Assembly (NCBI GenBank): GCA_964247055.1
Contig: OZ176060.1
Coordinates: 558,001-622,000, forward strand
From: Paragordius varius
Taxonomy: Eukaryota > Animalia > Nematomorpha
Reading direction: 5' to 3'
Length of the DNA: 64,000 nt
Shown: positions 1 through 64,000 of the stretch, one piece after another
How the letters are laid out: every line of letters begins with the position of its first letter
Position numbering within the stretch: the stretch's first letter is position 1
Program-made: the position numbers and the translations under genes
Notes under the pieces: model-generated
What the model saw: only the letters and a program-made list of their open reading frames with translations
What the model was told of the DNA's origin: nothing
Database searches by the model: none

Positions 1-3000
1 TGAGAATTTATCTTAAGAGGTTATAAATCATCAGAATAAAATCATCAATTCAAATGAAATATTAATTATAAAACGATAAAGTATCTATTTTTGGTTAATC
101 GAACAAGAAACAAGTGAAAAAAAATTATTTTTTTAAAAAATAATAGCAGGACCGTATAATTACTGCATTAATTAGATGGCATATTTTTAATACGTTTATT
201 TTTAAATATTATACTCTTGGCATAAACTAAACTTTATATACTTAAATAAATATTCATTCTTTATCAGGAGTTAATATGCATTTTTTTCACTTTTAAAGGT
301 AATATATATTTATAATTTTCAATTCTATAAAATAACACCCTCTCCTATGATGCTGTTAAAGTCACCTAGATAAATTTTTGATTATAAATAAATATATCTT
401 TAAAATCAAACAAAAAATTTTAATTAATTATCCACAAGCTAGGATATTAGCGGCTATGCCCCTTTGTAAGTTATGTGAACTCAATAAAAACTTATTCTCT
501 CTTTTTGCTTCCTGAAATAATATATAAAAAGGATACAGTAAAAACCGAAATTATACAGACAAACGTTATAATATTAAAGACAAAAATTATTTTCTAAAAG
601 ACTACCTTACATTTTTTAACCTTAATGTTTTTCATATATAAAGAATATAATTACAATTTAAAAAATATATAATTGATTGTGTCAGAATATAGATATCAAT
701 TCGATTATATGCAATTAAAAATGATGAATTATATTTACAAATAGAAAAATGAAGCTTAAATATGTATGGTTGTCTTTTGAAAAAAAAATGTCCTTATTTT
801 GTGCTGTATTAATTATTAAGAGAAATCGTAAACATATAAAGACAAATATATTTTTCTAAAAACATACTTTTTTAAATAAAATTTTTTCGAATAATCATCG
901 TTTTTGGTTAAAAAATAAGGAAGTTGTAAATCATTAAACCCAATTATATTATAAATTATAACTATACAGTTTTGGGAAAAATTAATGTTATAAAGAATAT
1001 GGTTGTCTTTTAGAAAAAAATAAGGTTGGTTTTATATTTTATGTTTTGTCCGTATATTTTCAATTTTTACTTTATTAAAACTATTTAAATGATATCGAAT
1101 ATCATTTTTTCGTATAAATGTTAGATTGTTTGATTTCCAAACATGTTTCAAAAATCAAAATTTCATATTTATATTTTTTATTTGGTACTATGAGGAGCTA
1201 AATGATTAGAAATTTATAAGAAATTGATAACAATTAATATCTTTTCGCTTAAGTTTCAATAAAAACATAGCTTTTATGAAAATGAAGGTTAAATTTTGTC
1301 TTCTTAATAAAACCTTAATAAATTAACATTTTATCTTTCCTTTTATTTACTATTAAAAAAACCATGTCTTAAAACAACAACAATAACATAAAATAAATTA
1401 AGTAAAAAAAGCAATATAAAGACAAATTATTATGTAAATTATTTAACTACAATTATTAAATATTACGTTGATTACCCAAACATTTAATATTTCATACATT
1501 AAAACAATATTTTGGGTGTTTACCCATTGTAGTACATTAAACATTTTATTATGTAATTAATGCCTATATTATTTTAAAAAAAGTAAAATCGAAAATTATC
1601 CAATTGATGGCTTAATTTTTTTATCGGAGACCAGTTTACTAATTCATTAATAGAGAACGAAATTGTTGATTTCGATTATAAAGAAAAACATGGTGAGGAA
1701 AAGTTTGATATCAATGTGTCTTTAGAATTTTACTTTTTTAAAAAAAATGGAATGCGTTCACAAATAGTGTAGTAATATTTGTCCGATAATGATATATCGC
1801 TTTGGGATACAAAACTACCTCAAATAATTAGTCAATAATAACATAAATATTATTCTCATCTTTTTTAAATAGGAGGGCACTTTACTTATATAATGAAAAC
1901 GGAATTATTCCATTTTTATGATAATATATTTGTTTATTGATATAAAAATTAAAGTATGATTCGATCAAACAGGTGGAAGATTTCACCAAACCTTAGTTAT
2001 TTACAACTAATTGGGTTATAAAATAAAATTTTTAATATATTATAAAATGTATAAATATGTTCATGAAACAAATTTTATTTTATTTTGTCTTTTTGTGTTT
2101 TTATTGGTTATTTTAATATTCTTCATAAAATGCAATCAGGGAATAATGCGAGCCATCTTCTTTATACAAAAACATTTATTTCATTTTTAAGCAATATAGT
2201 TGTGTATATAAAACAATTTTGTCCATAAATTAATAAATAAATTTTATGTTGTAATTTAATAAGAACGTTCATTTTACACCGTTTTTTGTTTTTATTCACT
2301 CAATACTGTATTGCCAATTGGCCTAAAATATTGTGAAGTAAAGTGGGTACTGTATATACTCTAAGTTTTTAAAATATTATAAATAGAAGTTTCACACTTG
2401 ATTAAAAAACCGTAAGAGAGTTTAATAAAAAAGTGGGCAAATTGTGTTATTTTCTGATATAGTAACAGTTCATATAACTTTCTTATATGACTCGTAAAGG
2501 CCAAAACCATAAGCACCATGATAATCTTTATACATTCTCCTGTCTGAATATAATCAGGTTATTTATTTTATACTTCTTGATTACGGACGCAGTTTAATAC
2601 AATTATAAACCCTTTAATTAATTAGACACGATTCTTTTAATTATACTTTTTCTTAATTTATTTAATATATTTAGGGTTTTTCGGCAAAAATTTTAATTAT
2701 AGACAAAAACATTGTGTATATGTAGCAAAAGTACCCAATAATATTTAATAAATTGCACAATATCAAAAGTTAAATAATATTCACATTTATTTAAAATATA
2801 ATTGCGTCTAATAATAACTGTATTATAAAGTTATCTAAAGATAATCAATTATAGAATTTTTAAGTTGAACAAAAAAGCCATCTATTTAAACCAAAATTAA
2901 AAATACACGGTCAAATAATATAACGATAATTTTTTTTATAGATAACTATATTTTTTTAACCTTATTTTTTTACTATATTAATTACTTAATTGTGCAATTT

Positions 3001-4520
3001 TATATACATAATTAATTGTTTAATACATATACATCTCTTATTTCAACTTTGTAATTTATATGTATATAGCTCTTTTGAAAAAAAATATTTGTCTTTATGC
3101 TTTCTGTAAAAATCAAATTTTACTGTAGTCTAAATTTTCATTTATATACTAGCGAGTGTAGCTATATCCGCCCCTCCATTTATGATTGTCTTTTTTTGCT
3201 CCAGCTATATTATATAAAAATAGTCCTTATATATCACTTAAGGTTTCCTGTCAAATTATTATATTCCAAAAAAAAATTTTTCATATAGGCAAATCACTTT
3301 TCCATTTACTTAAAAAATATTAAAATGATTTTGTATACGAGTTTCTCCTTTCAATTGTTAGATTGGTAGGTTAATGAACAATTTAAAAAATTAAATTTTA
3401 TAAATACATGGTACTATAAGCTAAATGATAACTAGTGTAAGAAAGTAATCGAATGTCATTTAATATATATATATCCCTTAGATTTACATAACATAACTTA
3501 TAGAGGTTTAAGTTTGGCCTTCTTAATACAACAGTAATTAATTTTTAACTTCTCACCCTCTTAATTTAAATTTATATATTAGAGACTATAGTAAAGAATG
3601 CCGTAAACTAAAGCACTAATTTGGTAAGGAATTCTAATCTAACAAAAGGGTAACCAAGATATGGCCAATAAAACATAAATCTCCCTAAAACATATACCAG
3701 AAGTTGCAAATTAAATACCATTACACGCTAATAAAATAAAATTAAAATTGGTTATAAAACAGAAATAATGGGCAAAAATAAATATAAATTGGCTATATAA
3801 AATGCGTCAATTTAATCATATCTAATTACATACTACATACATATATGATATACTAATGGTTTGAGTATTTTTTTAATTTATAGGTTCTAACAACTCATGT
3901 TTCATATGCCAATAATTATATTATAAAATATATTGAGCTAAGAATTCAAGTCATAGATTAACAAGTTGATAAAACTTTATAAAATAACTAAACAGGCGAA
4001 ATGTTTTAAATATCAAATACACGCTCAATACAAAATTGTAGGAAGATTTTATATTTAACTTTAAGCGACTTATCTTATTTTTTAAATATCAAAAAAATAT
4101 TGACTATTCACATAAAGTAGAAAAAAAGATACATTTTTTTTAAAAAAACTCACAATATGTTACTATTTCCACCCTAAAATGCGCAGATTTATTTTACGTA
4201 GGGTAAATTATAAATTTATGTATAACTGAATTAAATTTGGTTAAAAATTTGACTTTCTTCTAGTTGAAGTTAAGAATTAGTTCAGTGCAAGATCAACGAT
4301 TATTATTTTTAAATTAATAAATTTTATTACATCTAATATATCTATAAAATTTATCTAAAAAGATTTTTGGTTTTTATTAATCTTTTATTATCTTTTTAAA
4401 AGTATTTTTATTATCACAAAAAAATATAACTATATAAATAGAAATTTTAGATAAGTATATGCCATCTTTATATTAAATATTATTATTATGTATATAAACC
4501 TATTTTAGTGAATATAAATT

Positions 4521-4690
4521 ATCCTGAAAAGACCACCAAAAATAGAAAAAATAATCGAATTCGAACAAAAATGTACTCATATGGCAAAAATGAGAGTAAT
4601 ATTGATAATAATTTTAATACAAAGCCTAAAAAAATGAAATTATACACTACTCAAAAAAAATGTCTGAATGTATATAATATAATAAAATAT
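4521..4690 (+). pseudogene. Remnant of ZF-family linker (type-II linker, like copy F)
   Basis: Sequence ctgaaaagaccaccaaaa...tatggcaaaaatgagagtaatattgataataattttaat aligns to the linker of copy F (YGKNESNIDNNFN); frameshifted, no fingers or N-terminus. Confidence 0.7.
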
Positions 4691-6656
4691 ATAAATTTGT
4701 TTAAAAACCATAAAATATTAACGAATTCAGTTAAAATTTAATTTATTAATATAAAGAATCGTGTCTAATTAATTATAGGGTTATAATATTTTAATGCACT
4801 GCCCTCGAAATGAAGTATAAAAAAACCTGAAAAAATATTTGTAATATATATATATATATTTTGATAAGAAAATTTATCACAAGATTATCATGGTGCTTAT
4901 GGTTTTGGCCCTTAATGATTTAAAAAAGTTATTTACAGTTTTGTGGTGAGTGATCTTTATCAGAAAATGGCAGAATTTGCGCACTTTTTTGTAATAAAAT
5001 TTTTTAGTAAAAGCAAAATGCTTTATTAAAAAAATATTGTTAACAAGTATAGTTACTGATGATAACTCAATGTCTCACAAATGTAATATATATACTCTGA
5101 AAAAATGTATTAGGATTATCATGGTGCTTCTTTTGGTTTAAGAGTTATATAAGAAAGTTATTTAAACTTTTGTGAAGAGTGTTATATATCAGAAAATGAC
5201 AAAATTTGAGCACTTTTTGCAATGAAATTTTTTTGGTAACTTTAGGCTTCATTCTAATTAATATTATTACAATTCATCATATATTACATATAAAAAAAAA
5301 ATATTTTCAAAATTATTAAATTTTTAGATTTGGACTCCGAAAGACCCAAATAATCTTCGAAAAAGTGTTGGTCACCCTAAAATAAACGCAAAAATGCTGG
5401 GATTACACGATAAAATTTTTCAATATATGTTAAATATTGATACTAAAAATATTTATATAAAAATCCAATTTTTTTCTAAATTCTTATATTTTTAGTAAAA
5501 TTTTGTTGAAGCGTACTTCATACTATTTTTGAGGCATGATGGAAACAGTTTAAATATTATTAAAACACTTTTTCTATAATCACCTCAGAACTTCGATTAA
5601 TCTGTTTGTCTTCTAGTTAAATATAATTTTTTTACAATCCCAAAAATTTGAAAGCAGTCGAGTTTCTCTAATTAAAATTCTGAACCGTTCGAAATGTTTA
5701 CACTATTAAATTATATAACAGTTTTAATATATTTTAAAGCTTTATACTCATTCCATAAAATTAATTTAAAAAGCGAGAAGCAGATTTTGGCCAAATATTT
5801 TATAAAAAAAGTAAATCTTTAAAATACTGCATGTATTTTATTTTGAAAATAGCAGAGCCATATATTACCTTCATATATAAACAGATGGCATATTTTATAA
5901 TACCATCGTTAAAATATTTATATTAAGGGTTAAAATAAACTAACTGTGTTTAATATATATTTGTTTTTTGCAAAGTATAAATATTCACCCTTTTCTATTA
6001 TGAAGTTAATAAGCATAACATCTTATATACAGTATGCATTTTAAAGTATCTTAAGTGTTTATATTGTCATCAAATAACATAAATGATTTAACAAATGCGT
6101 AAAATACTGATCCACAGAATTATTTCGCTACACATATGAAACAAATTGACGTGAGAATTAAGGCTTAATTTGATGGTAAAAAATTTTTTGCAATTTATGT
6201 TAACATATATATTGTGGTTACGTATTTAGATACGGAATTTTGCAAATTTTTATCCCTAATAGGTATTTTAAGATTATTTATGTTAATTATTCCTAATTAA
6301 TTTTAATAATTATTATGTTTCAACATGATAGATATTATGCAAAATTGGTATTTTTATTATTTTCTATAGTTGTTATTACTAACTAAAACAGGTAATATAG
6401 GTTTGTGTAAATTTATGTAGATTTTAGATTGTTTTTGGTTTTAGGCATAATTATTAATAATTTAAGTATTTCGGATATTTTAATAAATGCCTTTATAAAT
6501 TTGGTCAAATTTAAATTTTTTCGGTTACATTACTTTCCTTATTTTTCCACCAAATACGACAAGGGTATTCGAAACAATTAAATGAAAAAAAGTTTTATCT
6601 AAAAATTTGTCTTTATATTTTCACGTTTTGTCCTTATAATCTCAATTTTAAGTGTA

Positions 6657-6873
6657 CAATACCCACTTTATTGTTGGCCAATTCACATTCAATTAGTATA
6701 CAGTAGCCTATGAAATAAAACAATTTTTGTCCATAAATTAATGAATAAATTTGATGATGTAATTTAATACGTACAAATGTTCATTTCACACCGTTTGTAG
6801 TTTTTTACACACACGTAACTGTATTGCCAATTGGCTATAATATGTGAAGTGACCAACAATAAAATGGTTACTG
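6657..6873. mobile_element. MITE family 3 (Tc1/mariner-type, ~217 bp), part of the ZF 3' flank module
   Basis: Terminal inverted repeats CA(G/A)TACCCACTTTATTGTTGGCCA... / ...TGACCAACAATAAAATGGTTACTG with TA on both sides; related copies near 2200-2350, 15595-15720, 20495-20700, 28175-28385, 33455-33660, 49640-49850, 62700-62870. Confidence 0.7.
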
Positions 6874-7474
6874 TATATACTTTAAGTTTTATATCTATAT
6901 AACAAATAGGCTCTACAGTTTAATCGGAATGCCACGCTTTTCTAATGTAAGTGTCAGCTCAAGCTTAAAGGTTACGATGAGCCTTTTTCATAAAAACAGT
7001 AAAGCGCTAAGAACCTAAAACTATGAAATATTCGCATAGAAACTCTAAAATTTAAAAATTTGTTGGCAAGAAAGGTTGTTTTTTTAGATAAGATAGCATC
7101 ATAATTAAAATTTAACTAAATTACTATTATATAATTAATAATATTATTAAATGTTTATTATATATATAAACAAAAACATAGAAACAATAAATGAGAAATA
7201 AGAATGACATATATCCAGATATAATCCAACATATAATAATATCTAAAAATTAGTATGGATAAAATGGTTCTTTATATACAATTTTTTAAAAACGTTTATT
7301 GTTGTTTTTTTCTTAACAAATGATAAGTTAAAACCATTTGTCATTGAGAGTGGTTTAAACCATGTCAACAAACAATTTATTAAATTTACAACCATATACT
7401 AAAAAGAAAAAAAAGACACAAAAAATAAATAAGGGACAACAACTTTGAGTGGAAAACAAAAGAGTCCATATGAG

Positions 7475-8030
7475 ATTAATGATCAAGAATGACTTTCCAT
7501 ATATCACTCATCTTTTGTCCTTCTTCCTCTCAGTTAAAGTTGTTTTCTTTGAGGATCTCTAATGATTCCCGTGTAAGCCTTTGATTATTATTGAAAATTG
7601 TAATGCAACTGACATTGTCAAAGCAAACATTATGATTTTCCTTCCAACAATGTTCCGCAATACAACTTTTAAAATCTCCATTCTTTATGTTATACTTGTG
7701 TTCATTCAGGCGTGTTTTAATTTTCCTTGCGGTTTGGCCGATATAAACCTTGCCACACTCGCATGGAACTTTATACACCCCTGGATAATTTAATTTGGAT
7801 TTATTATTATTTGATAAAAAAGTTTTTAATTTAAGACCTGGTTTAAACCCCACATCAATGTCAAATTGCTTTAAAGTGTGAGCTATGCGATCGGTGATGT
7901 TCTGTATATATGGTAATGAAATAAAAAACTTATAATTTTTTGTGTTTTCCTTGGTATTATTTAGTGATAAAATTGCTCGATGGATATATTAAAGTTAGTA
8001 GGGGTATCGTCCCTTTTAATAAGATTGATT
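7475..8030 (-). mobile_element. Penelope-like retroelement fragment (end of RT region plus GIY-YIG endonuclease)
   Basis: Frame reads ISLPYIQNITDRIAHTLKQFDIDVGFKPGLKLKTFL...GVYKVPCECGKVYIGQTARKIKTRLNEH...IAEHCW...RESLEI..NFN*EEG..MSDIW, the typical PLE C-terminus; premature TGA at 7530-7532. Confidence 0.9.
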
Positions 8031-8039
8031 AGCGCTCTC

Positions 8040-8230
8040 TATGTAAAACAAAGAGCGATAATAAGAACATCAGCGGGACATAGACGAAATACCTATCTTG
8101 AAAAGAGTCAGACAAGGGTGTTGCTTATCCCCTTATCTGTTCAATATGTGCACAGAAATGATAATGAGGAAGTTAGATGTTAATAATATTGGAGTAAGAA
8201 TAGGAGGGAGAACAATCAATAATTTAAGGT
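8040..8230 (+). mobile_element. RTE-clade LINE reverse transcriptase fragment
   Basis: Frame reads RVRQGCCLSPYLFNMCTEMIMRKLDVNNIGVRIGGRTINNLR and breaks off just before the YADD motif. Confidence 0.85.
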
Positions 8231-8460
8231 CGAGTTCGACCCCTTGGAAATCATGAGGAGTTCTCTTCACTTTACTATTTACCATGCTATTTCTTTCAAA
8301 TCCTTATACATCTACCAGATTCCTTCTTTACAGTCTCCAGTCATATTGACATCGGTCTTCCCTTTTTTCTTTACTGTTCAACTTTTCTAAAAATCAAATT
8401 CAAGAGGTGTATTTCTTAAGATGCGACCAATGTACGACTTTCTTTTTACGACTTATACAA
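8231..8460 (-). mobile_element. RTE-clade LINE C-terminal fragment, opposite orientation to the adjacent piece
   Basis: Degraded frames RKSYIGRILRNTPLE...KKGKT...MYKDLKEIAW resemble the RTE C-terminal GHIxR...KRGRP region. Confidence 0.55.
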
Positions 8461-9873
8461 TTTCAAATATATAATTTATATAGTAAAAAAATTAAGGTTT
8501 AAAAAAATATAGTTATCTAGAAAAAATTATCCTTATATTACTTGTCCGTGTATTTTTAATTTTGGTTTAAATAGATGGCTTATTTTGTTTTACTTTTAAA
8601 GATTATGGAAATTCTTTAAGTAACTTTATAATACATTTATGATTAGGCGAAAATATATTTTAAATAAATGTGGATATTATTTAACTTTTGAAATGGTATA
8701 ATTTATTGAATATTTTTGGGTACTTTTGCTATACATATACACAATGTTTTAGTCTATAATTAAAATTTTTGCCTAAAAACCATAAATATAATTAATAAAT
8801 TAAGAAAAGTATTAACTTATTACTTTAAAAAATAGTGTCTAATTTATTATATCTTTATAATTGTATTAAACTGCGTCCGTAATCAACAAGTATAAAAAAA
8901 ATAACTTGATTATATTCAAACAGGAGAATGTATAGAGATTATCAGGGTGCTTATGGTTTAGGCCCTTACGAGTGATATAGGAAAGATATTTAAACTTTTT
9001 AAATAAAATTCTTTTGGTGAAAGTTAAATGCTCCATTCCAAAAAAAATCACTCAAATTCATCATAAACTACAATAAAATGTAAAAACAATAATATCAAAA
9101 TTTATTAAATTTTTAGAAGTAGGCCCAGATGATCCGAAATATTTTTGGTATTCCAAAATGGGTTAAGCCTTTTAAAATAAACGCACAAATGCCGAGATTG
9201 CGCGATAAAATATTATATATGTTAATATATAGAAATTTATAAAAATGGAAATTTTTAAAGTTTATTTAGCAAAATTTTATACTATTAGAGGTATGATGGT
9301 AACAGTATAAAAGTGTTTAAGATATTATATAAGCACTTTTTCTACATAGTTCGATGATCTAAACATAACTTCACCTCAGAACTTCGTTTAAAGGTCTATG
9401 TCTCCAATTTAAATATAAATTTCTTTTCAATCCCGAAAATTTGAAAGCAAATACCTGTATAATTAAAATTTTTAACCGTTCAAAATGTTCACTATTGATT
9501 TATATAGAAATAGTTTTTGTATAGCTTAAAGTGTTTTTAAACCATTTCCATAAATTAATTCGAGTAACAATTTCGGACAATTTTTGTCAAATAAAAAACA
9601 AAACATATAAAATCCAAAATTTAGCATGTATTTAATTTTAAAAATAGCAAAGCCATACATTACCTTTATATTAATTAAACAGATGGCATAATATCTTTTA
9701 ATTCCATATTAATTATTATTAGGGGTTAAAATGAAGTAACTATGTTTAAAAAAATTAATATTTCTTAGGAAGGTATAAATATCCACCTTTTTTACTTTTA
9801 TGAAGTTAGTAAGCATAAAATATTTATCATTATATATATAAAAAATCTTTATAAATACCGTAAATCAATTTAG

Positions 9874-10062
9874 CAATGGCAAAGGCCTGTTTTGAATTTT
9901 TATCAATATGATGAAAACAGTTTTACATGCGATTTATATGTGGGTCTTATTAAAGAGTTTTGTTTATATTATTTGTGGATATCCGTGCATCTTTATGAAT
10001 CCTTAAATAAATTTAGCAATGATGAAAAGCTTAAGGTCTGGAAGGCTTTAGCCAAGAAATGA
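9874..10062 (+). other. Possible orphan exon or decayed coding fragment, product unknown
   Basis: 62 open codons directly after tttag (QWQRPVLNFYQYDENSFTCDLYVGLIKEFCLYYLWISVHLYESLNKFSNDEKLKVWKALAKK*), locally higher GC; no recognisable motif. Confidence 0.25.
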
Positions 10063-10747
10063 TCAATATTTCAATATTTTAAAATATACTTATTTATTGT
10101 GTAAAAATAAATTATTACAAAATTATGTCAAATAAATTCGTTCTCCGATCTACTCCTGTCTGATGGCTATTCGATATAAGAGCTGTCTGATCTTCTGATA
10201 TAAACTTTGCTAACTTATTTTCGTCATTTATGGTTCTATAGAAATATATATTACTGAATTCATACCAAATTTAAAAATAATCGATAGTATTCCTGATGAT
10301 ATTAGCATTTAAATGGTTTCAGGTGAGGAAAATTATATGATGTCATATTCTGAATCCTAGAAAAAACATATCGATAGGATTTTCTAAATATTCAGTTGAA
10401 CTTGCTTATAAACTTGAACTGACTACTATCTCTTGCCTTAAAGCACTAAAACATTATAACCTTTAACAAGCATTTCCCGAAAAATATTTTTTGATACATA
10501 TCACAAATTTTCCATAACCTACCATATATATATTAAATTTCTTTATTTAGGCTAATACAGTTTTCACATTCCAAAAATTCCTCCATTTCAACAGAATGAT
10601 AGGAAGGCTCATTCACCACTTTTAATAATCCATGTGAATGAGCCTGCTCAACTGGCTCATTCACATGGCCCTAAGTGAATTCTTGGTCTGTAAAGATTTA
10701 TTGCATCATTTATAAATTATTTTTTATAACTGAAACATAAATTTTAG

Positions 10748-11550
10748 ATTTTGGCGACTCAACTTGCAAACTTTGGTGTGATCTCGATACTAAGCTTTAT
10801 AAAGTACAACTCAAAAATCAACAAGAAACGTATATTGATGATCCATCTAAACCGGCATCTTTTATCAATTTATTGGAAAATAAATGTTTCACAAATGAGG
10901 ATTTACGGAGAATTCTTAACGCTTCTTTCCATATCCTTTGTTATTTAAGGGAACAGAAAAGTGAAAATACTCTACAAAATAATATTTTGAATGATGAAAA
11001 TACCGAAACCATCAAAGATACCCTAATTATTGATTTGGTAGGAGAACAGACGGAACCTTTAGATCTTTCTCTAAGAAAATCACCAAAAAATGTAAAAGAT
11101 ATAAGCTCGATATCTTCAATCATTGATTCCGGTAACATAAGCTTGAATTATATTAACAAGCTATTTGATGATAGTAACAAAAAACTTATTAAATCTTTAC
11201 ACGTTTCGAAATTGGAGAATTGTTATCGATGTATTCAATGTGATAATATTTATAAATATAAACATGTATTAGCCAGACATATTAGTTCTGTTCATGAACA
11301 AGTGAAATATCCGTGCAAAATTTGTTCAAAAATCTTTTCTAAAGGTAATCTTGCTAGGCACATTAAGTCGGTTCATGAGAAAATTAAACATGAATGTCCG
11401 ATTTGTAAAAAAGAATTTACTCAAAAATGCCATCTTGCAACACACATTCATGCTGTTCATGAGAAAATTACATATAATTGTAAGATTTGTAAAAAGGAAT
11501 ATACGGACAAACACTATCTTAACAGGCACATTAAAAATGTACATAATTGA
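10748..11550 (+). CDS. ZF-family copy A, terminal exon (N-terminal region, PLDLS, 4 C2H2 fingers); first exon not found
   Basis: Acceptor ttttag|AT at 10747/10748; open frame FGDSTCKLWCDLDTKLY...EPLDLS...4 x CxxC...HxxxxH, TGA at 11548-11550. No in-frame ATG in the exon, and the family exon-1 block is absent upstream. Confidence 0.75.
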
Positions 11551-11894
11551 ACACTTTATAATATAATACATGTAGCATTTGTTCACATAATATATTTTGT
11601 TTTAAAATTATGATTTTCGCATATGATATATATTGAGATTAATGTTATTTTATGAAGTTTTGCAAAATGCATCGTTAATAAAATATTTGAAATGCTATTT
11701 GACCGCTCTGTTCTGGACCTTTTTTTTGTAGAAAAAAAATTACAGTAAAAATCAAAATTATACCTTTAAAACCTATAATTATAAACACAAATATTTTTTT
11801 AGGACAACCATAATTTTATCTCCTTGATTTTCTAAATTATAACTGATTGGCCTACATTGCAGATTGTAAAATAGAGTTTAATTCGTATCAAATC

Positions 11895-12400
11895 CTAGAA
11901 CACTTCAAGTTGGTCCTTGAACGTTTCAGGTTGGTCTTTGAACATTTAAAGTAGTTGATCCATAAATACTTAGAATTAGTCATTTGACATTTTTGTTTGT
12001 TTATACCTTTTGTCAATCAAATCGTTAATCATTCATCTATTTATCGTTTTTAACTTATTTTCTATTACTAACATAAATTTTAAATCAATATCAACTTTTA
12101 ATAATTGAAAAACCGTATAGCTTTATTATTTTCTTTAAATTATTTAGGATATTTAAGATGTTAACACTTAATTAAAAAATATATAAGTTTGCTTGGTTAT
12201 TATTTTCAATTTCGAAGACAATTAAAAGTCAATAATTTTGTTAAATGGAAAAAATAGTTTGAGACAAAATGGTTTTAAAATAAAAAATTTTATATTATGT
12301 GTATAATATGTATAAAAAGGTAGGTTAAAAATCATAAAATACATAAAAATATTTTAAGGACCAACTTGAAGTGTTCAAGCACACTCTTGAAGTGATGGTA
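11895..12400. mobile_element. MITE family 2 copy (TIRs built from 21-bp repeats), left end eroded
   Basis: ttcaagttggtccttgaac repeats at 11903-11970, inverted copy near 12355-12395, internal sequence alignable to 31690-32115. Confidence 0.7.
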
Positions 12401-12967
12401 TATGATAAGCATAACATATTCATATATACTACTAAACTATAGCCAATGTGTTTAGATCACCTCATAATATATATTTCTGGTTAAATATATATATATATAT
12501 ATTTAAATATTTAATTATCTAAACTAATTCAAATTTTTAAAAAGGAACTAAGGAGATTAAATGTTTTATTATGGCTATCAAAACTAACTATTTTATCTAA
12601 AATATGTAACATAAACCTCAGACACATTGTAAAAACTTATTATAATAAAAATAAATTTATTTTAATAAAATTCTAAGGGTTAAATAGGCAAAGATTATAG
12701 TTTTTAGGAAAACAATCAAGAGATTACACATAGTAGAGTTAAAAACCCAAAAGTTTAGTTTACACAAATAAGTTGTATATATTTTGGCATTTGTTTCGTA
12801 TGAATAAATATTTTCAAACATTACACATAAAATTTCAAATTAATCAACTGCTCTATCGTATATTTATATCGTCAAACAAAATAAAAATGAGAATAAATAT
12901 TGGCAAAATGTAAAAATATAAAGACAAATATTTTTTAAAAAACACCATGCTTTTTAAATCTTGATAA

Positions 12968-12970
<3 letters not shown>

Positions 12971-13030
<60 letters not shown>
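12971..13030. repeat. (AT)30 microsatellite
   Basis: Perfect AT dinucleotide run; shorter runs near 18885, 24868, 25907 and 28266. Confidence 0.95.
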
Positions 13031-13032
<2 letters not shown>

Positions 13033-14539
13033 TGATAATGTTAAACATTTCCACCTCGGAAGTTTAATCTCAGCATTTTCGAGTTAATTTTAAAATACTA
13101 GCCCTTTATGAAGAGCGATAAAATTGGGACTTTCGGGGTCTATATCAAAAAATTAAAATATTTGAAATATCTGTTTGTCTATTTATAAGTTATTTATGAT
13201 AAAATTTACTGATATTTACAAATGAACCGTTAAACCTTTATCAAAAAAAATATATTTAACATAATGTGCCCATATTATGAAATACTCTGATATTGAACGG
13301 TTACAACAAAAGTGTAAATAATTTTGTTAAATCAGTCGTGAAGATTAAAACCAAAAGCCCTATGATATTCCTGATACTTTTCCTATCGAATAATTTTTTT
13401 TTATATATTCCAATTTTATAATTTGAGAAAGAAGACTTTAAGAACGGGTTATAAATTAATTGTTTTAGCACGAGCTGATAAAAAATATAACGCTGAGTTA
13501 TTTTGAGAAAAATTTGACTTTATTTGGTCCTTCAAGCCGAATTCACGACAATAAGTAGTCTACGAGCAGTATTATATGTGTGTTATTAATTATCCAAGTT
13601 TGTTAAAAAATTTTATATTTATAATAATAAAAATTGTAGTATTTTATATTTTTGTACTATGCAAATATTATATCCATTGTTTACTCGTATAATTTTATAT
13701 GTTATTATCACTAATTATATTTATTTGGTAAATTACCATCACAGAAATTTGTTTAAAACCTATATACTAAGTGAATGATCATTTTCGCATACATTTTATT
13801 ATAGCAGATAAATATAAAAAGTTAACTATTATAAGGTAATTTGTTAAGTATATGTTATCTTTTTAATGTTTATATTTAATATATATTGTAATTAGTTTAA
13901 AAATAATTCATTAGGAATGTATAAAAAGTTATGTTACAATGTTGACTCACCAATAACATATTTTATTGTGTAATTCATTTAAATGCTAGAATTCGCATAA
14001 AATAAAAGTCGCAAAAATAATTTAAATTTATATGCATTCGATTATTTTGATATAAATTACATTTTATATTATGCGAAATTCTCTCAATTATTCTACATTT
14101 TACCATCTTAAAAAATATAAACATTTTTAGGAGACAGGATGATATAGACTGCTGTGTTTTGTCCATATTTGGTTATCAATAGCAACATAAAGGGAATTCT
14201 TCCATGATTCAGTAAAAATCAAACTTATACGGCAAAAAACGTAAAAATATAAAGAATTATTTAAAAGATATCCATTTTATAAACATTTTTTGGCATAAAA
14301 ATTGTATTTTTACAATTGTGAAATATGTAATGATTGTGTTTAGCATAAAATTTTGCTACTTTGCAATATTAACCAATGATATATTAAAAATATAAAAATT
14401 AAAAGTACTCAGAAAAAAATAATTGACTTTATTTTACGTTTTGTCTGTATATCAATTACCACTGTATCAAGAAATGAAATAAATTAACTGCTTTTCAATA
14501 AAACAAAGATAGAGTGAATAAATATAACTCATTTTTATA

Positions 14540-16450
14540 AATTTAAAACTAATATGCGGGCCTTATTAAATCTATAAAATATTTGATCTATTTCTTTCGT
14601 CAATCAATCATTAACATTAATAACTATTTAAAAGTGTTCTTTTTATATTAAGAGTTATGTTAGCCAAAAATTAAAAATAGTTTGTTGAAGTATGAGGACT
14701 TCACAAACGATGATAAACGACCTATAATTTTATTAAATTAATGTTTTATGACATTTTTTTAGCAATAATTCAAGAGCGATACTAATACAATAATTAAGCA
14801 TATAAAAAATTATCAATTAAAGTCTTAATATTGATAAAATATCATAGTAAATTTTTTATAGAATATATTTGCCATCTATTTATGAAATCGGATAAATTAA
14901 TTTAACATGGATGGAAAATATATATTTAATTAAAATCTTTCATTATAAACATTTAGCAGCTGTCAAAAGCGAATTATGCATTTTGATCGTAGAGAATATA
15001 TTATTTATAAAATAAAAATTAAAAATACGGACAAAAGGTAGAAAGTTTTTTACAAAGATAACCATATTTTTTCAAAATTTTTCATTGCGTTACGATTTAC
15101 ATTTCTATTTCAAACTTTGAATTTAAAACAAAGAGTTATATTAAAATGTCTAAGAAAGTACAACGTTTTGAAAAAAAAAATTTATTTATACTATACGTTT
15201 ATCCTTATATATATAATTTTATATGGGATATCATTGTAGGCTGGATTATATCTGGGCATTTTATTTTTAATTTTTTATTTCTAAGTTTATTTACAAATAA
15301 GAACCCTAATTATATGTTGTTAAATCTATTATTTTTTGTTAATTTTTATTTTGATGCTATTCTTTTTAGAATAAAATACACATATATCGCCAAAAATTTT
15401 ATAAATAATTATTTTATTAATTTTATTTATTTCTATCCAAATATCTCGTTTTAGTTTATTTGTTCTCGGCCTTTAAATGTGTGTAATAAGTAATCGGCTG
15501 AAACTTAAGCTGACAATTACTTTGAAAAAAGCGTGACACGCCTAAACCCTATATATTTGTTTTCAAACAAAATTCAGGGTATATACAGTTCCCACTTTAA
15601 TGTTGGTCACTTTTGTGTCAGAAACATTTTTCCCATAATTAAAACATTAGTTTTGATCAATTTATGAAGAAAATTTATATCATATACTATATGTCTTACA
15701 GGGCCAACAGTAAAGTGAAGAATGTACAGTAATATTTAAAATTTACTGATAAATTGTAAATATAAAGAGAAATTTTTTAAAAAAACAACCATAAATAAAA
15801 TACTTTTTCCCATAAAAATTATTTGATTAGAAATTAATATGTTAAGAATTTAACTCTCTTTCACAATCTACATGTAAAACAATCAGTTATAATTAAGAAA
15901 ATCAAGATATAAAAATTATGGTTATCTTTAAATAAATGCGTTTTTATTATTACGTTTGGTATAATTTTTTACTGTAATTTATTTATTATACAAAATTAAA
16001 CTTTAGAACCGAACGGTCAAATAGCATTTCAAATTTTTATTAACGATGCATTTTACAATAAACGTATTATAAAATAAATGAATCCATTATATTATATTTG
16101 CGAAGTGGATATTTAACCAAAATTATATTAAATGCTACATTTAATATATAATATATATGTTAAATTTAGTGTTAAATTATGTACATTTTTAATATGCCTG
16201 GCAAGATTGCCTTTTCTGGTATATTCCTTTTGGCAAATTGAACATACATGTTCAATTTTTCTGTGAACAGATTTTATGTGCCTTCCAAGACTTTCTTTTT
16301 GTGAAAACTGTATTTGCAAATCGAACATTCATGTTTAATTTTCCTTGAACACTCTGAATGTGCCTAGCAAGATGGCATTTTTGAGTAAATTTTTGCAAAT
16401 CGCACATTCATGTTTAATTTTCTCATGAACTAAATAAATGTGCTGAGTAA
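14540..16450. repeat. Segmental duplication paralogous to ~48560-50400
   Basis: Shared blocks in the same order (gaagtatgaggacttcacaaacgatgataa, gccatctatttatg, 3' flank module, minus-strand ZF 3' end). Confidence 0.8.
16128..16450 (-). pseudogene. ZF-family copy H, 5'-truncated (last 3 fingers only)
   Basis: Fingers ending QKCHLARHIQSV, QKESLGRHIKSVH, RKGNLARHIKNVH with frameshifts; family TGA changed to TTA as in copy F; cut at ~16450 by an unrelated repeat also seen at ~63580-63790. Confidence 0.85.
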
Positions 16451-17269
16451 TAGAGCGTTTGTTAAAAACGCAATAAACTGTAAATGGTGCATTTAAATAG
16501 ATCTGATGAAAAAGTTATTTAGGTTCATATAGAGTTTAATCCTTAAATAAGTCAAAAATTTTCCGACAAACTAATTTAAAAATCATATTAAATATTTTAA
16601 TAATTTAGGGTTACATTAGTAAAATTAATAAAGAAATTTGTAAAAGCTTACGGTTCGCTTTTTAATAAAGTTTTTAAAATCATTCCTAGTGGATGAATAT
16701 TAAAGTCAAAGTTATTACTGTAAATTTATTACATAATCGTTGAAAAATAAAAACATCTTATACTTTTTTTTTAATTAAAAAAAATTTTAAAAGCAAAAAA
16801 CTTAAAATATAGCTGTTTTAACATGTCCAATATTAACTATCAATGTAAAGCATATTAATATGCATCTTATAGAGTTTTCTATTCTCTCGAATGATATATT
16901 ATATTTGGGCATTTATTGTATTTTTAACGAAAAACATTTTTTAGTAAAATTTTGATAAAGAAGGCGCATAAAAAAATCTAATCATGCAAAATTCTTAGGT
17001 GAAATAAAATTTTTATATTATATTGTTAAAATAATGGTTATATGCAAAAAACTCGAGCGACAGAATAATTTGTAGTTTAGTTTTTTTCATTTATATACAG
17101 TTAGATAGTCTTCGATTGATTGTTGTTTGTTCTATTTAAAAATATATATCATAGTATTTTAAGTTGCTGCATATAAATAATATATTATGTTATCAGTTTT
17201 AAAGATGTTTTGAAGGATTTATTATTTAATTTAAACATTATCCCTTAGTATAAGAGAATCAATAAAGAG

Positions 17270-18610
17270 CTTATAATTATTATACTAAGAATAACGTAAC
17301 GATACTGAAACAGACAAATTTTTTTCAACAAACCATTGAAAGATTTATTCATCATCTTTCTTTTTACGATTGCATGGTTTATTTTATAAATTAATTATAT
17401 AGATGGCGTATTTATAACATGAGTTACTAAATAATTAAAACACTTGACTAAATATTAAATGATTTAACTAAAAAGTTTTTCTTTACAGGGTTAAAAATAG
17501 CAACTTTCTTATATTCATAAAGTTTATAATAAACATTTTATATTTTTCAAAAATATAATAAACTATTGTTGATATGGCTATTAAAGTCTCCCAGATATTT
17601 TTAATTTTTGGCTATAAATAAATATTTTATTAATATATCATAAACTTTTGGGGTAATTTCATACTCCATTCCCTTTTATTGTACCTAAGTAATATTTTGA
17701 TTGGGCTAATATAAAAAATGCCTTTTAGGAAGAACTTTTAAAGTATCTATAATTGCAAAATAGACACACATGTCGAACTTTTTCGCCGCGATTTTTTTCT
17801 TTAATTTTGTAAACTGCGAATACACGCAAATCGAAAAATATACATTAACCTCGATTTCAAAATTACAATATACCACAAATATATTTGATTTTATGATGTT
17901 TATTTCAATCGTGTTTTGGGGGTATCTTAATTTGGTATTTTAGAGGTTTATACTGTACATTCTATTTTTTTATCTACAGAAGAGAGATTGATAATTATAT
18001 TAAGCAAAACAACTTTTAAACAGTGGTCTATTTACCAAGCTTCATTATGATGTGCCCCCAAAATATCGTCTATAAAAATATGTAAAGCTAAAATGAACTG
18101 TTTATAAAATCTAATATTTTAATATTAATTAATTAATATTCAGTTCTATAATTTTAATAATGAATATTATAAGTTTACGGAATAGTCAGTTATTAAAGCC
18201 ACATTGCACTATTGAATATTTTAAAAAAAATATAAAATTCAAATTTAGATATAAAAAATAAAAATAGATGGATTTTCATTATAATTTCTATAATTTATTA
18301 AACTGGAAAATGTTGTAAATATTAACATATATTTTCTCAAGAAAAATATTTAAATGGTTTATAATTTATAAATAATTTTCATATAATTGTGTGTCATTTT
18401 TAGGGAATATTTTATAAAAAAAATATTTTATCTAACCAGATTTCATGTGTGTTATTCTCAGTAACCTAACATTACTATTAATAATTTAATTAATTTTATT
18501 TAATTTAAATTTGAAAGTAATGTTTATTATAAAAACTAAAAATATACAGATAAAAGGAAATAACAAACAATATCTTTTAAAAAGTCAACCATACTTTGTA
18601 AATTTTAATA
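17270..18610. repeat. Segmental duplication paralogous to ~39740-40960 (far-upstream block of copies B and E)
   Basis: Long colinear matches, e.g. tacgattgcatggtttattttataaattaatt, ggctattaaagtctcccagatatttttaatttttggc, acagtggtctatttaccaagcttcattatgat. Confidence 0.85.
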
Positions 18611-18880
18611 TTTTTATAAATAATCGTTTTAGTAAATACCAAATCTGAAATATACACACCAAACTATATATCAAAACAAGTGTTTTTCCTAAAGACAATC
18701 ATTTTCATTGAAACATTGATTTTTTGCCAATTTATTGTATATAATTGGGTGTAATACATTTCCTACCAATTTTTCAACCAAATACGATAAAGAATATTTA
18801 AAATAATTAATTTGAAAATATATTTGTCTTTATTTATTTGTCCCTATAATTACAATTTTTACAAATGGTAATTTTATACC

Positions 18881-18911
<31 letters not shown>

Positions 18912-19188
18912 GCTTTTTAATATATTATTACAGGAGAATAGAGAATAAGTTTTTACTGAGTGCTCATATCAAATTAAGATTTTAGGAAGGCTTTAAAATA
19001 ATTAACCATAAGCGACTTTATGCAACCTTATATTAATATAAAATAGTTATTATTTTTCGGGATGTTCAATTACAGTTCATATTTGAATTATAATTTATTT
19101 GAGTAATATTTTTAATTTGATGTTAATTTTTGGAGTGAGGATTTTTAATTTATATTTTATTATTAATTAATTTTCACAATTTTTTTAG

Positions 19189-20068
19189 ATTTTGGCGATT
19201 CGACTTACAAACTTTGGTGTGATCTCGATACTAAACTTTATAAAGTAGAACTCAAAAATCAACAAGAAACGTATATTGATGATCCATCTAAACCGGCCTC
19301 ATTTCTTAATATGTTGGAAAATAAAGAATTCACAAACGATGATTTATGGAGAATTTTGAACGCTTCTATCCATAACCTTTGTTATTTAAGGGAACATAAA
19401 AGCGAAAATACTCAAGAAAATAATAATTTTAATGATGAAAATACCGAAACCATCAAAGATGCCTTAATAATTGATTTGGTAAGAGAACAAACGGAACCTT
19501 TAGATCTTTCGCTCAAAAAACCACCAAAAATTATAAAAGATTTTACCTCGGTATGTTCAAATGTTGCTTCCAATGACATAAGCTTAAATGATATTAACAA
19601 TCTATTTAATAATAACAATAATAATACTAAACCTATTGGGTCCTTAAACACTCAAAAATTGGAGAATGATTATCTATGTTTTCAATGTGATAAAATTTAT
19701 AAGGGCTTGACCAAACATATTCGTTTTGTTCATGAACAAGTGAAATATCATTGCAAAATTTATTCGAAAATGTTTTCTAAAGGCAATCTTGCTAGGCACA
19801 TTAAGTCGGTTCATGAAAAAATTAAACATAAATGTCCGATTTGCAAAAAGGAATATACTGGAAAAGGCAATCTTGCAACACATATTCAGGGTGTTCACAG
19901 GAAAATTAAATATTCATTCAAAATTTGTTTGAAAATGTTTTCTAAAGGCAATCTTGCTAGGCACATATATTCGTTCATGAGAAAATTAAACATGAATGTG
20001 CGATTTGCAAAAAGGAATATAACGAAAAAAGCAGTCTTGCCAGGCATATTAAAAATGTACATAATTGA
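19189..20068 (+). pseudogene. ZF-family copy B, terminal exon with damaged fingers; exon 1 missing
   Basis: Acceptor ttttag|AT at 19188/19189; N-terminal region and PLDLS intact; finger 1 shortened, Cys to Tyr and Cys to Phe in fingers 2 and 4, frameshift before finger 5; ancestral TGA at 20066-20068. Confidence 0.85.
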
Positions 20069-21149
20069 ACACTTTATTCAACATATATAATATATTAAAT
20101 GTAAAAATTAATATAATTTTGTTTAAATATCCATTTCTCAAATAAAAGATGTTGATTTTCATATTATGAAGACGTTTAAAAGCATCGTTAATAAAATATT
20201 TGGAATGATATTTGACCGGTCTTCTCTGGATTTTATTTTGTAGGAAAAATCGAATAACGACCAAACGTAAAAATTCAAACCCAAATACTTTTTCTTAAAA
20301 ACAATCATTTCATTTTGATTTGCTAAATATAACTGATTGTTTAAAATGTAGATTGTAAAATAGATTTATTGGTAACACAATCAATTATGTATTTTAAATT
20401 ATATATACGATAAATTTCATTCTAAAATACATAGTTTGTCTTTTGAAAAAATTGTCTTTAGATGTTCACGTTTTGTCCGTATTATTATGATTTTTACTGT
20501 CCAGTAGTCACTTTATTGATGGCTAATTAGCAATACAGTAGCGTTATAAAACAAATCTTGTCCATAAATTAATAAACAAATTAATGTTGTGATATAGGAA
20601 AAATATATATTTCACACCGTTTGTTGTTTTTTACTCACACGTTACTCTATTGCCAATCGGCCAAAATAATGTGAAGTGGCCAACAATAAAATGGGTAATA
20701 AATTCTACGGTTTAATCGGCGTGCCACGCTTTTTCAATGTAATTGTCAGTTGAAACTTTACAGAAGATTGCGTTTCACTCTTTTTAAAAAACCGTCATAA
20801 ACTAAAACTATAAATATTTACATAAAAATTCAAAAGTAAAACAATATACAAAATTAAATTTTTTTTAGCAATTATGGTATATTTTATTCTAAAAGAAAAT
20901 AGCATAAAAATTAAAAAATTTACACAAACCTATAAAATGACTTAAATACAAATATAACTAAATGTTTTATATAAAAACATAGAAATAAGAAATAAAATTT
21001 AAAAGGGCAATAAGAAATAATCCAACCTACAATAGTATTTAAATATAATTGACATTATACGGACAAAACGTGAAATTATAAATACTCTTTTTTCCAGAAC
21101 CTAATTTTTTAAATATAACTTTTTGTTTCAAGTTAAAATTTACAATTTT

Positions 21150-21680
21150 CACTTGTCCCTCTTCAATGTGATCCTTGATAATTCAAATTGATCCTTGAAC
21201 ATTTCAAGTTTGGCATTAACTCTTTTGTTTTGTTTTTAATTTTATCAATTATATCGTGTATTCATCTTTTTTAAAAATTTTAAACTAATTCTTTTATTTT
21301 ACATAGACTATAATTCAATAGTCTAATTTTATTAGTTTCCTTAAATATATTATAATACAATATGTAAACACGAATTAAACAACATATAGGTCATCTGGGT
21401 CATTGATACATTCAAAAATATATAATTTTGTTTAATTGCAATAATTTAGTTTGGAACAAAAAAGTGGTGTTTAAATAAAAAATTATTTTGTTAAATAAAT
21501 AAATATATGATAAATAAAGAGGTTATGATACAAAGTAAGAGATAAAAATAGATGGAAGAATTATGGTTAAATCGAAATTTTAATATTTTAAGGATCACCA
21601 AAAGTGTTTAAGAACCAACTACTTGATATGTTCAAGAACTAACTTGAAGTGTTTTAAGACACTCTTGCGATGCAAATAAT
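21150..21680. mobile_element. MITE family 2 copy (degraded)
   Basis: 21-bp repeat arms at ~21160-21215 and inverted at ~21595-21670. Confidence 0.65.
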
Positions 21681-23970
21681 ATAAAAAAAAGTTAAAAAAG
21701 TATGATTGGCTTTACAATATTCCTAAATTATGACTCTTTGTCCGTATAATTTTAATATTTTATTGTAAATAGATGTCTTAATTAGTGCCACGACTGTAAT
21801 TATTGATCATTTATTGCTTAGTAACTTCATATGGTATTTATTGTTAGACGCAAAATATATTTTATATAATAATAGAGATTATTTAACTTTTAATATGGTA
21901 TAAATTGTTAAAGAGTAATGGGTACTTACGTTTGCTTGTTGTACACCCGTTTTTTCCTGAATTTTAATTTTTGCCTAAAACACTGCTAGAAAAAAATTAT
22001 ATGATTTTTAATCAATTCCTTCTCTTATTTTAGTATAATATATTAACATAAAAATTCTAGATTATTTTGATAATAATTTTTTATTGGTTTTATGGCCACT
22101 AAAAATTTAACATGTTTCGAATAAAGTTCAAATATGTTCTCTAATAAATACTTTAATTATATAATACAAGTAATATAATTTTTCGATTACATCTTATATA
22201 AAATAAACTCTTAACTTCAGTAATAATCTCCTGATAATATATAGTTTCTCATTATAAATATATCAGTATATTTTTGATTAGGTTTGTGAGTGAGAAAGCT
22301 ATTTGCACTTTAAAATTTTTTTGGTGATAGCTAAATGCCTTATTCCAAAAATATCACTAAAGTATGTTATAAACTACGCATAAAAAGCAAAACATTATTT
22401 TTGAAAGAATTCAAATTGGAATTGGACACGTCTAAAAGAGCTAGTTTTTTCAAACAAACGCAACCTAGATTTCGCTATACAAAAAATATTTTAATAATCC
22501 ATCTTTGTTAAAAATATCAATATTAGCATAACTATTAACTGTATATCAAATCAAGATATAATGGAAAAGTATTTTATCCCCTCAGGATTTGATTAAAGGT
22601 TAAGTTGCTTTTAAATTTAGGAAAATATTATAAAATACAATTTATTAGTAGATGGTTTAGAGCTTAATACCGTAATGCTTCAAAATAGCATGAAGTAGGC
22701 TTTAACAAAAAGATTTGAATTTATTAACAAAATATGGAAGTTTTTACAAAATTATTTTTTAATGTTATAATCTATGAAATATTAATAAATTTCGTATAAT
22801 CTCGGCGATTCAACATGAAGTATCAAAGGATCAAATTAAAGTGTTTAAAAATTAACCTAAAGTGTATAAAAATACCCTTAAAGTGCAAATGGTATCGTTA
22901 AATTTGGTTGTATCAATTTAAATTGGTTTAGCATATTTATATAGAGACAAAAATTTATATTCGCTATCTATGAGAAAGGTTATAGTCGCAACACATCTAG
23001 ATTTTATCATACACGCGATATAGGCATACTGTTAAATGTATTGTATTATATATTTGAATTAATTATTAAAATTTGTTCGTTAAATTAAGTTTTCAAACTT
23101 TCTATAAACAATTATATATTTAATAATATTTATTGACTTATCAGTTCAGAAGGCGAAACAGTTATTTATTTATACCTTGTCCAGAATAAATAGTTAAATA
23201 AATATAGTAATATTTTATCGCTCTTTAAATATTAAATATGCCATCTAATTATTGAAGTAAAATTAAGCCCCAAAAGAAACATGTGTAATGTCCATAAAGT
23301 TCCCACGTATTGCAAATGACATTAAATTTAGACTTATTTTTCGTATTTATCGCTAATTTTATTATCATATTATTAACCTTTAAATTTGTTTTAAACCTTT
23401 GAACGATATATTAGAATTGCTCTATTAAACTTTTAAAATAAGACAATCAGAAATGTAATTCAAATTTATAAATTTTTAAATTTGAGCATATTATTGCAAT
23501 CTTTGCACCTATTTATATATTACTTCTTTTAAGCGTCTATAAAAATTATTTTTAGTAACATATAATTAATAAAAACAATCAATGATTATATTCGTCTTAC
23601 AGGAGTTATCATCCATAAGTTAAGTGTAATAAATATTATTTTTAAATAGAGACATGACAATTTGGGAATATTTTTTTAGCAATTAACAATCATGAACAAT
23701 GTGAGAACTATATAGCTTTTCTTTTTAAATTAACAGGATTTTCTATACCTAATATATTAATTAGATGGCATATATAAGAGTATATTTTTTAATTTATTAA
23801 AACTTTAGAGTAGTCAAACAAATTTATTATATTTGTACGAATTATTAATTACTTCAATTCAAGTTTATATACTACACATTTACCAATAAGCTGTTCCTGT
23901 AGCTACTCTTAGCTTTTCTCATAATAAGAAAATATAAATTTTTTCTATATAGTATATTTCACTAAACCCA

Positions 23971-24535
23971 TTTAACACTTCGATTCAAATTGGGGTATCT
24001 AAATACCCCAAACTTAATTTGAGTTAGGATTTTTAAAAAACTACTGAAGGAAACAGTCTCAATTTAAATTTATGCTTCTATCCTAATAAAAATTATATAA
24101 ATATGCTAAAATATCTAAATAAAGTTTTGTTTTGAAAAAAAAGCTCCATGTCAAACTACTTGGCCGCCATTTTTATTTTACAAAAATTTTGCAAAATATC
24201 GTCTTTATTTAATTTTAAGGGTAAAATCAAGGCTAACTTTTAATTTAAATGACATCTAACATTGATAGAAATAAAAAAGCTGTTTATTTTGTATTGTTTT
24301 TCAATTTTACCATTGCACGCATGTCACATTGACTAAATTTTTACCTTTCGGATTTAGCTTAAAATAAGTAATATCAAGTATTTTTGAATAAAATTTTTTA
24401 TATATTTGGGTTTATTAATGTTTTATAAGTGCAAGATCTTGCCATGGTTTTGATTCATTCGATATTTTTAAAGAATTTAATTATAAACCTCCCTGGGGTA
24501 TTTAACTACCCCAATTTGAATCGAAGGACTAAAAT
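23971..24535. mobile_element. Non-autonomous TIR element, possibly piggyBac-like
   Basis: TIRs ttcgattcaaattggggta..taaatacccca / tggggtattta..taccccaatttgaatcgaa; TTAA at left end, right end degenerate; related inverted copy at ~55700-56070; paralogous site at ~57270 appears to lack it. Confidence 0.55.
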
Positions 24536-24866
24536 GAATGTGTTGTATCCAAGTGTTAAATTGGCCCAAAATCTTGATATTCCTTGCACTTTTAGATTGA
24601 TTTTATGCAGTTTCTTTAACACTACATGTTTGCCCGCCAAGATTTGGCAAAAATAATTAATATAAACAGGGCTATTCAACATGAGGCACTCTGAGATTTT
24701 GTGTGCGGCTGTGAAGGATTAGAAAATCCATAATTTGCAGAAAACGCTTATAAAATCCCAGTAAAATTGATATTTATTATAAAAAAATGTAAATAAGACT
24801 ATCATATAGGCAAAGAACTAGAAAAATCAATAAGATGTTTGAAAACTAATAAATTCTTGAATTATC

Positions 24867-24903
<37 letters not shown>

Positions 24904-25846
24904 TCCAATGCGGTCCAGGAAGCTAATTAATTTATTCAAAAGTTAGTTGAAGCTTACTTTATTCTATTACGAACATGATAAGATGTGCCTAAAAATTTTA
25001 ATTGTTTTAATCGCCTTTAAATACAAGTTAATTATAACTGAATATTAAAACTAAATATCCAAATTCAAAAACAATCTAACTTTTAAATCGAAATTCTGAG
25101 GTAATTGAAATGTTCGAAAGTATTTTATCATATCTTAAAAAATAGTTAGTTTACGAGAAAAATCTTTCCATAAAGTATGATGGTTTTTTTCAAAAGGAAT
25201 TTCAATTTAAAGTTTTGGTTGTATAATTATAATTTTTAATGTGTTAAAAGAATATTTTATTTAGAGTTTGATGTAATAAAATTTTGTATAGTAATATATG
25301 CAAAACTTGTATTTAGGTCAATTTTGTAAGATATATTTTCTCAATATTATTTATTATATTAAATTTTAATTAGAAAAACTAAAATATCAATTTATTCGAG
25401 CCAAAATTCTTTGGCTTTAAAATTTTATTTGCTGGGAAACATATAATTACTTAAAAATTAAAATATTTTTTTAAAAAAGGGCGGTTCCCATTTAATCATA
25501 TAATGTCATATAATTTATTTGTGATTCCAAAAATTAAATATTAAATATTTATTAAATACATTGTATTATTTAAATATTTGTAAAAAAATTTTTAAGTCAA
25601 TAAATGATTGACAATTAGCAAAATAAGTAATTTAATTAAAATTATTCAGAAATAAAAATTATATGTAAAAGAATAAAATTAAATATATAAATTAAATAAA
25701 TTAATAACAATATTTTTAAACCATAATATAATATAAAAAATTTTGATTTAAATATATAATGAAAGGACAGACGATTTTTCTTAACGGTTTTTTATTTATT
25801 GTCTGCTTTTTATTTTTTCAAAAAAATATTCAAATTTATTTGGAAA

Positions 25847-25901
25847 ATGGGTAATTATATATTTAATATTTAAGCAATATTATAAAATAAATTATTTTAT
25901 T

Positions 25902-25940
<39 letters not shown>

Positions 25941-27733
25941 AATATTTATTAATTTTAATATTATTATTTATAACTCTAATTTTTAAAAATAAATACAATA
26001 TTTTAAATATTTTTTTTAAATTAATTGAATATATTTTTTTGTGATTTAATATTGATAATTAACCTTTTTTAAAATATATTAGCATATTAAAGAGATTAAT
26101 AAATAAAGATTTTAATGATATTTTTAGGTTAATTTTTAAATTTTAAAATTTTGACATTTATTATTTATTATTTTGATATTATTTTTATTAATATTAATTT
26201 ATTCCATATATACTAATGTTTCATCTGTATATTCTAATCAAATCATGTAAAATTTATGTACATTTTAATTAGATAATTGATAAAATTATTTAAACTGATT
26301 TAATAATAATAAATTCTAGTTTTTTTATTTATAATTTTTCAGTTTTATTTTATCACGCTTTTCTTGAAAAAAATATTATGTTTAGATTTTAAAATTTTAA
26401 TATTAATTTATAATGTCATTTAGTGTTTTACAATTACCAATGATCCAGCTATATAAGCGACTTTATACAACTTTAGATGATTATAGATTATTTTACATAT
26501 TTTTTTTTATCAAGTCTAATTAGAGTTTATCTTTGCAAGGTTACTCAAATATTACAGTAAAAATTAAAATTATACGGAGAAAACGTAAATATATAAAGAC
26601 AAATATCAAAATATCTCTAATTCTAACTTGGCAATCCTAAACCGTGATATTTAAGTAAAAAAGCAACACTAAAAAAGTATGTGGTAACACAATCTATTAT
26701 ATATTTTAGACCGTAAGTAAATAATTTTTTTAGAAAAAAATTAATGTTTTAAAAATATGGTAATGTTTTAATAAAAAATTTTGTCTTTTTATTTCTTAAG
26801 TTTTCGCCTGTATTTATTTAGTAATATTTAATTAATGTCATTAAATTGATATTAAACCGGTTTTTGGCGTATGTATTTTCGTCTCGTCATTTACAAATCA
26901 TTTTTTATAAATAAATTTATTAGATTTTGGTGATTCGACTTACAAACTTTGGTGTGATCTCGATACTAAGCTTTATAAAGTGGAACTCAAAAATCAACAA
27001 GAAACGTATATTGATGATCCATCTAAACCGACATCATTTCTTAATTTATTGGAAAATGAAGACTTTACAAATGATGATTTACGGAGAATTCTGAACGCTT
27101 CTTTCCATAACCTTTGTTATTTAAGGGAACATAAAAGCGAAAATACCTTACAAAATAATAATTCTAATGATGAAAATACCGAAACCATCAAAGATAGCCT
27201 AATAATTGATTTGGTAGGAGAACAGACGGAACCTTTAGATCTTTCGCTGAAAAAAATCACCAAAAAGTATGAAAAAAATTACGCCGGTGTGCGACAGTAT
27301 TGATTCCAATGATATAAGCATGAATGATATTAACAATCTATTTGATGATAGTAACAAAACAAAACCTCATAAGTCTTTAAACTCTTCAAAAATGGTTAAT
27401 AATTATCGATGTATTCAATGTGATAAAATTTATAAGGACAAACATGTTTTAATCACACATATTCGTTCTGTTCATGAAAAAGTTAAATACTCGTGCAAAA
27501 TTTGTTCGAAAATATTTTCTAACAAAGGCAATCTTGATAGGCACATTAAGTCAATTCATTAGAAAATTAAACATAAATGTCCGATTTGTAAAAAGAAATA
27601 TACTAAAAAAGGCTATCTTGGAACACATATTCAAGCTGTTCACAGGAAAATTAAACATGAATGTCCGATCTGCCTTAAGAAGTATACTGGAAAAGGCATT
27701 CTTGCCAGGCATATTAAAAATGTACATAATTGA
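25847..27733 (+). pseudogene. ZF-family copy C: exon 1 ATGG (25847-25850), intron 25851-26923, exon 2 from 26924; frameshift just after PLDLS
   Basis: ggaaaATGG|gtaatt donor and attag|AT acceptor; extra A in the lysine run after PLDLSL; TAG at 27560-27562 after finger 2; 4 fingers recognisable out of frame. Confidence 0.85.
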
Positions 27734-30700
27734 ACACTTACAACATACATAATATTTTAAATGTAGCATTAATATAATTATGTTTAAATATCCATAAATA
27801 AAACATGTTGAGTTTCATATTATTTTAAGAAGTCGTTTATTGTAAAATGCATCGTTAATAAAATATTTGGAATGATATTTGACCAGTCTTCTCTGGAATT
27901 TATTTTGTAGGAAAAATTGAATAACGACCAAACGTAAAAATTCAAACCCAAATAATTTTTTTTAAAGACAACCATTATATCTTGACTTCCTAAATATAAC
28001 TGATTGTTTTAACTGCAGATTGTTAAATAGATTTATTGGTAACACAATCTATTATTTTTACAATTCTAATTATATATACGATAAATTTGATTCTAAAATA
28101 TATAGTTTGTCTTTTGAAAAAATTGTCTTTATATGTTCACGTTTTGTCCGTATAATTTCAATTTTTCCTGTCCAGTAGTCACTATATTGATGGCTAATTA
28201 GCAATACAGTAGCGTACAATATAAAACAAATCTTGTCCATAAATTAAAAAACAAAATTGTGGTTGTGGTATAACAAATATATATATATATATATATATAT
28301 AATCGTTTGTTGTTTTTATTCACATATTACTTTGTTGATGGGCGAAAAATGATGTAAAGTAACCAACAATAAAGTAGGTACTGTATATACTCTAAGTTTT
28401 CTATCTATTTAACAAATGGGCTTACGGTTTAATCGGCGTGTAGCGCTTTTCAATGTAAAATATTATCATCTTAAACCTTTCAAAAGTTACGATTAGCCTT
28501 TTTTATAAACACCGTTAAGCATAAAGAAAGTCAAACTATAAAATATCTGCATAGAAATTCAAAAATATCATAAATAAAATAATTTAGAAATTTTATGACG
28601 ATATTTTATATTTTTATACTGATAAGGATATCATGATAAAAACAATAATAAAGTTGTGCATTAAATTAACTATTATAGAATTAATAATAATAAAAACTTA
28701 AGAAATACAAATATATAATACAAATTTACCCATATAATCTAACCCATAATAATACCTCATATAAAATTCGAACTATACGGGCAAAACGTGAAAAAGATGT
28801 ATTTTAAGACCGCTATACTTTTTAAACCTGATTATAAAATATAACTCCTTGTTTGCAATTTCTATATAAAATAGATATGTAAATTGGTAAGGCATATCAA
28901 TCAAGTATTTAAGATTAGTAACTTATCAATATTTAGATATATAAATTATTATTGTCTTTTTGAAAATATTTTTCCTACGTTTTATATATATAATTCAATT
29001 TTTACTTTTTTTTGTAATGATCACCAATTAATTAATATATTTCCTGCAATCAAAGCGCTTAAGTTCTCGCTTTTGTTGGCTGCCCTATATCTAAAAACGA
29101 AAAATTTTGAAATGTTTATCTATGTTTACATATGATTTTATCCAATTTAATAAATAGATGGTAAGTATAATATTATATATTTTATATGGTAATTTATTTT
29201 ACAAAGATATTTATAATATTAATATGCTTAATTGTCGGATTATTTTCCCTTTATTTAAAAAAATAATTTAATTAATGTTCTTAATCTAATACAATAAGTA
29301 ACCGATCTTCGTTAATAAAGTCATCATTCTTCAACAATTATTTTTATTTTTGGATCATTGACCGATTATAATATAATATAAAAAAACATTTAAATATAAT
29401 GTTAATAATGTTATTGATTAAAGTAAAGAAAACATTTTAAAATATTTTAACAATTTTAATGATAAGATTAATATCATGTCCGCAATTTTAATTCACCCGC
29501 AAGTCATTCATTATAGTATATCTGTAAGTCGACTAAGGTTAACATTCAATTTAATTTTTGGTTTATTTATTTTCAAATTATAGGCCGCGAACATTAGTGT
29601 TTATTTATATTTATAATTCTTTATAATCAAATATTTATTGAATAAAGATTCATATATTTTATTTTATAAGTCCTACATTAAAAATCGAAAATTTACAGTT
29701 TAAAGGTAAAGTTAAGACAAATTTGTTTATAAAAGACAACCAAACTTTCCAAGTATATATTTCATATAAGCTCTTTAATTACAATAATTGTAAACTCTAG
29801 AATTGATTGAGTTGGTAATATAATCTCTATTTCACACTTTACCATTTTAAACAATATTTAAATGATTAAAGATATGTAGAGTATGGTTGTTTTTATATTT
29901 GTGCCTATTTTATATTTTACTACATATAATTCATGAAAATCCCTTTTGACGCTATTGATACCCATATATGGTCAAAACATAACAGTTAATTTTTCGCGTT
30001 TTAAATTGGTTTTAATATGGTGTAATGTTTTTTTAAAGATGGTGAAATATCTTAAATATCTAATATAACAAAAAATAATCAATTTTTAAAAAATAAAAAT
30101 TATTGTTATTAATTTTTGCAATTAGCTTATGTTTTAATTGAGTTTCTAATAAATCTAACAATTTCATTTTTTAGTTATTTACTTTGTTAATGATCAGTTA
30201 ACATTGTAAAATATATTTTTTACAATCCAAAATAGTTTTGTTAAAATAAATTAAAATAGGTTATCATACATAACAATACTAAACATAAAGAAGATGGCGT
30301 ATAGTTACCTTAAACTTGACTATCATACCAATCGTTTTGATAAAAAATACTAAGATATCATAAAGCCATAAAACGAATACTAAAAACATAGGTAAAACTT
30401 AATATATGTATTTATTGATGTAATAAAATTTATTAATTAAAGAAGTAAAAACCGTTAAGTACTTGCTTTGAACTAAGTCTCAACTTCGACTAGAAGAAAG
30501 TCAAAATTTTAACCAAATTTAATTTAGCTATACATTATTTTAGAATTTATTCTACGTAAAATATGCATTTGCGCTTTTAGGGTGGAATACATAACATATT
30601 GTAAGTTATAGAAAATGCGTCTTTCTTTCGCTTAAACACGAGAATAGTCAAATCGAATAATTTGTGTGCCTAATATTTGGAAAAAAATAAGAGAATATAA

Positions 30701-30925
30701 TCACTAAAAGTTGATGGAATCTTTATCAATTTATAAAAAGCTAATTTGGATTTATACAACATTTCTGCTAAAACAATGTATTAATTTATGATTTAAATTC
30801 TAATTTTTAATTAAATATTTAACCATTGTAACTTACGAAAATAAATTAGAACCTTAAATCAAAAAACATTCTCAAAAAAAATAGTTTGTTTCATATCTAT
30901 ATATATGTATAGGTTATTATATTTA

Positions 30926-31166
30926 GAGTAAAAATTGAAATTATACGGACAAAACGTAAAGATATAAAGACAAATTTTTTTCAAAAGACAACCACCATAC
31001 TTTTTAAGTCTTAATTTTGGTTACATAAATTATATATTTTACAATGTAAAATATATAAATGGGATTTTCTATTACAATTTATACAATCTAAAATAGAGGT
31101 GTCTTTGAAAAAAAATATTTGCCTGTATATTTTTACGTTTTGTCCTTATAATTTTAATTTTTACTG
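30926..31166. mobile_element. MITE family 1 (Tc1/mariner-type, ~240 bp), the most abundant repeat in the window
   Basis: TIRs (C/G)AGTAAAAATTGAAATTATACGGACAAAACGT...AAGACAA / TTGTC...ACGTTTTGTCC(G/T)TATAATTT.AATTTTTACTG with TA on both sides; many full or partial copies (e.g. 537-810, 820-1070, 34970-35225, 38100-38330, 55130-55380, 60030-60270). Confidence 0.85.
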
Positions 31167-31202
31167 TATATGCATTTCGTAATTAAATTATATATGATAT
31201 AA

Positions 31203-31460
31203 CAGTAAAAATTAAAATTATACGGACAAAGGGTAAAAATATAAAGACAATTTTTTTTTCAAAAAACAACTATACTCTTTTAAACCTAATTTATCCTATA
31301 TTTATTTAATAATGTTGTATATATAAAAGTGATACCAATTTACATTATATTATACTTTGTAGTTTAGAACAATGATTTATATTAATCAATATTACTTAAG
31401 TATGGTTGACCTTTTGAAAAAAATATGGTCTTGTTGTCCGTATAATTTCAATTTTTACTG
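31203..31460. mobile_element. MITE family 1, second adjacent copy
   Basis: CAGTAAAAATTAAAATTATACGGACAA ... TTGTCCGTATAATTTCAATTTTTACTG. Confidence 0.85.
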
Positions 31461-31600
31461 CATCTTTATCTTTTTATAAATATAATATATGGCGATTAAA
31501 TTTATAGCGATGTTTTGGAAAATGTAAAAAAAATCACTTAATTAATTAAATATTTGGCACATTCTTTTACAGGACTGTTCTAGAGTTTATTTTTATATAA

Positions 31601-32267
31601 ACCATTTGCACTTCAAGAGTGTCCTTAAACACTTCAAGTTGGTCCTTGAACATTTCAAGTTGGTCCTTGAACATTTAAAGTTGGTCCTTAAAATTTATAA
31701 ATTTTGATTTAACCATAATTTTTGCTATTATTTTTTAATTATATTATTTATTAATTTAATTTTCTTTTATTATTATATATTATTCATTTAAAAATAAAAA
31801 TTTTTATAAAAAAACCACTTTTTTTGTTTCAAACTATTTTTTTTAATTGAACAAAATTATTGACTTTTAAATGTTTTTAATGAAAAATTTTAATTAATAT
31901 CCCAGAAATCTTATATATTTTTTCATTTTATGTTAAAATCTTATAAATATCCAAAATTATTTTAAGAAATTAATAAAGATATACGGTTTCTCAAAGATTA
32001 AAAGTTGATATCGATTTAAAATTTATGTTAAATACTAGAAAATAGGTTAAAAACAATAAAATAAATGAATTATATACGATTTGATTGATGAAAATTAAAA
32101 CAAAACAAAAAAGTCAAAGGACCAACTTGAGTGTTCAAGGACCAACTTGAAATGTTCGAGGACACACTTGAATTGTTCAAGGACCAACTTGAACTGTTCA
32201 AGGACCAGCTTGAATTGTTCAAGGACCAACTTGAAGTGTTTAAGGACACTCTTGAAGTGCAAATGGT
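31601..32267. mobile_element. MITE family 2, full-length (~665 bp) foldback-like element with 21-bp tandem repeats in its TIRs
   Basis: Left ACCATTTGCACTTCAAGAGTGTCCTTAAACACTTCAAGTTGGTCCTTGAACA matches inverted right TGTTCAAGGACCAACTTGAAGTGTTTAAGGACACTCTTGAAGTGCAAATGGT; about 4 repeats left and 7 right. Confidence 0.85.
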
Positions 32268-34042
32268 ATACTGGTATTCTATATTTTGACAGATATATAT
32301 CGCGCTTAACTTCTCGCTTTTGTTGACTTCTAAATATCAAACAACGGAAGATTTTGAAATTAACATATATTATCCATGTTAACAAATGATTTTTGCCGAT
32401 TTTATAAATAGATGGCAAGTAAATTATAAATGAGTAATTTAGAAATATTATTTATAAAGAAAAGATATATTATATTGATGTAATTATCGTAATATTTTAG
32501 CACTCGAATTTAAAAAAATATGTTATTATATATATATATATATATTAACATTCTAAACAAATATTTTACTATTTAAACAGTATGGTTGTCTTTTAGCAAA
32601 AAAAATTGTCTTTATTTTTTACATTTTGTCTCTATTTTATTTTTTACTGCATATAATAATTATGGACAAAACTCACTAGGAATGTATAAAAAAGTATATA
32701 ACTTATACCATTAACAATTCAAATTCCCTTAAACATTCATTATCACCCTCGAAAAATTTAATAAATTATCATTTTTGGGTAATATAACTCACCATTAATG
32801 TGAAATGTATTCTTATGGCATTTTATTATTTTTTCAGTTTTATATTAATTTGAAACATTTCATTTTTTAATATAAAATATAAGTAATTTTTAATCTTAAA
32901 CACATGATTTGGTGAATTAGAATTTTTTGAAGTTGATTCAAGGATGAATTTGATTTGTTCAAGAATGAATCTGAACTGTAACATATTTTAATTATAAATA
33001 CACAAAATACAATTTAAAACATAGAATTGAAATATTTATGTTTAAAAAAGTACAGCGGTCTTTTGGAATATATTTGTTTTATCATTTTTAATTTCTGTAT
33101 ATGAAATATTATTGTACTTTGAATTATATATGGATATATTTCATTTTTAATATTTTTCTATGTTTTATATACCGAAAATACAACTTTTATATTATTATTA
33201 AAAAATAAATAATTATTGTGAAAATTTATATACAGATTATTCTTTTTTGAATTATATACACCTATATGGCCAAAAATTTCTAAATCATTTTATTTATCTT
33301 ATTTTTGAATTTTTATGCAAATATTTTATTTATTTCTTAATCCTTAACGTTTTTAAACCGAGTAAAACCTAATCTTTTGGAAAGTTTAAACTGACAATTA
33401 CAAAACTGTGGCACGCCGATTAAACCGTAGAGCTATTAATTATATGAAAAACTTAAGTATATACAATATACCCACTTTGTTGGACACTTCACATTATTCG
33501 CAGTTTGGCAACACAATAACGTGTGATAAAACGGTGTGAAATAAATATTTTTCCTATATCACAACATAAAATTTGTTTATTAGTTTATGGACAGGAGTTA
33601 TTTTATATTATACGCTACGATATTGGTAATTGTTCAACAATATAGTGAGTAATGTACAATTCAAATATATATTATACGGACATGAAAAAATAAATACAAT
33701 TTTTTAAAATCAACCATTCATTAAAAAATTATCCATAAAAATATTTGATTAGTATTGTAAATACATAATTAATTGTGTTACCAATAAATATAAGATATAA
33801 TGGTTGTCTTTAAGAAAAAATATTTGGGATTTAATTTTTACGTTTGGTAGTTAATCGATTTTTCCTACAAAATAAACTCCAGAGAAGACCGGTCAAATAT
33901 CATTCCAAATATTTTATTAACGCATTTTGCAAAATATCTTCATAAAGTAATATGAAACTCAACATCTTTTATTTACGAGGATATTTCAACAAAATTATTT
34001 TTAATGCTACATTTAATGTATTATATATGTTGAATTAAGTGT

Positions 34043-35995
34043 TCAATTATGTACATTTTGAATATGCTTGGTAAAATTGCCTTTTCCAGTATATTACTTA
34101 AGGCAAATCGGACATTCATGTTTAACTTGTTCATGAACAGATTGAATGTGTGTTGCAAGATGGCCTTTTTGAGAAAAATTAGTTTTAGAAATCGGACATT
34201 CATGTTTTCTCATGAACCGACTTAATGTGCCTAGAAACATGGCTTTTGTTAGAAAATATTTTCGAACAAATTTTGCACGGATATTTCACTTGTTCATGAA
34301 CAGAACGAATATGCGTTGCCAAGGCTCTTTTATACATATATATCTTATCACATTGAACATATCGATAATATAATTTTTTAGTGTTTAAGGACTCAATAGG
34401 TTTTTCATTCTTATTGTTACCATTAAATAGCTTGTTAATATTATTCATGCTTATATCATTGGAATCAACATTTGAACATACCGAAGTAATATCTTTTATA
34501 ATTTTTGGTGGTCTATGAAGCGAAAGATCTAGAGGTTCTGTCTGTTCACATGCCAAATCAATTAATGAGTTTTTGTGGATTTTGTTGGTAACTTTCTTAA
34601 TTTCATCATTAAAATTATTATTTTGCCGAGTATTTTCGCTTTTATGTTCCCTTAAATAACAAAGGTTATAGAAAGAAGCGTTCAGAATTCTCCGTAAATT
34701 ATCGTTTGTAAAATCTTCATTTCCCAATAAATCAAGAAATGAGGCCGGTTTAGATGGATCATCAATATACGTTTCTTGTTGATTTTTAAGTTCTACTTTA
34801 TAAAGTTTAGTATCGAGATCACACCAAAGTTTGTAAGTCGAATCACCAAAATCTAAAATGTATGTTTTTAATTATTAAAAATAATTTATAAAAAAGATGA
34901 AATATCTTAACAGCCCAACAAAATGGTTTAAAATCTAGTTAGATGACGTTAGTTAAATATTTCTGATACAGTAAAAATTGGAATTACTTATACAGACAAA
35001 AAGATAATTATTTGTTATAAAAAGACAACTATACTTTTTTTAAACATTAATTTTTTCAAAATAATTATTTACTTACGTTGTGATATAAATGACATTACCA
35101 ATATATATCTCTATATAATACTTTACAGGTTAAAACATTCAGTTATCATTTAAATAAATAGATTTAAATAGTAAAAGAAATTTTTTTATATTTTGCGTTT
35201 TGTCCGTTTAATTTCAATTTTTACTGTAATATTTGAGAAATTTTGCAAATATAAACTTTAACATAAGTAACTGAAAAATAATAATTATCTGTTATTAATA
35301 AAAGGTTGCCTAAAGTCGCATATGGTAAAATATTTAAAACAATGAACCCTAAAAATGACAAAACTATAAGATTAATTAAAATTTTAAAATATTTAATATT
35401 TTTCTTAAAAAACCGGTTTTTTATTAAATTAAAAAAGTAAAATATAACTAGAATTATTATATAATCAGTTTATATAATATTACCAATAGAAATGTATATA
35501 AATTTTAATATAAAGTATTTTAGATTAATAATGATTGGTAATATTGGAGATTATGATAATTAATTATATAATATTTTTTGATATTATTTCATGATTTTAA
35601 TTTAATTATTGATAACATTAACTATACATAAAATAAAAAATAATTAAAAAAATTACGAATTCTAAATCTAAAAAATAATCTTATAATACCATAGTTTTTT
35701 GAATTTAGTAATACACATATTATGTTACTATTTAAGATAATTTATATTAAATTAAATTACAAAAATATATTTCCATTTGAACAATTTAATTTAATTAATT
35801 TATAATATTTTTAAAAATTAGAGATTTAAATAAGGATAATAAAATTAATAATTAATTTATATATAAAAATAATTTGAAATAAAATAAATAAAATATTAAA
35901 TAAAAATAAAAAATATATACAAAAAATAATTTAAATAATATAATTAAAATATCATATATGTAGATTTAAATAAAAAAATAAAAAATTATACCCAT
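34043..35995 (-). pseudogene. ZF-family copy D: exon 1 ATGG (35995-35992), intron, exon 2 from 34852; truncated after finger 2 (~218 aa if expressed)
   Basis: ggaaATGG|gtataa donor and ttttag|AT acceptor; open frame through PLDLS; finger 1 Cys to Tyr; small deletion gives HEKT* at 34200; two further fingers out of frame, one with TAA. Confidence 0.85.
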
Positions 35996-38900
35996 TTCCA
36001 AATAAATTTGAATATTTTAACGAATAAATAAAAAGCAGACAATTATAAAAACCGTTTAAAAAGAAATCGTCTGTCGTTTCATTTTATACTTTTTCTATTA
36101 TTTTAATGGTTTAACAATTATAATTTTCAAAAATTAATTTAAATACTTTAAATTACATATAAATAGTTATTTTTAATTACTAATTTTATTTGAAAACCAA
36201 CCCCTATATCTAAAACAATTTTATCAGTTTTTATTGATATAATTATTTAAATTTTTATTAAAGATGATTATGTTTCATTGAAAAAATATTTTTTAATTAT
36301 ATTTATTTATTTTTTTGAATCAATTTTGCAAATAATCTAAAATCAGTTACTTATTTTTGATGACTAAAAAAAGCCAGAAAAAAAGATTAGAAAAGTTTAT
36401 TTTATTCATTTTAATATAAAAATTAAATGTTTTTTAAACCAAGAGCGGGTGAGACTTTTACTGCGGTCAGAGAAAAAGTTGGTATTCATAATTTGCAAAA
36501 ACATTTTCACACAATTTTGATAAAATTGATATTCATTGGACAATTTTTTACAAAATAGGTGTATCATCCAAATAGCAGAACGAGAATGTTAAATTCCGTT
36601 TTCTTTAAAGTTTTATGTTTCAAAATCTAATAGATTTTTATGAATGCCCGCATATATATCCCAAATGCGTCTCGTCGGAATATTTAAGCTAAAAGTGCGG
36701 ACCGCAAAGCCATTTGTGTTAAACCCCCCTGCTTTAAACTCTTATTTCATATAAATATAAAATTCTTGAATAAAACCGCCTTTTTGATAATAGGCTATTA
36801 TTTTACAAAGTTATTAATAATTTTCAAACTCTTCAGCATTCTAGTTAAAACAATTAGATTTGAATAAATAAAATTCACAGTGTAAAAAATATTAAATAAT
36901 TTTAACCCTATTCTATATATTGAAAAGTGGTGTTAAATTTAATAAAAAATTGTTATCTTTTTTACAATTTACATTGTACTATATGTTTTGGTATAATAAA
37001 TATACCAAATCAAGAAAACGAAACTAGATAAATATAAAAGTAATAAAAATCTTTAAGACAACCTATAAAATTTTGATTGGTTTTATTAAAAACAGAGGCG
37101 AGTTTAATGGTAGTTTCTTAGTTCGTTTTTAAAAATTTGAATTATATTAAAGATGATTAAATATTAAAAAAATATTTATATTTAGCGAAAGAATTATGTT
37201 TTGAAATGATCTAAATAGACATATCGCTAATAGTTTTCAAGTATATATTAGATATTAAACCTTTCAAAGAAAAAAAATTTATAAAAATACAGTAAGTTTA
37301 TTTTTATTCCAAATACTCTTGCAATTACCTCTAAAATAAAATATGCCATATGTTCTTAAATATATAAGGTAAATTAACGCTCTACTATTGTTAACAATTT
37401 CATACCATGCTTCATTTTGGATATCATAAAGATTTTGTTTGTTACTAGATAAAAAAATTTCCGAAATTTTCGTGTCTTAATTATATTCGATTAAAATGGA
37501 TAAAGAATAATTTACTATTACTTGATTTTTTTATTTATGGATAAAAATGGAAATATTCAACATATTAACATCAAAATCTATACCGTTTCCGAAATTAACA
37601 AAAACCCCCTGATAATTTATTTATTAGGAGAACATAACTTATAAATTAGAAAATATAAAGCAAAATAAATATTTTTCCAATATAAGCATGAATGATATTA
37701 ACAATAGGTTTTGCTGATAAAATTTTAAAAAAATATTTATTTATAGCCAAAAAACATTCCTTGATAAGTCTTGTCATATCATAATTATTTAATAAATATT
37801 TAATTATTATTAGCTTCGTATAAAAGCAAAAGGCATCATAATTCATTGTAAAAAATGAATTGATTTAAAATTATATAATTATTTTGTTGATTTTTTTAAG
37901 CGAAAATTGAATTCAGGAAAAAATAAGTGTACAAAAAGTAAACGTTAGAACCCAAATAAATAAAACAATTTATACCATATTAAAATTTAAATGATCTCTA
38001 TATTTAAAATATATTTTGCGTGTAACAATAAATACCATATGAAGTTACTTGTTTTTAAATTATAAATTATAGCATTAAATAAGCCATCTATTTACAGTCA
38101 ATTATACGGAAAAAACGTAAAAACTATGGAGATAATTATATTTTTCAAAATACATAATACTTTTATTATTTCGGGATTTTTAAACTATTTAAAAACAATT
38201 TTAAAATTAATAATTAGTGTCCAATATACATTTCTTTTTTATACTCTGAAATTTAAATAAAAACACATGTTTTTTGAAAAAATATTTGTTTAATATTTTT
38301 GTGTTTTGTCCGTACAATTGAAATTATTACCATATTATATATAATAAAAATTACACGATTTTAATGAATTTAAAAATTGGATATCCACAAAATTAATCAT
38401 AAAGATTAAATTTTAAGACAATAAAAATATTTTATATACGAGTTTGATAAGTCCAATATATGTTAACAAAAATTATTAAATTTTAGTAAATATTAAATTT
38501 TACAGAGAGAACGAAATATAAAGACAATATTTTATAAAAAATATAACCTGAATATTTTAATTAATTCCAATTATAAATACATAATATTACCAATTTACAT
38601 ATCTATATTTGTAATTCATGTTAAGTACAGCGGTCTTTTGGAAATAATTGTCCTAAATTTTACGTTTTGTCGGTATAAATTTTATATGGGATATTATTTA
38701 GGTTGGATTATATCTGGATATTTCATTTTAAATATATATATCTTGTTCCTATGTTTTATATACCAAAAATACAGCTTTAATACTATTATTAAAAATCAAT
38801 AATTTTCGTAAAATATATTTTATATACAATTTAATTGATATGTTCATGCTATCCTTTTTTTAATTCATCACCTATATTACCAAAAAATTCTGAATTTTTT

Positions 38901-40960
38901 ATTTATCTCATTTTTGAATTAGCTATGTTTTAGTTTCTTGGTACTTAACGGTTTTTAAAACTGAGTGAAACGTAAAAAAAGGTTTGAGCTGACAATTACA
39001 TTGAAAAGGCGTGTCACGCTGATTAACCGTAGAGTCTATTTGTTATATAAAGAAAACTTAGAGTATATGCAGTACCCACTTTATTGTTGACCTATGTACT
39101 TTTATATTGTATATACATCATTGTTATTTTTTACAAATTGAAACAAGTTGTATATTACACAATCAATTACGTCTATATAGGGAAAATAAGGTTTAACAAA
39201 ATTATAATCATCTTTATAAAAAAAATTGTCGTTATAATGTTTTGTCCGTGTATTTTTTTTATTTTTGGTGTAAATAGATGGTAAATTTAATTATAATTTG
39301 TATTTAAATAATCAAAATTTGAATTTTTATATTTCCATATAAGGACGGCGGCCCTTCAAGCTGGTGTAAAAGGAATAAAAAACATTAATTATATCATTTT
39401 TTGTTAGATATCAGAAAATCACCTCCAATCTAAAGAAAGTAAGAGTAAACAAACATTTCTCTATGGTTAAAACATTACCTTAAAGATATACTAATGATAA
39501 CAATTGATTTTACGTTTGATAAAAATTATGACCTTCCTAACAATTTTTAACATTTATTTAATAATATAATTCTAAATTAATGTTGGGCCTAAATGCCGTA
39601 AAAATTTGAATATTTGATAGAACTTTATAAATATTTAGAAAGTATTAAAAAGTCAACATAAAATCAGGATGTAGTCTGGTCTGACTTTCAATATAAATGT
39701 TTCAGTTATATATGAACATCATCCCTTAGTATATTTAATATAATAAGCATAATGTAATATTTCTCGGACAAACATTTTTCAACAAACCATCGAAAAATTT
39801 ATTTATCATCTTTCTTTTTACGATTGCATGGTTTATTTTATAAATTAATTAAATAGATGGCGTTTTTTTAAGTGGTTAAACTAATAATTTAAAACCCTTA
39901 ACTAAATATAATTTAATTGATTTAACTAAAAATTTGTTCTTTACAGGGTTAAAAATAGCAACTTTCTTATATCCATAAAGTTTATAATAATCATTATATA
40001 TTTTTCAAATGTATAATACCACACTATCGCCAATGTGGCTATTAAAGTCTCCCAGATATTTTTAATTTTTGGCTATAAATAAATATTTTATTAATATATC
40101 ATAAACTTTTGGGGTAATTTCATACTCGCATTTAATATTCTACCTTAAGTAATTTTTTTACTGAGCCAATATTTAAAATATGCCTTTTACTATTCATAAC
40201 ATCTCAAACTTTTTCGCCGCTATTTTTTTCGTTAATTTTTTAAACCGTAATATAGTAATATGGTTAAATATTAATTCTGGATATCTAAATTAGTTTATAT
40301 TTATAATTTATATATCAACTGTTTATTATAATTAGGTTTTGGAGAAACTCTAGAACGTTACTGTAATTTTTTTAATTAATGCCTGAGAAGTGGAATTGAT
40401 AATTATATTAAACAAACAACTTTTAAACAGTGGTCTATTTACCAAGCTTCATTATGATTTGTCCCCAAAATATCGTCTACAAAAGAATCAAAAGCCAAAA
40501 TGAAGTGTATAAATTAAAAATTTTAATATTAATAAATTCAGTTTTATAATTCTAAGTCATTTATTAAAGGCCCAATGCATTATGGAGCTATAAAAAACAA
40601 TATAAAACTCAAATTTAAAACTTTATAAAAAATGAAAATTGGGTTTCATATATATTAATTCTAAAATATATTAAACTGAAAAATCTAGTAAACATTAACA
40701 TAATTTCAAGAAAAATATTAAAAATTGTTTGTAATTTATTTTAATAATTTTCCATATAATAGTAATTTTTAGGGAATAAATTAATGTAAAATATATTATC
40801 AATCTAGATCTCATGAGAGATTTTCAGTAATTTCACATTACTATGAGAAAATTATATTAATTTTATTTAAAAATTTGATAGTAAAAATCTAAAAATATAA
40901 GATAAAAGGAAATAAATGAGCAATATCTTTCAAAAAGTCAAATATCTTTGTAAACTTTAA

Positions 40961-43124
40961 TCTATATATTTATAAAAATGGAAAAGGCTGGCTTTGTGAT
41001 CTGGTATCGGAAAACCGGTAGACCCATTCAAATCCAAACATCGATGAATGCTCCGACAATAGCTTCGCCTTTTTTGAAATAGGCCCCCAGTTGGGTCCCA
41101 CCCCGTATAAAAAACGGGTTTCTTAAAATTATGACTTTGAGACAATTTTCCGGAAAACGTGTTCGACCAATCAAATTTAAATATGATTTTTGTTTACTTA
41201 TTTTCGATTGAGCCGAACATAGTCGTCTCGCTTTTTTGATTTAGGCCCTCTTTTTACCCGCTCCTCTCGTAAAATGCCATTTTTTTCAAAATACAAAGTC
41301 CACAAAAATAATTTTTTAATTCTATTTTTCGCCCAAGGTATGAGACCGTAAAAAATCAATAAGGATTCCACGTATTCCCTGTTAAAGGGCGAAAATTTTA
41401 GTCAAGCGTTTCTTTGATGATAGCTGCTGGGTAAGGAGACACCCGATAACTGCCTCGTCATATCGAAATAACGTGCCTTTGGGGCTGAATTTGAAAAATC
41501 TTTCATGCCATATGAGTTTAATATGTGCTTAAAATATTACCCTGGGGAAAAATTTATGTATTGTGTTTTTTAAAATAAGCCCTCAATTAGGCCCTTTACG
41601 CCCTGTAAAATGCGCAACCATAGAATGATTTTTTAGTTTTAAGCAATTTTTCCAAAAACTAATGAGAGCATATGTTATCAATCATGATTCCAGGTATTCT
41701 ATGTAAAAAAGCAAAAATTTTAATAAGGCGCTTTTTTTGTATGTCTCTGGTAGGGGCTGCTCGCCTAAATCTGCGCCACCATTACGAGATTGAGTTGTTT
41801 AGGAGTTACTTTTAAGAAAACTTATCACATATAAGTTTATTGAGGGCCTAAAATATTACCCGTAAAAAGGCAATAATTTAAGTCGAGCGGTTTTTTTAAA
41901 TTAGCAGTTCCTTAACGCCCTAAGAGATGCGCTATCATTGAACTATCATTTAGTTTCAAAGCCATTTTTCCAAAAACCTTTAAGAACATATGGATTCAAG
42001 GATGATTCCAGGTATTTCCCTATAAGAGCAAAAGTTTTTTATATTGTCTTCTGGGTAGGGGGCTACCGCCTACAACTGGGCCACCATATAGTACAGCCTG
42101 ACTTTGTAAGCAAATTTTGGGAAAATTATATGGCCATATGATTTCAATAAGGGACATATTACCCGGAAACAGGCAAAAGATTAGTAAAGTGAATTTATTA
42201 ATTTATCCCATAATTAGGTCCTCGCACTGAAAATGCGCCACCATATGGCTTATTAGTTTTGAGGAAATTTTTCGAAAATCGTGAGCATATGGAATCAATC
42301 ATAATTCCAGTAATTAAGTCAACAATTTTAATCGATTTTTTGTTTCACCCCTGGTTAGGGAACTACACGCGTGGGTCACCATATCGGTCCAGCATGCCTT
42401 TGGAGCCAAATTTACACTATATAGAAATTGCGTTGTTTAGGAGCCAATTAACAGAAAATTTAGGAAGCCATATGAGCTCATAAATGCTTAAAATATTATC
42501 CGTAACTAGGTAAAAATTAAGGTCTTTTTTATTAGCCGTTGAGGCCTTTATGCCCTAAAAATAGGCCATCATAAAACGATTATTTAATGTTGAGGTATTT
42601 TTAAATAATCCATGAGATGATGGTTTTAAAAATGTCCAAATATTTGCCCTATAAAGCAAAGAATATAACTCAGCGCTTTTTCCATCTAAGTCTATGGGTA
42701 GGGCTACCGGTTTAAAACCGAGACACCTGGTGTGGTTTTGGAGTTAATTTTTAAATAACTTAAGAGGCCATACGAGTAGTTTATAAACATTTCTGGGAAA
42801 TTTGTATGATATCATTTTTTCCTTTAATAAGAGACCACAAATGATTTACTTTTTATATCCCTTAATCCAACTGTGTGAACCACGAAAATCTTAAAATATT
42901 TCCAATAATAGTTGAATACTAATTTTAATGAGGGACATTTTAAATATGGTCATTTTAGAGTGAATATTTGAGCCTATACAAAAACCCGTAAAAGAATAAT
43001 AATTTAGGACATTCTTTTGATTAAATATGTTTTTTATTATTTTTTTTATCTCCCTTACCACTATTTATTGCAAATTATTAAGATAATTATTGAAGAGATT
43101 ATGCCACGCGAAGCGACCAGCTAG
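40961..43124 (+). mobile_element. Non-autonomous Helitron
   Basis: Begins A|TCTATATATTTATAAAAATG, ends CGCGAAGCG mini-hairpin + ACCAG + CTAG|T, no TSD; left flank matches the paralog at ~18540-18608 up to the A before TC. Confidence 0.7.
41330..42810 (+). repeat. Diverged tandem array, ~300-335 bp unit, about 4.5-5 units, inside the Helitron
   Basis: Anchors recur at regular spacing: ctgg(g)tag(g)gg near 41427, 41747, 42051, 42351, 42694; aatattaccc near 41533, 41852, 42156, 42492; atgattccaggtatt near 41685 and 42002. Confidence 0.75.
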
Positions 43125-43980
43125 TTAAAAATATTTTTCTACAGAAAATGTCGTATATTTGTATTCATTAATAAGAAAAAGATATGCAAAATAAATGTGA
43201 ACGATCTTATCTATCTTTGAATGTAAATTAAACAAAACTATTTATCACGTAATAATAGAATCATAATCGTATTTGTCAACCACTTAATAATTTTATATTT
43301 AATTATAGCAATAAAAGTACAGTTTATTCTTTAGAAGAGATGGATTTATTAAAATGGGCATTTAATATTAAAAATTCATTTACATGCCAAACTTTTACTT
43401 AGCGGAAAATCGCAAAATAAAGATGTCCCGATTAAAATATTTTTACTATCTTTCATGCTATCTTCTTAATATTTTTTTCAAAATATTCATGTTAAAAAAG
43501 GATTGACAGATTGTTTTCTCTGATAAATTAAATATATCATTAGAAATATTTGCATTATATTCTACGTTCTCAATAATAAATTTAATAATCTAAATCACAA
43601 AACATAATCAATCCGTCATTATTATTAATAAATAAAGTTTAGTAATTGAAAAAAGTATTATTATTTAGTAAGTGCAGGTTAAAAGTAAATCAAAATTAAT
43701 ATATAATATATTTTAGTTAAATATATTATTTAAATTATTAATAAATAAAATCGTAATTATTTAAAAATATTTAATACAACCTTGTAAGGTAAATTATAAT
43801 TATATATAAAATTTAAAAATATTAAAAATTTATTTTATTTTAAAATGTTTTAAACCCAAAAATAATTGAAAATAATTTAAATATTATGAAATGAAACAAC
43901 AGACGATTACATTACCAACAGTTTTTTAAATTGTCTGCTTTTTGTTTATTCGAAAAAAAATATTCAAATTTATTTGGAAA

Positions 43981-45922
43981 ATGGGTATTCATATTTCATC
44001 AAATATTTTAATTAAAATTTATTTAATTATATCATATTTTATTTAAATATATATTTTTTGTAATAAAATGTCAAAATAATTTGTTTTAAAAAAATTTAAA
44101 TATTTTTTATGATTTAATTTAATATTAATTATTTTGTTTTAAAATATTATAATAGAACCTATTATATCACTTATTGTTGATAGATAATATTTTTAGATTT
44201 GGAAATTTTGTATTAATTTTTTTGATATGATTCTATTTATCAATAATTATTTTTGGTTTCAAAAAATATATGTATAAAATTCCTATTCTAATTCAATGTT
44301 TTAACAAATACTCATCATAAAACATCAAGTTACCCAATATTAAAATTAATAGACGTTTTTATTTAAATAATTGGTAAAAATAATAAATTGGGTATAATAA
44401 TAATAATAAATATACTTTTGTTTTATATTCTTTATCATTTTTAAAACAGCTCCGCTTTTTTGAGAAAAATTTTAAATTTTTTGATTTTTAAACTTTTAAT
44501 TAATCTTCCATATAATAGTTGTTTCATTTGTGGGGTTGTTGTCTTGATAAAAATAAATTTATTACCAATCCGCGACTTTCTGCAATCTTTTATTAATATT
44601 AGATAATTTTTATTTTAAGTCAAAATTTTAGATTAAATCTAATACCGGTTAAATCCAAAAAACGTACAGATATAAGGGAAAAAACTAAATATATTTTTGA
44701 CAGCCATACTTTATATTATAGGACTCATGATATACAAAATAGGGGTTAGAGATGTAATTGATAATATAATGAATTTAAGATATCAGACATAATATTATAG
44801 TTTATGTTGAAAAGTATTTTTATAAACTTTGATTCCGTTATGTTTTTATTTTGTCTATATTCTTTCAACCATTACTCTATGATTTATGTATGCATCATCA
44901 TTTTATAGTAACTTGTTATAATTTGTTTGCAGCTTCCTTTCTTGTGTTGTTAGGATTTTTTGTTTCTTCATTGATAACTTGAGTTTTAAATTACATTTCT
45001 GAAAATTTTTTTAGATTTCGGCGACTCGACTTACAAACTTTGGTGTGATCTCGATACTAAACTTTATAAAGTAGAACTCAAAAATCAACAAGAAACGTAT
45101 ATTGATGATCCATATAAACCGGCCTCATTTCTTAATTTATTGAAAAATGAAGATTTTACAAATGATGACTTAAGACGAATTCTGAACGCTTCTTTCCACA
45201 ACCTTTGTTATTTAAGGGAACATAAAAGCGAAAATACTCTACAAAATAATAATTTAGAAGATGAAAATAAAAATAATACCAAAACCAACAAAGATACCAT
45301 AATTATTGATTTGGTAGGAGAACAGACAGAACCTTTACATCTTTCACTGAAAAAACCACCAAATATTATAAAAGATATTACTTCTGTATGCCGAAATATA
45401 GATTCCAATGATATAAGCATGGATAATATTAACAATTTATTTAATGATAGCCTTAATAATAATCCAAAACCTATTGAGTCCTTAAACACTCAAAAATTAG
45501 AGAATGAGTATCGATGTACTCAATGTGATAAAATTTATAAATATAAACATGTTTTAGCCAAACATATTCGTTCCATTCATGAACAAGTGAAATATCCGTG
45601 CAAAATTTGTTCAAAGTTGTTTTCTCAAAAAAGCTCTCTTACTGAGCACATTAAGTCGGTTCATGAAAAAATTAAACATGAATGTCCGATTTGTAAAAAT
45701 GCATTTACTAAAAAAGGCAATCTTGCATCATATATTCAATCCGTTCATGAACAAGTTAAGTATCCTTGTCCGATTTGCAAAAAAAATTTTTCTAGAAAAT
45801 GCCATCTTGCTAGGCCCATTCAATCTGTTCATGAGAAAATTAAACATAAATGCCCGATTTGCCTAAAGGAATATACTGAAAAAGGCAGTCTTGTCAGGCA
45901 TATTAAAAATGTAAACAATTGA
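43981..45922 (+). CDS. ZF-family copy E, only copy with both exons and an open frame: join(43981..43984,45015..45922), ~303 aa
   Basis: ggaaaATGG|gtattc donor, tttttag|ATTTCGGC acceptor, giving MDFGDSTYKLWCDLDTKLY...; motif is PLHLS; 5 finger units, 2 canonical and 3 lacking a His ligand (Y, P, N). Confidence 0.75.
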
Positions 45923-48475
45923 TGGTTAGCACAAAATTCAATCAATCTGTGTCCTCTCTCGTTTTTTATGCCCAAGCCCATGCCGCCCGTCATAGGAGGT
46001 GTTTTGTCTGTTCCGATGATTGAATTAAAATCGCCTAAGATAATTATGATATCCTTTTTTGAAATTTGGGAAATCGCCAAGTCGAGATCGCTATAAAATT
46101 TTTCACAGTCGTCATCGCTGTAAGAGGAGGTAGGTGCGTAAATTTGGAGGATAGTAATGATTGAATTTTGTGCTAACCATCGTTTCTTCGTCGCAAACAG
46201 CTTCTTTAAACAGCCCAAACGACGTCTATACACATGGCGTTCCCCGTGTCAAAGATACCGTAACCAAATTGACTTCATATTAGGTATGGTAAAATACAAA
46301 AGTTCATTTCATAATGTCAAATGCCTACCAGGATATGATTGCTACAGCGACCACAACCTATTGATCGCCAAACTCCGAATTAAATTACAACTTCCTAAAA
46401 CATCCAAACCCACAAGAACAAGATTAGAATATGATACAATCGACGACAAGTTTAGCACCGCTTTATCAAATCGTTTCGATTGTCTTGATCATAATTCCGA
46501 AAACTATCAGGATATAAACTTCTTTTGGAACGATATATATACAATCTGCCGAGACACAGCCGACGAATTCCTTCGGCCTCTCAAACGCAATAAAAATAAA
46601 ATAAAATTGTCAGCCAAAAGTCTCGAGATCGCAGAAAAGCGTAGAGACTCAAAAACCAAATGCAAATGGGATAAATACAAACAACTAAACAGTGAATTTC
46701 AGAAATGTGCAAGAGAGGACACAAATAAGTATTATGACCAACTATGTGAAAAATTAGAAACAGACGCCAAAAATAACCAAAACCTCTTTGCCCATGCAAA
46801 CAATATTATTCCACACAAAAAAGTTTTTTATAAGGGACCTATGAGAAACGACAACAACTCAATCGTCACTGAAAAAGACGAAATTCGCAAACTATAGCAC
46901 AAACATATAAACAAACTATACAATGTAAATAACCCCCCAACTATTAACGAACTTACTCAACAAAAAGAACCACCTATTATGAAAGAAGAAGTGGAACTCG
47001 CTATAAAACACTCTAGCACCGGTAAATCAGAGGGCCACAAAGACATCCCTACTGAAATAATAAAATACATTCCAATCGATATATTCACCAAATTATTTTA
47101 AACCATATTTGAGATGGAAAAAATTCCTGAGGATTGGTGTACATCCATTATGATTCCGATTTTAAAAAAGGGTAACCCAGAACTGTGTGACAACTATCGC
47201 ACCATAGCGCTCATAAACCAGGTGTCCAAAGTTTTTCTAAAAATAATACAATTTCGTCAAAATTCCATTCTTGACCCCGAAATATCCACGATTCAGGCTG
47301 GTTTTCGAAAAGGTAGAGGATGCCGAGATATGATATGTAACATGAGGTGGATAATCGAGAAACAGATCGAATTTAACAAAGAATTGCATATGTGCTTTGT
47401 CGATTTTTCCAAAGCATTTGATTCCATCCAGCACAATAAACTACGGAAAGCTCTAAAACAACTCGGAGTATCAACACATTTAATCAACATCATATTTTCA
47501 ATTTATTCAAATTCCACGGCTATAGTATCCACACCATACGGTATATCTGACCCATGTAGGGTACAAGTCGGCCTCCGTCAAGGATGCGTTTTATCACCAA
47601 TTCTTTTTAACGCATACCTGGAGTGCGTTATAAGAAATATCCCACAAACTTACGGCATCAACGTAGGTGGGAACCTACTTACATCCGTTTACTACGCGGA
47701 TGATACAGTCTTATTCGCAGACAGTGTAGACACATTATCGCAAGCCTTGCAAGTGTTTACAACTGAATGCAATAAATTTGGATTAAATATCAATTTCAAA
47801 AAAACAAAAGTCATGCAAATAAATCCGGCTCAAACCAATCCAATAATCCTCAACGGCAACCAGATCGAAACAGTTAGCAGCTACACGTACTTAGGTAGCA
47901 TTATTAATAATGAGAACAACTCTACGCCTGAAATAAAGCGAAGAATTGCTATTGCTAAAGCAGTAACTTTCAAATATAACAGGATTTGGATGTCACATGA
48001 CATTAAACTACAAACCAAAATCAGATTAATCAAAGTTACAGTTTTCCCCACATTCATGTATGGGGGAGAAAGCTGGACACTGAAAAAATATGATGAACGT
48101 CTAATAAATTCTTTCGAATTATGGGTTTGGAGGAAACTTCTTCAAACAAAATGGACAGACAAAGTTTCAAACACCACCATTCTAAATAAAATTAACCCAG
48201 AAATGTCACTTCTAGGCAGCTTAATACGGCAAAAACTCTCCTTCTTCGGGCACATCATGAGATCCAGCTCACTTGAAAAATCACTGATGCTGGGGAAAGT
48301 GAGTGTGCTCGTAAAAGAGGGAGAAGACGAACTCGTTGGATGGATAACATCAACAAAGAAGCCAACCAATCATTATCCGAACTAAACACCAGATCCGGTA
48401 TTCGCAGTGAATGGAGAAGCTTTATTTTGAATGTTGCAGTTAGTCTGAATTCACCTTAGCAAACAACAACAACAA
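45921..48475 (+). mobile_element. RTE/BovB-like LINE, 5'-truncated with inverted 5' segment (45921-46157), (CAA)n tail
   Basis: APE motifs QIYAPT...LGDFNS...NERG (minus strand) then FC..NSFFKQ..RLYTW...NQIDFI (plus); RT motifs NYRTIAL, FVDFSKAFDS, QGCVLSP, YADD; two in-frame stops (46895 TAG, 47099 TAA) and a 3' frameshift; aaacaacaacaacaa at ~48461-48475. Confidence 0.93.
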
Positions 48476-50253
48476 GCCTCATGAAAAAAAAAATTTTTTG
48501 TTAAAAATTTTTTTGCACACAGTCTATATATATATATATATAGCAGTGAATAATCTTCAATGCATACTTGATATAAACTTTATAAATATTAACCATATAC
48601 AATATATTTAATCTATTTTTCTTCGTCAATCAATAACATTATTTACCCTCTATTTAAAAGTGTTTTTTTCTATTAAGTGTAATGTTAGCCAAAAATTAGA
48701 AATAATTTGTTGAAGTATGAGGACTTCACAAACGATGATAAAAGGAGACTTACCTATAATTTTATTAAATTAATGGTTTTATATGACATATTTTTTCAAT
48801 AATTCGAGAGCGATACTAATACAATAATTAAGCATATTAAAAATTATCAATTAAAGTCTTAATAGTGACAGCCACCAAAGGATAAAAATATCTCAAAATA
48901 TTAGCCATCTATTTATGAATAGGAATAAATTAATTTAACATGGATGAGCAGCTATGTTTTGATTGTAGAAATAAATATTATTTATCAAAACTTTGTTTAA
49001 ATAAAGTAAAAATTTAAAATAGGGACAAAACGTAGGATAAATTTTTTTTACAAAGATAACCATAATTTTTCAAAACTCTACATATATATGATTCCAATTG
49101 TAAATACATAATTCATTTCCGTTACCAATTTAATTTCTATTTCACACTTTAAAATTCAAAACAAAGAGCCATATTAAAAAACATGTTAATATTACAGGGG
49201 GTGGAAAAAAAATTTCTATTTATATAGATTATCCGTATAATTGTAATTTTATATGGGATATTATTGTAAGTCAGATTATATCTAGGTTGTCATTTTACTT
49301 ATTAATTTAATATTTCTATGTTTATTTACAAATAATCACCTTAATAATATCTTGGGTAAATATATTATTTGTTAAGTTTTTTTATATAAGTTTGTGTAAT
49401 ATGCTAATTTTTTAGAATAAAATATACCTTTATGGCTAAAATTTTTTAAATAATTAAATTTATGTAATTTTTAAAGTTTTATTTGCAAATATTTTATAGT
49501 TTTAGTTTCTTAGTGCTTAACGGTTTTTTTAAAGGAGCGAAAGGTACACTCCTAAAAAGTTTAGGCTAAATTACGTTGAAAAGCGTAACAGATTAAACCG
49601 TAGAGCCTATTTGTTAAATAGATAGAAAACTAAGAGTATATGCAATAACCACTTAATTGTTGGCCACTTCACCTTATTTTATCCCCGATTGGCAATACAG
49701 TATCGTATGAGTAAAAAATAACAAACGGTGTGAAATATATATTTTTCCTATATCACAACATTAAATTTGTGTATTAATTTATGGACTGAATTGTTTTATA
49801 TTCTACACTACTGTATTGCTAATTAAAACCATCAATAACTACTGGACAGTAAAAATTGAAATTATAGGGACAAAACGTGAACATATAAAGACAATACAAA
49901 AGACAAACTATATATTTTAGAATCAAATTTATAGTATATATAATTAGAATTGTAAAATACATAATTAATTGTGTTACCAATAAATCTATTTTACAATCTG
50001 CAGTTAAAACAATCAGTTATATTTAGGAAATCAAGATATAATGGTTTCTTTAAGAAAAAATATTTGGGTTTACGTTTGGTCGTTATTCGATTTTTCCTAC
50101 AAAATAAACTCCAGAGAAGACCGGTCAAATATCCTTCCAAATATTTTATTAACGATGCATTTTGCAATAAATGTCTATAAAATAATATGAAACTGATCTT
50201 TATTTGAGAAATGGATATTTGAACAAAATATATTTAATGCTATGTTTAATATA

Positions 50254-51000
50254 TTATACATGTATATTATAAAGTGTTAAATTATGTACATTTTTAATAT
50301 GCCTGGCGAGACTGCCTTTTTCGGTATATTCCTTGGCAAATCGGACATTCATGTTTAATTTTCTCATGAACTGAATAAATGTGCTTAGTAAGACAGCTAC
50401 TGCGAGAAAACATCTTTGAACAAATTTTGCACGGATATTTAATTTGTTCATGAAATGATTTATTATGAACATATAATCCCGCTCGCGTTTTATATACTTT
50501 GTTACATAGGATACATTCATACATTTTTCCCGAGCTCGCTATATTATTTTCCATTAGTTCAGACTTTACATTATTAAAATTATTATCAATATTACTCTCA
50601 TTTTTGCCATATAAATGCACATTTGGTCGAAATCGATTATTTTCTTTTACTTTTGGTGGTTTTTTCAGCGAAAGATCTAGAGGTCCTGTCTGTTCTCCTG
50701 ACAAATCAATTATCGAGGGATTTTCGTTGCTTTCGGAAACGTTTTGAATATCATCATTCAAATTATTATTTTGTAGAGTATTTTCGCTTTTATGTTCCCT
50801 TAAATAACAAAGGTTATGGAAAGAAGCGTTTAGAATTCGTCTTAAATCATCGTTTGTAAAATCTTCTTTTTCTAATAAATTAAGAAATGAGGCCGGTTTA
50901 GATGGATCATCAATATACGTTTCTTGTTGATTTTTGAGTTCTACTTTATAAAGCTTAGTATCGAGATCACACCAAAGTTTGTAAGTCGAATCACCGAAAT
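50254..51000 (-). pseudogene. ZF-family copy F (type-II linker), terminal exon; frameshift in finger 3; exon 1 missing
   Basis: Acceptor tttttag|AT at 51001/51000; open through GPLDLS and two fingers (TRAGLYVH, RSSCLTKH); small deletion after CPIC shifts the last finger. Confidence 0.85.
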
Positions 51001-52094
51001 CTAAAAAATGTTGGAAAGTGTATTAAAAAAATTTATAAATGATGAAACCAAATGGCATATCACAAAAAATGGTTGATAGACATTAGATTATTATTGATTA
51101 CATAATATTTGGGTAAATTTTAAACTGTAATTCAACTTACTAAAAAATAAAAAAAAATCATCATTATTTATAAGGTTGCCTAAAGTCGCTTTTTTCAAAA
51201 AGCTGTGTTGTTTTAATTAAAATATAAAATAAAACACAAGTACATTTATTAATCTTTATAAATCCAATTTATATAATTTTTACCAATTATTAATTTAATA
51301 AAACGTTTATGTATAATATCAGGTAATTTACTAGTTTTATAATGAATATTTGTTGAAACATTGGAATAGATTAGAAATTTAATTTTTACGATTTAAAAAT
51401 ATATATTTTTGTAAATATTAAATTAGTTATTGATAAAAATTTATATCAAAATAAAAAAATAATTTAAAATATCATATATTTTAATTTTTTAATATATGTA
51501 ATATGCCAACAAAAACAGGATAATTGATATTTAATTTAATCATAAAAACAATTCAACCCAGTGAGTAACTAAAACTGCTAGAATAGTTATTTTTTAGCCA
51601 ATAATATTATCTTTCTTTCATATATGTCAATAATAAATAACTTTTTAGCAATTCAAACTTTCTCCTATCAAAATAAAAATAATCTAACAAATCATAAAAT
51701 TATCAAATCTAAAATCTAAAAATATTACAGTAAAATATGTAATTATCCGGACGAATTTTTTAACTAACGGACATAATTTTTTTATAAGAGACAGAGTGTT
51801 AAAATCAAAAGATTATAATTTTTAATTGGCGGACAAATTTTCGATTATACGGACAAATTTTTTTTTATACGGACATAAATCCGAAATATAATAGGGTAAT
51901 AGGAACTCTTATCTATAACACTGGACAACATTTCTGCCACTCGAGTTTTTTGCATTTTTTGATATTTAGTATCATTCTAACAGTAAATCTGAAATAAAAA
52001 TTAAAGCTCCTTGTAAGAATTTTGTATAATTTGATATTTTTGATTATACGCATTCTTTATTAAAATTTTACTGAAAAATGTTTTTATTTGAAAA

Positions 52095-53921
52095 TATACA
52101 AGTAAACCCATCACCAAGCAGAAGACAAGGAAAAATATAAAAGGATTAATAAGGAACTTAAAAGGCTTGTAAGATTGTTCAAAAAAGAAAAGATGGCATC
52201 ATTATATGAAGAGTTAAACAGTAGGCAAGGTTTAAACAAAGTTTTTAAAATTGCTCGACAAAGACACAGAAGAAAGCTGGACTTGCCCCCTTACGCGACA
52301 GCTATTAAAGATAAAAAAGGCAAATTACTCGTTGAGGAAGCGAAAATATTGAAAAGGTGGAAAGAATATTTCCAGGACCTTGAATTGGGCTTCAGTGAAA
52401 CAAGTTTACATAAAACACCAGATTATATATCTGCGCATATTGAAAGTATAACAAAAGAAGAAGTACAGGCTGGTTTAGAAGAGATGTCAACAAATAAGGC
52501 GGCAGGTCCCGACGATATGAACATAAACTGTTGGAAAATATTGTCAGAGAAAGGTATTGAATTTTTAGCGGATATTTTTTATAATGTAGTTACTACAGGT
52601 ACGATACCAACCAAATGGAAGGAGAGTTTCACTGTTCCCATTTTCAAGGGTAAAAGAGATATTAATGATTGTAATAATTACAGAGGGATAAGATTGATGT
52701 CGCATACAATGAAGTTATTTGAGAAATTACTAGAGAAAAGAATAAGAAAAATGGTTAGTATTGAGGGTAATCAATTTGGTTTTATTCCAGAAAAATCCAC
52801 CATTGATCCGATTCACGCAGTAAGAAGGCTAATCAAGAAGCATATAGAAATGAAAAAGGAGTTGCATGGTATTTATATTGATATTGAAAAGGCATTTGAC
52901 AGAATACGCACAATAAGGTGGAGCTTAAGACGGAAAAAGGTCCCTGAAAGTTACATAAAGATCTTAAAAAGTATGTACGAATCACACCAAACCAAAATTA
53001 AAACACACCAGGGAATATCAAGCCCTATTAAAATAAACGAAGGGGTCTATCAGGGGTCTGCAATCCGCCCGTTACTATTTATAATATGCATGGACGAAAT
53101 TTCAAAAGTAGGGCAACATGATGGCTGGTATTTTTTTTATGACCTAATAGTGCTGTCCGACGAGTTGCGTGAATTAAAAGAATCGGTGGGTAAATGTATT
53201 GATGTGTTACGACGATGCGGATTAAAAGTTAATAAAAAGAAAACGGAACTGATAAATTTTGGCGGGAAAAAACGAGAAATAGAATTAGAAGAAGGGTGGG
53301 TATTAAAAGGTCAGGAGGAATGCAAATATTTAGGAGCGATATTAGCAGCAGATGGTTCTTTAACACTTGATATTAATTTAAGAATTCGCAATATTTGGGC
53401 AAATTATAAAAGGATCTCAAGTGTTTTGTGCGACAAAAATATTGACCTAAAAGTAAAGGGTAAGATTTACAGTGCTGTTGTACAACCAACAATGATGTAC
53501 AACTCACAGACATGGGCAATAAAGAAATCAGAAGAGAGGCACTTTGAGGTTACTGAAATGAGAATGCTTAGATTGATGTGCGGTGTATCGAGGAAAGACA
53601 AGGTGAAGAATGTCTACATAAGAGGAAGTACGGAAATCAAATCGGTAACGCAAAAGATGATGGTAAATCGTTTAAGATGGTTTGGACATGTTGAAAGAAG
53701 AAATAAAAATTACATTGGTAAAAAGATTGATGATTATATTGTAAAAGGCAAGAGGGGAAAAGGGCGCCCTAAAACGCGATGGATAGATACAGTTAAGAGG
53801 GACATGGCAAAACTGAACCTAAAACGCGAAGACGCCTTAGACAGGGTTCTATGGCGAAATAGTTTACGGATATGACCGCTCGAAAGAGTGATATCATATA
53901 ATGTAATTATTATTATTATTA
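52095..53921 (+). mobile_element. RTE-clade LINE, 5'-truncated, 566-aa RT ORF lacking the catalytic (F/Y)ADD
   Basis: AAGPDD, WKESFTVPIFKGK.DINDCNNYRGIRLMSH, IDIEKAFD, QGSA, YLG, RWFGHV.R, GRPK.RW.D motifs; FFYDLIVL in place of FADD; (ATT)n tail at ~53905-53921. Confidence 0.92.
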
Positions 53922-53949
53922 TGTATATCAAACTATTATAGTTAATATA

Positions 53950-54040
53950 AATGATCCTTTCGCTGAATAGACTACCAAAAAAATCGATTTCGAAAAAGAT
54001 GTACTTATATGGCAAAAATGAGAGTAATATTGCATTTTAA
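53950..54040 (+). pseudogene. Remnant of ZF-family type-II linker
   Basis: gatcctttcgctgaatagactaccaaaa...atatggcaaaaatgagagtaatattg aligns to the DLSLKKPPK...YGKNESNI region of copy F. Confidence 0.65.
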
Positions 54041-54479
54041 TAATATCTAATAACACCACATACATATATGAAGGAATCCTTAGACTAATGGTTTGAGTAT
54101 ATTTTTTAATAATAGGTTCTAACAACTCATGTTTCATATGCCAATAATTATATTTATAAAATATATTAAGCTAAGAATTCAAGTCATAGATTAAATTGAC
54201 ATTTTATAACTAAATATCCGAAATGTTTTAATAATCAACTCTATACAAAAAGATATATTAAGATTCTATATTCAATTTTTAGCGACTGTTTTCTCATTTA
54301 TTTTTAATTATCTCTAAACACAAAATTTTCCAATTGGACTGTTCATGTGTTGAAGGGAAAGATAACACCTTCATTAAACAATATATTTTACCTTTAAATG
54401 CATATTTTACGTAGAGTAAATTCTAAAATAATATATTGATATATTAAATTTGTTAAAAAAGAGATATATATAAAAAATA

Positions 54480-54701
54480 TTACAATAATGAATTTGTTGA
54501 ATTGTTTTCTATGAGGGAATTTCGACCGCTCATATACATGTGGTAAATGTCGGCTGAAGATTTAATTATGCTTGTAACTATTGATTTCTTAAGTTGTGTA
54601 GGGTAACGAAAACTGTTTTTGTCGAAAAGAATATTGTTTTTTGAATACCATAAGCCGTGGCCTACAACAACTGGAATAACCAGAGTATTGCTGTATGTTT
54701 C
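54480..54701 (-). other. Possible terminal exon of an unrelated gene, product unknown
   Basis: 73 open codons directly after aattacag (ETYSNTLVIPVVVGHGLWYSKNNILFDKNSFRYPTQLKKSIVTSIIKSSADIYHMYMSGRNSLIENNSTNSLL*); higher GC than flanks. Confidence 0.3.
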
Positions 54702-57700
54702 CTGTAATTGTTAAATTATACGCGGAAAAATTAGATATAGACTGTTGTGTTTTGTCCATATTTGGACATCAATAGCGAACAAAACGGATCTTTGCCTTGA
54801 TTAATATACAGTAAATTATAAAATAGAAACAAGAGGTAAAAATATAAGACAATAATAATTATATATAAAAAAACCATACTTTTAAAATCTTATTTTTTTT
54901 CAAATATTTGTGTGAAATGATAATGTGAAATAGAGATTAATATTATAAACACAATTAATATAACAATTGTAATTAAAGAGTTTTAGAAAAATAATTTTTG
55001 AAAAGTCTGATTGTCTTTTATAATAATTTGTCTTATATTTATTTTGTGACTGTATAATTTCAATTTTAATATTTATAAAATAAATGAAGCTTTGGATGAA
55101 TTCAAAAAATATCCGATAAAGCATTATACAGTATAAATTCTAATTATATGGGCCGTGAAAATATAAAGACAAATATTTTTTTAAAGACAACCATACTTTT
55201 TAATCTTGATTTTATTATAACACATTGTTTTAAATTGCAAAGTAAATAGGAATGGATATTGGTAACCCAATTAATTATGATTTTCGTTTGTAATTATATG
55301 ATTTTTATAGGATAAATTAAGGTTTAAAAAATGTGGTTGTCTTAAAAAAAATTTGTCTTTATTTTAGTATAGTATTAACTGTAAATAACAATTATATTTA
55401 TTTTCGTAATTGAATAATATATTGCGATGCATCTAAAAATGTTTTATATTATATTAAGTCCAGTGATAGCCAAAAATTAAATATACAGTCAGGTAGCTTT
55501 ATTTTCTCAAAAATTTACTTTTTTTCGTTAATGGGTATTAATATTTGGTAAAGAATATAAAAACAAGAGCAATATGGTACCATATCATATTCTGAAAAAA
55601 GGTAAACATGGGAACGATTTTAAAAGATGCTATATTAAATAATCATAAAATTAAATTCTTTAAATATATCAAAACCATTGTAAAATTCACTTTTATAACA
55701 TTACAGAAATATATATAAAAAAATTATTTAAAAATACTTATTACTTATTTTAAGCTAACAAAAGGTAAAAATTTAGTCAACGTGACATGTGTGCAATGGT
55801 AAAATTGAAAAATTAATATAAATAAACCGGTTTATTTATTTCTTTAAATTAAAAATTAGCTTGAATTTTACAACACTAAATGAAGACGACATTTTACAAA
55901 TATTTTGTAAAATAAAATGGCGTCAAAGTTTCGACATTTAACTTTTTTTTCAAAACAAATTTTTTTTAGATATTTTGGCATATTTATATAATTTTTTTCA
56001 CTAGATTATTAAAAATACTAACTCAAATTTAGTCTGGGGTATATTTGGTTGCCCCAATTTGAATCTAGGTGAATAAATATTTTATCAAAATATATAATAT
56101 ATAAAATTTTGCTAAAAAATTAACAAAAATATTACCATTCCCCTTTAACAATATTTTTAGATTTTCATTTTTAACAAAAATTTCCGACGCCCTTCCCCCA
56201 CACTTCTTTACCATATAGCTCTTGTTTTTATATTCTTTACCAAATAATATCCATTTAAGGAAAAAAAAATTTTTTTGATAAAATAAAGTCTACATGACTG
56301 TAATTCTTGTATTATGATATTACTAACCAAGATTAAATCTAGCTTAACATTTTTATTTCATTAACTTAAAATAATATAATTTTAAGAAAAATCAAAAGGG
56401 GAAATATTCCCTTAATTAAGCTAATAAAACAATGAATTAAAGTTAGAATATTTATTTAATTTTAGTATATCGCCTTATATACGTGCCATCTATTTATAAA
56501 ATTGGGTAAATTTTTTTGTTAACATGGATAATGAATATTATCTAAATATTCGGTTTATAGACGATCAACAACCAACAAAAGGGAGAATGCGTTTTGATTG
56601 CAAAAAAATATATTTTTTATTTTCAGATCTTTTCAAAAGAAAGGAATATTTAATTATTTATAAAAAAAGAAGGATAAATATTATTTAAATGACAATTTTT
56701 TATATTAAATAATTTCGAAATTAATTAATTCTTATTGTAAATACATACTTCATTGCGTTACTAATTTCCATATCTATTTTAAACTTTTAAAATTTTAAAC
56801 AAAGAGCTATATTTAAAAATTCATTTATAGTATGCGTTTTATCCTTATAATTTTAATAATATATGGGATATTTTTGAAGGTCGCTATTAGGGTTGTCATT
56901 TTATTTTTATTTCTTGTTTCTATTTAATTATAAAAACATCTAAGTATTATTATCATTTTTAATAATTTTAAAAGTAGGACACAATTCTGTTTATACTTAA
57001 TTTTTATGCAATCCTTAATAGTATAAATTTATAAAATATACCTTTCTCGCTTTAAATTATTTTATTATCTTAGAATTTCTATGCAAATATTTTTTATAGT
57101 TAGTTAACGGTTTCTAATTAATAATTATTACTTTACTTCAAAAATATATAATACACTTTTACCGATAAGCTTATACCCCTTATGTTTTAGAAGCTGTTTG
57201 TTCAGTGGCTTTTTGCTTTTCTCATAAATAAGAAAATATAAATTTTTGTTTATATAGTATATATCACTAAAACCATTCAAATTGGCACAACAAATTATAA
57301 ATTTACCATATGCATTTTAAGAGTTATACTCTTGAGGTTGGTCCTTTAACACTATATGTTCGTCCGACGATATTATAGGAGATTAGGTCTGTCCAACATG
57401 CATGCGAATGATTAAAGAATCCATAATTTGCAGAAAACGCTTATAAAATCCCAGTAAAATTGATATCCGTTGAAAATTGTGAAAAAGTTTATCTTATTGG
57501 GAAAGAACTAAAAAAATCATAATATTGTGGTTGTATTTTAGAGTCTTACGTTTTCTAAAATAAAATAATTCTGAACACGCATATATATATATATATATAT
57601 AATATTTCCAATGCGGCGCTCGAAGCTATTAGTGTTGGAAATTGTGATAGATTATAGCATTAAATTAATTCTTTCGAAATATTAATACTGGGTGTAAAAG

Positions 57701-59650
57701 TTAATTTTTATCAAAAGTTACTTGAAGCTTACAAGTGAATGGAACGGCATGGGTTCTAGACACTGAAAACCTTTCTTTTTTAATATTTTAAGGCCTTTAA
57801 ATATAAGTTAAATATAAATTGTATATTACAACTAATTACCCAATCTAAATATTTAATCAAAATTCTGAGGTAATAGTAAGGTTGCACCGAAGGTGATTTA
57901 TCATATCTATTAGAATATTTGGTTTATGCTTAAAAAATCATTGTTAAAAGTATGGTGAATATTTCTTAATAAATATTTGTATTCGTTTTTTTGTATAATA
58001 ATTTTGATTTGTTAACAAGATATGTTATTATTCCATAATTATATTCAATTTTGTATAGACTACCTTCATCATGTATTATATTAGGTGCAATTATTTTTAA
58101 AGAAATTATTTTTTAATATTATTAATTATATTAAATTTTAATTTTTTCGAGCCAAAATTCTTTGACTTTAAAACTTTGTTTGCCTGGAAACATATAATTA
58201 TTAAAAAATTAAATTATTTTTTTAAAAAATGGGGGTGTTCATTAAATCATAATCCAAATAAATCATACACTTTATTTTGCGATTCTAATAATTAAAAATT
58301 AATGTGTTTAAATATTTATGAAAAAATATTTAGGTCAATAAATGATTGACAATATATTAAAAGTAATCTATTTTTAAATTTAGAAATAAAAATTATATGT
58401 AAAAAAATAAAATTAAATATATAATTTAAATAAATTAAAAATATAATATTAAACCATAAAATAATTTTAAAAACTTTGATTTAAATATAAATTGAAAGGA
58501 CAGACGATTTTATTTCTAACGGTTTTTTTTGAATTGTCTGCTTTTCATTTATTCAATATTTTATTCATATTTGGAAAATGGGTATATTTTTATGAATTTT
58601 GTAAATTATTTTAATTATTTTAAATTATTTATATATATTAATTTGATTTTTATAAATTTTAATATTATTATTTATTAATTTTTAGAAATAATTTGAAATT
58701 AAAATTAAATTAAAATGTTTAATAAATAAAATATTTTTTTGTAATTTAATTTAATATTAATTTTCTTGTTTTAAAATTCTTAGCTTTAATTTATATATAT
58801 TTATAAACCAAAATTTAGATAATATTTTTGGATGATATTGTTAATTTTAAATTTTATTCTGTAATTTATAAAATAATTTTCAATTTTGAATGATTATTGT
58901 TATCCATTATTAATATTCATAAAATAAAATTTTATGATTTTTAAATATATATATATTTAAATCGTAAAAACGAAATTTAAAATCCATTTTAATGTAACAA
59001 TATATAACATCAGCCTGTATATTAATATTCATAACGATTTATTAGACAAAGAACTGAAAATATTTTATATAAAATAATAATAATAATAATAAATATACTT
59101 AAATTTTATTTTTCATATTTAAATTTAATTAAATTAACTTGAAAAATAATTTATTTTTTGATTTCAAAATCTCAATTAATCTTTCCTTATAAGAGTTTTG
59201 TTTTTTTAGTGTCATTTGTTTCAATTAAAAAATTTCACCGAGTTTTATAAGCGACTTAATGCAACCTTACAATTATATTCGATTTCTATTTAAGTGAAAA
59301 TTTGAGACTAAATCTAATTCCAATAAAATACAAATATGTACAGTTATAAGGGGAAAAAACTTAAATATTTTTTTTGACAGCCCTTATATTTTTTGGTACA
59401 GTCGTTATTTTAGCAAAATATGCCATAAAGATATAATGTTAATATAATCAATTCTAGATATCATATATAATATAATAGTTTCTGTAGAAAAGTGTAAGTT
59501 TAATAAACTATGGTTTTCTATCTAAAAAAATATTTTTCTTAATGCTTTTATCATTTGGTTTTTATCATTACTGTATTGTTTAATGTTTGCCAAGTTTGTA
59601 ATTTTTATAGTTAGAATAATAAATACAACTGAGTCTTAAGTCATTTTGGT

Positions 59651-60029
59651 CAGTAGCGAGTATTGGCGGCGCCCGGGGCATAAAACTTTTATGGCGCCCC
59701 TCCCCCTTTTTAGCCAATAAAACAATTAAGTAAAAAAAAATACAAACGTTGTAACCTAAACACCATAAGTAATACAGCACAGTCATATAAATTTTAAATC
59801 ATATAAATATATATATTTATATGATACTAAATTATTCAATGGTACAAATTAGGTGAATAATAGAGTATATATTATAGGGATTATTACCTAAATTGCTGAA
59901 AAATCTCATTTGAAAGTTCTTATTATTTTGCATAATTAAAATTTAATTTTAAAAAATCATTTAGGCGCCCCTAAATAACGGCACCCGGGGCATGATGCAC
60001 CCCCTTGCCCCCCCTCCGGTACGCCCCTG
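59651..60029. mobile_element. GC-rich non-autonomous DNA element (hAT-like ends) in the intron of copy G
   Basis: Ends CAGTAGCGAG... and ...GGTACGCCCCTG with subterminal GGCGCCC/CCCGGGGCAT repeats; no clear TSD. Confidence 0.55.
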
Positions 60030-61039
60030 GTAAAAACTGATATTATATGGACGCAACGTAAAAAATAAAGACAAATTTTTTATAAAAGATAACCATATTA
60101 TTTAATTCCTTATAGCCTGTATCAAATAAAATCGAAAAATATGTAATTGTACCAATGTTCATTTCTACTTTATCCTTTGCAATTCAAAGTTTTATATTTA
60201 AAATAACAAGAATGAAAAGTAGGGTTGTCTTTTAAAAAAAAATATTTGTCTTTATTACGTTTTCCGTATACGGCATTAGTAAATATATATTTCAAGAAAG
60301 TTATTAATTATTGCCAATAAAGAGAATTATTATTGGCCAATAATAATAAAAATTAGAAAAAATATATAAACCATTAATACTACCCTTTGTTGTATATGCT
60401 ATTTGGCAAGAATTAATAAATATCTAGCAATGTATAATTACTCCTTTAATTATTTTTACTGTATGTATGAATGTATCACATAATTCTTTACATTTAAATC
60501 AATTCTGTTAATTTAATTTTTAACGATATTATTATATATTAAAGAATAGTAAAACAATTAGATACAGTATGTAAGAATTTGACAATCTAATATTCATTAC
60601 TCCTCATAATGTTTCTTCTATAATTTGCATTAAATAATATAAAATAAAAACCATTTTTGAAAAAGAGTAAAATTGTGTTTACAACATAATTTATTGACTC
60701 AAAATCCCACCTCTTTAACTCCGAACAGCTTTATGATTTTGTGCTCTTCAGAAACAATAAATTGAAAAAATTTAAATTTTATATAGATCCTAATAGTTAA
60801 TAATCATTATGTCTACACTTTTTGTAATTTCACCCCTTTACTTCTTTTATGCGACAACTTTTTTTCGTGTACTACCATTATAAATAAAATTTATTTTTAG
60901 TTTTTCGAAATAGATTATACTATTATTTATGGAAAAGTACTTAATTTATAGATTAAATTTTATTTGTCGGTATTAAATGATAACAAAACACTGTTTTTAA
61001 CGTTTTAGCTCAATTATTTAATGAATATATTGCTTAAAT

Positions 61040-62000
61040 CAGTGGTACTCACGAAAAAAATTTGACGGGCCAAATTAAAAATATATTTTTTCGAGGGCCA
61101 GAATCTTATAATGGCAAATATTCCATAGCTATTTGACATATGCATATATACTCTAAATCAGCAAAATTAATTTTTTGCAGATCGCATGTAAATCCAAGTA
61201 AAAACTCGTTTTGCACCATTTAGTTTAAAATAAATATTTTGATAACAACATTTATTTTGATATTAACCAATAATTTTCGACAGATTTGGTTTCTCCTCAT
61301 GACAGACCCATCTTAATACGTCGCCCATATGATTATCGGTTAAGCGATTTCTGTATCTATTCTTGGGATACCTTATTTAGAATATGCTGTCCACGGGAAA
61401 CTTGAGAAAAAACAGTTAGGATATGAGCACATTTTTTATATTTTCATATTTATTTGGCACATCTTGCCAAAACCATACATATATTTCTTCTCTTCGATTC
61501 TCCTTATATATAGCCTCCGAATCGGAATAATTTTTAAAATCTACGAATTCTTCAATGATATGCGCCTGATCAAAACCGAGATGCTCAAGTTGCTTAATAT
61601 TGGATATATCCATACCATGGATTTTCCACGAGTTTTAAGCAATTTTTAATATTTCTTAGTCCTTCAAATCTAAATGTCATTTCATTAGATACAAATGCTA
61701 TATGATTGTCTATTTTAAATGATGGAAAATATAGGAGTATTTTATTTATAAATTCTTGTTTATATATTATTATTTTTTCTTTAAAAGCAAATATTTGATT
61801 AACAAATTGGGTTATTAGCTCCCTTGACGACTTGTATTAACTAAGTTTATTAATAATGTCGCAAAGGTAGGCTAATAAAACTCACCATTCACTAATGATT
61901 TCCTCGTCAAACTTTCTGTTATTTTTTATAAATAATAAAATTTCAGCCTTAAAACAAAAAATAAATTTTATAATCTGCTAAGGATTATCCATACTTGGTA
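61040..62000 (-). mobile_element. hAT transposase relic (GTF2IRD2/SPIN/Buster-like C-terminal half) with one terminus
   Basis: Frames KAEILLF...EW*VLLAYLCDIINKL...FAFKEKI...YFPSF...FRFEGL...ENPW, FWQDVPNKY, and KNRYRNRLTDNHMGDVLR...KPNL; terminus CAGTGGTACTC with gggcc subterminal motifs at 61040-61100. Confidence 0.85.
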
Positions 62001-64000
62001 TTTGATTTGGTAGGAGAACAGACGGAACCTTTGGATCTTTAGCTGAAAAAACCTCCAAAAAGTATAAAAGATATTACTTCGGTATGTTCAAATGTTGATT
62101 CCAATGACATAAGCTTGAATGATATTAATTTATTTAATGATATTAATAAAGCAAAACCTTTTGGGTCTATAAACTCTTCAAAATTGGGTAATATTATAGA
62201 TTTATTCAATGTGATAAGATTTACATGTATAAAAGCGGCTTGGCCAAACATATTCGTTCGGTTCATGAACACATTAAATATCTGTGCAAAATTTGTTCAA
62301 AAATGTTTTCTGCCAAAAGCAATCTTGCTAAGCACATTAAAATGATTCATGATAAAATTAAGCATGAATGTCCGATTTGCAAAAAAGAATTTACTCGAAG
62401 AGGAGATGTTGCAACACGCATTCATGCTGTTCATGAGAAAATTAAACATGTATGTCTGAATTGCCATAAGGAATATACTGGAAAAGGCAATCTTACTAAG
62501 CATATTAAAAATGTACATAAATGAATATCTTTTGTTAATATCTTATCTTTTTATATATAAAATATTTTGAGATTCTACGTATTTTATGGCGACCTTTTAA
62601 AAATGTATTAAAAACTACTTAATAATTAAATAAATATTTGGCTTTTTCTTGACTGGTCTGTTCTGGAGTTTAATTTTGTATCTTGAAAATCAATTACAGT
62701 GGCCAATTAGCTATATAGTAGCGTATGATATAAAACAAATTTTGTCCACAAAATAAATAAGTTTAGTGTTTCATCTAGAATTGTATATTTCACACCGTTT
62801 GTTGTTGTTTACTCACAGTTCCTGTATGGCCAATTGGCCTAAAATAATGTATTGGCCAACAATAAAATGGTCTAAGCTTTTTATTTAACTAATAAGTTCG
62901 GTTAAATTAGCGAGTCACGCATAAAAATAAATTTAACAATGTTGCATAAGTAACAACACATATAAAATAATAATCGTAAACTACAGTTTGTCGTGAAATT
63001 CGGCTTGAACAAATAAAGGCTTATTTTTTTCAAAACAAAAAGCGTTATATATTGTCATATTTTACCCAAATGATAATATTCCAATTAATTTATATCCCGT
63101 TCCTAAAGTTTTCTTTAAATTAAATTGGGGTCTATAAAAAATGTCATGATAAATATATACATATTCTGATAGGAAAATGTATCAGGATTATCATAAGGCT
63201 TTTGGTTTTGGTCCTCAGGATAGATTTAACAAAAGATACTTTTACACTTTTGTTGAATGATTCATTACACTAGACAACAAATTTTATCTTTTTTTAACTG
63301 CCATTCTTGTAAATTTAAAATTTATTTCTGCATAATTATTATATCTGAAAAGAAAATTGGTCTAGCATGGAAGAATTTTTTTTTATTAGAGTTTATCGAT
63401 AATTTTTGACCCCGATTTAACATTAGACTCGAAATTTCGAAAATTTAAAGTTTTAGATATGAAGCCAAGTATTTTATATCATTCGAAAGAGCGCAAAAAA
63501 CTGCATCTTTTAAATGGTAGTAAGTCATTTAAATCAATCGGATGTAAAAGTTATTTGGATTTATATGGTCGACATTTTCAATCCTTAAATAAGTCAATAA
63601 TTTTCACAGACAAACTAATTTGAAAATCATATAAATTATTTTAATATAATTATTAGGGTTATATTAGTATTTAATTAAAAAAAATGTTTGAAAAAGCTTT
63701 TGGTTTGCTTTTTTAATGAAAATCTTTATTATCATAAATATTTTACCTAGTGGATACTAAAATGCATAGTTATAAGTGTAAATTTATAACATGATGGCTA
63801 TAAAAGATCAACCTTAAACTTTGTTTATCTTTAAAATTTCGAAATTATCAGCCTTGTAAAGAAAATAAATTAATATTGAGGAGATGGTAATTTTAATAAA
63901 ACAAAACTTAAAGGCTGTTTTGAGTGACATCAAAGCAATAATAAAATGTTTTAATCAAAAAAACTTTCTTGTGTTATCTATTTTGGACATTCATCACCAA

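What the first reader, a model, noticed from the sequence alone, without database searches (positions are those of the whole stretch)
10748..62524. Candidate KRAB-ZFP-like repressor family: unassigned N-terminal region + PLDLS + variable C2H2 array, expanding among transposons
Seen: at least 8 paralogs sharing MDFGDSTYKLWCDLDTKLYKVELKNQQETYIDDPSKPASFLNLLENEDFTNDDLRRILNASFHNLCYLREHK, an Asn-rich linker, DL(V)GEQTEPLDLS and 3-5 fingers with non-TGEKP linkers (HEKIKHE). Established: PxDLS recruits the co-repressor CtBP, and KRAB-ZFPs (tetrapods) and ZAD-ZFPs (insects) pair a constant effector module with fast-evolving fingers in TE-rich clusters. Inference: this may be an independently evolved family of that kind, with an N-terminal module I do not recognise as KRAB, ZAD, SCAN or BTB.
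Basis: partly seen in the sequence, partly recalled or inferred. Interest (0 to 1): 0.8.

Follow-up and report, generated by a model that had tools for sequence, protein, structure and literature searches.

The report
Decayed cluster of PLDLS zinc-finger genes
This very AT-rich animal DNA holds nine copies or fragments of a zinc-finger gene that has a front domain with no known relatives and a short motif of the kind that docks the CtBP silencer; it behaves like the fast-evolving KRAB, ZAD and FiNZ repressor families, but every copy in this window is damaged.

Summary
The paralogs are real. Six copies carry the conserved ~75-aa N-terminal region. Three more are fragments, so the count is nine, not "at least 8 sharing the N-terminus". 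The leading Met is not contiguous with the rest. It sits on a newly located exon 1 that ends ATGG|GT, about 1.03-1.14 kb upstream, and joins an invariant TTTTAG|AT acceptor. Three copies plus one orphan have this exon.

The N-domain matches nothing:
- Pfam, PDB sequences and the ESM Atlas gave no hit.
- JGI metagenomes gave no relative.
- An exhaustive profile search of 1.84 billion proteins gave one weak, repeat-inflated hit.
- Two AlphaFold models were low-confidence and disagreed.

Selection differs by module (pN/pS, or dN/dS for the N-domain):

| Module | Ratio |
|---|---|
| N-domain | 0.04-0.47 |
| PLDLS block | 0.34 |
| zinc ligands | 0.08 |
| finger scaffold | 0.71 |
| DNA-contact residues | 1.47 |

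No copy here is intact. The lesions are nonsense codons, lost zinc ligands, frameshifts, PLDLS changed to PLHLS, and missing exon 1. No RNA contig matched. CtBP binding and transposon targeting remain untested.

Verdict: a partly dead cluster of a lineage-specific, probably CtBP-recruiting ZNF family, which is a new variant of a known kind. The scan already found this family on other DNA of the same genome (s1-298918, s1-252915 and others).

The parts
10748..11550 (+). c1, exon 2. The only copy whose frame is unbroken through four fingers. PLDLS is intact. Finger B has x11 spacing. Its N-domain is the most diverged. No exon 1 or intron motif lies within 2.5 kb upstream.
19189..20068 (+). c2, exon 2. 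PLDLS is intact. Finger A carries a deletion, finger B has Cys->Tyr, and a frameshift precedes the last finger. No exon 1 was found.
25753..25850 (+). c3, exon 1 core: a conserved hairpin-forming ~100 nt ending ATG(25847-25849)+G. The GT donor is at 25851. The intron runs 25851-26923.
26924..27733 (+). c3, exon 2. The N-domain is close to consensus, PLDLS is intact and all four fingers keep their ligands. It has a +1 frameshift in an A-run near 27250 and a TAA stop at 27560-27562.
35992..36093 (-). c4, exon 1 core (ATG 35995-35993, donor GT 35991-35990).
34043..34852 (-). c4, exon 2. PLDLS is intact. Finger A has Cys->Tyr, a frameshift follows, finger C has Cys->Ser, and finger D contains a stop.
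43880..43984 (+). c5, exon 1 core (ATG 43981-43983, donor GT 43985-43986). The intron runs 43985-45014.
45015..45922 (+). c5, exon 2. The frame is unbroken and there are five fingers. The motif is PLHLS, and three fingers lack a zinc ligand (His->Tyr, His->Pro, His->Asn). A retroelement starts right after the stop codon.
50281..51000 (-). c6, exon 2. The N-domain and PLDLS are intact, linker 2 is diverged, and two good fingers are followed by a frameshift. The stop codon is lost. No exon 1 was found.
16176..16460 (-). c7, a fragment holding fingers only, with frameshifts.
58486..58581 (+). Orphan exon 1 core (ATG 58578-58580) upstream of c8. The intron motif follows at 59251.
61995..62524 (+). 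c8, a truncated exon 2 with no N-domain. It has PLDL-stop, finger A lacks its first Cys, and finger C has His->Arg.
4524..4695 (+). c9, a 180-nt fragment of a c6-type linker 2.
47114..48385 (+). Reverse-transcriptase ORF (Pfam RVT_1, E 1.7e-35) of a retroelement lying 3' of c5.
52175..53875 (+). A second, different reverse-transcriptase ORF (RVT_1, E 1e-27; 28% identical to the first).

Best explanation
The window holds part of a large birth-and-death cluster of a lineage-specific, two-exon C2H2 zinc-finger gene family.

Gene structure: exon 1 carries the 5' leader, the ATG and one further base. An intron of about 1 kb follows. Exon 2 encodes everything else, in this order:
- a ~75-aa orphan N-domain;
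- an Asn-rich disordered linker holding the EQTEPLDLSLKK motif;
- a second conserved linker block;
- fingers in the order A-B-C(n)-D.

Most likely mechanism for intact family members: the fingers read DNA with specificities that differ between paralogs. The PLDLS peptide docks the co-repressor CtBP and brings its chromatin modifiers. The strongly constrained N-domain provides a second protein-protein function, either oligomerisation or a further cofactor.

Shown: the anatomy, the orphan status of the N-domain, the selection pattern, and the damage in every copy in this window.

Inferred: CtBP docking, repression, the N-domain's role, and any link to transposons.
For: - Six N-domain copies and three fragments, 78-88% identical in DNA.
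- The acceptor TTTTAG|AT is invariant. The exon 1 core ending TATTTGG(A)AAATGG|GTA is invariant in four places, and its phase joins exactly to M-D-F-G-D-S.
- N-domain dN/dS is 0.04-0.47. Pairwise pN/pS is 0.34 for the PLDLS block, 0.08 for zinc ligands, 0.71 for the finger scaffold and 1.47 for contact positions -1, 2, 3 and 6.
- The contact positions rank 8th of 3060 possible four-position sets.
- The PLDLS block is a local peak of DNA identity (0.87) between linkers at 0.61-0.78. It lies in a stretch that AlphaFold gives pLDDT below 40, as expected of a short linear motif.
- PXDLS is the established CtBP-docking motif of DNA-binding factors, including ZEB1 (PMC6068344).
- Parallel families with an orphan N-terminal sequence are documented, such as FiNZ (PMC10547256).
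- The duplicated units keep their intron and promoter-like core, and their homology fades gradually at the edges. This points to DNA-level duplication of a host gene.
Against: - No copy here is intact.
- No contig of the three putative RNA assemblies lies on c3, even at 80% likeness. These runs are small, and 'RNA' is only a guess for them.
- The splice model has no read support.
- The N-domain could not be folded with confidence (pLDDT 41.8 and 52.7, with different topologies), so its role is a guess.
- The contact-residue test uses 24 fingers from non-independent and partly dead copies.
- CtBP binding is inferred from a five-residue motif.
Confidence: 0.62

Rival explanations
1. Same family, but not transposon-directed. 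It would be a set of ordinary gene-regulatory or chromatin-architecture factors, as many insect ZAD-ZNFs are, whose clustering among repeats only reflects a repeat-rich genome.
For: No binding data exist. 46% of the window is repeated within itself, so any gene here would sit among repeats. A published horsehair-worm genome is 63.8% repeats (10.1101/2023.06.26.546503).
Against: Contact residues diversify fastest and turnover by birth and death is high. Both are typical of arms-race families (PMC10547256). Neither is proof.
Confidence: 0.3
2. PLDLS is not a working CtBP dock. The N-domain alone is the effector, and the motif block is conserved for another reason, such as nuclear import through the adjacent KKPPK.
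For: The N-domain is more constrained than the motif block. Five-residue motifs can arise by chance. An earlier unchecked note says this genome's CtBP is unusual (s1-373513).
Against: The motif is exactly P-L-D-L-S followed by x-K-K. It is kept in five of seven copies, inside an otherwise fast-changing, indel-rich linker.
Confidence: 0.2
3. The unit is a transposable element, or a passenger ORF carried by one, rather than a host gene family.
For: There are many copies on both strands, retroelement ORFs lie nearby, and very high-copy short repeats lie inside the intron and 3' flank.
Against: - The unit holds no transposase, RT, terminal inverted repeat or LTR, and the upstream motif has no inverted partner.
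- The copies keep a spliceosomal intron.
- The edges of homology differ from pair to pair.
- The N-domain is under purifying selection and the DNA-contact residues diversify.
Confidence: 0.05

Closest known systems
FiNZ-ZNF genes of cyprinid fish (Wells et al. 2023, PMC10547256)
   Same: A lineage-restricted ZNF expansion defined by a short N-terminal sequence with no similarity to known domains. It has adaptively evolving fingers and many copies.
   Different: FiNZ is 28 aa and Glu-rich, and its partner is unknown. Here the N-domain is ~75 aa and the protein also carries an explicit PLDLS motif. FiNZ expression and transposon derepression were shown experimentally, whereas nothing has been shown here.
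KRAB-ZFP clusters of tetrapods
   Same: A constant N-terminal module plus a variable finger array, tandem clusters with many pseudogenes, and diversifying contact residues.
   Different: There is no KRAB domain (Pfam negative). The predicted co-repressor is CtBP, not TRIM28/KAP1. There are only 3-5 fingers, with H-x4-H spacing and non-TGEKP linkers.
ZAD-ZNF genes of insects
   Same: An ecdysozoan lineage-specific expansion with an N-terminal module, and fingers that often have non-canonical linkers.
   Different: ZAD is a four-cysteine zinc-binding dimerisation domain. This N-domain has only two Cys and does not match zf-AD.
CtBP-recruiting zinc-finger repressors (ZEB1, ZNF366, ZNF516; PMC6068344, PMC1693901, PMC5612949)
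   Same: C2H2 DNA-binding proteins that carry PXDLS-type motifs in non-finger regions.
   Different: Those are conserved, mostly single-copy regulators. Here the motif sits in a multi-copy, fast-turnover family.

Membership tests
C2H2 zinc-finger proteins | Tandem C-x2-C-x12-H-x3-5-H units that match Pfam zf-C2H2 | tested here: met
   PF00096 scores E 2.2e-12 for c1 and 2.5e-18 for c5. 18 units keep all four ligands.
KRAB / ZAD / SCAN / BTB zinc-finger families | The N-terminal region matches the family's Pfam domain | tested here: not met
   Pfam gave no family at E<=10 for the 78-aa N-domain. Only finger families hit the whole exon.
ZAD | Four conserved zinc-binding cysteines in the N-terminal module | tested here: not met
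   Only two Cys are conserved, at positions 11 and 65.
CtBP-binding (PXDLS) transcription factors | A P-x-D-L-S motif in an accessible, non-globular region | tested here: met
   PLDLS is present in five of seven copies, inside a low-pLDDT, Asn-rich linker.
CtBP-binding (PXDLS) transcription factors | Physical, motif-dependent binding to CtBP and repression | not testable with these tools
This needs a binding or reporter assay.
Arms-race type ZNF families (KRAB/FiNZ-like behaviour) | DNA-contact residues evolve faster than the rest of the finger | tested here: met
   pN/pS is 1.47 for contact residues against 0.71 for the rest. The contact set ranks 8th of 3060. The sample is small and non-independent.
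Arms-race type ZNF families (KRAB/FiNZ-like behaviour) | Expression, typically early embryo or germline | tested here: inconclusive
   No contig of runs X5-X7 lies on c3 at 80% likeness. The runs are small and their RNA status is a guess.
Arms-race type ZNF families (KRAB/FiNZ-like behaviour) | Preferential binding to and silencing of transposons | not testable with these tools
   No binding data are available.

The most novel reading that the evidence does not exclude
Horsehair worms have built their own KRAB-like genome-defence system. It would be a large family of fast-evolving zinc-finger proteins that silence transposons through CtBP instead of TRIM28, using a new N-terminal fold as an oligomerisation or second effector module. 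The dead copies here would be the debris of that arms race.
Probability: 0.25. Interest if true: 0.65.

Novelty: new variant of a known kind. Interest (0 to 1): 0.45.

Why it matters
Lineage-specific zinc-finger families with their own effector module are thought to arise repeatedly in animals in step with transposons (PMC10547256). Few are characterised outside vertebrates and insects. A family whose effector is a recognisable CtBP-docking peptide would make the repression step directly testable with a simple motif mutant. It would also add a little-studied phylum to the comparison. The orphan N-domain is the most constrained part of the protein and is a candidate new protein module.

Tried and rejected
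**Searches for a relative or fold of the N-domain. None gave an assignment.**
- Pfam at E<=10.
- Word-indexed search of 5.8 billion proteins, residues 1-118.
- Exhaustive profile search of 1.84 billion representatives.
  - The single hit, P0001, is a 1135-aa protein made of 52-aa Trp-repressor-like helix-turn-helix repeats. Its E of 3e-7 is summed over 8 repeats.
  - hhalign gives only 42-44% probability. I keep it as a weak lead that residues 37-60 are helix-turn-helix-like, not as homology.
- PDB sequence profile.
- ESM Atlas by features, best score 0.78.
- JGI metagenomes.
- AlphaFold twice. pLDDT was 41.8 (all-helical) and 52.7 (three strands plus two helices), and the two models disagree.
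- Foldseek against PDB (best E 0.31) and the Atlas fold search (TM up to 0.52 to unrelated enzymes) on the second model. Both are meaningless at that confidence.

**Other negative results.**
- Rfam found nothing in the window.
- RNA evidence: three putative RNA assemblies gave no contig on c3.
- Literature: there is no paper on zinc-finger expansion or spliced leaders in Nematomorpha.

**Rejected readings.**
- A start codon inside exon 2: there is no in-frame Met before the fingers.
- The GTAAGT sites 140-220 nt upstream as donors: they are not shared between copies and have no conserved ATG in phase.
- Frameshifts as assembly errors only: most lesions are substitutions. The c3 TAA has its own read depth in the DNA run, although that run may be the assembly's own source sample.

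I searched exon 2 by reference only.
Full report
**Setting.** The window is 21-31% G+C. 46% of it is repeated within itself. Earlier notes of this scan call the genome horsehair-worm-like (s1-257465). I did not test the taxon. A published hairworm genome has 26.9% GC and 63.8% repeats (10.1101/2023.06.26.546503), which is compatible.

**Observation.** Six-frame motif scans and tblastn find six units with the conserved N-terminal region:

| Copy | Exon 2 coordinates and strand |
|---|---|
| c1 | 10748-11550 + |
| c2 | 19189-20068 + |
| c3 | 26924-27733 + |
| c4 | 34852-34043 - |
| c5 | 45015-45922 + |
| c6 | 51000-50281 - |

There are also three fragments:
- c7 (16176-16460 -) holds fingers only.
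- c8 (61995-62524 +) starts at the DLVGEQTEPLDL block.
- c9 (4524-4695 +) is 180 nt of linker.

DNA identity between units is 78-88%.
- the N-terminal region;
- the Asn-rich, indel-rich linker;
- the DL(V)GEQTEPLDLS block;
- 3-5 fingers of the form C-x2-C-x12-H-x4-H, with six-residue non-TGEKP linkers.

By DNA similarity the fingers fall into four types arranged A-B-C(n)-D.

**Gene structure (new here).** In all six copies conservation begins abruptly at an invariant TTTTAG|AT. No in-frame Met lies before the fingers.

A conserved core of about 100 nt lies 1.03-1.14 kb upstream of c3, c4 and c5, and once more at 58486-58581 upstream of the truncated c8. It ends in TATTTGG(A)AAATGG|GTA, and conservation drops right after GTA. 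ATG plus one G, followed by a GT donor, joins the acceptor in exactly the right phase (G+AT = Asp). This gives M-D-F-G-D-S.

I therefore propose two exons:
- Exon 1 is the leader, the ATG and one base.
- Exon 2 is all the rest.

The model rests on conservation and phase only, because no read supports it. c1, c2 and c6 have no such exon within 2.5 kb.

Two further conserved non-coding elements were seen:
- an inverted repeat in the exon 1 core (GACAGACGATT ... AATTGTCTGC), which folds as a hairpin;
- an intronic 18-mer, GCGACTTTAGGCAACCTT, with six matches against 0.03 expected.

**State of the copies.** None is intact.

| Copy | Condition |
|---|---|
| c1 | Unbroken exon 2, but no exon 1. It has a one-codon deletion in finger B and the most diverged N-domain. 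|
| c2 | Deletions and a Cys->Tyr in its fingers, plus a frameshift. |
| c3 | Has exon 1, a near-consensus N-domain, PLDLS and four good fingers. It also has a +1 shift in an A-run after the motif and a TAA at 27560-27562. |
| c4 | Two lost ligands, a frameshift and a stop. |
| c5 | Has exon 1 and an unbroken frame. The motif is PLHLS, three fingers lack a His, and a retroelement starts right after the stop. |
| c6 | Loses frame after finger B and has no exon 1. |
| c8 | Reads PLDL-stop. |

At the c3 TAA, the DNA run X1 shows G in the paralogs and about 370 units of depth for T. That is about twice the depth of unique contigs in this run. X1 may be the sample the assembly was made from, so this is not independent support. 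Most lesions are substitutions, so homopolymer assembly errors cannot explain the decay.

**Selection.** The values below are pairwise comparisons between copies.

| Region | Ratio |
|---|---|
| 74-codon N-domain | dN/dS 0.04-0.47, mostly below 0.2 |
| 18-codon PLDLS block | pN/pS 0.34 |
| Second linker block (DITSVCSNVDSNDISxNDIN) | pN/pS 0.46 |
| Zinc ligands | pN/pS 0.08 |
| Other finger positions | pN/pS 0.71 |
| Contact positions -1, 2, 3, 6 | pN/pS 1.47 |

Bases 31-90 of the N-domain are 97-98% identical between copies, while their linkers are only 54-78% identical.

Among all 3060 ways to choose four non-ligand positions, only 8 give as high a pN as the contact set. The pairs are not independent and some copies are dead, so this supports diversification but does not prove positive selection.

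The pattern means the ancestors of these copies were working genes. In them the front domain and the motif mattered, and DNA specificity was diversifying.

**What the N-domain is.** No assignment was possible.
- Pfam found nothing.
- The word-indexed protein search found nothing.
- PDB sequences, the Atlas and JGI metagenomes found nothing.
- The exhaustive profile search of 1.84 billion representatives returned one protein, P0001. It is built of 52-aa repeats that match the helix-turn-helix of Pfam Trp_repressor. The score is summed over eight repeats, and profile-profile probability is only 42-44%. At most this hints that residues 37-60 (ASFLNLLENEDFTNDDLRRILNAS) form a helix-turn-helix-like unit.
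- Two AlphaFold runs gave pLDDT 41.8 and 52.7 with different topologies. The fold searches on the second model were uninformative.

The database did not return the family itself, so it probably lacks this species' proteome. Absence in close relatives is therefore not established.

**Mechanism.** PXDLS is the established docking motif by which DNA-binding factors recruit CtBP (PMC6068344). Zinc-finger examples are ZEB1, ZNF366 and ZNF516 (PMC6068344, PMC1693901, PMC5612949). Here the motif is exact and followed by L-K-K. It sits in a disordered linker and is a local conservation peak. From memory, it resembles the adenovirus E1A PLDLSCKR site.

I could not test this.

I therefore rate CtBP-mediated repression by intact family members as the most likely mechanism (about 0.55-0.6). 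I rate a transposon-directed role as possible but untested (about 0.25-0.3).

The transposon-borne alternative is unlikely, for four reasons:
- The unit contains no mobility gene or terminal repeats.
- The copies keep a spliceosomal intron.
- The edges of homology vary from pair to pair.
- Selection differs by module, as expected of a host gene.

**Context.** Two different RVT_1 reverse-transcriptase ORFs (47114-48385 and 52175-53875) and an RT remnant (8107-8409) lie between copies. One element sits directly behind c5's stop codon. High-copy short repeats lie in c3's intron and 3' flank.

**Expression.** The only runs labelled as possible RNA (X5-X7, small 2017 assemblies) place no contig on c3, even at 80% likeness. 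This is weak negative evidence.

**Comparison and novelty.** The family behaves like KRAB-, ZAD- and especially FiNZ-ZNFs (PMC10547256), but it is a member of none. It is a new variant of a known kind. The same family has already been reported by this scan on neighbouring and other DNA of the genome (s1-298918, s1-252915, s1-257690 and others). One note estimates about 48 copies with about 10 intact elsewhere, which I could not check.

This report adds:
- the exon 1 and splice model;
- the lesion catalogue for this window;
- the quantified selection pattern for each module;
- an exhaustive negative search for relatives of the N-domain.

Noticed in passing
window 25766-25819; 36075-36022 (-); 43898-43951; 58499-58554: The exon 1 core holds a conserved inverted repeat (GACAGACGATT ... 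18-22 nt ... AATTGTCTGC). It folds as a hairpin with z-scores of -4.2 and -3.0 in two copies and weaker scores in the other two. It could be a 5'-leader structure or a palindromic promoter site. No covariation was seen, and Rfam found nothing.
   Followed up: partly
window 19012, 26457, 35319(-), 44572, 51189(-), 59251: An 18-nt motif, GCGACTTTAGGCAACCTT, is conserved inside intron 1 of five copies and the orphan (6 matches against 0.03 expected). It always lies in gene orientation, about 180 nt (c2, c6) or about 450 nt (c3-c5) from the acceptor. Its function is unknown.
   Followed up: partly
window 26474-26607 and 28082-28215: Two short stretches flanking c3's exon 2 have a summed contig depth in the DNA run 300-7000 times that of unique sequence, with joints between them on opposite strands. 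This points to a very high-copy short repeat, perhaps a MITE or satellite.
   Followed up: no
window 10777-10836 and equivalents in c2-c6: Bases 31-90 of exon 2 are 97-98% identical between copies whose linkers are only 54-78% identical, so synonymous sites there are also nearly frozen. Possible causes are gene conversion or an RNA- or DNA-level constraint on top of the protein constraint.
   Followed up: partly
window 11098-11157, 19539-19598, 27275-27334, 34493-34434(-), 45374-45433, 62070-62129: A second conserved linker block (DITSVCSNVDSNDISxNDIN, pN/pS 0.46) lies between PLDLS and the first finger. It is replaced in c6. It may be another short interaction motif.
   Followed up: partly
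window 10617-10690: Just upstream of c1's acceptor lies a G+C-richer insert with its own inverted repeats (GGCTCATTCAC ... GTGAATGAGCC, twice). It may be a small hairpin element that displaced c1's intron sequence.
   Followed up: no
P0001: A 1135-aa database protein is made of 19 near-identical 52-aa repeats, each matching the helix-turn-helix of Pfam Trp_repressor. This is an unusual tandem-HTH architecture, and its origin is unknown.
   Followed up: partly
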